A stretch of DNA of 32,000 nt from an uncultured Chloroflexia bacterium. GTDB lineage: Bacteria > Chloroflexota > Anaerolineae > Anaerolineales > Anaerolineaceae. Within the stretch, counting starts at the first letter, position 1. Each line of letters starts with the position of its first letter. Location of the stretch: positions 1,080,001 through 1,112,000 of the forward strand of contig OY969938.1 of assembly GCA_963704755.1 (NCBI GenBank), in the 5' to 3' direction. Below are positions 1-32,000 of this stretch, in pieces. A model generated the notes under the pieces. The model was not told where the DNA came from. It ran no database searches and was given only the letters and a program-made list of their open reading frames with translations. The position numbers were made by a program, and so were the translations under genes.

Positions 1-1
1 C

Positions 2-358
2 AAAGATGGCAAATCGCTGTCTGCCAACCTGAAGGAAGCCATGCGCAACACCTGGTCGGCTTTCGAGGAGCAGGCGCCCGAGCTGTACACGCAGGCTTCC
101 GCAGACTACCACAAAGCCCTGTATGCGCTCTCGGGCCTGCACCGCGTGACCGAAATCTTGAGTGAAAACATCCTGGCGCACGAGATCTGGTACCGCGAAG
201 GTGCCATCCGCTACCCCGAACTGATTAAAAAAATGATCCTCGATCACGAGGCGATCCTGGATCTGATCCGTCACCGCGAGGACCAAAAAATTAACGGCGT
301 AATTGCAGCCCATGTCGAAAACTGCGAGCAAGTTTTAATCAAAGTCATCAAGGATTGA
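2..358 (+). CDS. C-terminal part of a transcriptional regulator, probably GntR family with an FCD (FadR C-terminal) effector domain; the 5' end lies outside the window
   Basis: The frame is open from base 2 to the stop at 356-358. The helical His-rich tail (DHEAILDLIRHRE...AAHVENCEQ) resembles FCD domains. No HTH is visible because the N-terminus is missing. Confidence 0.5.
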   Translation, partial: KDGKSLSANLKEAMRNTWSAFEEQAPELYTQASADYHKALYALSGLHRVTEILSENILAHEIWYREGAIRYPELIKKMILDHEAILDLIRHREDQKINGVIAAHVENCEQVLIKVIKD

Positions 359-434
359 ACCGTGGTATTTAAACCTTGTTACAGTTCAGCAGGACTTGAT
401 CGGTAATTCAAATTTACTTTCCAAGGAGTCCGAA

Positions 435-1166
435 ATGAAACGCTTTCAAGATAAGGTCGCGATCGTAACAGGCGCCGGTAGAGGACTGGGGGCTCAATAT
501 GCCAAGGACCTCGCGCGAGAAGGGGCTGTCGTTGCTATCTGGGATATCAACGCTACCAACCTGCAAAAAGTCAAGGAAGAGATCGAATCTGAGGGGGGAC
601 GGGTGGTCACCTCGACCACCGATATCACCGATTTCAGCCAGGTTGAAGCCGCCGTTGCCGAGATCGTCCGCCAGTTCGGCAAAGTGGATATCCTTATCAA
701 CAACGCGGCATATCACAAGGCCCAATCGGTCTTCGAAACCTCGGTCGAGGATTGGAAGAAACAGATCGACACCAATTTGAATGGCTCTTTTTATTGCACC
801 AAAGCCGTCCTGCCTTATATGTTAGAGAAACAATACGGAAAAATCTTGAACATCGCCTCGGCGGCGGCCAAAGTTTATTTCCCCGGTTTTGGCGCCTATT
901 CGGCCTCCAAAGCAGGCATTATTGGGTTTTCGAACGTCCTCTCCGAAGAAGTCAAATACAAAAATATCAACGTCAATTCCGTGTACCTGGGGATGACCAA
1001 CACCGAGTACACCCGCGAGCGGATCGGCAGCGATCCTTCCGTCACCATTTCGCTCAACGAAATGATGCAGCCGCCGGAAGTAGCGAAAGTGGTCCTCTTC
1101 CTGGTTTCGGACGAAGCCGCCCCCATCAAAGGCGCAGCCGTTGACGTATTCGGAAACCGCTATTAG
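435..1166 (+). CDS. Short-chain dehydrogenase/reductase (classical SDR, FabG-like)
   Basis: TGAGRGLG cofactor motif, NNAA, and the catalytic S...YSASK. I chose the ATG at 435 (AAGGAG 7 nt upstream) rather than the TTG at 396 in the ORF track. Confidence 0.9.
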   Translation: MKRFQDKVAIVTGAGRGLGAQYAKDLAREGAVVAIWDINATNLQKVKEEIESEGGRVVTSTTDITDFSQVEAAVAEIVRQFGKVDILINNAAYHKAQSVFETSVEDWKKQIDTNLNGSFYCTKAVLPYMLEKQYGKILNIASAAAKVYFPGFGAYSASKAGIIGFSNVLSEEVKYKNINVNSVYLGMTNTEYTRERIGSDPSVTISLNEMMQPPEVAKVVLFLVSDEAAPIKGAAVDVFGNRY

Positions 1167-1177
1167 GAGCGCAAAGC

Positions 1178-2140
1178 GTGAAAACATCTATCAACAAACT
1201 AGCCGTCAAAGTCGTCAAAGAGATCATCGCCCGCGAAGATGAGATTGGTGTCAAAGTCATCCACATGAACTGCGGCGCAACCCTGATCGACATGGGCCTG
1301 AACGTCAAGGGAAGCAACGAAGCCGGGCTCCTCTTTACGCGGGTCACCCTGGGCGACATGGCCACCGTCAACCTGGGCACCTGGAAGCTGGACGACGACT
1401 ACATCTTCGGCTCGGTCGAGCTGTTCGTCACCGAGCCGCTGGTCGCCTGCCTGGCCTCGCAAATCGCCGGCTGGCAACTGGGCAGCGGTGAATTCGCCAC
1501 CATTGGCTCCGGCCCGGCCCGGGCCCAGGCCGTCATTCCCAGCGATTATTACCTGGACATGACCCCCTACCGCGACCGCAACGACGAAGTAGTGCTGTGT
1601 ATCCAGGATATCCGCTATCCGGACGATGCGATCGCCCTGGAAGTGGCCCAGGCCTGCAAAGTGGCGCCCGAAAACGTGTACCTGTTGATTGCACCCAGCG
1701 CCTCGATTGTAGGCTCGATCCAGGTCTCGGCCCGCATGATCGAGGAAGTCTGCCACAAGATGCACGAAAAGGGCTTCGACGTCTCCAAGGTGATCAATGC
1801 CCGCGGCCGCACGCCGGTCGCCCCGCTGGTAATGGACGAGGTCAAGGCCATCGGCCGCATCAATGACGCCATTCTGTACGGCGGCGACACCGAGTTCTGG
1901 GTGGACGCCAGCGACGAAGAAATCGCCGCGGTGGTCGAAAAACTGGTTTCCAAAACGTCATCCCCCTATTACCCCGAGTTGTTCGGGGTGGTGTTCGAGC
2001 GGGCCGGGCGTGACTTTTACAAAATCGATCACGACTTTCACTCCATCGCCAAGATCCAAATCCACAACGTGCGCAGCGGTAAAAGCTTCGTCGCCGGTGA
2101 GATCAATTACGACGTAATCCGCGAAAGCTTCTTGAACTAA
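1178..2140 (+). CDS. Methenyl-H4MPT cyclohydrolase (Mch, PF02289-like) family protein, paralogue 1; physiological substrate unknown
   Basis: 320 aa, the canonical Mch length. It is collinear with Mch as I remember it: N-terminal ...NCGATLIDMG...EAGLLF, GSGPARA, ENVYLLIAPSASIVGSIQVSARMIEE, INDAILYGG, DFYKID, and a C-terminal ...SGKSFVAGEINYDVIRESF. The GTG start lies 12 nt after the SDR stop, with AGGAG upstream. Confidence 0.85.
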   Translation: MKTSINKLAVKVVKEIIAREDEIGVKVIHMNCGATLIDMGLNVKGSNEAGLLFTRVTLGDMATVNLGTWKLDDDYIFGSVELFVTEPLVACLASQIAGWQLGSGEFATIGSGPARAQAVIPSDYYLDMTPYRDRNDEVVLCIQDIRYPDDAIALEVAQACKVAPENVYLLIAPSASIVGSIQVSARMIEEVCHKMHEKGFDVSKVINARGRTPVAPLVMDEVKAIGRINDAILYGGDTEFWVDASDEEIAAVVEKLVSKTSSPYYPELFGVVFERAGRDFYKIDHDFHSIAKIQIHNVRSGKSFVAGEINYDVIRESFLN

Positions 2141-2147
2141 GGCTATC

Positions 2148-2170
2148 TGCCGCATTTTCGCGGCAATTTT
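2148..2170 (+). terminator. Weak candidate intrinsic terminator after Mch-like 1
   Basis: tgccgc/gcggca 6-bp stem (2148-2153 / 2160-2165) followed by aatttt. The stem is short and the T-tract is poor. Confidence 0.3.
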
Positions 2171-2180
2171 AATCATGATA

Positions 2181-2812
2181 TGGATTCCATCAGGAGAAGA
2201 CAGATCAACCACTGATCTACACAGATACACACAGATAAAGAACAAAAGAAAAATATAAAGGTTCTAAAATCTGTGCCCATCCGTGTTCATCTGTGACCAA
2301 TTTGATTGTCCGCAAAAGTAAGCCAGGATTGCAATGGATTCCACATCCGATTGAATTTAGGAGAAGACAGATCAACCACTGATCTACACAGGCAAACACA
2401 GATAAAAAACAATAGAAAAAAAATAATAGGTTTTAAAATCTGTGCCCATCCGTGTTCATCTGTGACCAATTTGATTTTCCGTAAAAGTAAGCCAGGATTG
2501 CAATGGATTCCACATCCGATTGAATTTGGGAGAAGACAGATCAACCACTGATCTACACAGGCAAACACAGATAAAAAACAATAGAAAAAAATTAATAGGT
2601 TTTAAAATCTGTGTCCATCCGTGTTCATCTGTGACCAATTTGATTTTCCGCAAAAGTAAGCCAGTATTGCAATGGATTCCACATCCGATTGAATTTGGGA
2701 GAAGACAGATCAAACACTGATCGACACAGGCAAACACAGATAAAAAACAATAGAAAAAAATTAATGGGTTTTAAAATCTGTGTCCATCCGTGTACATCTG
2801 TGGTTAATAAAT
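2181..2812. repeat. Tandem array of a ~169-bp unit, about 3.8 copies, filling the gap between Mch-like 1 and the E1alpha gene
   Basis: Unit starts (tggattcca...) are at 2181, 2335, 2504 and 2673. Copy 1 carries a ~15-nt deletion and copy 4 is truncated. Copies differ by only a few substitutions. Each unit contains an agatca/tgatct hairpin and cacagat/atctgtg inverted motifs. Confidence 0.92.
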
Positions 2813-2838
2813 AAGCCATTACTGCATAGGAGATTGAG

Positions 2839-3825
2839 ATGGCGCTTTCAAAAGAACGATTACTAAAGGTTTATGAGGACATGGTGCTCATCCGCCGCTT
2901 CGAAGAAGAGGTGGAGAAATACTCCAAGAACGGCACCATCCCCGGCTTCATCCATCTGAGCATCGGCCAGGAAGCGACCCAGGCCGGCATCATCGAAGCC
3001 TTGCGCGAGACCGATTACAAGTTTCCCGATCACCGCAGCCACGGCGCGATTGTGCTCGCCAGCCACCCGGAAAAGCGCAAGAATATTATGGCGGAACTGT
3101 TCGCCAAGAAGACCGGCATCAACGGCGGCCGGGGCGGGTCCATGCACGTCAACGACTTGAGCGTGCGCAATATGGGCTTCAACGCCATCGAAGGCTCGAC
3201 CGTGGTGACCTGCCTGGGTACTGCTTTCGCCTCGGTTTATAACCACACCGACGACGTCACCGCCGTGTTTATGGGCGACGGCACCCTGGGCGAAGGCACC
3301 TGCCACGAGAGTATGAACATGTCGGCTACCTGGAAGCTGCCGGTGCTTTACTGCCTGGTCAACAACCAGTACGCCATTTCGACCCACTACACCAAATCGC
3401 ACCCGCAAAAGCAGTTGGCCACCTGGGCAGACGGCTACGAAGTGTCCAATGAGATCGTGGACGGCAACGACATCGAAGCCGTGATCGATGCGGTCGAGCG
3501 CCACGTCACCCACCTGCGCGCCGGTGAAGGCCCGGCCCTGATCGAGTTCATGACCTACCGCTGGCAAGGCCACTTCTCCGGCGACCCGGCTGCCTACCGG
3601 CCGGAAGGTGAACTGGAAAAATGGAAAGAAAAAGACCCGATTAAAGTTACCCGCGAACGCCTGGCCGGCCAACATGGCGTCAGCGATGCGGAATTCGAAC
3701 AGATCCACGCCCGGGTTGAAACCGAGATAGCCGAATACATTCAATTTGCGCTGGAAAGCCCCAGCCCAGACCCGGAAGATGCACTCAAGCACGTTTATAT
3801 GGATATTGAGGTGGAGGGAAGATAA
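2839..3825 (+). CDS. Thiamine-diphosphate-dependent 2-oxoacid/acetoin dehydrogenase E1 alpha subunit (AcoA/PdhA type)
   Basis: The IRRFEE...GFIHLSIGQEA, GGRGGSMH and GDG...NN ThDP-binding pattern is typical of E1alpha. AGGAG RBS. The stop overlaps the next start (TAATG). Confidence 0.9.
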   Translation: MALSKERLLKVYEDMVLIRRFEEEVEKYSKNGTIPGFIHLSIGQEATQAGIIEALRETDYKFPDHRSHGAIVLASHPEKRKNIMAELFAKKTGINGGRGGSMHVNDLSVRNMGFNAIEGSTVVTCLGTAFASVYNHTDDVTAVFMGDGTLGEGTCHESMNMSATWKLPVLYCLVNNQYAISTHYTKSHPQKQLATWADGYEVSNEIVDGNDIEAVIDAVERHVTHLRAGEGPALIEFMTYRWQGHFSGDPAAYRPEGELEKWKEKDPIKVTRERLAGQHGVSDAEFEQIHARVETEIAEYIQFALESPSPDPEDALKHVYMDIEVEGR

Positions 3826-4803
3826 TGTCCAGGACACTTACTTTTTCGAAAGCCATCAACGAAGCGCTCCATCAAGAGATGGAACGGGATGAGAAAGTTT
3901 TTATCCTGGGGGAAGACGTGGCCAAAATGGGCGGCGACTTTGGCATCACCAGCGGCATCTGGAACCGCTGGCCCAAACGCGCCTACGATACTGCCTTATC
4001 CGAATCCGCCATCATCGGGCTCTCCTGCGGTGCAGCCGTGTGCGGCCTGCGCCCGGTAGCCGAGCTGATGTTCGCCGACTTCATCGGGGTGTGCTATGAC
4101 CAGATCATCAACAACGCCGCCAAGTTGTGCTACATGTACAACGGCCAGGCCAGCGCCCAGATCGTTGTGCGGGCCGTCACCGGCGGCGGCATCCGCTGCG
4201 CCTACCAGCACTCGCAGTGCATCGAGCCCTGGCTGATGAATATCCCCGGCCTGGTGGTCGTTGCCCCAGCCACGCCCTACGAAGCCAAAGGCCTGCTGGT
4301 ATCCGCCATCCGCAGCAACAACCCGGTCATCTTCCTGGAACACAAGGGCCTGTACAACACCAAAGGGGATGTGCCCGAAGAGCTGTACAGCCTGCCGCTT
4401 TATAAAGCCAACGTCGAGCGTGAGGGTACGGACATTACTTTAGTAGCCAGCATGTCCATGCTCAGCTTTGCCAAAAAAGCCGCCCAGGAATTGGAGAAAG
4501 ACGGTTTCTCCTGCGAGATTATCAACCCGCGGAACTCTCTTCCCCCTGGATAAAGAAACCATTATCAATTCCGTCGCCAAAACCGGCCGCCTGGTTATCG
4601 TCCAGGAAGGGCCTAAATTTATGGGCTACGGCGCCGAAATCGGCAGCATGATCTCTGAAGACGTGTTCGAATACCTGAAAGCCCCCATCCGCCGGGTAAC
4701 CTCGCTGGATACCCCCGTGCCATTCGCCCCGGTGATGGAAGATTATGTACTGCCCCATTATGATGATGTACTCAAAGCATGCCGCGAAGTAATGGCTTTT
4801 TGA
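3825..4803 (+). pseudogene. E1 beta subunit of the same complex, split by a +1 frameshift (a true pseudogene, a slippage variant or an assembly error)
   Basis: ORF 3825-4553 ends ...FSCEIINPRNSLPPG*. ORF 4468-4803 in the next frame continues ...TLFPLDKETIINSVAKTGRLVIVQEG.... Together they form a normal ~325-aa E1beta with the canonical (D/N)xR-xxx-PLD junction. One extra base lies between ~4533 and 4547, and a C5 run sits at 4542-4546. Confidence 0.8.
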
Positions 4804-4822
4804 ACCAAGGAAGGAGCTCGTT

Positions 4823-6061
4823 ATGGCCCACACGATAGTAATGCCAAGATTCGGAGCGACCATGGAGGAAGGCACCATCAACTCCTGGTCGGTCAAGGAA
4901 GGGGCCGTCATTAAAAAAGGCGACCTGCTGGGAGAAATCGCCATCGAAAAATTGACCAATGACCTGTTGGCCGAAGAAGACGGGATCGTTTTAAAACTCA
5001 TCGCCGATGAGGGTGACACGCTGCCCTGCGGCGCTCCCATTTTGGTCGTAGGTGAGCCGGGCGAAAGCCTGGATGACCTAGCGCCCGAACCCGCCGCAGA
5101 ACAAACGCCTGCGCCAACCCGGGTTGAGGTGGTGGCAGCCCCGGCGGCAATCGCTGCCGAAAGCGCTCAAGCCCCTGCAGGCGACTATGACAAATCAGCC
5201 CGCATCACCCCCAAAGCGCTCGAACTGGCCGAAGAATTAGGCATCGATTATCACTACGTCAAAGGAACCGGCCGTTTAGGCGCAATTACCCGCGAGGATA
5301 TCCGCGGCGCGCTCGAAACCGGCACAGCCCGCAAAGTCGCCGCGCCCGTCGCCAGCGCTCCGCTGGCCAGTGAAACGCGCGTCATGACCCAAATGCAGAC
5401 CACCATCGCCAGCGCAATGGAAGCCAGCCTCAAAAACACGGCCCAGACGACCATCTCGACCGACCTGGACGCCACCGCTATGGTCCAGGCCTACCAGGCT
5501 CACAAGGAAGAATATCGCCGCAGCGGGATCAAACTGACCTACACGGCCATCCTGGTCAAGCTGGTCGCCGCGGCTTTGATCGAACACAAAGACCTGCGCA
5601 CGGTCATCCAGGGTAATAGCCTGGTCACCCATGCCGAGATCAACATCGGCATCGCCGTGGACGTGCCGGATGGGTTGATGGTTCCCAACATCAAAAACGT
5701 GGACCGCAAAGACCTGCGCCAGATCGCGCAAGAGCTGGAAGACCTGGGGAACCGGGCCAGGAGCAATGCGCTCGGCCTGGACGACATCACCGGCGGCACC
5801 CTCACCATCACCAACCTGGGCATGTACGGCATCAAGTACTTTACCCCGGTGCTCAACCCCGGCGAAAGTGGTATTCTGGGAGTTGGCGCCGTACAAGACG
5901 TCGTCAGCGTGCGGGATGGCGGTATCTTCGTCAAACCGGTCGTCAATATCAGCCTGACCCACGATCACCGCGTGGTCAACGGCGCGCCGGCAGCTCGTTT
6001 CTTGCAAACCATCCAGCAAAAAATGATGGAATGCGCCACTTTATTCAACGACCAGGAATAG
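4823..6061 (+). CDS. Dihydrolipoamide acyltransferase E2 (lipoyl domain + peripheral-subunit-binding domain + catalytic domain; AcoC-like)
   Basis: N-terminal lipoyl domain with the lipoyl-Lys in GEIAIEKLTNDL (EK as in AcoC-type E2s, from memory). Ala/Pro linker. PSBD (ITPKALELAEELGIDYHYVKGTGRLGAITREDI). Catalytic LTHDHRVVNGA motif. Confidence 0.9.
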   Translation: MAHTIVMPRFGATMEEGTINSWSVKEGAVIKKGDLLGEIAIEKLTNDLLAEEDGIVLKLIADEGDTLPCGAPILVVGEPGESLDDLAPEPAAEQTPAPTRVEVVAAPAAIAAESAQAPAGDYDKSARITPKALELAEELGIDYHYVKGTGRLGAITREDIRGALETGTARKVAAPVASAPLASETRVMTQMQTTIASAMEASLKNTAQTTISTDLDATAMVQAYQAHKEEYRRSGIKLTYTAILVKLVAAALIEHKDLRTVIQGNSLVTHAEINIGIAVDVPDGLMVPNIKNVDRKDLRQIAQELEDLGNRARSNALGLDDITGGTLTITNLGMYGIKYFTPVLNPGESGILGVGAVQDVVSVRDGGIFVKPVVNISLTHDHRVVNGAPAARFLQTIQQKMMECATLFNDQE

Positions 6062-6068
6062 CGAATTC

Positions 6069-7031
6069 ATGATTAGCCTCAACAAGAACGTAATGCCTAA
6101 AGTCCACTACCTGATCGAGCATGCCGAACAGCTCGGCTGCCGCCACTTTTGCCTGGAGAATGGTACACATGTGATCGATATGGGCATCGAGCAAAAAGGC
6201 AGCTTCGAAGCCGGCAAACTCTTTGCCGAAATCAGCATGGCCGACCTGGGAAGCTGCCAGTTTACTACTTACGTCTTGCCCGGAGACATTTCGGTTATGG
6301 CCGTGGAAGTGTTCACGTCCGAGCCGGTGTTGGCCTGCCTGTGCAGCCAGATCGCCGGCTACCCGCTCTCCAGTGGGTCGTTTTCCACCATCGGTTCCGG
6401 CCCGGCCCGGGCCAAAGCTGCCCTGGCCCGCGATCACTGCTTCGAATATACCGATTACCGCGACGATTCTGACGAAGTGGTCATTGGCATCCAATCCACC
6501 AAACTGCCGGACGAAGTCATGGCCAACCAGGTAGCGCGTGAGTGCCAGGTCAAGCCGGAAGATGTTTATTTCCTGGCTCACCGCACCAACAGCATCGTTG
6601 CCTCGGTGCAGGTTTCGGCCCGCATCCTGGAACAGACCATCAACAAGATGATCAAAAAAGGCTTCGACCTGAACACGCTGCAATACGCACGCGGATTTTG
6701 CATGGTCGCCCCGGTTGACCTGGATCCCGAAGCCGCTATGGGTAAGATCAACGACTGCCTGCTGTACGGCGGCCGTTCGGAATTCTGGGTGAAGTGGGAA
6801 GACCAGAAAATCGATGAGATTTTACCCAAGCTGGTGACCGAATCGTCCAAAGACTACGGGCGCCTGTTCAAAGAGCTGTTCATCGAGGCCGAGCACGATT
6901 TCTACAAGATGGACCTGGATATCCACTCCCCCGCCACCGTGCAGATTGTGAATATGAATACCGGTAAACTGCACAAGGCCGGCCGCTTGCGCGAAGACCT
7001 GATCGCCAAAAGCTTTTTCGGCATCGAGTAA
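6069..7031 (+). CDS. Mch-family cyclohydrolase-like protein, paralogue 2
   Basis: 320 aa. GSGPARA, EDVYFLAHRTNSIVASVQVSARILEQ, INDCLLYGG, DFYKMD and a C-terminal TGKLHKAGRLREDLIAKSF. The start is 7 nt after the E2 stop, so it belongs to the same operon. Confidence 0.85.
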   Translation: MISLNKNVMPKVHYLIEHAEQLGCRHFCLENGTHVIDMGIEQKGSFEAGKLFAEISMADLGSCQFTTYVLPGDISVMAVEVFTSEPVLACLCSQIAGYPLSSGSFSTIGSGPARAKAALARDHCFEYTDYRDDSDEVVIGIQSTKLPDEVMANQVARECQVKPEDVYFLAHRTNSIVASVQVSARILEQTINKMIKKGFDLNTLQYARGFCMVAPVDLDPEAAMGKINDCLLYGGRSEFWVKWEDQKIDEILPKLVTESSKDYGRLFKELFIEAEHDFYKMDLDIHSPATVQIVNMNTGKLHKAGRLREDLIAKSFFGIE

Positions 7032-7040
7032 GGAAAGAGA

Positions 7041-7465
7041 TTCACCGCAGAGGCGCGGAGAGCACAGAGAAGAGAAAGAAACTAAGAAAAACTGTTGGGC
7101 GAAAGGGCAATAGCCTAAAGCAGTTCGGCCCGGTCTCCTGACCGAGGCCGCTCTTCAACCCAGTCAATTAATTCGCCGCAGAGGCGCGGAGTTCACAGAG
7201 AAGAGAAAGAAACTAAGAAAAACTGTTGGGCGAAAGGGCAATAGCCTAAAGCAGATCGGCCCGGTCTCCTGACCGAGGCCGCTCTTCAACCAGTCAATTA
7301 ATTCACCGCAGAGGCGCGGAGCGCACAGAGAAGAGAAAGAAACCAAGAAAAACTGTTGGGCGAAAGGGCAATAGCCTAAAGCAGTTCGGCCCGGTCTCCT
7401 GACCGAGGCCGCTCTTCAACCCAGTCAATTAATTCACCGCAGAGGCGCGGAGTTCACAGAGAAGA
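7041..7465. repeat. Tandem array of a ~131-bp unit (3 full copies plus a ~33-nt partial copy) downstream of Mch-like 2
   Basis: ttc(a/g)ccgcagaggcgcggag starts at 7041, 7172, 7302 and 7433 (periods 131/130/131). Copies are near-identical. The last partial copy pairs with an inverted imperfect copy (ctgtgatcttcgcgcct, ~7470-7488). Confidence 0.92.
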
Positions 7466-7556
7466 AATTCCTGTGATCTTCGCGCCTTGTATGGTAAAAA
7501 GAATATACGTCAGGCCGATTCGTGTTCTCCGTGGTTATTCTCCCTGTCCAGCCGAT

Positions 7557-7601
7557 AAGAGCGGCCTCGGCCTACTGTAAAGAGATGAGACCGGGCCGAT
7601 C
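7557..7601. repeat. Inverted partial copy of the internal segment of the 131-bp unit
   Basis: aagagcggcctcgg (7557-7570) and gagaccgggccgatc (7587-7601) are reverse complements of ccgaggccgctctt and gatcggcccggtctc, which occur in each tandem unit (e.g. 7254-7286). Confidence 0.7.
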
Positions 7602-7644
7602 CGCTATGGCTTTCTCATGTTCACTTGACAAAAACCAGAAATAT

Positions 7645-7690
7645 TGTCATTGCGAGCCCTGGCAAAAAGCGGCCAGGGCTCGCAATGACA
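7645..7690. repeat. Perfect 19-bp-stem palindrome (tgtcattgcgagccctggc / gccagggctcgcaatgaca)
   Basis: Arms at 7645-7663 and 7672-7690 are exact reverse complements, with an 8-nt loop. It lies in the spacer upstream of the lipoate ligase gene. Confidence 0.85.
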
Positions 7691-7789
7691 GACCCCCTTC
7701 TTGAGAAAGCCACAGACGACACTGCGAATTCCTCGATTTAATCCTCCAGCGGTAGTAAAATCTTAAACAAGTGTGGGAAATAAGATGCG

Positions 7790-8806
7790 ATGATTTACAT
7801 AGAGACGGGCTCAAGCTCTCCGCAGGTCAACCTGGCCTTTGAGGAGTATTTTCTCAAAACCAGGGCGCTGGGAGAGGACATCCTCATGCTCTGGCAGGAT
7901 GAACCGGCCGTCGTCGTTGGCCGGTTCCAGAACACGCTGGAAGAAATCGACCCGGATTATGTGCAAACCCATACCATCCCGGTGATTCGCCGCATCAGCG
8001 GCGGTGGAGCTGTGTATCACGACCCGGGCAACCTGTGTTTCAGTTTCATTTTCCAGGGCCTGCCTCCCCTGGCCATCGACCGGCCCAAGTTTGCCCGCCC
8101 CCTGGTCGAAGCCCTGGCACACATCGGCCTGAAGCCCGAACTAACCCCGCGCAGCGATATGTTGATCGACGGGAAGAAATTTTCGGGCAATGCCATGGCG
8201 CTGCACAAAGACCGCCTGCTTTATCACGGCACCTTGTTGTTCGATTCGGATCTGGATATCCTCCGGCGCGTGTTGCATGCACCGGCCGGGCAAGTCGAAT
8301 CGAAAGGGGTCAAATCAGTCCACGCCGGGGTAACCAACTTGCGGCCTTACCTGCCGGTAGAAATGGACCTGGAACATTTCAAAGCCGCTATGAAGAACCA
8401 GCTCTTGAGCGGCGGTCCCTGGAGCCCATACAGCCCGACCGCGGACGACCTGGCCGCCATCCGTGACCTGGTGGAAAGCAAGTACCTCTCTTGGGATTGG
8501 AATTTCGGCAATAATCCACACTGTATCGTCTCGCGCAGCGGCCATTACTCCGACGGGACCATCGAAATTCAATTCGAACTGGAAAAGGGACGGTTCAAAG
8601 ACTGTCATTTCAGCGCTGACCTGGCCGGAGCCAGCCAGATCGACGTGGTGGCCCGGAAGCTGAACGGCTTACGGTTCGAAGCCGGCGACATTCGCCTCGC
8701 CCTGGCCGGCCTGGAAGGCCCGGCGTACTTTGGGCCATTTCACAAAGAAGAGGTTATCCGCTGTTTATTGGGGGTTATCAATAATTCCGGAATTTCCTCC
8801 CTTTAG
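7790..8806 (+). CDS. lplA: Lipoate-protein ligase A
   Basis: GRFQN, RRISGGGAVYHDPGN and GKKFSGNA (lipoyl-AMP lysine region), plus a C-terminal accessory domain. 338 aa, the typical LplA length. Confidence 0.85.
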   Translation: MIYIETGSSSPQVNLAFEEYFLKTRALGEDILMLWQDEPAVVVGRFQNTLEEIDPDYVQTHTIPVIRRISGGGAVYHDPGNLCFSFIFQGLPPLAIDRPKFARPLVEALAHIGLKPELTPRSDMLIDGKKFSGNAMALHKDRLLYHGTLLFDSDLDILRRVLHAPAGQVESKGVKSVHAGVTNLRPYLPVEMDLEHFKAAMKNQLLSGGPWSPYSPTADDLAAIRDLVESKYLSWDWNFGNNPHCIVSRSGHYSDGTIEIQFELEKGRFKDCHFSADLAGASQIDVVARKLNGLRFEAGDIRLALAGLEGPAYFGPFHKEEVIRCLLGVINNSGISSL

Positions 8807-8810
8807 TCAT

Positions 8811-8839
8811 TTGACTATACATCCCCACTTTGCTAAAAT
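8811..8839 (+). promoter_or_regulatory. Candidate sigma-70-type promoter for the regulator/hydantoinase operon
   Basis: TTGACT (8811-8816), 17 nt, TAAAAT (8834-8839). It would imply a ~210-nt leader, so it is uncertain. Confidence 0.35.
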
Positions 8840-9055
8840 ACATCTGTAAAGCATGACTAAACCTTCGGGAAATATTGCTTTACAAGGCAATTATCTCGCC
8901 ACCCGGTTTGAGAGGTTCGCCAGTTTCACATTTTATTCAGCTCAAACCAGGTCTCTCTCACAACCCCCGAAATACACTAGACAACAATGGATTGGGCGGA
9001 AAGGAAATGAATTGGCCGTTTGATATGTCCGATATCTTCTTGTTTGGAGAATGTG

Positions 9056-9610
9056 ATGCAACCAGATAATTATGCAATGGGTCAAAGAATACGCAAACGG
9101 CGTGGGGATTTTTCGCTGAGTTTGCGTGATCTCGCCAAAAGAACCAGCTTGACCGCCTCGTTTCTGAGCCAAATCGAACGAGGTGTTATTTCGCCCTCAC
9201 TGAATTCGCTTCGCAAGATCTCCGAGGCGCTAGAAGTACCCTTGCTGTATTTCCTCTCCAACACGTCCGATCGCCCACCGGTGGTGCGGTCCAATTCACG
9301 GGGGCATATCGATCTCGAAGATTCGGCGGTGTTTTACCAGCTCCTCACCCCCGACATTTCGCACAAAATGGAGGCGGTTTTGGGTTCGCTGGAATTTTGT
9401 TCCGGCAATGTGGTCCGTTCGCTGTCCGTTCCGACCGAAGAGTTCGTCATGGTCCTCTCGGGTTCGTTAAAAGTGGTTTTGGAGAACGAGATCTACATCC
9501 TGGAGCCCGGCGACACCATCTATTTCGAAGGCGAACAATTGAGAGACCTTTCGTGCGCTTCGGAAGAAAAAGTAACCTGGGTTTCGGTTATTACGCCACC
9601 GGTGTTCTAA
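9056..9610 (+). CDS. XRE-family HTH + C-terminal cupin transcriptional regulator (PuuR-like architecture), paralogue 1
   Basis: HTH LSLRDLAKRTSLTASFLSQIERG. Cupin tail GDTIYFEGEQ...ITPPVF. I chose the ATG at 9056 (GGAGA 5 nt upstream) instead of the TTG at 9020. Confidence 0.85.
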   Translation: MQPDNYAMGQRIRKRRGDFSLSLRDLAKRTSLTASFLSQIERGVISPSLNSLRKISEALEVPLLYFLSNTSDRPPVVRSNSRGHIDLEDSAVFYQLLTPDISHKMEAVLGSLEFCSGNVVRSLSVPTEEFVMVLSGSLKVVLENEIYILEPGDTIYFEGEQLRDLSCASEEKVTWVSVITPPVF

Positions 9611-10993
9611 ATGAGCTACGATCTGGTCATCAAAGAAGGCACCCTGGTCACGAGCGACGGGGTTTACCAGGCCGACCTGGCCGTTCAGGGTGAGAAAATT
9701 GCCGCCGTCGGCAGCGGGCTGGCCGGCCGACAAGAGATTTCGGCCGCGGGTAAGCTGGTTCTGCCCGGCGGAGTGGACCCGCACGTCCACCTGGAAATGC
9801 CCACCGCGGTCACCGTCACCAGCGACGATTGGCAAACCGGCTCGAAGGCGGCCGCCTTTGGCGGCACCACCACCGTGATCGATTTTATCGAACCGGGCTA
9901 TGAACACCAGCCCCTGCTGGAAGCCTTCCAGGATTATTTGAACAAAGCCCAGGGCCGCTCGAGCATCGATTTCAGCTTCCACATGACGCTTTGCGATGCC
10001 AGGGCAGACACGCTCGAGCAGGTCCCAGGTGTGGTCGCGGCCGGCTTGCCCTCGTTCAAAGTGTATACCACCTATCCCGGCTTTCACCTGAGCGACGAAG
10101 AACTGCTGGCAGCTTTGCATGCCGCCGCCCAGGCCCACGCTCTGGTCCTGGTCCATTCCGAATCGGACGCCATCCTTCAATCCGAGGTGGATAAACTGCG
10201 CCAGGCCGGGCGCCTGGCCGTCAGCGATTTTCCCGGCAGCCGCCCCGCCCTGGCCGAAAAAGAAGCCATCCAGCGCGTCCTCACTTTAGCTGACTATGCG
10301 AAGTCCGCTGTTTATATTGTCCACGTTTCCACCGCCGCCGGCGCAGCAGCGATCCGGCAGGCTCGCCGGCAAGGCCAGGCCGCCTGGGGTGAAACCTGCC
10401 CCCAGTACCTGCTGCTGGACGAAAGCAAGTTGAAGACCGGCGGTTTCGAAGGCGCTAAATTCGTTTGCAGCCCGCCCCTGCGCCTGCCGCAGTACCAGCA
10501 GGCCCTGTGGACTGCCCTGCAAGAGAACGGTTTGCAAACGGTCGGCACCGATCACTGCGCCTTCAATTTCGTCGGCCAGAAAGACCTGGGAAAAGATTCT
10601 TTCCTGGACATTCCCTCGGGTTTACCGGGGATCGAGCTGCGGCTGGCCCTTTTGTACACCTACGGGGTCAAACCCGGCCGTATCGGCCTCGAACAGTGGG
10701 TCGAGCGCTGCTGTACGGCCCCTGCACGCCTTTTTGGCCTCTATCCGCGCAAAGGTGCCCTGGTTCCTGGGGCAGATGCGGATGTGGTCCTGTTCGATCC
10801 GCAGCGCTCCCAGCCGGTCAGCCGGGCGATCCTGCACGAAAACGTAGATTACACCCCTTACGAAGGGCTGCAACTAGCCGGCAAAGTGACCGATACATTT
10901 TTACGCGGCCAGCCGCTGGTGCGCGACGAGCGCTGGGTCGCCGGGCCGGCCGGCGGCGTTTTTCTGCCCGGCACACCCTTTCAAGCTGGATAA
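9611..10993 (+). CDS. Cyclic amidohydrolase: D-hydantoinase/dihydropyrimidinase (HyuA/Dht-like)
   Basis: GGVDPHVHL metal site, SFKVY (carboxylated Lys), VHSE, HVST and GTDHC. 460 aa. The start abuts the regulator stop (TAAATG). Confidence 0.9.
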   Translation: MSYDLVIKEGTLVTSDGVYQADLAVQGEKIAAVGSGLAGRQEISAAGKLVLPGGVDPHVHLEMPTAVTVTSDDWQTGSKAAAFGGTTTVIDFIEPGYEHQPLLEAFQDYLNKAQGRSSIDFSFHMTLCDARADTLEQVPGVVAAGLPSFKVYTTYPGFHLSDEELLAALHAAAQAHALVLVHSESDAILQSEVDKLRQAGRLAVSDFPGSRPALAEKEAIQRVLTLADYAKSAVYIVHVSTAAGAAAIRQARRQGQAAWGETCPQYLLLDESKLKTGGFEGAKFVCSPPLRLPQYQQALWTALQENGLQTVGTDHCAFNFVGQKDLGKDSFLDIPSGLPGIELRLALLYTYGVKPGRIGLEQWVERCCTAPARLFGLYPRKGALVPGADADVVLFDPQRSQPVSRAILHENVDYTPYEGLQLAGKVTDTFLRGQPLVRDERWVAGPAGGVFLPGTPFQAG

Positions 10994-11009
10994 ATTGATT
11001 TTTTCCCTA

Positions 11010-11074
11010 AAGAGTTCCGAATATGGGTACTTGCGCGAGCTTCGCTCGCGCAAGTACCCATATTCGGAACTCTT
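11010..11074. repeat. Perfect 31-bp-stem palindrome immediately downstream of the hydantoinase gene (terminator-like position)
   Basis: aagagttccgaatatgggtacttgcgcgagc (11010-11040) is the exact reverse complement of 11044-11074, with a 3-nt loop. Confidence 0.9.
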
Positions 11075-11335
11075 ATCCTTCAGGCCAGACAGTCACAATA
11101 AAAGAAACACAAAGGGTTTTACGTCAACCCACGGTTTACAACAAGAAGTTGCAGTGATAAAATGAATTGTCCATACACTTCATCGCAATTTGACTAAACC
11201 GGCGTGGCAGCCCTTTCAGGATAATTTCCCCATCCGCAGCAGACAACCCAGCCCATACAGATGCAGTTTTCGCTTGAGAACTGTCCGCTTTCAAAACCTG
11301 TGAGGGAATTCGAATCCGTTTAAGGAGTTTTATTG

Positions 11336-11911
11336 ATGAGCGATACTACATTGCCTGACGATGAGGTCTTGAGATTAGGCGCACATATTAAAGGCAAGCG
11401 CAACGATCTTGGCATGAGCCTGCGCGACCTGGCGGCCGCGACCGGCCTCAGCGCCACATTTCTGAGCAATCTCGAACGTGGAATTGCTAATCCTACCCTC
11501 GATTCGCTGCGGAAAGTATCCAACGCACTCAACACGCCCATTCTGTACATGGCCAATACCATCCGCGAAACCAGCCCGGTAGTGCACAAAGCCCAGCGCC
11601 GCCAGCTCAACCTGTCCGCCGGGCACCTGCGCTACGAAATTCTCACCCCTACCCTCAATAAAAAAATGGTACTGTTCGAGGCCAAGGTCTGTTCGGAGGA
11701 CGGGAATATCGTGGTTGGCCCGTTGGCCGAGCCCACCGAAGAATGCCTGGTCATGCTCTCCGGGCGGATCAGCGTGTGCCTGTCCGGCCAATCCTACGAA
11801 CTGGAAGCCGGCGACAGCATTTATTTCGAAGGCCGCAGCCTGGAAAGTATTACCGTCGTCGGGGACGGAGAAGCCACCTATATTTCTGCCATCACGCCGC
11901 CAGTGTTCTAG
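11336..11911 (+). CDS. XRE-family HTH + cupin transcriptional regulator, paralogue 2
   Basis: MSLRDLAAATGLSATFLSNLERG and GDSIYFEGRS...ITPPVF, collinear with the 9056-9610 protein. ATG at 11336, with AAGGAG 8 nt upstream. Confidence 0.85.
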   Translation: MSDTTLPDDEVLRLGAHIKGKRNDLGMSLRDLAAATGLSATFLSNLERGIANPTLDSLRKVSNALNTPILYMANTIRETSPVVHKAQRRQLNLSAGHLRYEILTPTLNKKMVLFEAKVCSEDGNIVVGPLAEPTEECLVMLSGRISVCLSGQSYELEAGDSIYFEGRSLESITVVGDGEATYISAITPPVF

Positions 11912-12185
11912 CCGGGTAATACACCTGTTCGTCTGCACTTTTCCCGATTTTTATCATCTATGCGTCCGCTGAAAAAATCAATCCTCGTAAGCGAGGAATG
12001 CTATGGGTGTGTATAGCGGTTTCGTCGCTTCATCCACTTATAGCCTCCTTCTTCCGGTATTGGAATTTTTCAGCAGACTCAGCTATACGAAGGAAAGCCG
12101 CCGGTTTGCAAATCTCGGGGCGACCACGCCCTGAACGGTTTGCGCGTTCAACTTTCTGATTCAACATCGTTTACGGAGGGTTTTT

Positions 12186-13379
12186 GTGCAAACATACGAC
12201 GTCATCGTAATTGGAGGGGGATTCCTGGGCGTTGCTACAGCTTACGAGCTCGCCAAAACCGGCACGCGCACCCTTCTGCTGGAGGCTGGCGACCTGGGCA
12301 GCGGCACATCCGGTTCCTGTTCCGGCCGGGCCCAGGTATGCGAAGGGCATCTGGACCCCCTGAACATCGCCCTGATCCGCGGCGGGCTTGAAAAACACGA
12401 AACCCTGCCAGAAGAATTAGGCTGCGATTACGAATGGCACCGCGCCAGCCTGCTCCTGTTATTACGCAGCGAGCGGCTGCGCCAACAGTGGCTGGAACGC
12501 TCGGTTTTTCTGACCGAAGCCGGCATCCCTACCGAGGTGATCGACCGCGACAGTTTGCAGAAAGCCGAACCGCACCTGGACACAAGTACCTTACTGGGTG
12601 CTGCACACGCCATTGAAGGCAAGCTGAACCCCCTCAAGTTCGTCCAGGCTTATGGCGGGGCTGCCACCCGCCTGGGGGCAGACCTGCGGCGTAACGCCGC
12701 CGTCACCGGCATGGAAGTCTCCAACGGCCGCATCACCAGCGTAAAGACGGCCACCGAGACGTTTTCGGCCGGCACGGTGGCCGTGATGGCCGGCGCCTGG
12801 GAACCGGTCATCACCCGCATGGCCGGTGTGGAAGTGCCCATCCGCCACACCCACGCCGAATCGTTCATCACCGAGCCGATCCCGCCCATGATTTTCAACA
12901 ACATCGACCTGGCCGACAGCTACGAGATTATTCACGGCAAGCTGAAGGCGGTCACCATCGGCATTCACCCCGAGCCGAACGGCAGCCTGTCCATCGCCGA
13001 ATCGGTCACCCGCACCACCGAGCTGCACCACCGGGTCAGCTCGTGGAGCATCGCGGCCATGGCCAAAGAAATGGTCAAACTGTACCCCTTCCTGGAAAAA
13101 GTGCGCGTCATCCGCAGTTGGGGCCGGCCAACCTCCTTCACCCCGGACGAAGAGCCCCTGGTCGGCTGGGTGCCGCAACTGGAGAACCTGTACGTGGCTA
13201 CCAGCCTGATGGAAACCATCACCGTCGTCCCGCTGCTGTGCGAATGGATGGCCATGATGATCCGCGGCCAGAAGCCGCCCATGGATCTGGATCTATTTGC
13301 CCCGGCTCGTTTCCCCGAAAATTATCCATTCCCCGAAGATTCCGCTCCGCAGGCCAGGACCATCGATCATGCGAATTAA
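12186..13379 (+). CDS. FAD-dependent oxidoreductase, DAO family (beta/catalytic subunit of an HcnC / OoxB / sarcosine-oxidase-beta-like enzyme)
   Basis: N-terminal YDVIVIGGGFLGVATAYELAK dinucleotide fold. ~397 aa. GTG start with GGAGGG upstream. Confidence 0.85.
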   Translation: MQTYDVIVIGGGFLGVATAYELAKTGTRTLLLEAGDLGSGTSGSCSGRAQVCEGHLDPLNIALIRGGLEKHETLPEELGCDYEWHRASLLLLLRSERLRQQWLERSVFLTEAGIPTEVIDRDSLQKAEPHLDTSTLLGAAHAIEGKLNPLKFVQAYGGAATRLGADLRRNAAVTGMEVSNGRITSVKTATETFSAGTVAVMAGAWEPVITRMAGVEVPIRHTHAESFITEPIPPMIFNNIDLADSYEIIHGKLKAVTIGIHPEPNGSLSIAESVTRTTELHHRVSSWSIAAMAKEMVKLYPFLEKVRVIRSWGRPTSFTPDEEPLVGWVPQLENLYVATSLMETITVVPLLCEWMAMMIRGQKPPMDLDLFAPARFPENYPFPEDSAPQARTIDHAN

Positions 13380-13674
13380 TCCCTCCAACTCACTCTTACC
13401 AGAAATTCAAAGGGGCAAAACCGTACAAATTACGGTAGACGGCCGGCCGGTAGAGGCTTTCGAAGGCGAGACTATCGCCGCCGTTCTGCTGGCCCTGGGC
13501 ATCTGGGCCTTCCGCCACAGCCCAAAGAACAAAGAAGAGCGTGGCATTTACTGCGGTATGGGTATTTGCTACGAATGCCTGGTGACCGTGGATGGCATCC
13601 ACGCCGTGCGGGCTTGCGTCACTCCCGTGGCGGACGGCATGCAGGTGGATACCTGCCAGGAGATGGCATTATGA
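13369..13674 (+). CDS. Small (2Fe-2S)-binding subunit (HcnA / Fer2_4-like)
   Basis: VDGRPVEAFEGETIAAVL...CGMGICYECLV...AC cysteine pattern. The ATG at 13369 overlaps the preceding gene by 11 nt. The longer ORF-track start at 13297 lies inside the preceding gene. Confidence 0.75.
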   Translation: MRINPSNSLLPEIQRGKTVQITVDGRPVEAFEGETIAAVLLALGIWAFRHSPKNKEERGIYCGMGICYECLVTVDGIHAVRACVTPVADGMQVDTCQEMAL

Positions 13675-15086
13675 GCGAAACCTGCCAACTCGCCGTCATT
13701 GGAGCCGGCCCGGCCGGCCTGGAAGCCGCCATTGCTGCCGCCGAAGCGGGCGTAGATACGATCCTCATCGACAGCGCTCTGCGGGCAGGCGGCCAATATT
13801 ACAAACCCCTGCCGGCCGCTTTCCGGCCCCTGCGCCAAACCGGGACGGAAAAGGAAGGCGAAAGCCTGGTCGCCCGGCTGGAACGTAGCGGCGCCAAACG
13901 GATCTACGACGCCCTCACCTGGGGGCTGTTCACCGAAGAAGATGGGAACGGCTACCGGCTGTGCCTGTCGGTGGCCGGCTCGCCCCGCCAGATCCACGCG
14001 GACCGGCTGGTCCTGGCCGGCGGCGCCTACGATACCCCCCTGGCTTTCCCGGGCTGGACCCTGCCGGGCGTATTAACCTGCGGCGCCGCCCTGAACCTGC
14101 TCAAGAACCAGCGCGTCGCGCCTTTCAAGCGGGTGCTGGTCAGCGGGACCGGGCCGCTCTCGCTCTCGGTCGCGGCCCACCTGGTCGCCGCCGGCGTCGA
14201 GGTTGCCTGCCTGTGCGAAGCCAACCACATTCCGTTGAGCGCAGCCGGCTATGGCCCGCAAATGTTAGGGCATGGACACCGCATCACCGAGGGCATTCAA
14301 TATGTCTCTACGCTCATCGGCGGGGGCACGCGCGTCCGCATGGGCTGGTCGGTCGTCGAAGCGCGCGGAAAAGAGCGCGTCGATCAGGCCGTCATCGCAA
14401 AGCTGGATAATTCCGGCGCTCCCATTCCCGGCAGCGAGCAGGTCCTTGCAGTAGATGCCGTCATCTGCGGCTTTGGGCTCACCCCCAACAACGGCATGGC
14501 CCGCATGCTTGGCTGTCAATTCGCAGTGGACCCCGCCAATGGAGAATGGGTTCCCCGGCGCGACGGCCGCATGCAGACCAGTTTACCGGGAGTGTACATG
14601 GCCGGCGATTGCGTCCAGATCAACGGCGCCGAGAACGCGCGCCTGGAAGGGCGCCTGGCCGGCACCGCGGCCGCCCTGGACTGCCAGCGCATCTCCCCCG
14701 CCCAGGCGGACCACACTTTCGCCCAGATCCAGCCGGCCTTGAGCCGCCAGCAGCGCTACGGGCGCATGCTGGCCAAACTGTTCCCGCTTAAAGCGGGCCT
14801 GCGCACCCTGGCTCACGACGAGACCTACGTCTGCCGCTGCGAAGAAGTGACCCAGGGCATGGTCAAAGCCGCCATCGCCGCCGGGGCAACCACGATCGGT
14901 GAGGTCAAGATGGTCACCCGGGTGGGAATGGGCAACTGCCAGGGCCGCATTTGCGAACAGACCATCGCCCGCATCATCGCTCAGGAACTTTCCAGCGATC
15001 CAGCTTCTGCCGGCATGTACACCATCCGCCCACCCCTGCACCCCCTGCCGATCGGCTTCTTCGCCAAAGATGAGCAGGAAATTTAA
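13671..15086 (+). CDS. FAD/NAD(P)-binding oxidoreductase subunit with a C-terminal BFD-like [2Fe-2S] domain (HcnB / OoxA-like alpha subunit)
   Basis: LAVIGAGPAGLEAA, a second Rossmann fold (VLVSGTGPLSL), GDC, and a C-terminal CRCEEVT...GNCQGRIC. ATGA overlap with the upstream stop. Confidence 0.85.
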   Translation: MSETCQLAVIGAGPAGLEAAIAAAEAGVDTILIDSALRAGGQYYKPLPAAFRPLRQTGTEKEGESLVARLERSGAKRIYDALTWGLFTEEDGNGYRLCLSVAGSPRQIHADRLVLAGGAYDTPLAFPGWTLPGVLTCGAALNLLKNQRVAPFKRVLVSGTGPLSLSVAAHLVAAGVEVACLCEANHIPLSAAGYGPQMLGHGHRITEGIQYVSTLIGGGTRVRMGWSVVEARGKERVDQAVIAKLDNSGAPIPGSEQVLAVDAVICGFGLTPNNGMARMLGCQFAVDPANGEWVPRRDGRMQTSLPGVYMAGDCVQINGAENARLEGRLAGTAAALDCQRISPAQADHTFAQIQPALSRQQRYGRMLAKLFPLKAGLRTLAHDETYVCRCEEVTQGMVKAAIAAGATTIGEVKMVTRVGMGNCQGRICEQTIARIIAQELSSDPASAGMYTIRPPLHPLPIGFFAKDEQEI

Positions 15087-15109
15087 CTACTCAGCCACCG
15101 CAAAAGAGT

Positions 15110-15164
15110 GGGGTGTTTTTATTGTTTCCGCGTCCTTCGCACGCGGAAACAATAAAAACACCCC
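15110..15164. repeat. Perfect 24-bp-stem palindrome downstream of the flavoenzyme operon, flanked by a 10-bp outer inverted repeat
   Basis: ggggtgtttttattgtttccgcgt (15110-15133) is the exact reverse complement of 15141-15164, with a 7-nt loop. The outer pair is aactactcag (15085-15094) / ctgagtagtt (15181-15190). Confidence 0.9.
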
Positions 15165-15258
15165 TAATTTCTGAACCAGCCTGAGTAGTTCCCAGGAAAC
15201 AGCGTACCGCCTGTCTGTACACCTATAGAATACTAAACACATTTGTGTAAATTGACAA

Positions 15259-15287
15259 TTGACAAAACAGTCATATTAGGGTAATAT
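15259..15287 (+). promoter_or_regulatory. Near-consensus sigma-70-type promoter
   Basis: TTGACA (15259-15264), 17 nt, TAATAT (15282-15287). A second TTGACA sits 7 nt upstream (15252-15257, the direct repeat attgacaattgaca). Confidence 0.55.
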
Positions 15288-15294
15288 ACACATG

Positions 15295-15536
15295 TATTCA
15301 CATCCTGATGTCCGCCAGGACGTCGGTAAAACCCCACAACGAACACCCTCTGGTCCCCTCATACCCAGAGCTGGGTCGTGGCCAGGCAATCGCCTGGCTG
15401 CGCCGAAATTATCCATAGTGTTTCCGCGAATTACACACAACGGGCACAGGATCTTTATTCGTATTTTACCGGTACGGGGTTTTACCGACAAACAGTACTT
15501 CTCATCCAACAATCCCAATGCAGGAGAATAGATTCC
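15295..15536 (+). promoter_or_regulatory. Long candidate 5' leader with a closing long-range helix (possible cis-regulatory RNA)
   Basis: gtcggtaaaacccc (15322-15335) is the perfect complement of ggggttttaccgac (15476-15489). An alternative partner, ttttaccg, lies at 15464-15471. Internal hairpins include gccagg-caatcg-cctggc and ctctgg...ccagag. ORFs here have no recognisable protein features. Confidence 0.3.
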
Positions 15537-16337
15537 ATGGAATACACCGGGTACCTTGATTTCTGGTTCACCGACCGGCCCATGGTCGAACGGATAGAGC
15601 CGATGGTAAAACTCGGCTTTCGCCATTTAGACGTGTGGTCCTGGCGCCAGCAGCCCATGGCCGAACTGGCCGCCGAATGCCGCCGCCTGGGCGCAGTGCT
15701 TAACTCCGTCTTCGATGACCACATGGGCAACCTGGCCGACCCGAACGATAACGAGCTGACTTTACGCACCTGGTCCGAGAGCCTGGAAATGGCTACCCGC
15801 TTTGGCGTCGAGCACCTCTTCCTGTTTTCCAACCAGGTGGACCTGATCGACGGGCATACCTGGACCCGGCGCCTTTCCTCCAATTTCACTGAAGCCGAGC
15901 AATACGCCAATACGCTCAAGCAGACCGAAAAGATCCTCAAGCTGGCCGAGCGAACCTCCGTCAAAGTTTGGATCGAAGCGCTGAATGAGTTTCACATCAA
16001 GGGCGGCGTGCTGGTTCACAACCACGAGATGGCCGCGGATTGGGTGCGCCGCATCGACCACCCGCAGTTGCGCATGGTCTTCGACTGCTATCACCAACAG
16101 CGCGGTTCCGGTGACCTGATCTGGGGCCTGGAACAATATGCCGGCCTGTACGAGGCCGTCCACATTGCCGACGTACCCACCCGCCAGGAGCCCGGCACGG
16201 GTGAAATCAACTTCACCAATATCCACAAAAAGCTGGTGGAATTGAACTACGACGGCTTTATCGGACTCGAATTCTACCCATCCACCAACGAAGCCGAAGC
16301 GCTGGAAACTGTAAAAAAGATCATGCCGCTCGGCTGA
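15537..16337 (+). CDS. Xylose-isomerase-like TIM-barrel protein, hydroxypyruvate isomerase (Hyi/OtnI) family
   Basis: The C-terminal block [13 protein letters not shown]...[19 protein letters not shown]...[11 protein letters not shown] matches the Hyi pattern (YDIYH...[15 protein letters not shown]...Y.GW.G.EY.P) as I recall it. ATG at 15537 after AGGAG. Confidence 0.8.
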
Positions 16338-16362
16338 GCCGGCCAGAAAAGGAAGAGCAGCC

Positions 16363-17160
16363 ATGCCGATTCGCAGGCTCAACCATATTTTCAAAGCGGA
16401 TGGACGCGCGCTAATCGTCGCCTTTGACCACGGCCTGACCGAAGGCCCGACCAAGGGCATGGAGAACGCCGGCGAGACCCTCGAAAAAATCGCAAACGGC
16501 GGCGCAGACGCCATTCTGACCAGTTACGGTGTGGCCAGCCGCTTCGCCCGGCAAATTTCCGGCCTGGGGTTGATCCTGCGCCTGGATGTCGGCGGCACCA
16601 AAATCGGCAAGATGGGCCCCGGCAAACCGTTTTTCAGCGTGGAAGATGCCTTGCGCCTGGGCGCCGACGCCGTCGCCGTTTCCGCTTTCCCGGGTACGCC
16701 CCAGGAATCCGAGACGATGCAGACCTTGGCCCACACCATTGGCGCAGCCCATCCCTGGGGCATGCCGGTCATGGCCGAGATGCAGCCGGGTGGCTTCGAT
16801 GCCGGCCCGGAATACAATACGGCCGAGAACATCGCCATTTCCGCCCGGGTTGCCGCCGAACTGGGCGCCGACTGGGTTAAAGTGCCGTTCGTTAAGGCCT
16901 TCGACCAGGTCGTACGGTCATGTTACGTCCCGGCGGTCATGTTGGGCGGGGTGAAAGTCAACGACGAAAGCCTCTTGCTCGAAATGGTCTGGGGCGCAGT
17001 AGCTTCAGGCGCGGCCGGGGTAGCCATCGGGCGCAATATTTTCCAGGCCGAAGACCCCCAGGCGATCGTCACCGCCATTAGCGCGATCCTGCACCAGGGC
17101 GCCAGTGTGGACCAGGCCGTCGAGATCTACCGCCAGCACCACGCCGGCCAGAAACACTGA
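16363..17160 (+). CDS. Class I aldolase of the DeoC/FbaB (DhnA, LsrF, ADH-synthase) family
   Basis: LIVAFDHG, a Schiff-base lysine context DWVKVPF, and [10 protein letters not shown] at the C-terminus. 265 aa. Confidence 0.85.
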
Positions 17161-17181
17161 GAGCCTATCTAAAAAATATTT

Positions 17182-17230
17182 TTCAGGTATTTATTTTGGG
17201 AGGCAAAACCGCCCAAAATAAATACCTGAA
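17182..17230. repeat. AT-rich palindrome with a 19-bp perfect stem between the aldolase and kinase genes
   Basis: ttcaggtatttattttggg (17182-17200) is the exact reverse complement of 17212-17230. Confidence 0.85.
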
Positions 17231-17278
17231 GCGATTTACGGATAGAACCTGAACCACACCAATGCGGAGCCTGACTGA

Positions 17279-18787
17279 ATGAAAGACGCCATTCTCGGAA
17301 TTGATATCGGTACCTCGTCCACCAAAGCTATCCTTTTTGACCTGTCTGGGAATGAAATCACCACCGCGGGGCAGCCTTATCCCCTCTCGACCCCCCAACC
17401 CGGCTGGGTCGAACAGGATTCCGAGGCCGTCTGGCAGGCCCTCATCCGCGTTTTACAGGATATCGTGGCCCAGTCCGAGGGCTACCGGATTTCTGCCCTG
17501 GCCATCGCGGCCCAGGCCGGGTCGATCATCCCGGCCGACCTGGCGGGTGACCCGGTCTATCCGATGATTACCTGGCTGGATACGCGCACCCAGGACCAGG
17601 CCCAACGCTGGCAGGCGGATGGCACCGCTGCGACGATCCGCCGCCTGAGCGGCTGGCAGCCCTTCCCGGGCCTGCCGCTGCCCTCCATCCGTTGGCTTAA
17701 AGACAACAACCCCGAAGCCCATCGCGCCGCCAAACGCTTCCTCGGGCCGGCCGATTTTCTAATTCACCGCCTGACCGGCAAGTTCGCCACCGACCTGTCC
17801 GCCGCCTCCGAAATGCTGCTGGTGGACATCAAAACCGGCCTGTGGAGCGACGAACTGTGCGAGATCGGCGGGGTTGACCCGGCCCTGCAATCCGAAATCG
17901 GTTGGGCCGGGCGTAAATTAGGCGAAATCACCCCCGAAGCGGCCCGCCTGACCGGCCTGATGGCCGGCACGCCTGTGATTGCCGGCGGCAACGACCAGCC
18001 CTGCGCCGGATTAGGCATGGGCATGACCGCGCCGGGCAAAGTAATGCTTTCCACCGGCACCGCCTGGGTATTGATGAGCGTGATCGAAGCCGACACGGTC
18101 GAGGCCGTTCCGGAATGGGTTAACCTGTATTTCCACGCCGTTCCCGGCAAGCGCCTGGCCGGGCAGTTGGTGGGCGGGTTTGGCGCCACCATCGATTGGT
18201 GGCTGAGCCAGGCCCAGCCCGGTACCGACCCGGCCGCACCTCGTGATCCGGCTAAACTGTACGCCGTTTTGAACGAAGCGGTCGCCTCCAGCCCTGCCGG
18301 CAGCCGCGGCTTGCTATTTCTATCCCTGAACGGACCCTCGCAGGTGACGAACGCCGTCGCCGGGGGCGGTTTCGTCGGTATGGAGCTGGCCCACACCTGG
18401 GCCGACATGAGCCGCGCCATCCTGGAAGGCTGTGCTTTCGAACTGCGCTGGGCCGTCAATGAGCTGCGCGCGGCCGGCATCCCGGTCGAAGAATTGTGGC
18501 TGGCCGGTGGGGCCAACCGCAGCCCGGTCTGGCCGCAGATCTTGTCCGATGTGAGCGGGCTGCCCCTGCAGGTGGCCGGTTACGCCGATTGGGCCGCCCT
18601 GGGCGCGGCCGCCCTGGCCGGTTGGGGAATTGGCGCTTTTGCCACCCTGGAAGAAGGCGTCGCCTGCTTGCAGCCCCATTTACAACGCTTGCAGCCCAAC
18701 CGCGACCTGGCTCCGCTTTACGCCGAGCGCCTGGATGCCTACCAACGCATTTCATGGGCCGTCAACCGCGAGCGCCAGACGCGCTAA
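17279..18787 (+). CDS. FGGY-family carbohydrate kinase (xylulokinase/LsrK-like)
   Basis: ILGIDIGTSSTKA N-terminal ATPase motif, WVEQD, and the C-terminal GGANRSPVWPQILSDV signature. 502 aa. Confidence 0.9.
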   Translation: MKDAILGIDIGTSSTKAILFDLSGNEITTAGQPYPLSTPQPGWVEQDSEAVWQALIRVLQDIVAQSEGYRISALAIAAQAGSIIPADLAGDPVYPMITWLDTRTQDQAQRWQADGTAATIRRLSGWQPFPGLPLPSIRWLKDNNPEAHRAAKRFLGPADFLIHRLTGKFATDLSAASEMLLVDIKTGLWSDELCEIGGVDPALQSEIGWAGRKLGEITPEAARLTGLMAGTPVIAGGNDQPCAGLGMGMTAPGKVMLSTGTAWVLMSVIEADTVEAVPEWVNLYFHAVPGKRLAGQLVGGFGATIDWWLSQAQPGTDPAAPRDPAKLYAVLNEAVASSPAGSRGLLFLSLNGPSQVTNAVAGGGFVGMELAHTWADMSRAILEGCAFELRWAVNELRAAGIPVEELWLAGGANRSPVWPQILSDVSGLPLQVAGYADWAALGAAALAGWGIGAFATLEEGVACLQPHLQRLQPNRDLAPLYAERLDAYQRISWAVNRERQTR

Positions 18788-18839
18788 ACCCCCTTTCGTA
18801 ACCCGCTGGTGTACATGCAATTTTCGTGTTTATTGTCAG

Positions 18840-18868
18840 TTGACGTTAATCCCTCGGTTCGCTATAAT
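18840..18868 (+). promoter_or_regulatory. Near-consensus sigma-70-type promoter for the Mch-like 3 operon
   Basis: TTGACG (18840-18845), 17 nt, TATAAT (18863-18868), about 90 nt upstream of the ATG at 18960. Confidence 0.6.
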
Positions 18869-18959
18869 GACTGAAGAGCCGTTGTAGCGGAGCCCCATCA
18901 TTGGTTTCACAATTACGTTCCAGGCTTAAACCCCCAATCACATTCCATAAGGAGAAAAC

Positions 18960-19937
18960 ATGCAAGGCTATAGTCTCAATCATACTGCGGTTGGGATCAT
19001 CAAAGATGCGATTACCAGGGCTGACGAATTTCAGATCCGCTCATGGCGCGCCGAGTGTGGTAGTACCCTGGTCGATATGGGTTTGACCTGTCCGGGAAGT
19101 TGGAAAGCCGGCCAGGCTTTCGTCGAAGCAGGTTTTGGCGGGATGGGCAAGGCCACCTACGGCAAGTTCGATATCGGCCCCTTCACCGTACCCTCCATCG
19201 ACGTATGGGTGGATCACCCGGTTTTAGCCGTGGTGGCCTCTCAGGCTGGCTGCTGGGAGTTAGGTTCAGGCGAACTGGCCGAGATCGGTTCCGGCCCTGC
19301 CCGGGCCGTGGCCCTGGCCGATCGCTGGGCCGGGCACGGTTACCGCGACCCCGATCCGAGTGAAGTCGTCGTCCAACTCCAGACCCACCGGGTGCCTTCC
19401 GATGATCTCTGCCGGGCCGTGGCGGATGCCTGCCACCTGCCGCCGGAGAAAGTGTACGTCGTGTTTGCGCCCACTGCTTGCCTGGTAGGCGCTATCCAGG
19501 TGGCCTCCCGCACGGTAGAACAGGTCATGATCAAGCTGTTCATGCGCGGTTTCGACATTCACAGCGTGAAATATGGCTTTGGCACTGCCCCGGTCGCCCC
19601 GCTGGTCAACGACGAAGCCGAGGTTATGGGCCGCGCCAACGACGCCCTCTTCTACGGCGCCACCACCGTGTTGTACGCCGATGTACCCGATGAAACTATT
19701 AGTGCCATCATCAACAACTTCTGCTTCGACGTCAACTCGGGTGAATTCTGGGGCACGCCGTTCGCCTCCATCTTCGACCATTTCCATCACAACTGGTTCG
19801 AAGTGCCCGACCTGGTCAACTCACCCGCCAAGGTGATCATCAACAGCCTACAAACCGGGCATTCTTTCGTCGGTGGACAGATCAACCGGGAAGTTCTGGC
19901 ACGCTCCTACTTCGGTTACGATCTGACCGCCAAATAA
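18960..19937 (+). CDS. Mch-family cyclohydrolase-like protein, paralogue 3
   Basis: 325 aa. GSGPARA, EKVYVVFAPTACLVGAIQVASRTVEQ, ANDALFYGA and a C-terminal TGHSFVGGQINREVLARSYFG. AAGGAG RBS 5 nt upstream. Confidence 0.85.
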   Translation: MQGYSLNHTAVGIIKDAITRADEFQIRSWRAECGSTLVDMGLTCPGSWKAGQAFVEAGFGGMGKATYGKFDIGPFTVPSIDVWVDHPVLAVVASQAGCWELGSGELAEIGSGPARAVALADRWAGHGYRDPDPSEVVVQLQTHRVPSDDLCRAVADACHLPPEKVYVVFAPTACLVGAIQVASRTVEQVMIKLFMRGFDIHSVKYGFGTAPVAPLVNDEAEVMGRANDALFYGATTVLYADVPDETISAIINNFCFDVNSGEFWGTPFASIFDHFHHNWFEVPDLVNSPAKVIINSLQTGHSFVGGQINREVLARSYFGYDLTAK

Positions 19938-20022
19938 TTCCTTCTCAACTTCGAAAACAACCAAACCATCCTGTAAACCTGTAAAAACGATCGCCTGATC
20001 CTCTACTTGGAGATTGGACACG

Positions 20023-21336
20023 ATGCTTATCCTCCCATCCTGGTTAATCGCAAGCGCAAAAGAAAAGCCCCTGGCCTGCTGGGGTGTTCGGGTCGAGGGC
20101 AGCGAAATCACTACCGTGGCTGCCAACGCCGAACTTAAACAGCGCTTCCCTAACGAAGAAGTCTGGGAGGCGCCCGGGCAGGTATTAGCCCCCGGCTTCG
20201 TCGATGCCCACACTCACCTGTACGGAATCCTGGCACACGGTATCCCGTTATCCAAAGCGCCTTCCGGGTTCATGCCCTTCCTGGATGAATTCTGGTGGCC
20301 GCTGGTCGAAAACCGGCTGGATTGCAAAATGATCTGCGCCGCCACGGCCGCCAACTGTGCCGCCATGATCCGCTCCGGCATCACGTCGTTCTATGACTGT
20401 GAAGAAGCGCCCAACGCCCTGCCTGGGATTCTGAACGCCCAGGCCGAGGTGGTTCGTGCGGCCGGGCTGCGCGGGATCCTATCCTTCGAAGCCACCCAAC
20501 GGCTGGGCAAAGCGATTGGCCAGTCGGGCCTGGAAGAAAACGCCGCCTTCACCAAAGCCGCCCGCGAGCGGAACGACCTGGTCAGCGGGATGATGTGTTT
20601 TCACACCACCTTTACCTGTGACTCCGACTTTATCCGCCAGGCCTACGATCTGGCGGAACAATGCGATTCCCTGGTGCATGCGCACTGCTCCGAAGGCACC
20701 TACGAGCCGGATTACACGTCCGAAAAATTTGGCCAACGCCCTATCCAGTTCTACGACCGGCTGGGCGTACTGGGCGAGCGCAGCCTGCTCTCGCAATGTG
20801 TCCAGGTGGACCGCGAGGAAATCGAGCTGCTGGCCGCCCGCAAAGCCCGTGTGACCCACATGCCGCTTTCGAATTGCGAGGTCGGCGGCGGAATTGCCCC
20901 GGTGCCGCAAATGGTCGCGGCCGGCATCACCCTGGGGCTGGGCTCGGACGGGTACATCACCGACTTCTTCGAGGTAATGCGCGGCGCTTTCCTGATCCAT
21001 AAAGCCGACCAGCTTGACCCGCAGGTCATGCCCGCCGGGCTGGTCTGGTACCTGGCAACCGAGGGCGGCGCGGCCGCCCTCGGCCTGAACAAGGTTGGCC
21101 GCCTGGCCCCCGGCTGGCAAGCCGACCTGCAATTATTCAAGGCGAACCTGCCCACCCCGCTGGCCGAACACAACCTGTACGACCAGACTCTACTGTACTG
21201 TCACCAAACCGATGTAACCGCTACCATTGTGGCCGGAAAGACCCTGATGCGGGATGGTGTCATCGCGGGTAGCGACCAGGCTGCACTGCTGGCCAATACC
21301 CATGAAGCCGCCCTGCGCCTGTGGAACGCGGCTTAG
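20023..21336 (+). CDS. Amidohydrolase-superfamily aminohydrolase/deaminase (COG0402), SsnA-like
   Basis: GFVDAHTHLYG (HxH), HAHCSEG and GLGSDG. Several blocks resemble E. coli SsnA as I recall it (FWWPL.. vs LWWRLD; DFFEVMRGAFLIHK vs DMFEEMKFAFFKHR; GWQADLQLF...LPTPL vs GYKADLTICDYNSPTPL). ATG at 20023 after GGAGA. Confidence 0.8.
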   Translation: MLILPSWLIASAKEKPLACWGVRVEGSEITTVAANAELKQRFPNEEVWEAPGQVLAPGFVDAHTHLYGILAHGIPLSKAPSGFMPFLDEFWWPLVENRLDCKMICAATAANCAAMIRSGITSFYDCEEAPNALPGILNAQAEVVRAAGLRGILSFEATQRLGKAIGQSGLEENAAFTKAARERNDLVSGMMCFHTTFTCDSDFIRQAYDLAEQCDSLVHAHCSEGTYEPDYTSEKFGQRPIQFYDRLGVLGERSLLSQCVQVDREEIELLAARKARVTHMPLSNCEVGGGIAPVPQMVAAGITLGLGSDGYITDFFEVMRGAFLIHKADQLDPQVMPAGLVWYLATEGGAAALGLNKVGRLAPGWQADLQLFKANLPTPLAEHNLYDQTLLYCHQTDVTATIVAGKTLMRDGVIAGSDQAALLANTHEAALRLWNAA

Positions 21337-21373
21337 CAACCCAATCCGAACTCATTTATATGGCCTGAAACGT

Positions 21374-21880
21374 ATGGATATTGAATTTATTCTGAACGAA
21401 AAACCTGTAAAGATCGAAGCCCCGGCCGACCGCACGCTGTTGAATGTGCTGCGGGACGACCTGGGACTGACCGGCACCAAGTGTGGCTGTGACACCGGCG
21501 ACTGCGGGGCTTGCTCCGTTTTGCTGGACGACAAACTGGCCAAATCCTGCCTGCTCAAGATCGCCGACATCCAGGGCCGCAAAGTCACCACCATCGAAGG
21601 TATCCACGGCGAAGACGGCGGCATCAGCGACCTGCAGGAATTATTCTTGCAGAACGGCGCCGTCCAATGCGGCTACTGCATCCCGGCCATGGTTCTGGCC
21701 GGCGAAGCCCTGCTGCGCCATAACCCCACTCCCGACCGCGATGAAATTCGTAACGGGATCTCGCATGTGCTGTGCCGCTGCATCGGCTACCAGCAAATCA
21801 TCGACGCCGTCGAACAGACCGCCCACCAGCGCCAGAAAACCAGGAAGCAATCGCAATCCAGCCTGGAGAGTGCCTTATGA
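21374..21880 (+). CDS. Xanthine-dehydrogenase/aldehyde-oxidase family small subunit with two [2Fe-2S] clusters (CoxS-like)
   Basis: CGCDTGDCGACSV and QCGYCIPAM...CRCIGY cysteine motifs. ATG at 21374; the upstream part of the ORF-track ORF overlaps the previous gene. Confidence 0.9.
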   Translation: MDIEFILNEKPVKIEAPADRTLLNVLRDDLGLTGTKCGCDTGDCGACSVLLDDKLAKSCLLKIADIQGRKVTTIEGIHGEDGGISDLQELFLQNGAVQCGYCIPAMVLAGEALLRHNPTPDRDEIRNGISHVLCRCIGYQQIIDAVEQTAHQRQKTRKQSQSSLESAL

Positions 21881-24210
21881 GCGAATATCGATACATTGGC
21901 AAACGCTCTTACCCCGAAGACGGCCTGGCCAAAGTGACCGGGCAGGCCCGCTATGTAGGCGATTATTCCATTCCCGGCATGCTGTACGCCAAAGTATTGC
22001 GCAGCCCTGTACCCCACGCGACTATCCGTCACCTGGACGTCTCGCCTGCTCTCAAGGTCCCCGGCGTGCTGGCCGTCGTCACCGCCGAAGATTTTGTCAA
22101 CCACGGCAATTGGGGCTGGCCTATCAAGGATGCTTACGCAATCGCCTGGAAGAAAGTGCGCTACGTTGGTGACCCGATCGCGGCCGTCGCGGCCGAGACC
22201 GAGGAAGCCGCGCTGGCAGGTATCCGCGCCATCCGGGTCGAACTCGAAGAACTGCCCGTGGTCAGCGATATCCACCACGCCCTCGATCCGGACGCTCCTA
22301 TTATTCCGGATACCGAAGAACCGGGCAAAGGCAACATCACCAATACCCACCTGGTGCGCAACGGCAACCCCGACCCGATCCTGGCCAAAAGCGACATCGT
22401 ATTGGACGAAAGCTACTTCTTCAAGCACCAGGAGCACGCTTACATGGAAACCGAGGCAGCCCTGGCCATCCCCGAACCGGGCGGCGGGCTGACTTTTTAC
22501 GCCAACGACCAATCGCCCTTCATCAACCGGGATAACCTGGTCATGCTGCTGGGACTGCCCATGCCCAAAATACGGGTGATCCAGGCTCATGTGGGCGGAT
22601 CCTTCGGCGGTAAAGACGATATCGGCTACCAGAACTGCGCCCAGGCCGGCGCGCTGGCCTTGAAGACCATGCGGCCCGTCCGCCTGGTGCTGACCCGCAC
22701 CGAATCTTTCCTGGCTTCGTACAAGCGCGAGGCCATGGACGTCCACATCAAGCTCGGCGCGACCGCGGATGGCGAATTGCAAGCGGCCCGGGTAGAAATG
22801 CTGGCCGACAGCGGGGCCTATTCTTCCATGACCCCTCTGGCCTCCTGGCGCGCTTCAGTCCACGCTGCCGGACCTTACCGCTACCGGGCCGTCCACGTGG
22901 ATACGACCTCGGTCTATACCAACAACAACTATTCCGGCGCTTTCCGCGGCTTTGGTAACCCCCAGGCCATCGGCGCCATCGAACAGGCCATCGACGAGCT
23001 GGCCTACCGGCTACACCGCGACCCGATCGACCTGCGCTTGCAGAACTGCCTGAAGAGCTACGACATCACCATGACCGGCAACCGGATCAACCACACCGTT
23101 CACCTGACCGAATGCCTGAACCTGGTGCGCGAACACTCCGAATGGGACCGCAAACGGGCCAAATACGCTTCCGGCCAGGCCGGTGACGTGCGGCGCGGTA
23201 TTGGGGTGGCCTGTTACTTCCACGGCAGCAGCCTGGGTGGAGAGGGCGCAGACTACGCCACCACCACCATGAACATCGAATTGGATGGCTCGGTCACGAT
23301 TACTTCCGGCCTGACCGATTTCGGCCAGGGCAGCCGCACCGTATTCACCCTGATCGCGGCCGAAGAGTTGGGTGTGGATAAGAAACGCATCCACCTGCTG
23401 CGGCCCGATACCCAGACCGCCATCGAATCAGGCGCGACGGTGGCTTCACGCGCGTCCATCATGGGCGGCAACGCCACCCGCATCGCGGCCAATCGCTTGA
23501 ACCAGATCCTGCTCTGGGCCGCTGCGCGGGCCTTCCAATGCCAGCCCGACCAGGTCCACCGTCACGAAGAGTACTTCATCGGCCCAGGCGAAGAGCAGAT
23601 GACCTTCGACGAGGTAAGCCGTTCAGCCCGCGATATGGGCTTTTCGCTGTACACCCAGGGTAAATGGGAAATGCCACCCTTCAAATGGGATTTCGACAAC
23701 GGCACCGGCGTCCCTTACCATTGCTACACCTTCGGCGCCCAGGTAGCCGAGGTCGAAGTCAACCTGGCCACCGGCGTTACCAAAGTGCTCGGGGTTTGGG
23801 CGGCTCACGATGGCGGCCGGATCATCTTCCCCCAGGGAGCCATGGGCCAGATGTATGGCGGCGTGGCCATGGGGCTGGGATACGGCCTCACTGAAAATGT
23901 CAGCTTCCATAACGGCTATCCGCAGGCGCTGAACCTGCACAGCTATCACATCCCCACCGCCCACGACGTGCCCCCCATCGATGGCAATTTCATCCAGGTC
24001 GACAAACCGGATGGGCCTTTTGGCGCGCTCAACCTGGCCGAGCCCATGATGATTTCCACTGCGCCGGCTATTGCGAACGCTATTTTCCAGGCAACCGGCA
24101 AGCGCTGGCGCAAATTCCCGCTGACCCCCAAAGTGATCCTGACCGGCAGCGACGACCCCGACCGGGACACCTCGGAAGACTGCCGCAGAGGCCTGGGGCT
24201 GATCCCCTGA
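21877..24210 (+). CDS. Xanthine-dehydrogenase-family molybdopterin-binding large subunit (Mo hydroxylase)
   Basis: GKVTGQARYVGD N-terminus, GGSFGGK, FRGFGNPQ and a C-terminal NLAEPMM (active-site Glu context). 777 aa. ATGA overlap with the small subunit, and GGAGAG RBS. Confidence 0.9.
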   Translation: MSEYRYIGKRSYPEDGLAKVTGQARYVGDYSIPGMLYAKVLRSPVPHATIRHLDVSPALKVPGVLAVVTAEDFVNHGNWGWPIKDAYAIAWKKVRYVGDPIAAVAAETEEAALAGIRAIRVELEELPVVSDIHHALDPDAPIIPDTEEPGKGNITNTHLVRNGNPDPILAKSDIVLDESYFFKHQEHAYMETEAALAIPEPGGGLTFYANDQSPFINRDNLVMLLGLPMPKIRVIQAHVGGSFGGKDDIGYQNCAQAGALALKTMRPVRLVLTRTESFLASYKREAMDVHIKLGATADGELQAARVEMLADSGAYSSMTPLASWRASVHAAGPYRYRAVHVDTTSVYTNNNYSGAFRGFGNPQAIGAIEQAIDELAYRLHRDPIDLRLQNCLKSYDITMTGNRINHTVHLTECLNLVREHSEWDRKRAKYASGQAGDVRRGIGVACYFHGSSLGGEGADYATTTMNIELDGSVTITSGLTDFGQGSRTVFTLIAAEELGVDKKRIHLLRPDTQTAIESGATVASRASIMGGNATRIAANRLNQILLWAAARAFQCQPDQVHRHEEYFIGPGEEQMTFDEVSRSARDMGFSLYTQGKWEMPPFKWDFDNGTGVPYHCYTFGAQVAEVEVNLATGVTKVLGVWAAHDGGRIIFPQGAMGQMYGGVAMGLGYGLTENVSFHNGYPQALNLHSYHIPTAHDVPPIDGNFIQVDKPDGPFGALNLAEPMMISTAPAIANAIFQATGKRWRKFPLTPKVILTGSDDPDRDTSEDCRRGLGLIP

Positions 24211-24271
24211 CCCGCCGAAGAGTTATTTGTACCTATTTACCGGTTGTTTTGAACTGTTTACAGAAACAATG

Positions 24272-24359
24272 AAACCACAGATTTATACAGATCAACATAG
24301 ATAGCGGACAAGGTTAGAAGTCTTTAAAATCTGTGTCCATCCGTGTTCATCTGTGGTTT
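24272..24359. repeat. Solo copy of the core of the 169-bp repeat, framed by an 11-bp inverted repeat, directly upstream of the LLM gene
   Basis: 24323-24355 (tttaaaatctgtgtccatccgtgttcatctgtg) is identical over 33 nt to 2601-2633. aaaccacagat (24272-24282) and atctgtggttt (24349-24359) are exact reverse complements. Confidence 0.9.
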
Positions 24360-24381
24360 ATTTATCCCCTATGGAGGAAGT

Positions 24382-25401
24382 ATGACCCAAAGAATGGCGT
24401 TGTATATGCAAGACAAGCACCCCATCCAATACGAGTTGGAGATGGCAAAGTATGCCGAGGATCGCGGTTTCAGCGAAATCTGGCAAGCAGATACGCGCCT
24501 GGCGCGTGACTGCATTGCCATGATGAGCGCGTTCCTGGCCCGTACCAGCCGGATGCGCTTCGGTTCGGCTGTTTTACCCATCTGGACTCGCAATCCGGCA
24601 GTAATCGCCTCCACCTGGAGCACCATGTGGGAACTGGGCGGAAAATATGATGGTCGCGGCCGGGTAATGCTGGGCCTTGGCGCCTGGTGGGAACCGATCG
24701 CCGGGCGGGTTGGCGTTCACCGCGTTAAACCGCTGAAAGCCATGCGCGAGCATATCGAAGCCATTCGCCAGTTGTTCACCATGGAAGAAGTCAGCTACGA
24801 GGGTGAGTTCGTCCACCTGGACCGCATCCGCCTGGACGTAGCCTTTGGCGACACCAGCCCACGCGATATTCCCCTGTACATCGGCGCAACCGGCGACCAG
24901 ATGCTCGAAATGTCCGGCGAGATTTGTGATGGCGTGGTCCTGAATTACGTCGTTTCGGTCGATTACATCCGCAAGGCGGTCGCCCTGGTCGAAAAAGGCG
25001 CCAAAAAAGCCGGCAAGACCCTGGCCGACGTGGACCGACCCGAACTGCTGGTGTGCTGCCTGTCCGATATGGATCCCAAAGCCGCGATGGCCGAGGGCAA
25101 GAAACTGGTGGCTTATTACCTGGCCACCGAACCGCATATTATGAAAGCCTCCGGCGTGGACGAGAGCCTGCTGGAAAAAGTCCAATCGATGATGAGCTGG
25201 CCCGCGACCGAAGAAGATTACATCCGCACCAGCCAGGTCATCCCGGATGAGGTGGTCCGCAATGTGATGGCCGTCGGCACCACCGAAGAATGCCGCGCCA
25301 AGGTCAAGGAATACATCGACGCCGGCGTGACCTGCCCCATCCTCTACCCGATGATGGACGACATCAAACCGGTCGTCGACGCTTTTGCCGATTGGGGCTA
25401 G
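24382..25401 (+). CDS. Luciferase-like (LLM) flavin/F420-dependent oxidoreductase, Mer/F420-reductase-like class
   Basis: 339 aa TIM-barrel LLM pattern ([19 protein letters not shown]..., [17 protein letters not shown]). ATG at 24382 after GGAGG. The cofactor cannot be decided from sequence reading. Confidence 0.8.
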
Positions 25402-25630
25402 ATACCTTCGGCCAATCGCCAGATTCACGGCTGAATCCCTGGCGCCTGTTTACCGTTTGTACTTTACAAGCATTCCACAATCAACCACTACCCTGGCCGG
25501 CGAAAGAACATCCTGATTCGAGGTGTCCGCAGAGGCGAAACTCTGCAAACGCCTCAAATCAGGAAACCTTTTTACTGTAAGCCAGGTAGTTAAGTAGCCA
25601 TTGTAACCACCCAGGCAAGTTCAAGGGTGA

Positions 25631-25685
25631 GGGTACTTTTGTTGATTTTCGCGTGCGTAGCACGCGAAAATCAACAAAAGTACCC
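25631..25685. repeat. Perfect 25-26-bp-stem palindrome upstream of the carbamoyltransferase gene
   Basis: gggtacttttgttgattttcgcgtg (25631-25655) is the exact reverse complement of 25661-25685. The arm sequence is related to those at 15110 and 28105. Confidence 0.9.
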
Positions 25686-25745
25686 GACCCTTTCCGAATA
25701 GCCGGGCAGCTACAAACCATTTATAAAAATACAGGAGAAACTAAA

Positions 25746-26738
25746 ATGCAATCAACCTTGTTTGGCAAGAGTTTCATCTCCACTGAAGACTGGTCCAACG
25801 ACGAAATCGAATTGCTGTTGGATGTAGCCGGTGACCTGAAACGCCGCTTCTCAATGGGCGAGCTTCACGACCAGATTCTGCGCAGCAAGACTTTATTCAT
25901 GCTCTTCTTTGAAGAATCCACCCGCACGCGCAACTCATTCGAAGCCGGCATCACCCAACTGGGCGGTCACGCTCACTATTTGACCCCCTCGGCCACCCAG
26001 ATCGGCCACGGTGAGAACGCCAAAGACACCGGCACCGTCCTTGGCCGCTACGGCCATGCTATCGCCGTGCGTGACTGCCGCACCGATATCGGCCAGGCCT
26101 ACCAGTACGATCTGGCCAAATACGCCGGTATCCCCGTCATTTCGATGCAGGACGATGTGGACCATCCCTGCCAGGCGATGGCCGACCTGTTGACCATCCG
26201 CGAGAAATTCGGGCAGGACCTGCGCGGCAAGAAATTCGTCATTTCCTGGACCTACGCCCCCAAGTACGTCCGCCCACTTTCGATGCCCCAGGCCCTGATC
26301 ATGCTGATGACCCGCTTCGGCATGGACGTCACTCTGGCGCACCCCAAAGGCTTCGAAATGATGCCCAAGTGCCTGGATATCGCCCGCAAGCACGCCGAAG
26401 AAAATGACACCAAGTTCGAAGTCGTCAACGACATGGACGCGGCCTTCGAAGGCGCAGATATCTGCTACGCCAAGTCCTGGGGCCCCATCACGGTCTCCGA
26501 AGAGCCCAAAGAGGTCCAGGCCATGTGCGACGAGCACAAGGATTGGATCTGCGACGAACGCCGCATGGCCCTCTCCAACAAAAAATCGATCTACATGCAC
26601 TGCATGCCCATCGACCGGGGTTACGAAGCTACCGACGCGGTGGTAGATGGCCCTCACTCCGTAATCTATGACGAAGCCGAGAACCGCTTACACGTGCAAA
26701 AAGCGATCATGGCGCTCACCATGGGTGGCAGGATTTAA
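25746..26738 (+). CDS. ygeW: YgeW-type (knotted) carbamoyltransferase of the ATCase/OTCase superfamily
   Basis: ESTRTRNSF carbamoyl-phosphate motif, DHPCQAMADL and YMHCMP. The block LMTRFGMDVTLAHP matches E. coli YgeW as I recall it. ATG at 25746 after AGGAGA; the ORF-track GTG at 25653 lies inside the palindrome. Confidence 0.85.
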   Translation: MQSTLFGKSFISTEDWSNDEIELLLDVAGDLKRRFSMGELHDQILRSKTLFMLFFEESTRTRNSFEAGITQLGGHAHYLTPSATQIGHGENAKDTGTVLGRYGHAIAVRDCRTDIGQAYQYDLAKYAGIPVISMQDDVDHPCQAMADLLTIREKFGQDLRGKKFVISWTYAPKYVRPLSMPQALIMLMTRFGMDVTLAHPKGFEMMPKCLDIARKHAEENDTKFEVVNDMDAAFEGADICYAKSWGPITVSEEPKEVQAMCDEHKDWICDERRMALSNKKSIYMHCMPIDRGYEATDAVVDGPHSVIYDEAENRLHVQKAIMALTMGGRI

Positions 26739-27883
26739 TGGATAAAAAACGCTTAATCGCCTTCACCCAGGATATCATCCGGGTGCGGAGCATGAGCGGC
26801 GAGGAACAGGCAGTCGTAGCCCGCATCAAAGCTGAAATGGAAACTCTCGGCTTCGATCGCCTCTGGGTGGACGATTTTGGCAGTGTAATTGGCCTGATCG
26901 AAGGGGCCAAACCCGGCCCGACTCTGCTGATGGATGGCCATTGCGACATCGTGGACGCGCGCGCCTCCGATTGGAAACACGATCCCTTCGGCGCGGTCAT
27001 CGAAGATGGCTGGCTTTACGGCCGCGGTGTGGCCGACATGAAAGGCGGACTGGCGGGCATGATCTACGCCGCCGCCTCGGTTGACCGCAGCAAGCTGGCC
27101 GGCAAAGTCGCCGTCAGCGCCACGGTTCTGGAAGAGGTCATGGAAGGCGTGGCCCTGAAACAGGTCATGGACGTGCTCAAACCGGCCGGCGTAATCATCG
27201 GCAAATCGACCAATTTTGCCCTCAACCGCGCCCAGCGCGGGCGAGCCGAAATCGTCATCGAGACCGTCGGGAAATCGGCCCACTCCTCCTCCCCCCAGGC
27301 CGGCGTCTGCGCCGTCCATAAGATGATCGAATTGATGAACGCGGTCGAGGCCATTCCCATGTCCTCCAACCCGATCATGGGGAAAGGCCAGTTCTGCCTG
27401 ACCGACATCATCTCCGAACCCTTCCCCGGGCACTCGGTGGTTCCCAATCGCTGCCGGGTTTCTTACGACCGCCGCACAATCCCCGGTGAGACACCTGAAA
27501 GCCTGCTCGAATCCATCCACGCCCTGCCGGAACTCAAAGATATCGAGTACACCGTCACCATCCTGGATGGTGAAGAGAAGACCTATACCGGCAAAACCCT
27601 CAAAGGTTTGAAGTTCTTCCCGGCCTGGGCCTTCGAAGAAGACAATTTCCTGGTGGATGCGGCCTTACGCGGGCTGCGCGCCAGCGGATTTGATCCCAAA
27701 CTGGGCTCCTTCGGCTTCTGCACCAACGGCTCCTACAGCGCCGGCGTTGCAAACGTACCGACGATCGGTTTTGGCCCCGGCACCGAGCCGGATGCCCACA
27801 CTGTCAACGAGCACGTGAAAGTCAGCGACCTCGAACGAGCCGCCGATGGCTTCCTGGGCATGATCCAGTCTATCTTAAGCTAG
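26738..27883 (+). CDS. ygeY: M20-family metallohydrolase, YgeY-like (deacylase/carbamoylase type)
   Basis: MDGHCDIV, GRGVADMKGG, QRGRAEI...GKSAHSS and GFGPGTEPDAHTVNEHV. It is collinear with E. coli YgeY from memory. The start overlaps the ygeW stop (TAATG). Confidence 0.8.
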   Translation: MDKKRLIAFTQDIIRVRSMSGEEQAVVARIKAEMETLGFDRLWVDDFGSVIGLIEGAKPGPTLLMDGHCDIVDARASDWKHDPFGAVIEDGWLYGRGVADMKGGLAGMIYAAASVDRSKLAGKVAVSATVLEEVMEGVALKQVMDVLKPAGVIIGKSTNFALNRAQRGRAEIVIETVGKSAHSSSPQAGVCAVHKMIELMNAVEAIPMSSNPIMGKGQFCLTDIISEPFPGHSVVPNRCRVSYDRRTIPGETPESLLESIHALPELKDIEYTVTILDGEEKTYTGKTLKGLKFFPAWAFEEDNFLVDAALRGLRASGFDPKLGSFGFCTNGSYSAGVANVPTIGFGPGTEPDAHTVNEHVKVSDLERAADGFLGMIQSILS

Positions 27884-27986
27884 TTATCCAGACGGACTCC
27901 CAACCACAATTGCTCAGGCCAGGGCAAGAGGCTCCCAAATGCGGGGGGCTTACCCAATGGACTGAGCAGTTGCTTAAAGAAACCCC

Positions 27987-28035
27987 GAATTTGAACTGTT
28001 TGCGGTTGCAAAGCAACCGCAAACAGTTCAAATTC
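27987..28035. repeat. Perfect 23-bp-stem palindrome downstream of the YgeY-like gene
   Basis: gaatttgaactgtttgcggttgc (27987-28009) is the exact reverse complement of 28013-28035, with loop aaa. Confidence 0.9.
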
Positions 28036-28104
28036 AATAGACCTTAACATGAGCTTGAGTAGTTGCATAAAACTCTGGTTCTTACTCAGGCTTGTTCGGA
28101 AATT

Positions 28105-28161
28105 GGGGGTGTTTTATAGTTTTCGCATGCGAAGCACGCGCAAACTATAAAACACCTCCCC
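28105..28161. repeat. Imperfect long palindrome related to the 15110 and 25631 elements
   Basis: gggggtgttttatagttttcgcatgc pairs with gcacgcgcaaactataaaacacctcccc, with one bulge and two mismatches. Confidence 0.75.
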
Positions 28162-28216
28162 TTATTCTTGCGGTAGCTGAATAGTCGAAAATTCTGATCA
28201 GTACAGAGAGGTAACC

Positions 28217-29209
28217 ATGCAGTTTCGCGCTTTTGGACGGACGGGTTGGCAGGTTTCGACCATTGGGTTTGGCGCCTGGGAGATCGGTGGAGAATATGGA
28301 GCGGTGGACGATGCCGAGTTGCTGGCTGCCCTCCATCGCGCTGTGGACCTGGGGGTCAATTTCTTCGATACGTCCGATGTATACGGGGCTGCCGGCAACG
28401 GTCACAGTGAAAAGCTGTTGGGCCGCCTGCGCAAGGAATGTGGTGATTCGATCTATATCGCCACCAAGGCCGGGCGCCGCCTGAATCCGCATACGGCCGG
28501 TGGCTATAACTACGCGAACCTTTCAGCCTTCGTCGAGCAGAGCCTCAAGAACCTGGGCCTCGAGCGGATCGACCTGCTGCAACTGCACTGCCCGCCTTTC
28601 GAGGTGTACTACCAGCCCGAAACCTTCGCGGCCCTGGACCGGCTGGTCCAGGAAGGTAAGCTGCACTATTATGGCGTCAGTGTACAGAAGGTCGAAGAAG
28701 GCCTGAAGGCCATCGAATACCCCAATCTGCAATCGGTGCAGATCGTCTTCAACCCCTTCCGCCAGCGCCCGGCTGACCTGTTCTTCCAGGAAGCCCAACG
28801 CCGCCAGGTAGCCGTCATCGCCCGTGTCCCGTTGGCCTCGGGGATGCTGACCGGCAAGATGAAGCCGGATACCCACTTCGAGCAAGAAGACCACCGCGTG
28901 TTCAACCGCAACGGTGAGGTCTTCGACCGGGGAGAGACCTTTGCCGGCGTGGATTATACGGCCGGCCTGCAGGCGGTCGAAGAGCTGCGCCCGCTCGTCC
29001 CGGCCGGGATGACCATGGCCCAGTTCACCCTGCGCTGGATTCTGATGTTCGACGCCGTCACCTGCACCATTCCCGGTGCAAAACGGACCACCCAGGTGGA
29101 AGACAACGTCAATTCCGCCGATCTTGCCCCCCTTTCGCCGGTCACCATGGCCAAAGTGAAGGAAATCTACGACCGTCGCATCCGCGAGTTGGTGCAGTAT
29201 TACTGGTAA
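28217..29209 (+). CDS. Aldo/keto reductase
   Basis: GFGAWEIGG, the LGVNFFDTSDVYG...SEKLLG signature, and a C-terminal IPGAKR. 330 aa. Confidence 0.9.
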   Translation: MQFRAFGRTGWQVSTIGFGAWEIGGEYGAVDDAELLAALHRAVDLGVNFFDTSDVYGAAGNGHSEKLLGRLRKECGDSIYIATKAGRRLNPHTAGGYNYANLSAFVEQSLKNLGLERIDLLQLHCPPFEVYYQPETFAALDRLVQEGKLHYYGVSVQKVEEGLKAIEYPNLQSVQIVFNPFRQRPADLFFQEAQRRQVAVIARVPLASGMLTGKMKPDTHFEQEDHRVFNRNGEVFDRGETFAGVDYTAGLQAVEELRPLVPAGMTMAQFTLRWILMFDAVTCTIPGAKRTTQVEDNVNSADLAPLSPVTMAKVKEIYDRRIRELVQYYW

Positions 29210-29221
29210 AGTTAAATGTTT

Positions 29222-29273
29222 CCGAAATTGAGGTGTATGCGAGGTTTTACCCTCGCATACACCTCAATTTCGG
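29222..29273. repeat. Perfect 23-bp-stem palindrome between convergent genes
   Basis: ccgaaattgaggtgtatgcgagg (29222-29244) is the exact reverse complement of 29251-29273, with a 6-nt loop. Confidence 0.9.
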
Positions 29274-29280
29274 GATTTTC

Positions 29281-29307
29281 AAAAAAGCCCCCCTTGAAAA
29301 AGGGGGG
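29281..29307 (-). terminator. Intrinsic terminator for the minus-strand phosphotransferase gene
   Basis: cccccctt / aagggggg 8-bp stem (29288-29295 / 29300-29307) with a GAAA loop. On the minus strand the stem is followed by cttttttgaaaa (a T-tract). It lies 15 nt beyond the stop of the 29322-31859 gene. Confidence 0.65.
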
Positions 29308-29321
29308 TTGGGGGGATTCTT

Positions 29322-31859
29322 CTATTCTGCCGAGGCAAACGCTTTGGCCAGCTTGCGCACCGCTTCACTGGACTCGGCCTGGAGTGCCTTTTCCGCTAGC
29401 GCTTCCGCCGCGCTCATTTGCAGCTTGCGAATAATCGCTTTGGCGCGCGGCACGGCCGGCGGGTTCATCGACAGCTCATCCACGTGCAGCCCAACCAGGA
29501 TTGGGATGGCCTGCGGGTCGCCGCCCAACTCGCCGCAAATGCCAATGTATTTCCCGGCGGCGTGCGCCGACTCGGCTACCCGCTGGATCAATTGCAGCAC
29601 CGCCGGGTTGAGCCCATCCGCCAGGTAAGCCAGGGCCGGGTTTCCGCGCTCGGCCGCCAGGGTATATTGGGTCAAATCGTTGGTGCCAATGCTGAAAAAG
29701 TCCACCTCATTCGCCAGGGTGCGGCTGAGCAGGGCAGCCGATGGAATTTCCACCATAATGCCCACCTCGACCGGCCAGGCATGTGGGATGTTTTCGGCGG
29801 TCAACTCGGCGTGGGCCTTTTCCAGCCAGCCCCGCGCCGCCCGTACTTCGTCGACATCCGCCACCATCGGGAACATGATCCGGCAGGGGAAACCCTCACC
29901 CGCCCGCAAAATCGCCCGCAACTGGGGCAGGAACAATTCAGGCTTTTCCAGCGAAAGGCGCAAGGCGCGCATACCCAAAAATGGGTTGGCTTCCTTGGGC
30001 AGATCGATGTACGGCAGGTTTTTATCCCCGCCTACGTCCATGGTCCGCACGATCACGGGATGGTCTTGGCCCATGGTGGAAAAGATCTTGTGCAAGAGCT
30101 CGTACTGCTCCTGCTCGCTGGGCGCCGTCTCGCGGGTTAGGAACAGAAATTCGGTGCGCAGCAAGCCCACCCCTTCAGCGCCGTTTTCCAAGGCCACCGC
30201 GGCGTCGTTGGGTCCGCCGATGTTAGCGAAGACTTCTACCCGGCTGCCATCGGCTGTTTTGGCCAGGTCTTTGCTCAGGTGAAGCAGACGCTCACGCTCA
30301 GCTTGCCAGCTTGTCCTCAAATCGCCGAGCGAAGATTGCACCTTCCCGGATGGATCGACCCAGACTTCACCGGTGAAACCGTTCAAGCCGACCATTCCAC
30401 CGGCCGGTTGGTGTGCTAAAAACATGCCGCTCCCTGCCACGGCCGGGATCCCCAGTCCTCGGGCCAGGATCGCGCTGTGCGAAGTCGGCCCGCCGCCGGC
30501 GGTGACGATGCCCAACACCTGGCGCATATCGAGCTGTGAGGTCTCGGTGGGGGTCAAATCTTCCGCGTACAAAATGACCGGCTGGGGGAAAGTCAGCGGG
30601 GCCGCTGCGGGAGCGCCGCTCAGGGCCAACAGCACCTGCCGGCCGACATCCTCCACATCCAGCGCGCGCTGTTTTTGATAAGGATCATCCAGCGAACGAT
30701 AAGTATCGGCGACCGTATTTACGGCCGCGTCCCAGGCCGCGGCGGCATTCAACTGGTTCTTGAAGATACCGTCGTTGGTCCGGTCGAGCATGTCCGGGTC
30801 CTGCAGAATGAGCTCGTGGGCTTCAAAGATCGCAGCTTCATCCGCGTTCAGTGTCCGTTTGACCTGCTCGTAGCGCTGTGAAATATCCTGGCGGGTTGCT
30901 GCGACCGCTGCCTGGAACTTCTTCCATTCAACATTGGGATCTTTGGCCGGCTCTTTCGAGATCGTTGGCCGGGGCGGCTCGTAACGATACAGCGGACCCA
31001 GCGCGTACCCCTCCGAGATCGGCACAGCACGCAGGTAGTTCGTGCTTTCAGACGATTTTTGCACCGGCTCAACCGGTATGGCCGGTAAGGGTGTTTTGGC
31101 CGGCTCTGCCGGTCCGGGGACAGCCGTTGGTTCGCCAAAGCCCGATTCGACCAGTTCCTTGAGCGCTTTCAGCGCCTGCGCTGCTTCATCGCCGCTGGCA
31201 TCGATGCGGATCTGATGATTCTGCACCGCTCCCAGAGTCGCAATCGCATTCAGGCTGCGGGCCGAGGCCGGGCCTTTTCCGTTGGTCTCGTTCTTTACCT
31301 GGATATCGGCCTTGAAACGGGTGGCCATCTGGACAAACCGCGCTGCCGGCCGGGCGTGCAAGCCGTGTTGGTTGATCAGAGTCACCGTCACCAATTCTTC
31401 CGCCGGTAAAGGTGCAGGGGCGGCCGAAACCGTTTCGCCAACTTCCGCTGCGTCGCCTAGTTGATCCTGCTTGGGGAATAGCGACTGGCGCGCTTCCTGG
31501 TAAACCATTTCCAGCGGGCTGCCCAGGCTGATTTGAACCCCGGCAGCAACCGCGCCTTCCACAAGCGGCGCGGAACAAAAACGAACCTTCTCTCCTATTT
31601 CGGGCGGCAGCAGGTCCAGCGCCATTTGAGCGCTAAGCACTGCGCTGCCCAGGTCCATCAATACCAGTACGCCATCCTGCGAAGATACCAATTCGATGGC
31701 TTCCATGATCTCGATGGCATCCGTACCAAATGTCTGGCGATCATCCCCCACTCCAGCCGCCAGGGCAATAGGCGCTGTAGGTGAAGCTACCTGCTTGACC
31801 AGGTCAACCAGGGCTTGGGCCAATGGACGGCTGTGTGAAACAATAACCAAACCAACCAT
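29322..31859 (-). CDS. dhaM: Fused PTS phosphotransferase: EIIA(Man)-like DhaM domain + HPr domain + full Enzyme I (PEP-utilising)
   Basis: N-terminal MVGLVIVSHS (EIIA-Man/DhaM His). An HPr block HGLHARPAARFV. EI blocks GGPTSHSAILARGLGIPAV and ICGELGGDP. 845 aa. Confidence 0.88.
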   Translation of the reverse strand: MVGLVIVSHSRPLAQALVDLVKQVASPTAPIALAAGVGDDRQTFGTDAIEIMEAIELVSSQDGVLVLMDLGSAVLSAQMALDLLPPEIGEKVRFCSAPLVEGAVAAGVQISLGSPLEMVYQEARQSLFPKQDQLGDAAEVGETVSAAPAPLPAEELVTVTLINQHGLHARPAARFVQMATRFKADIQVKNETNGKGPASARSLNAIATLGAVQNHQIRIDASGDEAAQALKALKELVESGFGEPTAVPGPAEPAKTPLPAIPVEPVQKSSESTNYLRAVPISEGYALGPLYRYEPPRPTISKEPAKDPNVEWKKFQAAVAATRQDISQRYEQVKRTLNADEAAIFEAHELILQDPDMLDRTNDGIFKNQLNAAAAWDAAVNTVADTYRSLDDPYQKQRALDVEDVGRQVLLALSGAPAAAPLTFPQPVILYAEDLTPTETSQLDMRQVLGIVTAGGGPTSHSAILARGLGIPAVAGSGMFLAHQPAGGMVGLNGFTGEVWVDPSGKVQSSLGDLRTSWQAERERLLHLSKDLAKTADGSRVEVFANIGGPNDAAVALENGAEGVGLLRTEFLFLTRETAPSEQEQYELLHKIFSTMGQDHPVIVRTMDVGGDKNLPYIDLPKEANPFLGMRALRLSLEKPELFLPQLRAILRAGEGFPCRIMFPMVADVDEVRAARGWLEKAHAELTAENIPHAWPVEVGIMVEIPSAALLSRTLANEVDFFSIGTNDLTQYTLAAERGNPALAYLADGLNPAVLQLIQRVAESAHAAGKYIGICGELGGDPQAIPILVGLHVDELSMNPPAVPRAKAIIRKLQMSAAEALAEKALQAESSEAVRKLAKAFASAE

Positions 31860-31877
31860 TTCGTTCTCCAGCGGGTT

Positions 31878-31988
31878 TTATTGCGCTGCAATCGTCAAAG
31901 CAAGCCAAATACCGTAAATAACAGCGCCAACTCCGACCAACCCGAATAACCAATTGATAAATATGAGTAGTCCCCTGGAAGGGTTCAT
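31878..31988 (-). CDS. Possible 36-aa hydrophobic peptide upstream of the DhaM-type gene (may extend beyond the window)
   Basis: My own reading of the minus strand gives MNPSRGLLIFINWLFGLVGVGAVIYGIWLALTIAAQ*, one predicted transmembrane span. The stop is 18 nt before the DhaM start. The frame is still open at the window edge. No homology is recognised. Confidence 0.2.
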   Translation of the reverse strand: MNPSRGLLIFINWLFGLVGVGAVIYGIWLALTIAAQ

Positions 31989-32000
31989 GTCCAGAATAAT

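What the first reader, a model, noticed from the sequence alone, without database searches (positions are those of the whole stretch)
1178..19937. Three divergent Mch-family (methenyl-H4MPT cyclohydrolase) paralogues wired into catabolic operons, with no other H4MPT C1-pathway gene nearby
ORFs 1178-2140, 6069-7031 and 18960-19937 are each full-length (320-325 aa) and collinear with Mch. They share GSGPARA, the (S/T)x(V/L)(G/A)(S/A)(I/V)QV(S/A)(A/S)R-x-(I/L/V)E(E/Q) block and the (R/K/A)(I/A)ND...(L/F)YG(G/A) segment; DFYK(I/M)D is shared by paralogues 1 and 2 only. The Glu in the R-x-x-E segment, which I recall as the catalytic base of Mch, is kept in all three.

The three are only moderately similar to each other, so they are old paralogues rather than recent duplicates. 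Each is coupled to a different partner: 12 nt after an SDR, 7 nt after an E2 acyltransferase, and as the first gene before an SsnA-like amidohydrolase and a Mo hydroxylase.

Canonical Mch is a single-copy gene embedded with fae/mtd/fhc (or ftr/mer) genes, and none of those is here. One inference is that these are ring-opening hydrolases for cyclic amidine/imidazoline-type or pterin-like intermediates of an N-heterocycle degradation pathway. That would be a function not described for this family. An alternative is handling of C1 units released by the neighbouring amine oxidase-like enzyme.
Basis: partly seen in the sequence, partly recalled or inferred. Interest (0 to 1): 0.88.

Follow-up and report, generated by a model that had tools for sequence, protein, structure and literature searches.

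The report
Non-canonical Mch cyclohydrolases in heterocycle catabolism
Three real but non-canonical copies of a methanogen-type ring-opening enzyme (Mch) sit inside a gene cluster conserved across several phyla of anaerobic bacteria that most likely breaks down purine- or pterin-like compounds, pointing to an undescribed job for this enzyme family.

Summary
ORFs 1178-2140, 6069-7031 and 18960-19937 are full-length Mch-family proteins: PF02289 E 1e-85 to 1e-104, above the TIGR03120 cut-off, AF2 model TM 0.90-0.92 to solved Mch. They are 31-45% identical to each other.

They are not canonical Mch. They belong to at least five paralogous clades that separate from archaeal and planctomycete Mch. 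These clades keep the catalytic Arg183/Glu186 but carry the switches E140Q and F280H/D/N.

The clades are embedded in a gene supercluster found in 28 non-redundant loci of Chloroflexota, Clostridia and Spirochaetia. Its core is (Rib7-like reductase, COG0402 amidohydrolase, GntR) SDR-MchA-E1ab-E2-MchB. Frequent additions are a Bmp-type ABC transporter, an opine-oxidase-like flavoenzyme, a sugar isomerase/aldolase/kinase module followed by MchC, and Mo-hydroxylase, Mer-like LLM, carbamoyltransferase and YgeY.

No fae, mtd, ftr or fhc gene is nearby.

Best reading (about 0.6): these are hydrolases of cationic cyclic amidine/imine rings in anaerobic purine/pteridine catabolism, not methenyl-H4MPT enzymes. 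The substrate is inferred, not shown. I found no paper describing this.

The parts
41..358 (+). C-terminal FCD domain of a GntR-family regulator; its start lies upstream of the window
   Evidence: PF07729 E 1.9e-8. The full 229-aa GntR+FCD gene is seen in L001. It is conserved upstream of SDR-Mch in 8 loci.
396..1166 (+). Short-chain dehydrogenase/reductase, tightly coupled to Mch1
   Evidence: PF00106 E 6e-61. It passes no specific NCBIfam equivalog. It sits directly upstream of clade-A Mch in 19 of 28 loci.
1178..2140 (+). Mch paralogue 1 (clade A, Q140/H280 type)
   Evidence: PF02289 E 6.5e-104, TIGR03120 317 bits. R183/E186 kept; E140Q and F280H. Orthologues at 55-94% identity in Chloroflexota, Clostridia and Spirochaetia.
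2839..3825 (+). 2-oxoacid/acetoin-type dehydrogenase E1 alpha (TPP-dependent)
   Evidence: PF00676 E 4.7e-70. PDH_E1_alph_y 317 bits, below the cut-off of 394. Present in 22 of 28 loci.
3825..4803 (+). E1 beta, interrupted by a frameshift (ORFs 3825-4553 and 4468-4803)
   Evidence: PF02779 and PF02780. tblastn with the intact 325-aa orthologue matches residues 1-240 in one frame and 214-325 in another.
4823..6061 (+). E2 lipoyl-acyltransferase
   Evidence: Biotin_lipoyl, E3_binding and 2-oxoacid_dh domains. Present in 22 of 28 loci.
6069..7031 (+). Mch paralogue 2 (clade B, Q140/H280 type)
   Evidence: PF02289 E 9.1e-103, TIGR03120 312 bits. R183/E186 kept. Follows E2 in 10 loci of three phyla.
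7790..8806 (+). Lipoate-protein ligase LplA
   Evidence: PF21948 E 7.6e-63, PF10437. Recurs in 5 loci.
9020..9610 (+). HTH-cupin regulator
   Evidence: HTH_3 and Cupin_2. Homologues occur in L009, L023 and L036.
9611..10993 (+). D-hydantoinase/dihydropyrimidinase
   Evidence: TIGR02033 487.7 bits, above the cut-off of 393. Orthologues at 67% identity in L008 and L022.
11333..11911 (+). Second HTH-cupin regulator
   Evidence: HTH_3 and Cupin_2.
12186..13379 (+). DAO-family FAD amine oxidoreductase (SoxB/OoxB/HcnC-like)
   Evidence: PF01266 E 6.5e-50. soxB-like 104 bits, far below the cut-off. Adjacent to clade-C Mch in L029, L036 and L037.
13566..15086 (+). Pyr_redox_2 + BFD [2Fe-2S] + SO_alpha_A3 subunit (OoxA/HcnB/SoxA-N-like)
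   Evidence: Recurs with DAO in 7 loci.
15378..16337 (+). Xylose-isomerase-like TIM-barrel protein (hydroxypyruvate or oxo-tetronate isomerase-like)
   Evidence: PF01261. TIGR03234 and NF043033 hits are below cut-off. Orthologues at 71-80% identity lie upstream of Mch3 in L024, L029, L037 and L038.
16363..17160 (+). DeoC/LacD-family class I aldolase (ADH-synthase/LsrF-like)
   Evidence: PF01791. NF005556 226 bits against a cut-off of 241; LsrF model 180 bits.
17279..18787 (+). FGGY sugar kinase (xylulokinase-like)
   Evidence: FGGY_N and FGGY_C. XylB 287 bits against a cut-off of 380. Directly upstream of Mch3 orthologues in L024, L025 and L038.
18960..19937 (+). Mch paralogue 3 (clade C, Q140/N280; clade seen only in Chloroflexota)
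   Evidence: PF02289 E 2.1e-85, TIGR03120 258 bits. AF2 pLDDT 93, TM 0.90-0.92 to 1QLM, 4GVQ and 4FIO. R183/E186 kept. Homologues of at least 51% identity that carry a source name are Chloroflexi.
20014..21336 (+). SsnA-like COG0402 amidohydrolase
   Evidence: Best NCBIfam hit is SsnA, 272 bits against a cut-off of 444. PDB relatives are deaminases.
21254..21880 (+). [2Fe-2S] small subunit of the Mo hydroxylase (the true start is probably later)
   Evidence: Fer2 and Fer2_2. XdhC_XDHase 163 bits against a cut-off of 217.
21772..24210 (+). Molybdopterin hydroxylase large subunit (PucD/XdhA-like); no FAD subunit in the window
   Evidence: MoCoBD_1, MoCoBD_2 and Ald_Xan_dh_C. pucD 530 bits against a cut-off of 784.
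24343..25401 (+). Mer-like luciferase-family (putatively F420-dependent) oxidoreductase
   Evidence: PF00296. Best NCBIfam hits are Mer, 156 bits against 276 and 154 against 349. The six best PDB hits are all Mer, E 5e-35 to 2e-24. More than 120 clusters are at least 84% identical; those with a source name are Chloroflexi. Several lie on the same contigs as Mch3 or Mch1 homologues. Li et al. 2025 noted this family next to Chloroflexota SsnA.
25653..26738 (+). Carbamoyltransferase (OTC/AOTC-like; YgeW-like only distantly)
   Evidence: OTCace_N and OTCace. AOTCase 275 bits against 288; YgeW 223 against 453.
26738..27883 (+). YgeY-family M20 hydrolase
   Evidence: NF009555 404 bits, above the cut-off of 321.

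Best explanation
The three ORFs are catalytically competent Mch-fold enzymes of a non-canonical superclade. They work as ring-opening (or ring-closing) hydrolases on intermediates of an anaerobic N-heterocycle catabolic pathway, not on methenyl-H4MPT.

Proposed mechanism, by analogy with Mch: the conserved Glu (E186 in A. fulgidus numbering) activates water to attack a cationic amidinium/iminium carbon. That carbon is bonded to the nitrogen attached to C5 of a pyrimidine ring, i.e. N5 of a reduced pteridine or N7 of a reduced purine. The conserved Arg183 stabilises the oxyanion. The product is an N-formyl/N-acyl or ring-opened amino-carbonyl compound.

Each paralogue would take a different intermediate:
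- MchA acts after an SDR step.
- MchB acts after a lipoyl-dependent E1/E2 C-C cleavage step.
- MchC acts together with a DAO-type C-N oxidase and a pentulose-type isomerase/kinase/aldolase module.

The surrounding genes would supply the remaining steps:
- Uptake: Bmp-type ABC transporter.
- Reduction and dearomatisation: Mer-like LLM, Rib7/DHFR-fold reductase, FMN reductase.
- Deamination: COG0402 amidohydrolase.
- Hydroxylation: Mo hydroxylase.
- Breakdown of the residual ureido skeleton: SsnA-like protein, hydantoinase, carbamoyltransferase, YgeY.

Shown here: family, fold, retained catalytic residues, clade separation, and conservation of the gene neighbourhood across three phyla.
Inferred: the chemistry, the substrate class (a pteridine such as neopterin, biopterin or lumazine, and/or a purine base or nucleoside), and the order of steps.
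For: 1. Membership and catalytic residues:
- HMM scores.
- AF2 model with TM 0.90-0.92 to solved Mch.
- R183 and E186 are kept in all five functional clades. E186 is the residue mutated in 4GVR/4GVS.

2. Distinct superclade:
- E140/F280 occurs in 92 canonical-side sequences, including every sequence of known origin (archaeal, planctomycete).
- Q140 plus H/D/N280 occurs in 64 cluster-type sequences.
- With those two columns removed, an NJ bipartition matching the two sets (Jaccard at least 0.9) appears in 99 of 100 bootstraps.

3. Orthologous clades A and B are conserved across Chloroflexota, Clostridia and Spirochaetia in the same gene order, and clusters carry up to four or five Mch copies. 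This implies non-redundant functions, which is unexpected for a single cofactor-bound C1 unit.

4. Neighbourhood tally over 28 non-redundant loci: E1a and E2 22 each, SDR 19, ABC transporter 17 (Bmp 15), COG0402 amidohydrolase 10, DAO 8, RibD_C-like 6, FMN_red 6, MoCo 5.

5. No Fae/Mtd/Ftr/Fhc family appears in the window or in 11 Pfam-annotated loci.

6. The 20-28 kb part matches the Chloroflexota variant of the reductive uric-acid cluster noted by Li et al. 2025 (SsnA with a PF00296 reductase in place of YgfK/UacX). That paper does not mention Mch.

7. In a related chromosome the modules are contiguous: MoCo-LLM-OTC-M20-amidohydrolase-isomerase-aldolase-kinase-Mch3 ... DAO ... Bmp ABC ... 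SDR-Mch1-E1-E2-Mch2.

8. Pterin- or purine-binding families recur among the accessory genes:
- FolB (L002, L032), Pterin_bind (L002, L033), FTCD_C (L036), GCV_T (L038).
- RibD_C-like fold.
- Mer-like LLM.
- Bmp binding proteins whose nearest solved relatives include the atrazine-binding AtzT and other Bmp lipoproteins.
Against: - No biochemical or expression data exist, and the substrate is guessed from context.
- All three proteins pass NCBI's 'equivalog' cut-off for true Mch, and almost every invariant residue of canonical Mch is retained. Activity on methenyl-H4MPT or methenyl-THF therefore cannot be excluded.
- A Mer-like gene lies nearby, and folate-type genes (FTCD_C, GCV_T) occur in some loci. 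Both would also fit a C1-cofactor role.
- I could not scan the rest of the genome for H4MPT or F420 biosynthesis genes.
- The roles of E140 and F280 in the solved complexes could not be checked, because no coordinates or paper text were available.
- The E1/E2 complex could simply be a pyruvate dehydrogenase.
- The tree is distance-based only.
Confidence: 0.6

Rival explanations
1. They are genuine C1-cofactor cyclohydrolases. They would interconvert methenyl- and formyl-tetrahydromethanopterin (or -tetrahydrofolate) to process C1 units (formyl, formimino, methylene) released during heterocycle or N-methyl-amine breakdown. The SDR would act as a methylene dehydrogenase analogue and the LLM as a Mer analogue.
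For: - All three pass the TIGR03120 equivalog cut-off.
- The catalytic residues and most invariant residues are kept.
- A Mer-like LLM is in the cluster.
- The sarcosine-oxidase-like DAO/Pyr_redox/SO_alpha_A3 system is present, with a GCV_T folate-binding protein in L038 and FTCD_C in L036.
- Haloarchaea are a precedent for mch and mer homologues in organisms listed as not using methanopterin.
- H4MPT-linked genes have been reported in some Firmicutes and Chloroflexi.
Against: - Three to five divergent, orthologously conserved paralogues per cluster are not needed for one cofactor reaction.
- The clade-wide switches E140Q and F280H/D/N set them apart from every Mch of known origin.
- No Fae, Mtd, Ftr/Fhc, FolD or Fhs gene appears in the window or in any annotated locus.
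- The carriers are gut and digester Clostridia, Spirochaetia and Anaerolineae, which are not known to use H4MPT (general knowledge, not tested here).
- Two paralogues are embedded around a lipoyl E1/E2 complex, which has no role in C1-cofactor chemistry.
Confidence: 0.2
2. The cluster scavenges or degrades archaeal cofactors (methanopterin, F420) released by methanogens that share the habitat. The Mch-like and Mer-like enzymes would keep their affinity for the methanopterin head group.
For: - Mch-like and Mer-like proteins occur together.
- SDR plus acetoin-type E1/E2 could remove the methyl-branched C6/C7 side carbons (inference).
- The carriers come from anaerobic digesters, sediments and guts, where methanogens live (record titles).
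- The DeoC-like aldolase is closest to archaeal ADH synthase.
Against: - If the head group were unchanged, the clade-wide E140Q and F280H/D switches would be unexplained.
- No direct evidence exists.
- The SsnA-like, OTC and YgeY genes point to purine-type ureido chemistry.
- The nearest solved relatives of the Bmp binding proteins are AtzT and other Bmp lipoproteins, not proteins named for large cofactors.
Confidence: 0.08
3. The copies are decaying or redundant duplicates with no specific role; the neighbourhood is coincidental.
For: - E1 beta carries a frameshift, and tandem repeats interrupt the operon in this genome.
- Degenerate extra Mch copies lacking R183/E186 exist in L012 and L013.
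Against: - All three ORFs are intact and full-length, with the catalytic residues kept.
- Each has orthologues in the same gene order in many genomes of up to three phyla.
- Frameshifts also occur in a related long-contig MAG (FGGY split in L038), which suggests assembly errors.
Confidence: 0.03

Closest known systems
Methenyl-H4MPT cyclohydrolase Mch (PF02289; PDB 1QLM, 4GVQ/4GVS, 4FIO)
   Same: - Same family and fold, with full-length collinear alignment.
- 34-50% identity to M. kandleri Mch.
- Arg183/Glu186, Q93, GP110-111, R113 and ND226-227 are retained.
   Different: - Separate superclade with E140Q and F280H/D/N.
- K94 of archaeal Mch is replaced by I/A.
- Multi-copy, and embedded in catabolic operons with SDR, E1/E2, DAO and sugar-kinase genes.
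- No fae/mtd/ftr/fhc neighbours.
- Carried by non-methylotrophic anaerobes.
Reductive uric-acid / 2,8-dioxopurine pathway cluster (XdhD, YgfK/UacX, SsnA, HyuA, YgeW/UacY, YgeY, YgeX; Li et al. 2025, PMC12507026; Liu et al. 2025 bioRxiv)
   Same: - The window carries an SsnA-like amidohydrolase, an Xdh-like Mo enzyme, a hydantoinase, a carbamoyltransferase and a YgeY-family hydrolase.
- It also has the PF00296 reductase that Li et al. report next to SsnA in Chloroflexota.
   Different: - SsnA, Xdh and YgeW homologues all score below their equivalog cut-offs.
- No YgfK/UacX and no YgeX in the window.
- Mch, SDR, E1/E2, DAO/HcnB-like and sugar modules are not part of the published pathway, and neither paper mentions Mch.
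Purine/pterin cyclohydrolases of other folds (GTP cyclohydrolase I/II/III, IMP cyclohydrolase, FolD/FchA)
   Same: - Same type of chemistry: hydration of a formamidine carbon bridging two ring nitrogens to give an N-formyl compound.
- The neighbouring Rib7-like reductase and deaminase parallel the steps that follow GTP cyclohydrolase II/III in riboflavin synthesis (general knowledge).
   Different: - Unrelated folds; several of these enzymes depend on metals.
- They are biosynthetic rather than catabolic.
- No homology to the window proteins.
Mer, F420-dependent methylene-H4MPT reductase (for the neighbouring LLM 24343-25401)
   Same: Mer gives the best NCBIfam hits and the six best PDB matches.
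   Different: - Scores are 156 and 154 bits against cut-offs of 276 and 349.
- The protein forms a highly conserved clade whose named members are Chloroflexi and sits next to Xdh/OTC/YgeY genes.
Phloroglucinol reductase (SDR) + dihydrophloroglucinol cyclohydrolase (PMC10470551)
   Same: Same logic: an SDR dearomatises a ring and a 'cyclohydrolase' encoded next to it opens the ring. This is a precedent for an SDR-hydrolase pair in anaerobic ring catabolism.
   Different: That cyclohydrolase belongs to the Mn-dependent 'cyclase' family, not the Mch family, and it cleaves a C-C bond rather than a C-N bond.

Membership tests
Mch (PF02289 / TIGR03120) | Full-length match to the family profile above curated cut-offs | tested here: met
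   PF02289 347.9, 344.2 and 287.1 bits against a cut-off of 25. TIGR03120 317.5, 312.3 and 257.9 bits against 228.8.
Mch (PF02289 / TIGR03120) | Two-domain alpha/beta Mch fold | tested here: met
   AF2 model of Mch3 (the most divergent copy): pLDDT 93.1, pTM 0.92. Foldseek TM 0.90-0.92, rmsd 2.0-2.4 Å to 1QLM, 4GVQ and 4FIO. Mch1 and Mch2 were judged by sequence only.
Mch (PF02289 / TIGR03120) | Catalytic Glu186 and Arg183 (A. fulgidus numbering) | tested here: met
   R and E are present in all three proteins and in all five clades. E186 is identified as the single difference between 4GVQ and 4GVR. Its role as general base is from memory of Upadhyay et al. 2012, which could not be read.
Mch (PF02289 / TIGR03120) | Residues otherwise near-invariant in canonical Mch (E140, F280) | tested here: not met
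   Q/H, Q/H and Q/N in Mch1, Mch2 and Mch3. E/F in 92 canonical-side sequences, including all of known origin.
Mch (PF02289 / TIGR03120) | Phylogenetic placement inside the archaeal/methylotroph Mch clade | tested here: not met
   The NJ tree places them in separate clades A, B and C. The split is recovered (Jaccard at least 0.9) in 99 of 100 bootstraps without the signature columns.
Mch (PF02289 / TIGR03120) | Genomic association with H4MPT-linked C1 genes (fae, mtd, ftr/fhc) or H4MPT biosynthesis | tested here: not met
   None is found in the 32-kb window or within 10 kb either side of 11 Pfam-annotated related loci. Only a Mer-like LLM is present. The rest of the genome could not be scanned.
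Mch (PF02289 / TIGR03120) | Hydrolysis of methenyl-H4MPT to N5-formyl-H4MPT | not testable with these tools
   Requires an enzyme assay.
Reductive uric-acid (2,8-dioxopurine) degradation cluster | SsnA amidohydrolase | tested here: inconclusive
   The best hit of 20014-21336 is SsnA, but at 272 bits against a cut-off of 444.
Reductive uric-acid (2,8-dioxopurine) degradation cluster | XdhD-type Mo enzyme | tested here: inconclusive
   PucD/XdhA-like at 530 and 508 bits, below cut-offs. The TIGR03313 model (named a molybdopterin-dependent oxidoreductase Mo/Fe-S-binding subunit; I take it to cover XdhD, from memory) gives 273 bits against 1102.
Reductive uric-acid (2,8-dioxopurine) degradation cluster | YgfK or UacX dearomatising reductase | tested here: not met
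   Neither is present. A PF00296 LLM is present instead, as Li et al. describe for Chloroflexota.
Reductive uric-acid (2,8-dioxopurine) degradation cluster | HyuA hydantoinase | tested here: met
   9611-10993 passes TIGR02033 (488 bits against 393). It lies 9 kb away from the SsnA-like gene under its own regulator.
Reductive uric-acid (2,8-dioxopurine) degradation cluster | YgeW/UacY and YgeY ureido-cleaving enzymes | tested here: inconclusive
   YgeY is met (404 bits against 321). The carbamoyltransferase is nearer AOTCase/OTC (275 against 288) than YgeW (223 against 453).
Reductive uric-acid (2,8-dioxopurine) degradation cluster | YgeX diaminopropionate ammonia-lyase | tested here: not met
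   No PALP-family gene in the window.
Mer (F420-dependent methylene-H4MPT reductase) for ORF 24343-25401 | Score above the curated Mer cut-offs | tested here: not met
   156 bits against 276 (NF002619) and 154 against 349 (TIGR03555). Mer is nevertheless the closest solved relative.

The most novel reading that the evidence does not exclude
The Q140/H280-type Mch proteins define a new functional branch of the Mch fold: hydrolases of cyclic amidinium/imine rings. They would mark a previously undescribed, multi-phylum anaerobic pathway that dismantles pteridines and/or C8-/C2-unsubstituted purines. The pathway would combine several Mch-type ring openings with a lipoyl-dependent E1/E2 C-C cleavage, an amadoriase-like C-N oxidase and a pentulose module, in effect GTP cyclohydrolase I/II chemistry run in reverse.
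Probability: 0.45. Interest if true: 0.85.

Novelty: new variant of a known kind. Interest (0 to 1): 0.72.

Why it matters
- Annotation. These proteins are named methenyl-H4MPT cyclohydrolase in the JGI and NCBI source annotations seen here and pass NCBI's equivalog cut-off. In metagenomes of guts, digesters and sediments they can therefore be miscounted as markers of methanogenesis or methylotrophy. Showing that a large bacterial clade is something else would correct that.
- Enzymology. The Mch fold has only one known reaction. A second one would be new.
- Metabolism. Anaerobic fates of pterins, and of purines that are not first oxidised to urate, are poorly known. The recently solved reductive urate pathway was noted to have an unexplained Chloroflexota variant. 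This cluster, conserved in 28 loci from three phyla including cultivable gut Clostridia, gives a concrete and testable gene set: three to five hydrolases, an E1/E2 complex, a binding protein and regulators.

Tried and rejected
- Riboswitch search to identify the ligand. Rfam at gathering thresholds on the window plus 12 related loci found only two tRNAs.
- Literature searches found no paper on Mch homologues in catabolic clusters. The searches covered Mch with uric acid, Chloroflexi/Firmicutes, 'PF02289', 'Mch-like', carrier taxa, and dearomatisation/cyclohydrolase. The quota is now exhausted.
- The 'dihydrophloroglucinol cyclohydrolase' lead turned out to be a 'cyclase'-family enzyme, not Mch.
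- The structural paper on A. fulgidus Mch is not held. The roles of E140 and F280 could therefore not be assigned, and no coordinates are available from the structure tools.
- The first bootstrap script timed out. I redid it with a faster distance routine.
- I could not confirm from text that PDB 5XUX is M. mazei Rib7. That identification is from memory.
- Ectoine, histidine and riboflavin-lyase-type explanations were considered and set aside, because their hallmark genes are absent.
- The intergenic repeat unit shows no significant RNA structure (z = -0.58).

Full report
OBSERVATION

The window has 81 ORFs of at least 100 aa. Nearly all plausible genes are on the + strand.

ORFs 1178-2140, 6069-7031 and 18960-19937 match Pfam PF02289 (MCH) over the whole profile (1-311 of 311), with E = 6.5e-104, 9.1e-103 and 2.1e-85. 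They exceed the curated cut-off of the NCBIfam equivalog TIGR03120 with 317.5, 312.3 and 257.9 bits against 228.8.

They are 45%, 39% and 31% identical pairwise. Against solved structures the only sequence relatives are Mch of M. kandleri (1QLM), A. fulgidus (4GVQ/4GVR/4GVS) and 4FIO, which the fold search names as Methanobrevibacter ruminantium.

An AlphaFold2 model of the most divergent copy, Mch3, has pLDDT 93 and superposes on those structures with TM 0.90-0.92. No other fold in the PDB comes close.

One slip: the first position of the QV..R..E block is Cys in Mch3. The Glu of R-x-x-E aligns with the only residue that differs between 4GVQ and 4GVR (RIVE to RIVQ, i.e. E186Q).

THE THREE PROTEINS ARE NOT CANONICAL MCH

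I aligned 174 family members:
- 150 representatives from an exhaustive profile search (1,549 representatives with E up to 1e-3).
- Mch ORFs from fetched loci.
- The PDB sequences.

In a neighbour-joining tree the window proteins fall in three separate clades:
- Clade A is the Mch1 type.
- Clade B is the Mch2 type.
- Clade C is the Mch3 type.

Two further cluster-associated clades, D and E, sit beside them. All five lie apart from the archaeal sequences (1QLM, 4GVQ, Methanobacterium) and a planctomycete Mch.

A column-by-column comparison, in A. fulgidus numbering, gives three results:
- Almost all canonical invariants are kept in every clade: Q93, S109-G110-P111, R113, Q179, R183, E186, N226-D227, F261, G299.
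- E140 (91% Glu in the canonical group) is Gln in 100% of all five clades.
- F280 (93% Phe) is His in clades A, B and D, and mostly Asp (Asn in the window's Mch3) in clades C and E.

The pair E/F occurs in 92 sequences, including every one of known archaeal or planctomycete origin. The pair Q plus H/D/N occurs in 64. With those two columns removed, a bipartition matching the two sets (Jaccard at least 0.9) appears in 99 of 100 bootstrap NJ trees.

Extra degenerate copies in two Clostridia loci (L012, L013) have lost R183/E186.

GENE CONTEXT IN THE WINDOW

In order along the + strand:
- GntR/FCD tail.
- SDR.
- Mch1.
- E1 alpha, E1 beta (frameshifted) and lipoyl-E2.
- Mch2.
- LplA.
- HTH-cupin regulator.
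- D-hydantoinase (passes TIGR02033).
- HTH-cupin regulator.
- DAO-family oxidase.
- Pyr_redox_2/BFD/SO_alpha_A3 subunit.
- Xylose-isomerase-like TIM-barrel protein.
- DeoC-like aldolase.
- FGGY kinase.
- Mch3.
- SsnA-like amidohydrolase (272 bits against a cut-off of 444).
- [2Fe-2S] subunit and Mo-hydroxylase large subunit (PucD/XdhA-like, below cut-offs).
- Luciferase-like oxidoreductase.
- OTC/AOTC-like carbamoyltransferase.
- YgeY-family hydrolase (passes NF009555).

A contig identical over the Mch1 region shows that a RibD_C-like protein and a COG0402 amidohydrolase lie just upstream of the window.

No fae, mtd, ftr or fhc gene is present. The luciferase-like protein, however, has Mer as its best NCBIfam hits (156 and 154 bits, below cut-offs of 276 and 349) and Mer as its six best PDB matches. 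The statement 'no other H4MPT C1-pathway gene nearby' therefore needs qualification.

THE NEIGHBOURHOOD IS CONSERVED FAR BEYOND THIS GENOME

Homologues of Mch1 at 54-94% identity carry source names such as Anaerolineaceae, Clostridia, Bacillota, Christensenellaceae and Spirochaetia. Mch3-type homologues of at least 51% identity that carry a source name are all Chloroflexi.

I fetched 37 related loci and mapped window-gene homologues onto them. Counts over the 28 non-redundant bacterial loci:

| Gene | Loci |
|---|---|
| E1 alpha | 22 |
| E2 | 22 |
| SDR (directly upstream of clade-A Mch) | 19 |
| ABC transporter | 17 |
| Bmp/PnrA-family binding protein (PF02608) | 15 |
| Upstream-type COG0402 amidohydrolase | 10 |
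| Clade-B Mch after E2 | 10 |
| DAO oxidase | 8 |
| 2-hydroxyacid dehydrogenase | 8 |
| RibD_C-like protein | 6 |
| FMN reductase | 6 |
| Mo hydroxylase | 5 |

The order SDR-MchA-E1ab-E2-MchB is identical in Chloroflexota, Clostridia (CP069393) and a Spirochaetia MAG.

Mch3 orthologues follow isomerase-aldolase-kinase in L024, L025 and L038, and sit next to DAO in L029, L036 and L037.

In a related 5.37-Mb chromosome the modules are contiguous, in this order:
1. MoCo, LLM (91% identical to the window's), OTC, M20, amidohydrolase, isomerase, aldolase, kinase, Mch3.
2. DAO with its Fe-S and flavoprotein subunits.
3. The Bmp ABC transporter.
4. GntR, SDR, Mch1, E1, E2, Mch2.

The LLM is at least 84% identical in more than 120 protein clusters, whose named members are Chloroflexi.

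The three 'differently wired' paralogues are therefore parts of one conserved supercluster.

WHAT THE CLUSTER IS LIKELY FOR

Li et al. 2025 (PMC12507026) characterised the reductive urate pathway: XdhD, YgfK/UacX, SsnA, HyuA, YgeW/UacY, YgeY, YgeX. They noted that Chloroflexota SsnA neighbourhoods lack YgfK/UacX and instead carry a putative F420-dependent luciferase-family enzyme. The 20-28 kb part of the window is that variant. Neither that paper nor the Dodd-lab preprint mentions Mch.

Genes in other loci point to planar N-heterocycles, either pteridines or purines:
- FolB flanked by Fe-ADH and aldehyde dehydrogenase, inside the operon of L032; FolB again near L002.
- Pterin_bind proteins in L002 and L033.
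- FTCD_C in L036 and GCV_T in L038.
- The RibD_C-like protein. Its only PDB relatives are the 5XUX group, which I believe from memory is M. mazei Rib7.
- COG0402 amidohydrolases whose solved relatives include 8-oxoguanine, MTA/SAH and guanine deaminases, atrazine chlorohydrolase and 2PAJ.
- Bmp binding proteins closest to 3S99, the atrazine-binding AtzT and 'Lbp'.

No riboswitch was found that could name the ligand.

MECHANISM PROPOSED (inference)

Mch hydrates the cationic amidinium carbon attached to N5 of a tetrahydropterin, and N5 is bonded to C4a of the pyrimidine ring. The same local geometry exists in three other places:
- The N5=C6 iminium of dihydropteridines.
- The N7-C8-N9 amidinium of a purine whose C4=C5 bond has been reduced and whose C8 is unsubstituted.
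- Six-membered formamidines (C2-H purines) after reduction.

All catalytic and most pocket residues are retained, but two otherwise near-invariant positions have switched clade-wide. Three to five orthologously conserved paralogues also co-occur in a cluster. On that basis I propose that each paralogue opens a different cyclic amidine/imine intermediate.

Proposed roles for the partner genes:
- SDR (dearomatising reduction or side-chain oxidation) feeds MchA.
- The lipoyl E1/E2 complex (acetoin/pyruvate-type C-C cleavage to an acyl-CoA) precedes MchB.
- MchC works with the DAO/HcnB-like C-N oxidase and the pentulose-type isomerase/kinase/aldolase module.
- The LLM, the Rib7-like reductase and the FMN reductase provide reductions.
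- The Mo enzyme and the deaminases modify the ring.
- The SsnA-like protein, hydantoinase, carbamoyltransferase and YgeY dismantle the remaining ureido skeleton.

An SDR that dearomatises a ring, followed by a ring 'cyclohydrolase', has a precedent of another fold in phloroglucinol catabolism.

I rate the general claim (a catabolic, non-H4MPT ring hydrolase) at about 0.6. I cannot choose between pteridine and purine substrates.

RIVALS

The main rival is a real C1-cofactor role on methenyl-H4MPT or methenyl-THF.

In its favour:
- The proteins pass the equivalog cut-off.
- A Mer-like gene lies nearby.
- Some loci have folate-type genes.
- Haloarchaea carry mch and mer homologues although they are listed as not using methanopterin.
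- H4MPT genes have been reported in some Firmicutes and Chloroflexi.

Against it:
- The multiplicity and orthologous conservation of the paralogues.
- The signature switches.
- The embedding around an E1/E2 complex.
- The lack of any Fae/Mtd/Ftr/Fhc/FolD/Fhs gene in the window and in 11 annotated loci.

I give this rival about 0.2. Scavenging of archaeal cofactors gets about 0.08 and decay or redundancy about 0.03. Both are less likely.

NOVELTY AND LIMITS

Ten literature searches and six papers read turned up no description of Mch homologues in catabolic clusters. The library lacks most subscription journals, so a prior report cannot be excluded.

Four things were not possible with these tools:
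- Scanning the rest of the genome for H4MPT or F420 biosynthesis.
- Locating E140 and F280 in the ligand complex.
- Maximum-likelihood phylogeny.
- Any biochemistry.

The finding is best classed as a new functional variant of a known enzyme family, inside a partly described (urate-variant) and partly undescribed pathway. It also flags a systematic annotation error.

Noticed in passing
window 2192-2802 and 7040-7465: Two AT-rich intergenic tandem arrays interrupt the Mch operon. One has a 169-nt unit with 3.6 copies (95% matches), between Mch1 and E1 alpha. The other has a 131-nt unit with 3.3 copies (95%), between Mch2 and LplA. Orthologous loci have only about 20 nt at the first site. The arrays have no Rfam hit and no significant RNA fold (z = -0.58).
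   Followed up: partly
window 3825-4803: The E1 beta gene is split by a frameshift near 4465-4553. Orthologues are single 325-aa ORFs. A related long-contig MAG has a similarly split FGGY gene (L038), so an assembly indel is as likely as a pseudogene.
   Followed up: partly
window 24343-25401: The Mer-like luciferase-family oxidoreductase is unusually conserved: at least 84% identity in more than 120 protein clusters, whose named members are Chloroflexi. JGI names it '5,10-methylenetetrahydromethanopterin reductase', which is probably another misannotation.
   Followed up: partly
window 29322-31859 (- strand): The only large minus-strand gene encodes an 845-aa fusion of a DhaM-like EIIA domain, HPr and a full PTS enzyme I. 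It would be the phosphoryl donor for a dihydroxyacetone kinase, but no such kinase is in the window.
   Followed up: no
L012 16588-... and L013 10561-...; L006 1223-1948: Additional degenerate Mch-like ORFs in Clostridia and Christensenellaceae clusters lack Arg183/Glu186 (L012, L013) or are truncated to 241 aa with only a faint PF02289 hit (L006). They may be pseudo-enzymes or accessory subunits.
   Followed up: no
L032 764-3892; L002 6277-6654: A dihydroneopterin-aldolase (FolB) gene lies inside or next to the SDR-Mch-E1-E2 cluster. In L032 it is flanked by Fe-ADH and aldehyde dehydrogenase, hinting at removal of a neopterin-type side chain as glycolaldehyde.
   Followed up: partly
L033 5401-6564 and 19764-20579; L037 2466-3527: URO-D-family (MT2-like) genes (L033, L037) and a Pterin_bind gene (L033) lie next to the cluster in Spirochaetia and Chloroflexi loci. 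A corrinoid/THF-dependent demethylation step for methylated heterocycles is possible.
   Followed up: no
window 21254-21880 vs 20014-21336 and 21772-24210: The mechanically called ORFs of the [2Fe-2S] subunit overlap the SsnA-like gene by 83 nt and the Mo subunit by 109 nt. The real start codons are probably further downstream. Likewise the LLM homologues are 339 aa against the 352-aa ORF.
   Followed up: no

Follow-up and report, generated by a model that had tools for sequence, protein, structure and literature searches.

A gene cluster kept in five phyla joins Mch-family proteins to a ThDP- and lipoate-dependent E1/E2 complex and may function in the breakdown of purine-type N-heterocycles

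In the acetoin dehydrogenase system (AcoA, AcoB, AcoC and AcoL) and its associated butanediol dehydrogenase, a carbinol is oxidized to a ketone that is then cleaved by a ThDP enzyme to give an acyl-CoA, a logic that could plausibly hold by analogy for the locus described here. The locus shares with this system a heterotetramer-type ThDP E1 (alpha and beta subunits), a lipoyl E2, an adjacent classical SDR and, in relatives, an E3; the nearest annotated E1alpha homologues are also of this type. It differs in that E1alpha identity is only 36–42%, that the regulator is of the GntR/FCD family instead of AcoR/sigma-54, that one or two Mch-family genes lie within the operon, and that the partner genes encode a deaminase, a reductase, XDH and nucleobase transporters. 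The pyruvate dehydrogenase complex (E1 alpha/beta type) has the same E1, E2 and E3 domain architecture, but the E1/E2 proteins here make up a separate clade that is highly conserved and associated with Mch genes.

Described Mch (EC 3.5.4.27; PDB 1QLM, 4GVQ) and the Mch-like proteins of this locus share family membership (PF02289/TIGR03120), ~45% identity, equal length and the SARxxE catalytic motif. Unlike described Mch, those studied here occur in fermentative bacteria as several paralogues per locus, within a lipoate/ThDP operon and away from H4MPT C1 genes. The reductive uric-acid (2,8-dioxopurine) cluster comprises XdhD, YgfK/UacX, SsnA, HyuA, YgeW/UacY, YgeY and YgeX (PMC12507026, bioRxiv 10.1101/2025.04.24.650524), and shares with our proposal the logic of reducing a ring and then hydrolysing it; published clusters have neither Mch nor a Rib7-like reductase nor E1/E2. 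The first steps of riboflavin synthesis (GTP cyclohydrolase II/III, Rib7/RibD reductase, pyrimidine deaminase) offer an analogy of logic only, their trio of imidazole-ring cyclohydrolase, RibD_C-type reductase and deaminase being mirrored by Mch-like, RibD_C-like and amidohydrolase proteins; the cyclohydrolase and deaminase here come from unrelated protein families and lie in a catabolic setting that also includes a regulator, transporters and a complex that forms acyl-CoA.

The window, i.e., the whole 32-kb stretch of DNA analysed, carries all the genes given below on the plus strand. ORF and domain profile searches gave the order SDR, Mch-like 1, E1alpha, E1beta, E2, Mch-like 2, LplA, and so recovered every gene of the original prediction with exactly the spacings it gave: a TAATG overlap of E1alpha and E1beta at 3823–3827, and gaps of 19 nt (E1beta to E2) and 7 nt (E2 to Mch-like 2). 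At the window's edge, which truncates the gene, positions 2–358 encode the C-terminal part of a GntR/FCD-family regulator (PF07729 FCD; frame open to nt 2), and relatives have a full-length GntR-FCD gene immediately 5′ of the SDR. The gene for the classical SDR oxidoreductase (PF00106, E=6e-61) occupies an ORF at 396–1166 with a probable start at 435, from which the protein has 243 aa, as in relatives. It scored under all NCBIfam equivalog cut-offs (e.g., BudC, 173.5 against 270); it was present in 49 clustered loci, but the clusters of some C. difficile genomes lack it. Directly 3′ of Mch-like 1 (1178–2140; PF02289, E=6.5e-104; TIGR03120, 317.5 against 228.8) are a terminator-like hairpin (2148–2165, plus strand, a consensus match only) and 3.6 copies of a 169-nt tandem repeat (2192–2802), where relatives have only ~18 nt before E1alpha. 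A 30-nt motif inside this repeat block upstream of E1alpha recurs at 24326–24355, in the region upstream of the luciferase-family (LLM) gene. The genes for E1alpha (2839–3825; PF00676), a ThDP-dependent subunit of an aco-like branch, E1beta (3825–4803), the E2 dihydrolipoamide acyltransferase (4823–6061; PF00364 lipoyl, PF02817 E3-binding and PF00198 catalytic domains) and Mch-like 2 (6069–7031; PF02289; TIGR03120, 312.3 against 228.8) follow. A 131-nt tandem repeat in 3.3 copies (7040–7465) then separates Mch-like 2 from the lipoate-protein ligase gene LplA (7790–8806; TIGR00545, 340.8 against 280); LplA, LplA-B_cat or LipA genes were recurrent in related clusters. The segment is most likely the core of a conserved catabolic operon made up of SDR, Mch-like, E1alpha, E1beta, E2 and Mch-like genes, with or without E3 and lipoylation genes. 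Our literature search found no report of a Mch/E1-E2 cluster.

Synteny across phyla, which had been set as the test of chance juxtaposition, upheld the claim that this E1/E2 clade has a Mch-family gene as a constant companion in its operon. Of the 80 closest Mch-like loci in GTDB species genomes, 79 entered the overall count and 50 had flanks of at least 5 kb; E1 genes lay within 5 kb of a Mch-like gene in 46 of these 50 and in 59/79 overall. The loci came from Chloroflexota, Bacillota (including some C. difficile genomes), Spirochaetota, Fusobacteriota and Actinomycetota, so that an operon joining methanogen-type Mch proteins, putative ring-opening enzymes, to a lipoic-acid-dependent complex of the keto-cleaving kind has been kept in five phyla. 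Independent look-ups from the Mch side and from the E1 side recovered the same cluster, and the longest contig was equal in size for at least 16 pairs of E1alpha and Mch matches. E1alpha and Mch were still adjacent in a distant Acidimicrobiales variant (~45% and ~40% identity, respectively). The coupling is not absolute, because in some Anaerolineales (L011, L012 and L014) MCH2 has no E1/E2 in its vicinity. An ordinary acetoin or pyruvate dehydrogenase operon lying by chance beside unrelated Mch genes would account for the generic family names and nothing more; it is contradicted by the conserved synteny in full-flank loci, and the nearest E1alpha outside the clade (Vescimonas, 42% identity) belongs to a different cluster without Mch, making this reading scarcely credible.

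The original prediction had the gene list right but missed an interruption in E1beta. This gene is not a single ORF: frame 3825–4553 is succeeded by 4468–4803 in the +1 frame, with a 1-nt insertion at ~4531–4534, one extra base in CGGAAC (4530–4535) where the aligned sequences of four relatives have CGC-AC. Removing the base gave a 325-aa E1beta of exactly the relatives' length and 85–90% identity to them. Because two tandem-repeat insertions split the operon and a single nucleotide interrupts E1beta, the local copy could be defective; alternatively, the extra base could stem from the assembly. If the frameshift were real, with the repeat blocks breaking the operon into three pieces, the module would be decaying in this genome. 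The insertion relative to four relatives, the repeats filling junctions that are otherwise so short, and the terminator-like hairpin after Mch-like 1 fit such decay, but 3′ of the frameshift E1beta retains 85–90% protein identity, with no further lesions; moreover, no other split gene was noticed among the window's ~27 genes, and the source assembly is one contig of 4.87 Mb, a kind in which single-base indels often arise as errors. Decay deserves consideration but is on balance unlikely.

No E3 was found in the 32 kb at E≤1e-3 by tblastn with two cluster-encoded E3 proteins as queries, as had been claimed. The importance of this absence was overstated, since E3 is encoded inside the cluster in many relatives, including Bacillota and Spirochaetota, and its absence here is therefore lineage-specific. 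As E2 has kept its E3-binding domain, the simple reading is that an unlinked lpd gene supplies E3. The window's only Pyr_redox_2 protein (13566–15086) was rejected as an E3, having BFD and SO_alpha_A3 domains and no Pyr_redox_dim domain.

The E1/E2 proteins failed all PDH, OGDH and E2 equivalog cut-offs, including those of the curated PDH models TIGR03182 (316.6 against 393.85) and TIGR03181 (239.5 against 411.35) and, for E2, NF008814 (234.6 against 722) and TIGR01349 (222.1 against 445). PDH models were nonetheless the top NCBIfam matches for E1alpha and E1beta. That curated PDH models do not recognize the complex agrees with the earlier view that it is no ordinary pyruvate dehydrogenase. 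E2 conserves both a DHRVVNG motif and the lipoyl lysine in an IEKL motif. E1alpha gave ~210–224 bits against aco-type 'TPP-dependent dehydrogenase' or generic E1alpha proteins, 102–144 bits against pdhA and ~121–124 bits against bkd, whereas identity within the Mch-linked clade is 65–86% across phyla. The designation 'acetoin-type' is apt insofar as the annotated proteins closest to E1alpha are E1s of the aco type or generic TPP E1s, but these are distant, no acetoin-specific feature was seen, and the regulator is not of the AcoR type.

Mch-like 1 represents a subfamily of its own (MCH1) in a neighbour-joining (NJ) tree, and in most Bacillota and Anaerolineales loci its gene has the SDR on one side and E1alpha on the other; Mch-like 2 (MCH2) is 45% identical to M. 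kandleri Mch (1QLM). Both had been predicted; a third, more divergent paralogue, Mch-like 3 (18960–19937; PF02289, E=2.1e-85), had been overlooked. It is 31% identical to Mch-like 2 and falls in a separate clade with 'MCHa' proteins in the NJ tree. Three paralogues thus occur in 32 kb, and up to four per locus elsewhere. The Arg and Glu of the SARxxE motif are invariant (R185 and E188 of Mch-like 2, in 19 sequences), E188 aligning with the one residue that distinguishes 4GVR (Gln) from 4GVQ (Glu), which marks the catalytic Glu (A. fulgidus E186). An alignment of 15 archaeal Mch has 78 invariant columns, of which only 28 are conserved in both MCH1 and MCH2; C38M, E140Q, T225I and A281S are fixed in all bacterial groups, and MCH2 also has A169H and N302R. 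Because the true-Mch comparison set is archaeal only, these fixed differences may reflect phylogeny, not function. No fae, ftr/fhc, mtd or H4MPT-biosynthesis genes occurred in the 45 commonest neighbour families or among the annotated neighbours of the 79 loci; a pterin-bound C1 substrate is still conceivable because the Mch-like proteins pass TIGR03120 and share ~45% identity with the M. kandleri enzyme.

Unbiased clustering of ORFs in related loci yielded several recurrent partners. A TRZ/ATZ or 8-oxoguanine-deaminase-like amidohydrolase, most similar in the PDB to atrazine chlorohydrolase, MTA/SAH deaminase and 8-oxoguanine deaminase, occurred in 33 loci. Nearly always adjoining it was a RibD_C-like (Rib7-like) protein (26 loci) that matched riboflavin-pathway pyrimidine reductases in the PDB. 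The XDH Mo subunit occurred in 17 loci, parts of a BMP ABC transporter in 14–28 and an NCS2 permease in eight. The deaminase/reductase pair, the XDH-like proteins and the nucleobase/nucleoside transporters suggest that a purine-type N-heterocycle or nucleoside is catabolised. A riboswitch search found none that names a ligand.

The window itself encodes an SsnA-like amidohydrolase, XDH FeS and Mo subunits, a luciferase-like oxidoreductase, a YgeW-like carbamoyltransferase and a YgeY-like M20 hydrolase (20014–27883), as well as a D-hydantoinase/dihydropyrimidinase (HyuA-like; 9611–10993; TIGR02033, 487.7 against 393.25), a gene for which also lies 3′ of LplA in three relatives (L005, L008 and L015). 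Judged by sequence, this gene set is similar to the reductive uric-acid cluster in its Chloroflexota variant, for which PMC12507026 reports a luciferase-family gene. The urate-pathway context is a resemblance because the SsnA-like (261 against 455.5, TIGR03314) and YgeW-like (213 against 500, TIGR03316) proteins score below curated cut-offs; no YgeX/PALP gene was seen in the window. This purine-catabolic context had been overlooked originally, and supplies a concrete setting for the idea of a keto intermediate.

From gene content, conserved synteny, family assignments and conserved catalytic residues we infer a substrate class, an order of steps and a chemistry. Our preferred reading, held tentatively and at somewhat less than even confidence, is that the operon serves to degrade a purine-type N-heterocycle or nucleoside anaerobically. 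The substrate would enter via the BMP-type nucleoside ABC system or the NCS2 nucleobase permease, and the deaminase-type amidohydrolase and the Rib7/RibD_C-like protein, acting as an NADPH-dependent C=N reductase, would prepare or dearomatise it, with participation of the XDH-like enzyme in some lineages. The metal-free Mch-family enzymes, with the catalytic Arg and Glu of Mch, would then act on the unsubstituted carbon of a cyclic amidine or amidinium (N-CH=N), hydrolysis giving an N-formyl amine. Such a step would be the C-H equivalent of the reactions by which hydantoinase or SsnA open rings in the known reductive urate pathway, separate paralogues perhaps acting on separate intermediates. 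The SDR could oxidize a carbinol of the ring-opened product to a ketone, which the aco-like ThDP E1, lipoyl-E2 and a shared E3 would cleave or oxidatively decarboxylate to an acyl-CoA, giving reducing equivalents and ATP potential. The original suggestion of a ThDP-dependent C-C cleavage that makes or uses the substrate of the Mch-like enzyme is plausible by this analogy. A more specific version is a long shot: the Mch-family proteins would be cyclohydrolases of the purine imidazole ring (or of an N7-alkyl-imidazolium, e.g., of 7-methylguanine type) that open a Mo-/Se-independent route, with riboflavin-like first steps on a guanine-type nucleoside (cyclohydrolase, Rib7-like reductase, deaminase), after which a ribityl or deoxy-polyol side chain or C3 skeleton would be cut to acyl-CoA by the SDR and ThDP-lipoate complex in butanediol/acetoin style. 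Were it true, gut Clostridia as well as environmental Chloroflexota, Spirochaetota and Actinomycetota would possess a new branch of anaerobic purine degradation.

The equivalog match, the identity to 1QLM and the retained catalytic residues would suit true methenyl-tetrahydropterin (THF- or H4MPT-like) cyclohydrolases. E1/E2 would then cleave a hydroxyketone or 2-oxoacid, a C1 unit at the formaldehyde or formyl level being caught on a reduced pterin; the SDR and Mch would act like the dehydrogenase and cyclohydrolase of FolD, and the RibD_C-like protein, whose family has a DHFR-type fold, would keep the pterin reduced. Features of the gene neighbourhood are also consistent with this: in Halanaerobiales and Sediminispirochaeta the module adjoins Pterin_bind and corrinoid methyltransferase genes, in Acidimicrobiales and Chloroflexota variants the immediate neighbour of Mch is a gene of the luciferase family, to which Mer belongs, and the sarcosine-oxidase-like pair with its SO_alpha_A3 domain lies nearby. 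Three to four Mch paralogues per locus fit poorly with a single C1 step, however, and the lack of H4MPT C1 genes among the neighbours surveyed, the subfamily-specific substitutions at positions invariant in archaeal Mch and the dispensability of the SDR in some C. difficile clusters likewise argue against it. Clostridia and Spirochaetota hosts, moreover, already have FolD/Fhs and are not known to make H4MPT. We consider this pterin chemistry improbable.

Alternatively, E1/E2(/E3) might be a dedicated dehydrogenase for pyruvate or another small 2-oxoacid that converts the C3 product of a heterocycle pathway (e.g., pyruvate from diaminopropionate or serine) to acetyl-CoA, Mch acting far upstream and being linked by co-regulation only. 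The known reductive urate pathway does end in pyruvate, according to PMC12507026, and the PDH models that best match E1alpha and E1beta are in keeping with this, as is the standard PDH-like architecture of E2 with its E3-binding domain. This proposal sits badly with the failed equivalog cut-offs and with bit scores that place E1alpha nearer to aco-type E1s than to annotated pdhA, and the tight, often overlapping SDR-Mch-E1-E2-Mch packing is kept even at 40–45% identity. Nor do characterised urate clusters have such a complex, 'oxoacid', 'lipo' and 'thiamine' being absent from PMC12507026 and bioRxiv 10.1101/2025.04.24.650524. A terminal oxoacid dehydrogenase strikes us as quite improbable.

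Between the HyuA-like gene and Mch-like 3 lie two further groups of genes. The sarcosine/opine-oxidase-like pair (12186–15086), a DAO-type flavoprotein and the Pyr_redox_2/BFD/SO_alpha_A3 protein, adjoins the module in L003 and MCH2 in L009–L014. Genes for a xylose-isomerase-like TIM protein, a DeoC-family aldolase and an FGGY kinase (15378–18787) suggest sugar or polyol handling; FGGY occurs in 13 related loci and DeoC in nine, from three phyla.

Genes resembling methenyltetrahydromethanopterin cyclohydrolase (Mch; PF02289/TIGR03120) are regular neighbors of the E1/E2 genes. One genome was scanned for each GTDB species, giving 193 relatives, of which the best 80, representing 79 loci, were kept, and the window proteins were placed on these loci by tblastn. 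E1 genes lay ≤5 kb from a Mch-like gene in 59 of the 79 loci, which were chosen by similarity to the window's Mch-like protein. When the count was restricted to loci flanked by ≥5 kb on both sides, the figure was 46 of 50. This synteny excludes chance juxtaposition; the pairing is real, and the Mch-like gene is a fixed operon partner, co-occurring in related genomes as the original prediction had proposed. The loci come from Chloroflexota, Bacillota (Clostridia, Oscillospiraceae, Pseudoflavonifractor, Halanaerobiales, Peptococcaceae and genomes labelled C. difficile), Spirochaetota, one Fusobacteriota MAG and Acidimicrobiales. The closest homologues of Mch-like 2 were in Anaerolineales, Clostridia, Spirochaetales and Christensenellaceae. 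The order GntR-SDR-Mch-E1alpha-E1beta-E2-Mch recurred in another Chloroflexota genome and a Clostridia genome, and a Christensenellaceae MAG had Mch-Mch'-SDR-Mch-E1alpha-E1beta-E2-E3-small ORF-LplA. Even in a divergent Acidimicrobiales variant (E1alpha ~45% and Mch ~40% identity), E1alpha-E1beta-(E2)-SDR-Mch were still together.

The E1alpha proteins point to the same association. The best 120 homologues were 65-100% identical across the carrier phyla and many apparently share contigs with Mch matches; the two that were inspected (68% and 66% identity) were both Mch-linked. The nearest inspected E1alpha outside the clade, at 42% identity, was on a Vescimonas plasmid, in a FCD-TRAP transporter-MBL hydrolase-E1-E2-Lpd-LplA cluster without Mch. 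The top NCBIfam models for E1alpha and E1beta were pyruvate dehydrogenase models, both below cut-off (TIGR03182, 316.6 versus 393.85; TIGR03181, 239.5 versus 411.35), and E2 reached no equivalog model. Against annotated plasmid records, E1alpha scored ~210-224 bits (36-42% identity) with generic or aco-type 'TPP-dependent dehydrogenase E1 alpha' proteins, including those of Klebsiella (37.8%), Thermus (acoA, 38.1%) and Enterococcus, ~121-124 bits (~30%) with bkd-type proteins, and only 102-144 bits (27-36%) with annotated pdhA, which together with the sub-cut-off models argues against an ordinary pyruvate dehydrogenase. Because the generic and aco-type scores exceed the others, 'acetoin-type', as the module was originally called, stands as the nearest label, yet E1/E2 form a separate, tightly conserved clade, and we found no acetoin-specific support.

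In the window, the module genes are all on the plus strand: the 3′ end of a GntR/FCD regulator (2-358; PF07729), the SDR (ORF 396-1166, start probably at 435; PF00106), Mch-like 1 (1178-2140; TIGR03120, 317.5 bits versus a cut-off of 228.8), E1alpha (2839-3825; PF00676), E1beta (3825-4803), E2 (4823-6061), Mch-like 2 (6069-7031; TIGR03120, 312.3 bits) and LplA (7790-8806; TIGR00545, 340.8 bits versus a cut-off of 280). The TAATG overlap and the gaps of 19 and 7 nt were as originally described; a frameshift in E1beta had been overlooked. E1beta is two ORFs, not one, running from 3825 to 4553 and then in the +1 frame up to 4803. Alignment with four related operons (window 4527-4556) placed a single extra base in CGGAAC at ~4531-4534, where relatives have CGC-AC. 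Without this base E1beta has 325 aa, the same length as in relatives, and shares 85-90% identity with them all the way to the C-terminus; conservation beyond the insertion is still full. Either the assembly is wrong at this base or the lesion is very recent.

E2 has lipoyl, E3-binding and catalytic domains, and retains the lipoyl lysine and the DHRVVNG catalytic motif. The claim that the 32 kb encodes no E3 was upheld: tblastn detected no E3 homologue anywhere in the window, ruling out a hidden copy. A Pyr_redox_2 protein (13566-15086) was rejected as a substitute because it lacks the dimerization domain and has BFD/SO_alpha_A3 domains instead. In many Bacillota and Spirochaetota loci E3 is inside the cluster, in most cases with a small ABM/TIGR03792-type ORF after it; in the Anaerolineales lineage, as in the window, it is missing from the 10-kb flanks. 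Since E2 retains its E3-binding domain, the simplest reading is an unlinked lpd gene in this lineage. The clusters repeatedly contain lipoylation genes (LplA, a LplA-B catalytic domain protein, LipA), as would be expected if the complex were a major consumer of lipoate in these anaerobes.

To our knowledge, Mch has one job, a single step in H4MPT-dependent C1 metabolism, and annotation pipelines label all of these genes 'methenyltetrahydromethanopterin cyclohydrolase'. The proteins are full-length family members, ~45% identical to M. kandleri Mch. Their SARxxE motif is invariant; its Glu, which we take to be the catalytic residue of Mch, aligns with the sole difference (E-to-Q) between PDB entries 4GVQ and 4GVR, in agreement with that assignment. 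A neighbor-joining tree set archaeal Mch apart from at least four bacterial groups: MCH1, MCH2 and MCH3/'MCHa' (the subfamilies of Mch-like 1, 2 and 3, with 'MCHa' grouping with MCH3) and an Acidimicrobiales/Chloroflexota type. The 15 archaeal Mch sequences had 78 invariant columns, only 28 of which were ≥90% conserved in MCH1 as well as in MCH2, although phylogeny could account for part of this substitution pattern because the true-Mch set was archaeal only. Some substitutions are fixed in every bacterial group (C38M, E140Q, T225I, A281S) and others in a subfamily, e.g., A169H and N302R in MCH2. These patterns suggest that catalysis has been kept and specificity changed, and the pipeline label is probably wrong for the Mch-like genes of the operon. 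An additional Mch pair, comprising a 335-aa protein and a truncated, very divergent 241-aa copy, is beside the module in several Clostridia (loci L003, 219-1948; L018; L023; L042).

To identify partner genes, all ORFs of the loci were clustered without prior labels. Beyond the core, the commonest partner, in 33 loci, was an amidohydrolase of the TRZ/ATZ, 8-oxoguanine or 5′-deoxyadenosine deaminase type, with atrazine chlorohydrolase, MTA/SAH deaminase and 8-oxoguanine deaminase as top PDB matches. Nearly always directly adjoining it was a 330-aa RibD_C-like protein (26 loci) whose PDB matches are riboflavin-pathway pyrimidine reductases, an assignment based on the labelled, weaker matches 2AZN and 6P8C (5XUX may be an archaeal Rib7). 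Parts of a BMP-family ABC transporter were found in 14-28 loci and the Mo and FeS subunits of xanthine dehydrogenase (XDH) in 17 and 15, respectively; other partners were a FGGY kinase, DeoC aldolase, a DAO plus Pyr_redox_2/BFD pair, luciferase-like proteins and a NCS2 xanthine/uracil-type permease. The C. difficile-type locus reads M19 dipeptidase, DUF5058, Amidohydro_3, NCS2 permease, XDH, (SDR), Mch, E1alpha, E1beta, E2, amidohydrolase, RibD_C-like, E3. In some C. difficile genomes a 290-nt gap replaces the SDR between XDH and Mch (loci L084/L085, 8717-9005); other genomes so labelled keep it (L047, 9217-9975). In Halanaerobiales and Sediminispirochaeta, genes for a corrinoid protein, a URO-D-like methyltransferase, a Pterin_bind protein and a GH31 glycosidase adjoin the module (L038, 3155-8350; L027, 571-1878 and 12536-13351), which hints at a methylated and/or glycosylated substrate in these lineages. 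Some Anaerolineales loci (L009, L011-L014; ~7.5-18 kb) have no E1/E2 nearby and carry RibD_C-like, amidohydrolase, MCH2, DAO, Pyr_redox_2/BFD, TIM, DeoC, FGGY, MCH3 and AKR genes, so that MCH2 can also be accompanied by just the reductase and the deaminase.

The window itself has an apparent purine-catabolic setting, which had gone unnoticed in the original prediction, as had a third Mch paralogue. Besides a HyuA-type hydantoinase (9611-10993), it encodes a SsnA-like amidohydrolase, XDH subunits, a luciferase-like gene, a YgeW-like carbamoyltransferase and a YgeY-like M20 hydrolase (20014-27883). In Chloroflexota SsnA neighborhoods belonging to the reductive uric-acid pathway, the place of YgfK/UacX is taken by a putative F420 enzyme of the luciferase family (PMC12507026), and the window gene set is like this variant, including the luciferase-like gene. 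The match is a resemblance only, because the SsnA-like and YgeW-like proteins score below curated cut-offs; moreover, the pathway has YgeX, whereas no YgeX-type PLP lyase was seen within the window. The third paralogue, Mch-like 3 (18960-19937, plus strand), is divergent, being 31% identical to Mch-like 2, and stands between a FGGY kinase and the SsnA-like gene; its orthologues in other Anaerolineales (~80% identical; L011, L012, L014) have an aldo-keto reductase next instead.

From the gene content, synteny and residue conservation observed here, we infer that the module serves the catabolism of a purine-type heterocycle or nucleoside, the best-supported reading and a tentative one. The deaminase and C=N reductase would ready or dearomatize the ring, paralleling YgfK and SsnA in the known pathway. 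The Mch enzymes would then hydrolyze a N-CH=N amidine carbon to a N-formyl amine, the same chemistry by which methenyl-H4MPT becomes formyl-H4MPT and the C-H analogue of the hydantoinase reaction, and the SDR and E1/E2/E3 would convert the carbinol or ketone product to an acyl-CoA. None of creatinine/N-methylhydantoin, a pterin side-chain (sepiapterin-like), riboflavin/ribityl-lumazine, 5′-deoxyadenosine or methanopterin necromass is favored over a generic purine-type substrate.

In the main rival reading, the Mch-like proteins would be genuine cyclohydrolases of methenyl-pterins, acting on a C1 unit that E1/E2 release. Their close resemblance to Mch would fit such a role, as would the Pterin_bind and Mer-family neighbors and the DHFR-like reductase, but it seems unlikely given the multiple Mch paralogues and the absence of H4MPT C1 genes nearby. 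It is improbable that E1/E2 are instead a dedicated dehydrogenase for the 2-oxoacid end product of the pathway.

If purine-type catabolism is the correct reading, the operon would combine two known kinds of system, a catabolic ThDP/lipoate operon and anaerobic N-heterocycle degradation, with Mch as an apparently unprecedented partner family. That a lipoate-dependent ThDP complex is accompanied by two to four Mch paralogues in fermenters of several phyla implies a second, unrecognized function of the fold. The context genes link the module to anaerobic purine and N-heterocycle degradation, a field that opened only in 2023-2025, via the reductive urate/2,8-dioxopurine pathway. Two urate-pathway papers mention no cyclohydrolase in their main text, and no lipoate or ThDP enzymes whatsoever. 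Searches of a library that is incomplete, so that absence is no proof, found no literature linking Mch homologues to 2-oxoacid/acetoin dehydrogenases or purine catabolism, and nothing relevant on Mch/PF02289 with xanthine dehydrogenase, in Clostridia, or as 'Mch-like'. Gut taxa are among the carriers (some C. difficile genomes, Pseudoflavonifractor, Oscillospiraceae, Christensenellaceae), so the pathway could matter for host purine and urate balance. Since some carriers can be cultivated, among them locus-bearing C. difficile (for instance assemblies GCA_001299495.1 and GCA_945909465.1), Pseudoflavonifractor gallinarum DSM 107456 and Pseudoflavonifractor sp. MSJ-37, the operon's function is directly testable.

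The window differs from its relatives at the Mch-like 1/E1alpha junction, which is ~18 nt in relatives versus 700 nt of repeats here. One tandem-repeat block (169 nt × 3.6; 2192-2802), preceded by a terminator-like hairpin, is at this junction and another (131 nt × 3.3) is at 7040-7465; the local operon is thus physically in three pieces. A perfect, long hairpin with a 19-bp stem (7645-7690), scored as a terminator-like site on the minus strand, is in the 325-nt spacer from the 131-nt repeats to LplA. The 30-nt motif AAAATCTGTGTCCATCCGTGTTCATCTGTG occurs in four copies in the 169-nt repeats upstream of E1alpha (2266-2802) and in a fifth at 24326-24355, with the luciferase-like gene probably starting ~27 nt further downstream (ATG, 24383); by chance, none would be expected. 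It could be a dispersed promoter/operator element or a small mobile repeat. The sequence flanking the fifth copy (24270-24325) resembles a degenerate copy of the 169-nt unit. Neither the window nor any of seven loci from Bacillota, Spirochaete and Fusobacteria contained a riboswitch or other Rfam element that might point to a ligand.

Two paralogous HTH-cupin regulators (9020-9610 and 11333-11911) are on either side of the hydantoinase gene and have a 40-nt stretch in common (83% identity; repeat family D6); their homologues adjoin the module in many related loci. The sole minus-strand gene among window ORFs of at least 150 aa (29322-31859) encodes an 845-aa EIIA-Man/HPr/Enzyme I fusion, a multiphosphoryl-transfer PTS protein.

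Follow-up and report, generated by a model that had tools for sequence, protein, structure and literature searches.

The window analysed here, a 32,000-nucleotide stretch of an Anaerolineales (Chloroflexota) genome, is best read as carrying a divergent and re-equipped relative of the gene cluster with which gut bacteria break down uric acid/purines anaerobically. The evidence supports a single, conserved catabolic module that shares homology with the reductive urate (2,8-dioxopurine) cluster and, with a probability of roughly 0.55, one island of about 29 kb for the catabolism of a purine-type bicyclic N-heterocycle, built on a distant homologue of that pathway; from this framework we infer the reactions, the substrate and the part played by the Mch-family cyclohydrolases. 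All genes named in the first-pass annotation lie on the + strand and were found where it had placed them or within a few codons; its marker set is thus in place, but several of the names given to it were too specific (see below).

Core Run from Mch3 to the M20 Hydrolase

The core and its flanking features are the following:

18840..18868, + strand: promoter-like site, TTGACG-17-TATAAT, upstream of Mch3 (11/12 matches; consensus match only)
18960..19937, + strand: Mch3, Mch-family paralogue heading the run to M20 (TIGR03120 257.9 bits, cut-off 228.8)
20023..21336, + strand: COG0402 amidohydrolase, SsnA-like but not SsnA (best NCBIfam match SsnA, far under cut-off)
21374..21880, + strand: [2Fe-2S] small subunit of a Mo hydroxylase (PF00111 and PF01799)
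21877..24210, + strand: molybdopterin large subunit, XDH family (PF01315, PF02738, PF20256)
24343..25401, + strand: Mer-like luciferase-family (F420-type) oxidoreductase, LLM (PF00296 210.6 bits)
25746..26738, + strand: orphan carbamoyltransferase, intermediate between AOTCase and YgeW by family-model and PDB scores
26738..27883, + strand: YgeY-family M20 hydrolase (NF009555 404.1 bits, cut-off 321)
28217..29209, + strand: aldo-keto reductase (PF00248)

Operon signals consist of the near-consensus promoter, an AAGGAG ribosome-binding site before the Mch3 ATG at 18960, and stop/start codon overlaps within the run: the two Mo hydroxylase genes, reported at first pass as XDH-family S and L subunits, overlap as ATGA, and the carbamoyltransferase-M20 pair is, as had been claimed, translationally coupled (TAATG).

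Three of the five markers, those named SsnA, YgeW and Se-dependent Mo-hydroxylase, fail the curated family models that the first-pass annotation had itself proposed as the test, by wide margins, the proteins being only 26-35% identical to the E. coli enzymes. The amidohydrolase scores 272 on NF005540 (cut-off 444) and 261 on TIGR03314 (cut-off 455.5), with 26% identity to E. coli SsnA, and its close homologues are not called SsnA in any public source. Both Mo hydroxylase subunits fall below the cut-off of all equivalog models, and no FAD subunit was found; the small subunit is 39% identical to E. coli XdhC, while the large one finds its best PDB match in 4-hydroxybenzoyl-CoA reductase alpha (345 bits), lies nearer to that enzyme and to nicotinate dehydrogenase than to the xanthine dehydrogenases of known structure, and lacks the XdhD-specific loop bearing Glu606. 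The carbamoyltransferase, in which the STRTR, HPxQ and HCxP motifs are found, fails both YgeW models (223 against a cut-off of 453; 213 against 500) and scores higher on AOTCase (274.7, cut-off 288) and OTCase (253, cut-off 281), passing neither; among PDB entries, AOTCase 3kzc/3m5c (about 227-229 bits) precedes E. coli YgeW 3q98 (201 bits), both enzymes being described as knotted. The YgeY name stands in part: the M20 hydrolase, 33% identical to E. coli YgeY, passes NF009555 but misses TIGR03526 (281, cut-off 321.5), and scores only 136 bits on ArgE (cut-off 298). The three markers that fail their models do not fall in the ordinary OTCase, ArgE/DapE or guanine-deaminase families either.

For the LLM, the best NCBIfam match is Mer (156 bits, under the 276 cut-off) and the best PDB match Mer 8qq8 (124 bits); its best 17 NCBIfam matches are all F420-type families, Mer first, and FMN-type families reach at most 42 bits. 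Mch3 matches the Mch of M. kandleri (PDB 1qlm) at 214 bits.

Genes Upstream of the Core

The genes preceding the promoter-like site are the following:

396..1166, + strand: SDR oxidoreductase, opening the SDR-Mch1-E1-E2 module (PF00106 205.8 bits)
1178..2140, + strand: Mch1, Mch-family cyclohydrolase paralogue (TIGR03120 317.5 bits, cut-off 228.8; PF02289)
2839..3825, + strand: E1 alpha, lipoate-dependent 2-oxoacid/acetoin-type dehydrogenase (PF00676)
3825..4803, + strand: E1 beta, frameshift-split near 4528-4553 (two overlapping ORFs against NF006667)
4823..6061, + strand: E2 lipoyl acyltransferase (PF00364, PF02817, PF00198)
6069..7031, + strand: Mch2, Mch-family paralogue (TIGR03120 312.3 bits)
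7790..8806, + strand: lipoate-protein ligase LplA (TIGR00545 340.8 bits, cut-off 280)
9020..9610, + strand: HTH_3 and cupin regulator abutting the hydantoinase gene (PF01381, PF07883)
9611..10993, + strand: D-hydantoinase/dihydropyrimidinase, HyuA-type (TIGR02033 487.7 bits, cut-off 393.25)
11333..11911, + strand: second HTH_3 and cupin regulator, kept beside DAO or Mch3 modules in L002-L012
12186..15086, + strand: HcnABC/opine-oxidase-like dehydrogenase (DAO 12186-13379, Fer2_4 13297-13674, Pyr_redox_2 and BFD 13566-15086; these are ORF bounds, and true starts may lie further in)
15378..18787, + strand: carbohydrate-type module (xylose-isomerase-like TIM barrel 15378-16337; class I DhnA/MJ0400/LsrF-like aldolase 16363-17160; FGGY kinase 17279-18787)

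The hydantoinase, 40% identical to E. coli HyuA, passes its family model and so bears out the name first given to it; the pair that it forms with its regulator recurs in the related locus L082 (51% identity). E1 alpha scores 316.6 on TIGR03182, under the 393.85 cut-off, and in the PDB it is closest to human PDH E1 alpha; the E1 beta ORFs (3825-4553 and 4468-4803) match NF006667 positions 3-237 and 237-323. The order SDR-Mch1-E1a-E1b-E2 is kept in Clostridia/Spirochaetota loci (L027, L028, L032, L047, L056, L068), and in L026 with no SDR detected; two Clostridia clusters, L026 and L028, likewise contain LplA.

Linkage to the core is observed also for the E1/E2 complex, the TIM-barrel isomerase and the HcnABC-like genes. 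Of the 53 bacterial Mch loci that span 10 kb or more, 30 contain DAO and 25 the pyridine-nucleotide redox gene (PyrRedox), and Fer2_4 (62%) and PyrRedox (54%) orthologues adjoin the uric-acid-like core of L084, where DAO is only 29% identical; the isomerase, aldolase and FGGY kinase occur in 15, 13 and 12 of 53 Mch loci, and a TIM-barrel orthologue (68%) lies within the E1/E2 cluster of L082.

Conserved Linkage and the Reductase Slot

The order Mch3-amidohydrolase-XDH_S-XDH_L-LLM-carbamoyltransferase-M20 is kept in four other Anaerolineales loci (L002-L005; 70-91% amino-acid identity, 88-91% for the LLM) and partly in L008 and L019, a recurrence indicating that the module is real and more than chance. 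Mch3 orthologues in Anaerolineales are 55-93% identical, and in L006 and L009-L012 an aldo-keto reductase orthologue (72-75%) immediately follows Mch3. Orthologues of the SsnA-like enzyme (64-67%), the hydantoinase (45-54%) and XDH (53-61%) co-localise in L082, L084 and L085; L084 also holds the carbamoyltransferase (63%), an M20 hydrolase (36%) and a PF01180 DHO_dh, that is, the core with a different reductase. In L056 (Sphaerochaeta), an SDR-Mch1-E1-E2-E3 set is embedded among genes for an XdhD-like subunit, a DHO_dh with two [4Fe-4S] domains, SsnA-like (42%) and YgeY-like enzymes and the carbamoyltransferase (58%).

The reductase slot is thus interchangeable: it holds YgfK in E. coli, a PF01180 DHO_dh in L056 and L084, and the LLM in this window. 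In C. difficile the PF01180 enzyme UacX replaces YgfK and acts on 2,8-dioxopurine (Li et al. 2025, PMC12507026). Since the SsnA-like, hydantoinase and XDH orthologues elsewhere sit with a PF01180 reductase, the Mer-like LLM probably fills the YgfK/UacX slot; the swap of an LLM for YgfK in Chloroflexota is already in print: Li et al. 2025 (PMC12507026) describe SsnA clusters of this phylum in which YgfK/UacX is missing and a putative F420 reductase of the luciferase family is present.

The same PydA-type (PF01180) reductases of L056 and L084, together with a hydantoinase that passes a dihydropyrimidinase equivalog and the homology of the urate enzymes to PydA and PydB stressed by Li et al. 2025 (PMC12507026), could suggest that the core is a reductive pyrimidine pathway (uracil, thymine or orotate-type), with an M20 ureidopropionase-like hydrolase, a carbamoyltransferase conserving energy from N-carbamoyl-beta-alanine and the XDH-family enzyme as pyrimidine hydroxylase. 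This is unlikely: a monocyclic pyrimidine needs no two distinct ring-opening amidohydrolases and two ureide-cleaving enzymes, a combination that fits a bicyclic diureide; moreover, the second amidohydrolase matches the SsnA model best, and no role is left for three Mch paralogues.

As for the usual E. coli partners, YgeX, YqeA, YgfK, YgfM, YqeB and YqeC were found neither in the window (tblastn) nor in 79 related loci (blastp), and YgeX, carbamate kinase and selenium-trait genes occur in neither the window nor any related locus. The partners that the first-pass annotation had reported missing are replaced and not merely out of view; the replacements it had listed (three Mch-like genes, the LLM and the HcnABC-like trio) are all present, and its description of a variant pathway is the right one, given the variable reductase slot.

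Mch-Family Cyclohydrolases in Bacteria

To our knowledge, the ring-opening enzyme Mch has elsewhere been described only in methane and C1 metabolism. All three paralogues of the window exceed the TIGR03120 cut-off; in a neighbour-joining (NJ) tree, the bacterial Mch-family cyclohydrolases form five clades with catalytic Arg/Glu intact, Mch1 belonging to a bacterial clade of its own (Arg183 and Glu186 equivalents kept) and Mch2 to a separate one with L006, L011, L012, L027, L047 and L068. In Chloroflexota, Clostridia and Spirochaetota their neighbours are COG0402 amidohydrolases, XDH, carbamoyltransferases, the lipoate-dependent E1/E2 complex and HcnABC-like dehydrogenases, with nucleobase or nucleoside transporters nearby; none of the papers searched mentions these bacterial clades of Mch-family cyclohydrolases or their gene company.

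Cut-offs passed by three of three copies, with catalytic residues kept, and a carbamoyltransferase barely under the AOTCase cut-off and closest to AOTCase in the PDB, would also suit a reading without any single pathway, in which Mch and the Mer-like LLM truly serve C1 metabolism (H4MPT or folate), the carbamoyltransferase pairs with M20 in AOTCase/ArgE-type arginine biosynthesis, and the rest are unrelated neighbours. This is very improbable: Fae, Mtd, Ftr and Fhc genes are absent from the window and the bacterial loci, the M20 enzyme scores far higher on YgeY than on ArgE, and the linkage of the carbamoyltransferase to XDH and Mch holds across three phyla (orthologues of 58-63% in Spirochaetota Mch1 clusters and L084); in addition, there are three paralogues in one island, and each of the five bacterial clades has its own conserved catabolic neighbours, which are missing from archaeal Mch loci. 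The Mch genes are not bystanders; indeed, Mch3 heads an operon-like run, and across three phyla the same enzyme families are found linked to Mch paralogues.

Proposed Pathway and Candidate Substrates

In the proposed pathway, the two-subunit Mo enzyme, working without an FAD subunit, would add or remove a ring hydroxyl, and the Mer-like LLM, probably F420H2-dependent, would supply the hydride dearomatising the ring; one ring would then be opened by the SsnA-like amidohydrolase and the other by the hydantoinase/dihydropyrimidinase, after which the carbamoyltransferase may take off one ureido group by phosphorolysis, yielding carbamoyl phosphate, and the YgeY-family M20 enzyme may hydrolyse the second. 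More speculatively, the Mch paralogues probably act on intermediates without an 8-oxo group, hydrolysing their cyclic amidine (N-CH=N) rings, or else handle a released C1 unit. Conversion of the leftover small amine/keto fragment to an acyl-CoA, replacing YgeX, probably falls to the lipoate-dependent E1/E2 complex (with LplA) together with the SDR, the HcnABC-like dehydrogenase and the TIM-barrel isomerase. Counting against the purine reading are the wide misses on the SsnA, YgeW and XDH models, the affinities of the Mo subunit, the lack of YgeX, carbamate kinase and selenium-trait genes, and the frameshift in E1 beta.

The window holds no transporter genes; in related loci, nucleobases or nucleosides are suggested by a Xan_ur_permease within the Clostridium sp. 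cluster L028 and by Bmp/PnrA ABC transporters in about 25 Mch loci. Related loci also hold RibD_C-like, pterin-binding and RibU-like ECF components, with which a pterin, flavin or ribosylaminopyrimidine substrate would fit equally well. Characterised members of the Mch, Mer-like LLM and PF00809 pterin-binding families bind reduced pterins, and the three are found together in loci of Anaerolineaceae, Clostridia and Spirochaetota; the same enzyme logic might accordingly serve a pterin, lumazine, flavin-type compound or ring-opened nucleoside (ribosylaminopyrimidine) instead of urate/xanthine, Mch and the LLM keeping a reduced-pteridine-like substrate and the kinase, aldolase and isomerase clearing a ribityl- or ribose-derived side chain. 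Consistent with this, those three genes lie directly upstream of Mch3 wherever all are present, the Mo subunit is in detail neither XDH- nor XdhD-like, a RibD_C-like reductase occurs in 9 loci and an ECF RibU-like S component is matched in Clostridia loci; the alternative is nonetheless doubtful, as RibD_C and RibU are matched only weakly (26 and 37 bits), the RibD_C, pterin-binding and ECF genes are all missing from the window, L028 carries a nucleobase permease, and the core recurs with a PF01180 reductase of the kind that C. difficile employs on 2,8-dioxopurine. Some of the island may be devoted to a different substrate, since the Mch3-sugar module is also found with no XDH, LLM or carbamoyltransferase nearby (L006, L012). 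On the preferred reading, a purine-type bicyclic N-heterocycle, the joining of a urate-like cluster to three Mch copies suggests an undescribed route of nitrogen heterocycle breakdown.

Gene content and organization

Every long open reading frame of the window was scanned with Pfam and NCBIfam models, giving the genes listed below; coding is on the plus strand over nearly the whole window, no riboswitch or other RNA family was found in it with Rfam at gathering thresholds, and the relatives of the 4.87-Mb source contig are metagenome-assembled Anaerolineales/Chloroflexota genomes.

Genes of the window (coordinates, strand, assignment)
41-358, FCD-domain fragment, C-terminal part of a GntR-type regulator, truncated by the window start
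396-1166, +, SDR
1178-2140, +, Mch1 (Mch-family cyclohydrolase paralogue)
2839-3825, +, E1 alpha of a lipoate-dependent dehydrogenase complex
3825-4803, +, E1 beta, frameshifted
4823-6061, +, E2
6069-7031, +, Mch2
7790-8806, +, LplA
9020-9610, +, first HTH-cupin regulator
9611-10993, +, D-hydantoinase/dihydropyrimidinase
11333-11911, +, second HTH-cupin regulator
12186-15086, +, DAO, Fer2_4 and Pyr_redox_2/BFD (HcnABC-like dehydrogenase, the DAO trio)
15378-16337, +, xylose-isomerase-like TIM barrel
16363-17160, +, DhnA-type class I aldolase
17279-18787, +, FGGY kinase
18960-19937, +, Mch3
20023-21336, +, COG0402 amidohydrolase
21374-21880, +, XDH-family [2Fe-2S] subunit
21877-24210, +, XDH-family Mo subunit
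24343-25401, +, luciferase-like oxidoreductase (LLM)
25746-26738, +, carbamoyltransferase
26738-27883, +, M20 hydrolase
28217-29209, +, aldo-keto reductase
29322-31859, -, DhaM-HPr-EI fusion

The XDH subunit genes overlap as ATGA, and the translational coupling that the first-pass annotation had seen in a YgeW-YgeY pair is confirmed by a TAATG overlap of the carbamoyltransferase stop and the M20 start. Ahead of Mch3, a near-consensus promoter (TTGACG-17-TATAAT) and an AAGGAG site suggest that this is the first gene of a run that the M20 hydrolase ends.

AT-rich intergenic tandem arrays lie between Mch1 and E1 alpha (2192-2802; 169-bp unit, 3.6 copies, 95% matching) and between Mch2 and LplA (7040-7465; 131-bp unit, 3.3 copies, 95% matching), and may be a mobile repeat, a regulatory array or an assembly feature. 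A +1 frameshift at about 4528-4553 interrupts the E1 beta gene (split zone 4468-4553), the downstream frame carrying on the conserved ...TLFPLDKETI... sequence; it is either a pseudogene or the product of an indel error of the long-read-assembly type, and split genes are also numerous in two related ENA loci, L084 and L085. GntR/UTRA regulators are present in several Clostridia Mch loci too. The minus-strand fusion at 29322-31859 (845 aa) joins DhaM (EIIA-Man), HPr and Enzyme I; proteins of this type are PTS-type phosphoryl donors to dihydroxyacetone kinase and, despite its presence, neither DhaK nor DhaL is found in the window; the fusion may be linked to a triose from the adjoining aldolase module.

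Family assignment of the core enzymes

Five genes had been read from the sequence as markers of a rearranged E. coli ygeW-ssnA-type purine/urate module: the genes and the absence of the usual partners stand, but three of the five names are over-specific by curated models, the hydantoinase and the M20 hydrolase (on NF009555) passing and the rest failing. The hydantoinase scores 487.7 bits on TIGR02033 (cut-off 393.25), and the M20 hydrolase 404.1 on the YgeY model NF009555 (cut-off 321); the latter falls below the older YgeY model TIGR03526 (281 versus 321.5) but, with 136 bits against an ArgE cut-off of 298, is of the YgeY rather than the ArgE type. For the amidohydrolase, SsnA is the top-scoring family, although neither NF005540 (272 versus 444) nor TIGR03314 (261 versus 455.5) reaches its cut-off; in public sources its close homologues go by 'amidohydrolase family protein' or 'MTA/SAH deaminase', and none is called SsnA.

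The carbamoyltransferase has all of the STRTR, HPxQ and HCxP motifs and stays below the YgeW models NF005538 (222.9 versus 453) and TIGR03316 (213 versus 500); it scores higher, again below the cut-offs, on NF003384 (AOTCase, 274.7 versus 288) and TIGR00658 (OTCase, 253 versus 281), and among solved structures AOTCase (about 228 bits) precedes E. coli YgeW (201 bits). An arginine-biosynthesis pair was considered for this gene and the M20 gene and rejected on the AOTCase and ArgE shortfalls and on the XDH, LLM and Mch neighbours.

The Mo large subunit belongs to the XDH family in the general sense (Pfam) and is below the cut-off of every equivalog model (TIGR03311, 442 versus 830; TIGR03313, 273 versus 1102). 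Its closest solved relative is the alpha subunit of 4-hydroxybenzoyl-CoA reductase (345 bits), a reductive dehydroxylase, followed by nicotinate dehydrogenase and CoxL, with R. capsulatus XDH at 233 bits; no FAD subunit for it is found within the window. The Glu606-bearing insertion that Li et al. (2025, PMC12507026) modelled in XdhD is missing from the window subunit; a Glu606-equivalent XdhD-type loop is present in the fused FeS+Mo enzyme (13126-16062) of the related locus L019, which directly follows the Mch3 orthologue and shares 36% identity (599 bits) with E. coli XdhD. Compared directly with the proteins of the fetched E. coli ygeV-ygfT region, those of the window are only 26-40% identical (HyuA 40%, XdhC 39%, YgeW 34.5%, YgeY 33%, XdhA 31%, XdhD 30%, SsnA 26%); none of the SsnA, YgeW and XdhD models is reached.

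Relation to the reductive urate cluster

In the reductive urate pathway, urate is reduced by XdhD/DOPDH to 2,8-dioxopurine, which is dearomatised by YgfK or, in C. difficile, by the PF01180 protein UacX; SsnA and HyuA open the two rings, the two ureido groups are removed by YgeW (phosphorolysis, with ATP via YqeA) and YgeY, and diaminopropionate is turned into pyruvate by YgeX (Li et al. 2025, PMC12507026; Liu et al. 2025, bioRxiv 10.1101/2025.04.24.650524). The genes are arranged in E. coli as ygeW-ygeX-ygeY-hyuA-yqeA ... ygfK-ssnA-ygfM-xdhD, and clusters are also known in C. sporogenes and C. difficile (same sources); for the genes of classical clostridial purine fermentation, the literature search gave only the 2012 C. 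acidurici genome paper. The enzyme families common to the window and this cluster are the XDH-family Mo enzyme, the COG0402 amidohydrolase (for the window protein, SsnA is the best model), the hydantoinase, the ATCase/OTCase-fold carbamoyltransferase and the YgeY-family M20 hydrolase; the window genes are likewise clustered and partly translationally coupled, and the enzyme in the ring-dearomatising reductase slot is known to vary between organisms. The window differs in having a Mer-like LLM as the probable reductase, and it adds three Mch paralogues, LplA alongside E1/E2, the HcnABC-like dehydrogenase and the module of kinase, aldolase and isomerase genes.

As the first reading of the sequence had held, partners of the E. 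coli cluster are lacking: tblastn with E. coli queries detects none of YgeX, YqeA, YgfK, YgfM, YqeB and YqeC in the window, nor does it hold a PF01180 protein such as UacX. The comparison was extended, with tblastn and a clustering of all ORFs, to 79 related loci obtained by scanning a genome collection with an alignment of Mch3 orthologues. None of the 79 encodes YgeX, YqeA, YgfK, YqeB or YqeC, so across these loci the partners are consistently missing and probably do not merely lie past the window edge; the selenium-trait genes SelD, YqeB and YqeC are found neither in the window nor in the related loci.

Four Anaerolineales loci (L002-L005) keep the order TIM barrel-aldolase-FGGY-Mch3-amidohydrolase-XDH_S-XDH_L-LLM-carbamoyltransferase-M20, with identities of 88-91% for the LLM, 88-89% for the carbamoyltransferase, 82-84% for Mch3, 75-76% for XDH_L and 70-73% for the amidohydrolase; in L008 and L019 the run is shuffled and the linkage retained. 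Three further loci are the contexts of 64-67% orthologues of the window amidohydrolase: L084 combines carbamoyltransferase (63%), PF01180 DHO_dh, hydantoinase (54%), amidohydrolase, M20 hydrolase and XDH FAD, FeS and Mo subunits (58%), next to Fer2_4 (62%) and Pyr_redox_2 (54%) orthologues and a more distant DAO (29%), while L082 and L085 carry hydantoinase, amidohydrolase, E1 alpha, E1 beta, E2, SDRs and XDH, L082 also a TIM-barrel orthologue (68%). The Sphaerochaeta locus L056 has an XdhD-like subunit, a DHO_dh with two [4Fe-4S] domains, SsnA-like (42%) and YgeY-like genes and a carbamoyltransferase (58%), with SDR-Mch1-E1-E2-E3 in between. From these contexts, hydantoinase, SsnA-like amidohydrolase and XDH emerge as a conserved unit, often accompanied by carbamoyltransferase and M20 hydrolase; YgfK, a PF01180 enzyme (as in L056 and L084) or, probably, the LLM occupies its reductase slot. 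Judged from gene content, this conserved core with a variable reductase slot is the strongest argument for a homologous pathway of reductive purine type.

The first-pass annotation was largely right in what it observed and right in part in what it made of it. At a probability of roughly 55%, we prefer to read the genes as a divergent reductive purine catabolic island of Chloroflexota type, in which an F420-type LLM takes the reductase slot and the accessory modules are new. The reductive pyrimidine pathway (PydA, PydB, PydC) offers a comparable logic, a ring reductase being followed by dihydropyrimidinase-type and ureide-cleaving hydrolases; the window goes beyond it in a second ring-opening amidohydrolase, the Mo enzyme, the carbamoyltransferase and the Mch paralogues, and a pyrimidine pathway is decidedly improbable here.

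The LLM as candidate reductase

The 17 top NCBIfam matches of the LLM are all F420-type LLM families, Mer first, against at most 42 bits for FMN-type families; the Mer models themselves give 154-156 bits (cut-offs 276-349), and the closest solved relatives are Mer structures (124 bits), Mer (PDB 8qq8, 1z69) being the nearest characterised relative. The hydride that Mer transfers goes to a carbon attached to a ring nitrogen, and the reduction of 2,8-dioxopurine (C6=N1 to CH2-NH, as in ureidomethyl-hydantoin) would, by analogy, resemble this chemistry.

Chloroflexota SsnA clusters that lack YgfK and UacX and carry a putative luciferase-family F420 reductase have been noted by Li et al. (2025), and the replacement of YgfK by an LLM is thus already published as a one-line bioinformatic remark. 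That variant is from the same phylum, and in the window, too, a PF00296 LLM adjoins an SsnA-type amidohydrolase and an XDH homologue; the two arrangements are probably identical or closely related. The published account consists of one sentence and a coloured similarity network, with no test and no gene map; it does not mention Mch, E1/E2 or HcnABC-like partners, and its supplement holds no Chloroflexota details. Since the window amidohydrolase is below the TIGR03314 cut-off, it may fall outside the IPR017700 set analysed there.

Substrate and end-processing

No transporter is found among the approximately 26 genes of the window. The related loci supply a Xan_ur_permease (NCS2 nucleobase permease, 235 bits) in L028, from a cultured Clostridium sp., Bmp/PnrA-type ABC transporters in about 25 loci, and ECF transporters with a weak RibU-like S component; nucleobases or nucleosides are what the L028 permease and the Bmp systems, by family, suggest. 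Since some loci encode RibD_C-like reductases and PF00809 pterin-binding proteins, the intermediates may also be ribosylaminopyrimidines or pteridines, and a pteridine, flavin or ring-opened nucleoside as the substrate, although unlikely, is a better candidate than a pyrimidine. A recurrent cluster in Anaerolineaceae (L034-L052) contains polysaccharide deacetylase, Bmp ABC transporter, Mch, COG0402 amidohydrolase, DAO/PyrRedox/Fer2_4, PF00809 pterin-binding protein and Mer-like LLM genes, with PfkB kinase, MBL-fold and uronate-isomerase-like genes upstream; its substrate could be a methylated or modified nucleoside.

As to the end of the preferred purine-type route, the presence of E3 and PduL in L028 makes an acyl-CoA, used for substrate-level phosphorylation, the probable product of E1/E2; the HcnABC-like dehydrogenase, the TIM-barrel isomerase, the SDR and E1/E2, being linked to the core, are candidates for a YgeX-free formation of end products.

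The Mch paralogues

All three window paralogues pass the Mch equivalog TIGR03120 (Mch1 317.5, Mch2 312.3 and Mch3 257.9 bits; cut-off 228.8), are mutually 32-39% identical and are about equally close to M. kandleri Mch (214 bits). A neighbour-joining tree (n=83) separates five bacterial clades from the archaeal sequences. Bacterial Mch share the fold of the H4MPT-pathway enzyme (PDB 1qlm, 4gvq) and the catalytic Arg183 and Glu186, invariant in 83/83 sequences; several archaeal-invariant positions are changed in all bacterial clades (for example, E140 to Q and K120 to D), and the Lys94 position of Mch varies even among the archaeal sequences used.

The bacterial clades adjoin catabolic hydrolases and oxidoreductases: that of Mch1 has SDR and E1/E2 neighbours (Clostridia, Spirochaetota and the window), that of Mch2 lies downstream of E2 or with the DAO trio, that of Mch3 next to the kinase/aldolase/isomerase module, and the fifth and largest is accompanied by polysaccharide-deacetylase-like, Bmp/PnrA ABC transporter, COG0402 amidohydrolase, DAO trio, pterin-binding protein and LLM genes. 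Across 53 bacterial Mch loci of at least 10 kb, a COG0402 amidohydrolase occurs in 42, DAO in 30, XDH in 14, M20 in 10, carbamoyltransferase in nine and E1 in nine, while the archaeal Mch loci lack such neighbours altogether.

Mch and LLM were considered as a genuine C1 pathway and rejected: Fae, Mtd, Ftr/Fhc and an above-cut-off Mer are all absent from the window, the LLM misses the Mer models, and the neighbours, amidohydrolase and Mo hydroxylase among them, are catabolic; three Mch paralogues per island are likewise unlike the H4MPT C1 pathway. That the window holds merely unrelated C1 and arginine genes would fit the Mch equivalog scores and the AOTCase-leaning carbamoyltransferase; it is the least probable explanation considered, and very improbable.

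Mch and Mer both act at a carbon bridging two ring nitrogens. A small sample of SsnA-like/XDH-core loci shows a partly complementary distribution of hydantoinase and Mch: L082, L084 and L085 have hydantoinase without Mch, L026, L028, L047, L056 and L068 have Mch without hydantoinase, and the window, L002, L005 and L011 have both. A tentative proposal, doubtful when taken as a whole, is that anaerobes (Anaerolineales, Clostridia, Spirochaetota) recruited Mch cyclohydrolases to open purine-derived imidazole or imidazoline (N-CH=N) rings. Mch would then be the 8-H counterpart of the hydantoinase step, the dearomatising hydride would come from a Mer-derived F420-dependent reductase, and the resulting purine/nucleoside route would bypass both 8-hydroxylation and YgeX and feed the lipoate-dependent E1/E2 complex.

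The literature searched neither describes Mch homologues in such clusters nor reports that Mch paralogues, E1/E2 and HcnABC-like enzymes have been recruited systematically; with the LLM replacement already on record, this recruitment is the part to pursue. A related cluster in a cultured isolate, Clostridium sp. 1001271st1 H5 (L028), makes the hypothesis directly testable.

Biological implications

The reductive purine pathway, solved only in 2025, would reach from gut bacteria to environmental Chloroflexota, in a version with another, probably F420-linked, reductase and other end-processing, which bears on the redox carriers required and on the energy-conserving steps. NCBI and JGI label the bacterial Mch of catabolic clusters as methenyltetrahydromethanopterin cyclohydrolase (L002-L071; hits P0004-P0075), and because these proteins pass the Mch equivalog and bear such names, H4MPT-dependent C1 pathways may be wrongly inferred, a risk that concerns metagenome-assembled genomes of Anaerolineae, Clostridia and Spirochaetota; if Mch does open purine-derived rings, 'mch' genes in such genomes are no marker of H4MPT-dependent C1 metabolism. 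A whole bacterial radiation of Mch homologues is located in N-heterocycle catabolic clusters; the Mch family has, to our knowledge, been thought confined to C1 metabolism, and if its bacterial members open rings of catabolic intermediates, this would be a new function for the family.

Follow-up and report, generated by a model that had tools for sequence, protein, structure and literature searches.

We analysed a window of 32 kb, which is the whole stretch of DNA considered here. The features on which the analysis rests are listed below by their positions in the window.

396-8806, plus strand: SDR, Mch1, E1alpha, E1beta (frameshifted), E2, Mch2 and LplA genes, the second and more broadly conserved Mch module of the island
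9020-9610: HTH-cupin regulator ahead of the hydantoinase gene
9611-10993, plus strand: D-hydantoinase/dihydropyrimidinase, HyuA-like, 460 aa (TIGR02033, 488 bits against a cutoff of 393)
11333-18787, plus strand: six-gene block of HTH-cupin, SoxB-like DAO, SoxA-like Pyr_redox/BFD, sugar isomerase, DeoC-type aldolase and FGGY kinase
18840-18868, plus strand: sigma-70-like promoter TTGACG-17-TATAAT
18960-19937, plus strand: Mch3, PF02289 cyclohydrolase family, 325 aa (Pfam E = 2e-85; TIGR03120, 258 bits against a cutoff of 228.8)
20023-21336, plus strand: SsnA-like COG0402 amidohydrolase, 437 aa; its ATG is preceded by GGAG
21374-21880, plus strand: [2Fe-2S] small subunit, 168 aa (Fer2 and Fer2_2)
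21877-24210, plus strand: molybdopterin large subunit of the XDH family, 777 aa (Ald_Xan_dh_C, MoCoBD_1, MoCoBD_2)
24326-24355, plus strand: copy of a 30-nt genome-specific repeat
24382-25401, plus strand: Mer-like F420-type luciferase-like oxidoreductase (LLM), 339 aa (PF00296)
25631-25685, plus strand: perfect hairpin with a 26-bp stem and no T-run (-67.9 kcal/mol, z = -11 for the enclosing 121-nt stretch 25600-25720)
25743-26738, plus strand: knotted-carbamoyltransferase-like protein (AOTCase/YgeW-like, OTC-like), 331 aa (AOTCase, 275 bits against a cutoff of 288; YgeW, 223 against 453)
26738-27883, plus strand: YgeY-family M20 hydrolase, 381 aa (NF009555, 404 bits against a cutoff of 321)

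An earlier note on this DNA described the promoter motif as followed by four plus-strand genes in series, and this description was confirmed. The motif matches at 11 of 12 positions and lies inside the 172-nt spacer between the FGGY and Mch3 genes. Neither strand of the window had another match of 11/12 or better, against an expectation of about 0.12 per shuffled window, and a spacer with this length and base composition would contain such a match by chance with a probability of about 0.0012. The five plus-strand matches of at least 10/12 (8811, 11135, 15252/15259 and 18840) all fall in spacers upstream of plus-strand genes; therefore, sigma-70-type promoters look real in this genome. The promoter at 18840-18868 was not conserved in the spacers of relatives.

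The claimed spacings were also correct, with 85 nt between the Mch3 and SsnA-like genes, 37 nt to the small-subunit gene, and an ATGA overlap between the start of the large-subunit gene and the stop of the small. Judged from the sequence, the Mch3, SsnA-like, [2Fe-2S] and Mo genes are real and probably co-transcribed. Thus, a promoter-led co-directional unit stood, but its limit of four genes did not, because the array runs on past 24210 through the LLM, OTC-like and YgeY-like genes. No hairpin was found between 18868 and 25631. The first long hairpin downstream of the promoter (25631-25685) lies 3' of the LLM gene and is likely the end of the transcript unit; it is one of several similar spacer hairpins in the window. 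About 30 nt separate the 30-nt repeat from the LLM start further downstream; four more copies lie in the tandem array (2193-2802) that precedes the E1alpha gene, and none of the related loci has the repeat.

The small subunit of the Mo enzyme shows all eight cysteines, and its top NCBIfam match is of the XdhC type. The large subunit contains the GGSFGGK, RGFG and AEP motifs. Its highest profile scores were 530 for PucD, 521 for HcrA and 508 for XdhA, all below cutoff, compared with 381 for aldehyde oxidoreductase and 275 for PaoC. The subunit keeps an Arg880/His884-like WRAxxH motif, which is typical of purine-binding XDH. The clade comparison proposed in the earlier note thus placed the enzyme in the XDH family; an aldehyde-oxidoreductase type was ruled out by the profile scores and the retained Arg880-like arginine. 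The subunit is equally distant from XdhA and XdhD and lacks the XdhD-specific insertion that bears E606. No FAD subunit was detected in the window, either by tblastn with E. coli XdhB, YgfM and two Chloroflexota FAD subunits as queries or among the ORFs, none of which matched PF00941. None of the close Mo orthologues (72% identity or higher, from about 14 loci) had one beside it either. These results agree with the claim of a two-subunit enzyme that has no FAD subunit in the window.

Among NCBIfam models, the SsnA-like protein matched SsnA (NF005540) best, with 272 bits where the cutoff is 444, and the other SsnA model gave 261 against 455. Its orthologues (64-86% identity) are abundant in Chloroflexota. 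The carbamoyltransferase was closer to AOTCase than to YgeW in the profiles and also in PDB matches (AOTCase, 228 bits; YgeW 3Q98, 200 bits). The top NCBIfam and PDB matches of the LLM were methylene-H4MPT reductases (156 and 124 bits), and FMN-type LLMs reached at most 42 bits. Because the LLM matches F420 classes and not FMN classes, an F420 role is proposed for it. Its orthologues share 84-92% identity.

The order of small subunit, large subunit, LLM, OTC and YgeY was conserved in L002-L005, L007, L025-L030 and L032-L033 among the related loci. The hydantoinase gene, 9 kb upstream in this genome, immediately precedes the SsnA-like gene in L023, L024 and L025. The six-gene block and Mch3 stand between these two genes in the present lineage, and the block genes accompany Mch3 in L006-L013. 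In L025 the cluster from SsnA to YgeY is present, the entire block from DAO to Mch3 is missing, and the SDR-Mch1-...-LplA module has an identical order.

The four genes look like the start of a larger Chloroflexota set for the breakdown of purine-type rings, which was briefly noted in a 2025 paper. In our analysis, the core of this set is the SsnA-like protein, the FAD-less [2Fe-2S]/Mo enzyme, the Mer-like F420 oxidoreductase, the YgeW/AOTCase-like carbamoyltransferase, YgeY and the D-hydantoinase. What is seen directly is which genes are present, how they are ordered and where they are conserved, together with the promoter and hairpin signals and the lack of an FAD subunit. We favour, with a confidence slightly better than even, a reading of the region as the upstream half of a gene set that breaks down a purine-type N-heterocycle by a reductive-urate-like mechanism, in a Chloroflexota genome that is Anaerolineae-like. 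For the substrate and each catalytic step, we infer the following course. The Mo enzyme would exchange electrons via two [2Fe-2S] clusters with a ferredoxin-like partner, not NAD(H), and would add or remove a ring oxygen, for example in converting urate to 2,8-dioxopurine. The F420H2-dependent LLM, in place of YgfK/UacX, would then dearomatise the ring. The SsnA-like enzyme may hydrolyse the pyrimidine ring, the hydantoinase may open the second ring, and the ureido groups may be removed by the carbamoyltransferase and YgeY.

Some observations stand against this favoured reading. The SsnA-like protein is far below the SsnA models, the Mo subunit has no E606 insertion, and the carbamoyltransferase is nearer AOTCase. 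In one genome, an LLM orthologue (88%) lies about 29 kb away from the SsnA-like gene and adjoins a UbiD decarboxylase gene. The E1/E2 genes with LplA, the SDRs, the three Mch paralogues and the Pterin_bind and URO-D genes of L025 all fall outside the urate pathway.

The substrate might instead be another N-heterocycle, such as a pteridine/lumazine, a pyrimidine or a nicotinate-like ring, which we consider unlikely. The uricolytic likeness would then reflect only ring chemistry common to both (a Mo hydroxylase, a reductase, cyclic amidohydrolases and the removal of ureido groups). The top PDB match of the Mo subunit, the alpha subunit of 4-hydroxybenzoyl-CoA reductase, points in this direction, but this enzyme is a reductive dehydroxylase and as such also speaks for the favoured reading. 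Nicotinate dehydrogenase is likewise among the closest structures, and an Asp stands in place of Glu at the XDH Glu802 position (mammalian numbering). Moreover, hydantoinase, M20 and DHO_dh are also a reductive pyrimidine enzyme set (L015, L023), and pterin-binding families (Mch, Mer-like) are enriched in the island. However, the purine-type WRAxxH motif is conserved, related islands carry nucleobase (Xan_ur) and Bmp nucleoside-type transporters, and a published neighbourhood analysis places Chloroflexota SsnA clusters in the uricolytic pathway.

Mch3 aligned with M. kandleri Mch (1QLM, E = 2e-62). At about a third of the positions that never vary in canonical Mch the residue is altered, while the equivalents of the catalytic Glu186 and Arg183 are kept. 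Because these residues are kept, Mch3 most likely hydrolyses a cyclic N-CH=N amidine; a C1 unit carried by a pterin and a ring intermediate are the candidate targets. The earlier note had assigned it a direct role on the heterocycle, in one pathway with the SsnA-like protein and the Mo hydroxylase. An example would be amidine (N=CH-N) hydrolysis in a reduced purine still bearing C8-H or C2-H, an activity that would be new to the Mch fold. It is consistent with the altered positions, with the probable co-transcription and with the 25-33 nt between the genes in L002-L005. Other Mch paralogues also adjoin FAD-less Mo hydroxylases, COG0402 amidohydrolases and a Xan_ur permease (L025, L038, L006); in L038, SDR-Mch1-E1-E2 adjoins the Mo enzyme and the permease. 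In the Mch tree, each island had four or more divergent Mch clades, an unusual number for a cofactor-level enzyme, and no Ftr, Mtd, Fae or Fhc gene was found in any locus examined.

However, the tree also restricted the Mch3-SsnA adjacency to one terminal subclade, a single recent event. In the other relatives, Mch3 follows FGGY, DAO, SDR or E2 genes; the deeper ones have it beside DAO, FGGY or E2, and its older partners are DAO, HTH-cupin, FGGY and E2. The SsnA-like orthologues gave 2470 matches against about 78 for the Mch3 clade, and most SsnA-like clusters examined had no adjoining Mch (L022-L024). All three Mch paralogues of the window still pass the TIGR03120 Mch equivalog model. We regard a direct role on the heterocycle as rather unlikely. 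On the basis of the tree and contexts, Mch3 came to the SsnA-like/Mo unit recently, with the neighbouring amine-oxidase/sugar module. Mch as first gene of the operon holds for this genome, where Mch3 is probably transcribed with the unit, but not as an ancestral state. The arrangement is not unique, as it recurs in six other loci (L002-L005, L029, L035). As to the co-occurrence of PF02289 genes suggested earlier, about 6 of 14 lineage-collapsed contexts had a Mch paralogue close to an XDH-family gene, and most had one close to a COG0402 or cyclic amidohydrolase gene, but the Mch3-SsnA adjacency itself was confined to the subclade.

The top relatives of the LLM are true Mer enzymes, and therefore it could be a pterin-C1 enzyme and not a ring reductase. 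Mch1-3 and the LLM would then act on THF or an H4MPT-like carrier, as methenyl-pterin cyclohydrolase and F420-dependent methylene-pterin reductase, and handle C1 units freed in the island, for example by SoxB/SoxA-like amine oxidation or corrinoid demethylation. We regard this as possible, though somewhat unlikely. Dedicated folD, purU or metF copies are common in sox and lig demethylation operons, and this habit fits the proposal, as does the conservation of catalytic residues in all three paralogues. The LLM scored 124 bits with Mer structures and 62 bits with the next F420 family, but its profile score of 156 bits falls short of the Mer cutoffs of 276 and 349. DAO (SoxB-like)-Mch adjacency occurs in five lineages, and the same islands (L013, L015, L019, L024, L025) also contain genes for FTCD_C, MtmB together with a B12-binding protein, Pterin_bind and URO-D. 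Haloarchaeal Mch and Mer homologues have been proposed to act on THF (PMC8305020). However, three or four paralogues in one island, at 37-45% identity to each other, are poorly explained by one cofactor reaction. Genes for methylene-pterin dehydrogenase, formyltransferase and H4MPT biosynthesis were absent from every locus examined, and Pterin_bind and URO-D genes are missing from the window itself.

The favoured purine-type reading rests on the likeness of the enzyme set to the 2,8-dioxopurine pathway by which E. coli and Clostridia degrade uric acid reductively. The E. coli uricolytic cluster has eight enzymes, and the window encodes homologues of five of them (HyuA, 40%; SsnA, 26%; XdhC/XdhA/XdhD, 39/31/30%; YgeW, 35%; YgeY, 33%). 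The YgeY and hydantoinase models passed their NCBIfam cutoffs, and the SsnA, XdhD and YgeW models failed. The sets differ in that the identities are only 26-40% and YgeX and YqeA are missing; these differences and the failed models also speak for another N-heterocycle. No YgeX, YqeA, YqeB or YqeC homologue was found in the window or in about 35 related loci, and therefore the end of the pathway must differ. In the characterised pathway, the Mo enzyme reductively removes the oxygen at C6 of urate, dearomatisation of the ring falls to a separate reductase, and SsnA performs ring opening, not deamination (PMC12507026; bioRxiv 10.1101/2025.04.24.650524). The order of hydroxylation, deamination and ring opening put forward in the earlier note is at odds with this homologous pathway. 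Li et al. (2025) reported an F420 luciferase-like enzyme instead of YgfK in Chloroflexota SsnA neighbourhoods; their SsnA set is IPR017700, of which the window protein is a possible member. They also described C. difficile XdhD without an FAD subunit, and C. sporogenes DOPDH does not use NAD(P)H. The FAD-less state of the window enzyme is thus shared with known XdhD/DOPDH enzymes and was already described for the clostridial enzyme. Compared with the published set, the new part is the methanogen-type Mch gene in front of the putative Chloroflexota purine-ring genes.

The earlier note had described a promoter followed by four plus-strand genes in series, encoding the cyclohydrolase-family protein Mch3, an SsnA-like amidohydrolase, and the [2Fe-2S] small (MoS) and Mo large (MoL) subunits of a hydroxylase. 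The genes, their spacings and the promoter were borne out by the ORF listing, Pfam, direct reading and a promoter scan. However, the four-gene limit did not hold, because genes for a Mer-like, F420-type luciferase-like oxidoreductase (LLM), a knotted carbamoyltransferase (OTC) and a YgeY-type hydrolase continue the array.

Genes of the array, and the D-hydantoinase of the same island
18960-19937, plus strand: Mch3 (PF02289, E 2e-85; ORF listing, Pfam and direct reading)
20023-21336, plus strand: SsnA-like COG0402 amidohydrolase, 85-nt gap after Mch3
21374-21880, plus strand: [2Fe-2S] subunit (MoS), 37-nt gap after the amidohydrolase
21877-24210, plus strand: Mo subunit (MoL), 777 aa, ATGA overlap with the small subunit
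24382-25401, plus strand: luciferase-like oxidoreductase (LLM, PF00296), where the array goes on past MoL
25743-26738, plus strand: OTC-family gene, AOTCase/YgeW-like
26738-27883, plus strand: M20 hydrolase, YgeY model passed
9611-10993: D-hydantoinase, TIGR02033 model passed

The promoter, TTGACG-17-TATAAT at 18840-18868, was the only site on either strand of the window to fit the sigma-70 consensus at 11/12 positions or more (about 0.12 expected), and the chance of such a match in the spacer between the FGGY kinase gene and Mch3 was about 0.0012. All five plus-strand matches of at least 10/12 in the window scan lay in spacers preceding plus-strand genes, which makes the promoter call credible. 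The FGGY-Mch3 spacers of eight relatives held no match of at least 9/12; thus, the promoter is specific to the source genome. Seven long hairpins, with arms of 22-31 bp and loops of 3-7 nt, lie in spacers of the window. Five are perfect and two are 88-95% complementary, and three share the pattern GGGxTxTTTT...CGCxTGC. This family may possibly represent 'I-shaped' terminators or mRNA-stabilising elements.

Long spacer hairpins without a T-run
11010-11074, 15110-15164, 17182-17230, 25631-25685, 27987-28035, 28105-28159, 29222-29273

None of these hairpins lies between the promoter and position 25631, so the most likely transcript is Mch3-SsnA-like-MoS-MoL-LLM. Intrinsic terminators were rejected as signals: a scan gave 4 sites, fewer than the 7.3 in shuffled sequences, and the two plus-strand sites, both intragenic, were disregarded. 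Rfam at gathering thresholds gave no riboswitch or RNA leader in the whole window, and at E ≤ 1 the region 18700-26000 yielded just chance miRNA-like matches on the hairpin 25631-25685. Directly 5' of the LLM gene (24326-24355) lies, once, a 30-nt repeat piece shared with a tandem array at 2193-2802. It was considered as a common operator and rejected; because it is missing in all related loci, it is a genome-specific repeat.

The nearest known system is the reductive uric acid pathway, which was resolved in gut bacteria in two 2025 studies (Li et al., PMC12507026; Liu et al., bioRxiv 10.1101/2025.04.24.650524). Its cluster in E. coli is ygeW-ygeX-ygeY-hyuA-yqeA ... ygfK-ssnA-ygfM-xdhD, with variants in C. 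difficile and C. sporogenes (PMC12507026; 10.1101/2025.04.24.650524). XdhD/DOPDH reduces urate to 2,8-dioxopurine; after ring reduction by YgfK (DOPOR) or UacX, the rings are opened by SsnA and HyuA, YgeW or UacY with YgeY removes the ureido groups, and YgeX, a diaminopropionate ammonia-lyase, yields pyruvate (PMC12507026; 10.1101/2025.04.24.650524). The clostridial Mo enzyme works without an FAD subunit and without NAD(P)H (PMC12507026; 10.1101/2025.04.24.650524), and in Chloroflexota an F420 luciferase-like enzyme has been proposed to substitute for YgfK (PMC12507026). The earlier note had proposed that the window's enzymes hydroxylate, deaminate and then open a ring. That order was not upheld: the unit probably belongs to a larger variant of the pathway that has been published in part, and its chemistry is probably reductive.

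The absence of an FAD subunit from the window, as claimed before, was confirmed: no ORF matched PF00941, and tblastn with XdhB and YgfM of E. coli and with two Chloroflexota FAD subunits found none. On profiles, MoL scored 530 for PucD (cutoff 784) and 508 for XdhA (cutoff 780), with HcrA also among the best and below its cutoff. Scores on CO-dehydrogenase models were much lower than those for PucD, HcrA and XdhA. The closest solved structure was 4-hydroxybenzoyl-CoA reductase alpha (HcrA, a reductive dehydroxylase), followed by nicotinate dehydrogenase. MoL is 30% identical to E. coli XdhD and 31% to XdhA, and it keeps the motifs RGFG, AEP and WRAxxH, the last in all orthologues. We take WRAxxH to align with Arg880/His884 of mammalian XDH, in human-sequence numbering. 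In that numbering, Asp takes the place of Glu802 in MoL, and Arg880-like and Glu1261-like residues are present.

An aldehyde oxidoreductase (MOP/PaoABC/AOX) was rejected on the low aldehyde-model scores (381 and 275 bits, well under the purine and HcrA-type models) and the Arg880-like residue. The earlier note would have failed on an enzyme of that type, which MoL is not; WRAxxH is kept throughout the orthologues. A xanthine dehydrogenase in the strict sense (XdhABC/PucCDE) was rejected as well, on the lack of an FAD subunit, Asp in place of Glu802, and the missed PucD and XdhA cutoffs. Orthology to XdhD through E606 fell too, since MoL lacks the insertion bearing that residue. About 14 FAD-less loci carry LLM, and three FAD-containing loci have none inside 10 kb. 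However, the LLM-linked loci are one clade and one FAD-containing genome has LLM about 29 kb away, so we did not take a functional rule coupling the two as evidence.

We compared the other enzymes with the corresponding family models. The top-scoring model for the amidohydrolase was SsnA (NF005540, 272 bits, cutoff 444; TIGR03314, 261 bits, cutoff 455), and identity was 26% to E. coli SsnA and 21% to GuaD. LLM matched F420 classes. By a wide margin its nearest profile and solved relatives were those of Mer (PDB 1Z69, 8QQ8), and it scored under the Mer model cutoffs. The carbamoyltransferase reached 223 against a cutoff of 453 for YgeW and 275 against 288 for AOTCase, i.e., it is nearer AOTCase. 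The YgeY-family hydrolase (404 bits, cutoff 321) and the hydantoinase (TIGR02033, 488 bits, cutoff 393) passed, the latter being 40% identical to HyuA. Among relatives, LLM and the carbamoyltransferase are 88-92% identical, much above the surrounding genes (SsnA-like 70-75%, MoL 75-78%, YgeY 75-79%, Mch3 79-84%). On the contig of locus L023 (L039, 8647-11020), an 88%-identical LLM orthologue directly follows a UbiD-family decarboxylase gene, near a UbiX-like flavoprotein and amidohydrolases, with the SsnA-like/Mo cluster of that genome about 29 kb away.

The source genome belongs to an Anaerolineales-like member of Chloroflexota. Conservation of the arrangement was found for one part of it. 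The order MoS-MoL-LLM-OTC-YgeY is kept in all close relatives, none of which has an FAD subunit. Among remoter MoL orthologues (54-61% identity), those of L019, L023 and L024 have an FAD subunit, and that of L022 is fused as in XdhD. However, the adjacency of Mch3 and the SsnA-like gene fails outside one terminal subclade of the NJ tree; sister and deeper lineages differ, so this junction is recent. The placement of Mch3 before the SsnA-like gene is a recent rearrangement. Locus L025, with the order SDR-Mch-E1-E2-Mch-LplA-HTHcupin-hydantoinase-SsnA-like-...-MoS-MoL-...-LLM-...-OTC-YgeY, equals the window minus the block from HTH-cupin 2 to Mch3.

Contexts of Mch3 in related loci (DAO, SoxB-like amine oxidase)
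L006, L008: FGGY-Mch3-another Mch
L009: FGGY-Mch3-M20-OTC
L010-L016: DAO-Mch3, with an HTH-cupin gene directly downstream in L011 and L013-L016
L017: E2-Mch-amidohydrolase
L019: SDR-Mch

Three genes at 15378-18787 are always together, usually with Mch3. They encode a hydroxypyruvate/2-oxo-tetronate-isomerase-like TIM barrel, a DeoC-family aldolase (nearest ADH synthase and LsrF) and an XylB/LsrK-like FGGY kinase. In L007 (OY969772.1, 8645-10000) the 1.3-kb FGGY-Mch3 spacer is full of ~60-nt tandem repeats (GGATGCCGGCGGCTTGTGAAAGCCGCCCTACACCC...). In the window, the array at 2193-2802 (169-nt unit, about 4 copies) occupies the spacer between Mch1 and E1alpha, and another at 7040-7465 (130-nt unit, about 3.3 copies) that between Mch2 and LplA. 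The E1beta gene (3825-4800) has a frameshift near 4534-4544, where tblastn with the L025 orthologue gives HSPs at 3825-4544 and 4534-4800; this indicates a pseudogene or, alternatively, an error in long-read assembly. The minus strand at 29322-31859 encodes an 845-aa phosphotransfer protein, a fusion of EIIA-Man, HPr and Enzyme I, convergent with an aldo-keto reductase gene (28217-29209).

The window holds three cyclohydrolase-family paralogues with about 37-45% mutual identity.

Mch paralogues (PF02289), all above the equivalog cutoff
1178-2140: Mch1
6069-7031: Mch2
18960-19937: Mch3

Relatives contain at least four Mch clades, the fourth of which adjoins Mch3 in L006 and L008. Mch3 scored 258 bits on TIGR03120 (cutoff 228.8), aligned over its full length to PDB 1QLM (E 2e-62), and conserves R113, Q179, R183, E186, N226 and D227 (A. 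fulgidus numbering). All three paralogues retain the catalytic Glu and Arg. Each is altered at about one third of the positions near-invariant in archaeal Mch, Mch3 at 18 of 54. Neither the window nor about 35 related loci (at most 21 kb each, up to 10 kb on either side) contained Ftr, Mtd, Fae, Fhc or H4MPT biosynthesis genes.

The earlier note had assigned Mch a direct role on the heterocycle. Mch paralogues do turn up repeatedly in N-heterocycle settings. XDH-family genes lie within 10 kb of Mch in L006 and L019, and such a gene is near Mch in roughly 6 of 14 contexts when the window-type subclade is collapsed. L038 has the order Xan_ur permease-LplA-MoS-MoL (FAD-less)-SDR-Mch-E1-E2-COG0402 amidohydrolase-E3...PduL. 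In other loci Mch is linked to SoxB-like oxidases and pterin/corrinoid methyl-transfer genes, which fits a C1-carrier role, as proposed for haloarchaeal Mch/Mer homologues (PMC8305020). It seems rather unlikely that the Mch paralogues of Chloroflexota, among them Mch3, and the Mer-like F420 enzyme were drawn from the C1 enzyme set of methanogens and recruited to the substrate itself. By such recruitment, the purine or pteridine ring would be reduced in an F420H2-dependent step, and Mch would hydrolyse the resulting cyclic N-CH=N amidine.

Overall, the earlier interpretation holds in part: the unit described is real, FAD-less and not of aldehyde type, but it is larger than was thought, its chemistry is likely reductive, and Mch3 was placed there recently. 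What is genuinely new is that Mch paralogues have radiated, alongside a Mer-like enzyme, within nucleobase-type catabolic islands of Chloroflexota; a literature search for Mch paralogues in Chloroflexota clusters found nothing relevant. The Chloroflexota form of the urate pathway, which would use F420 and lacks the FAD subunit, YgeX and carbamate kinase, has so far been mentioned only as a neighbourhood pattern. The window supplies one actual case, apparently complete and with its transcription signals defined, and shows the cluster within a large, shuffled island alongside several Mch paralogues. Should the ring or a dedicated pterin carrier be what Mch and the Mer-like enzyme work on, two families hardly known outside methanogenesis and methylotrophy would gain a new role. 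This would bear on the function of Mch/Mer homologues in methanopterin-free organisms and imply an F420-dependent branch of anaerobic purine turnover in soils and sediments. Recruitment to the substrate would mean the first non-C1 function of the Mch fold and an F420-dependent route of anaerobic N-heterocycle breakdown. If the two proteins do not act so, the cluster represents a known pathway in an ordinary, lineage-specific form.

Mch3 resembles methenyl-H4MPT cyclohydrolase (PDB 1QLM, 4GVQ) in passing the equivalog cutoff and in keeping the Glu186/Arg183 equivalents and other core residues. However, its setting is a bacterial catabolic island in which no further gene of the H4MPT pathway occurs, and it is one of three paralogues in 32 kb. 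As in haloarchaea, Mch and Mer homologues occur together outside methanogens; the haloarchaeal proteins have been proposed to use THF (PMC8305020). Unlike Mer, the window's LLM, below the Mer cutoffs, is encoded between Mo-hydroxylase and carbamoyltransferase genes. XDH-family enzymes without FAD include D. gigas aldehyde oxidoreductase MOP, isoquinoline oxidoreductase IorAB and clostridial DOPDH. MoS/MoL, like these, combine two [2Fe-2S] clusters and Moco with no FAD domain. Unlike MOP, which is of aldehyde type, MoL retains the Arg880-like residue, and its scores on aldehyde-oxidoreductase profiles are lower than those on the purine and HcrA-type models. MoS/MoL carry no cytochrome domains, and unlike 4-hydroxybenzoyl-CoA reductase, they have no HcrB-like FAD/[4Fe-4S] subunit here.

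From the urate cluster of E. coli the window differs in its low identities (just 26-40%) and in missing the SsnA, XdhD and YgeW models. MoL is without XdhD's E606-bearing insertion, and the hydantoinase gene is 9 kb away from the SsnA-like gene in the source genome. The island adds Mch paralogues, an E1/E2/LplA complex, SDRs and an amine-oxidase/sugar block. YgeX, YqeA (carbamate kinase) and Se-cofactor YqeB/YqeC gave no tblastn match in the window or the ~35 related loci, and the window has no YgfK or DHO_dh homologue, with the Mer-like F420 LLM present. However, homologues of five of the eight E. coli cluster enzymes occur in the window, and an XDH-family Mo enzyme, an SsnA-like protein, a D-hydantoinase, a knotted carbamoyltransferase and a YgeY M20 hydrolase share one island. 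The Mo enzyme lacks an FAD subunit, like its clostridial counterpart, and as in the Chloroflexota pattern of PMC12507026, likened here by description (nodes in its supplement carry no identifiers), a PF00296 F420-type enzyme stands at the place of YgfK/UacX.
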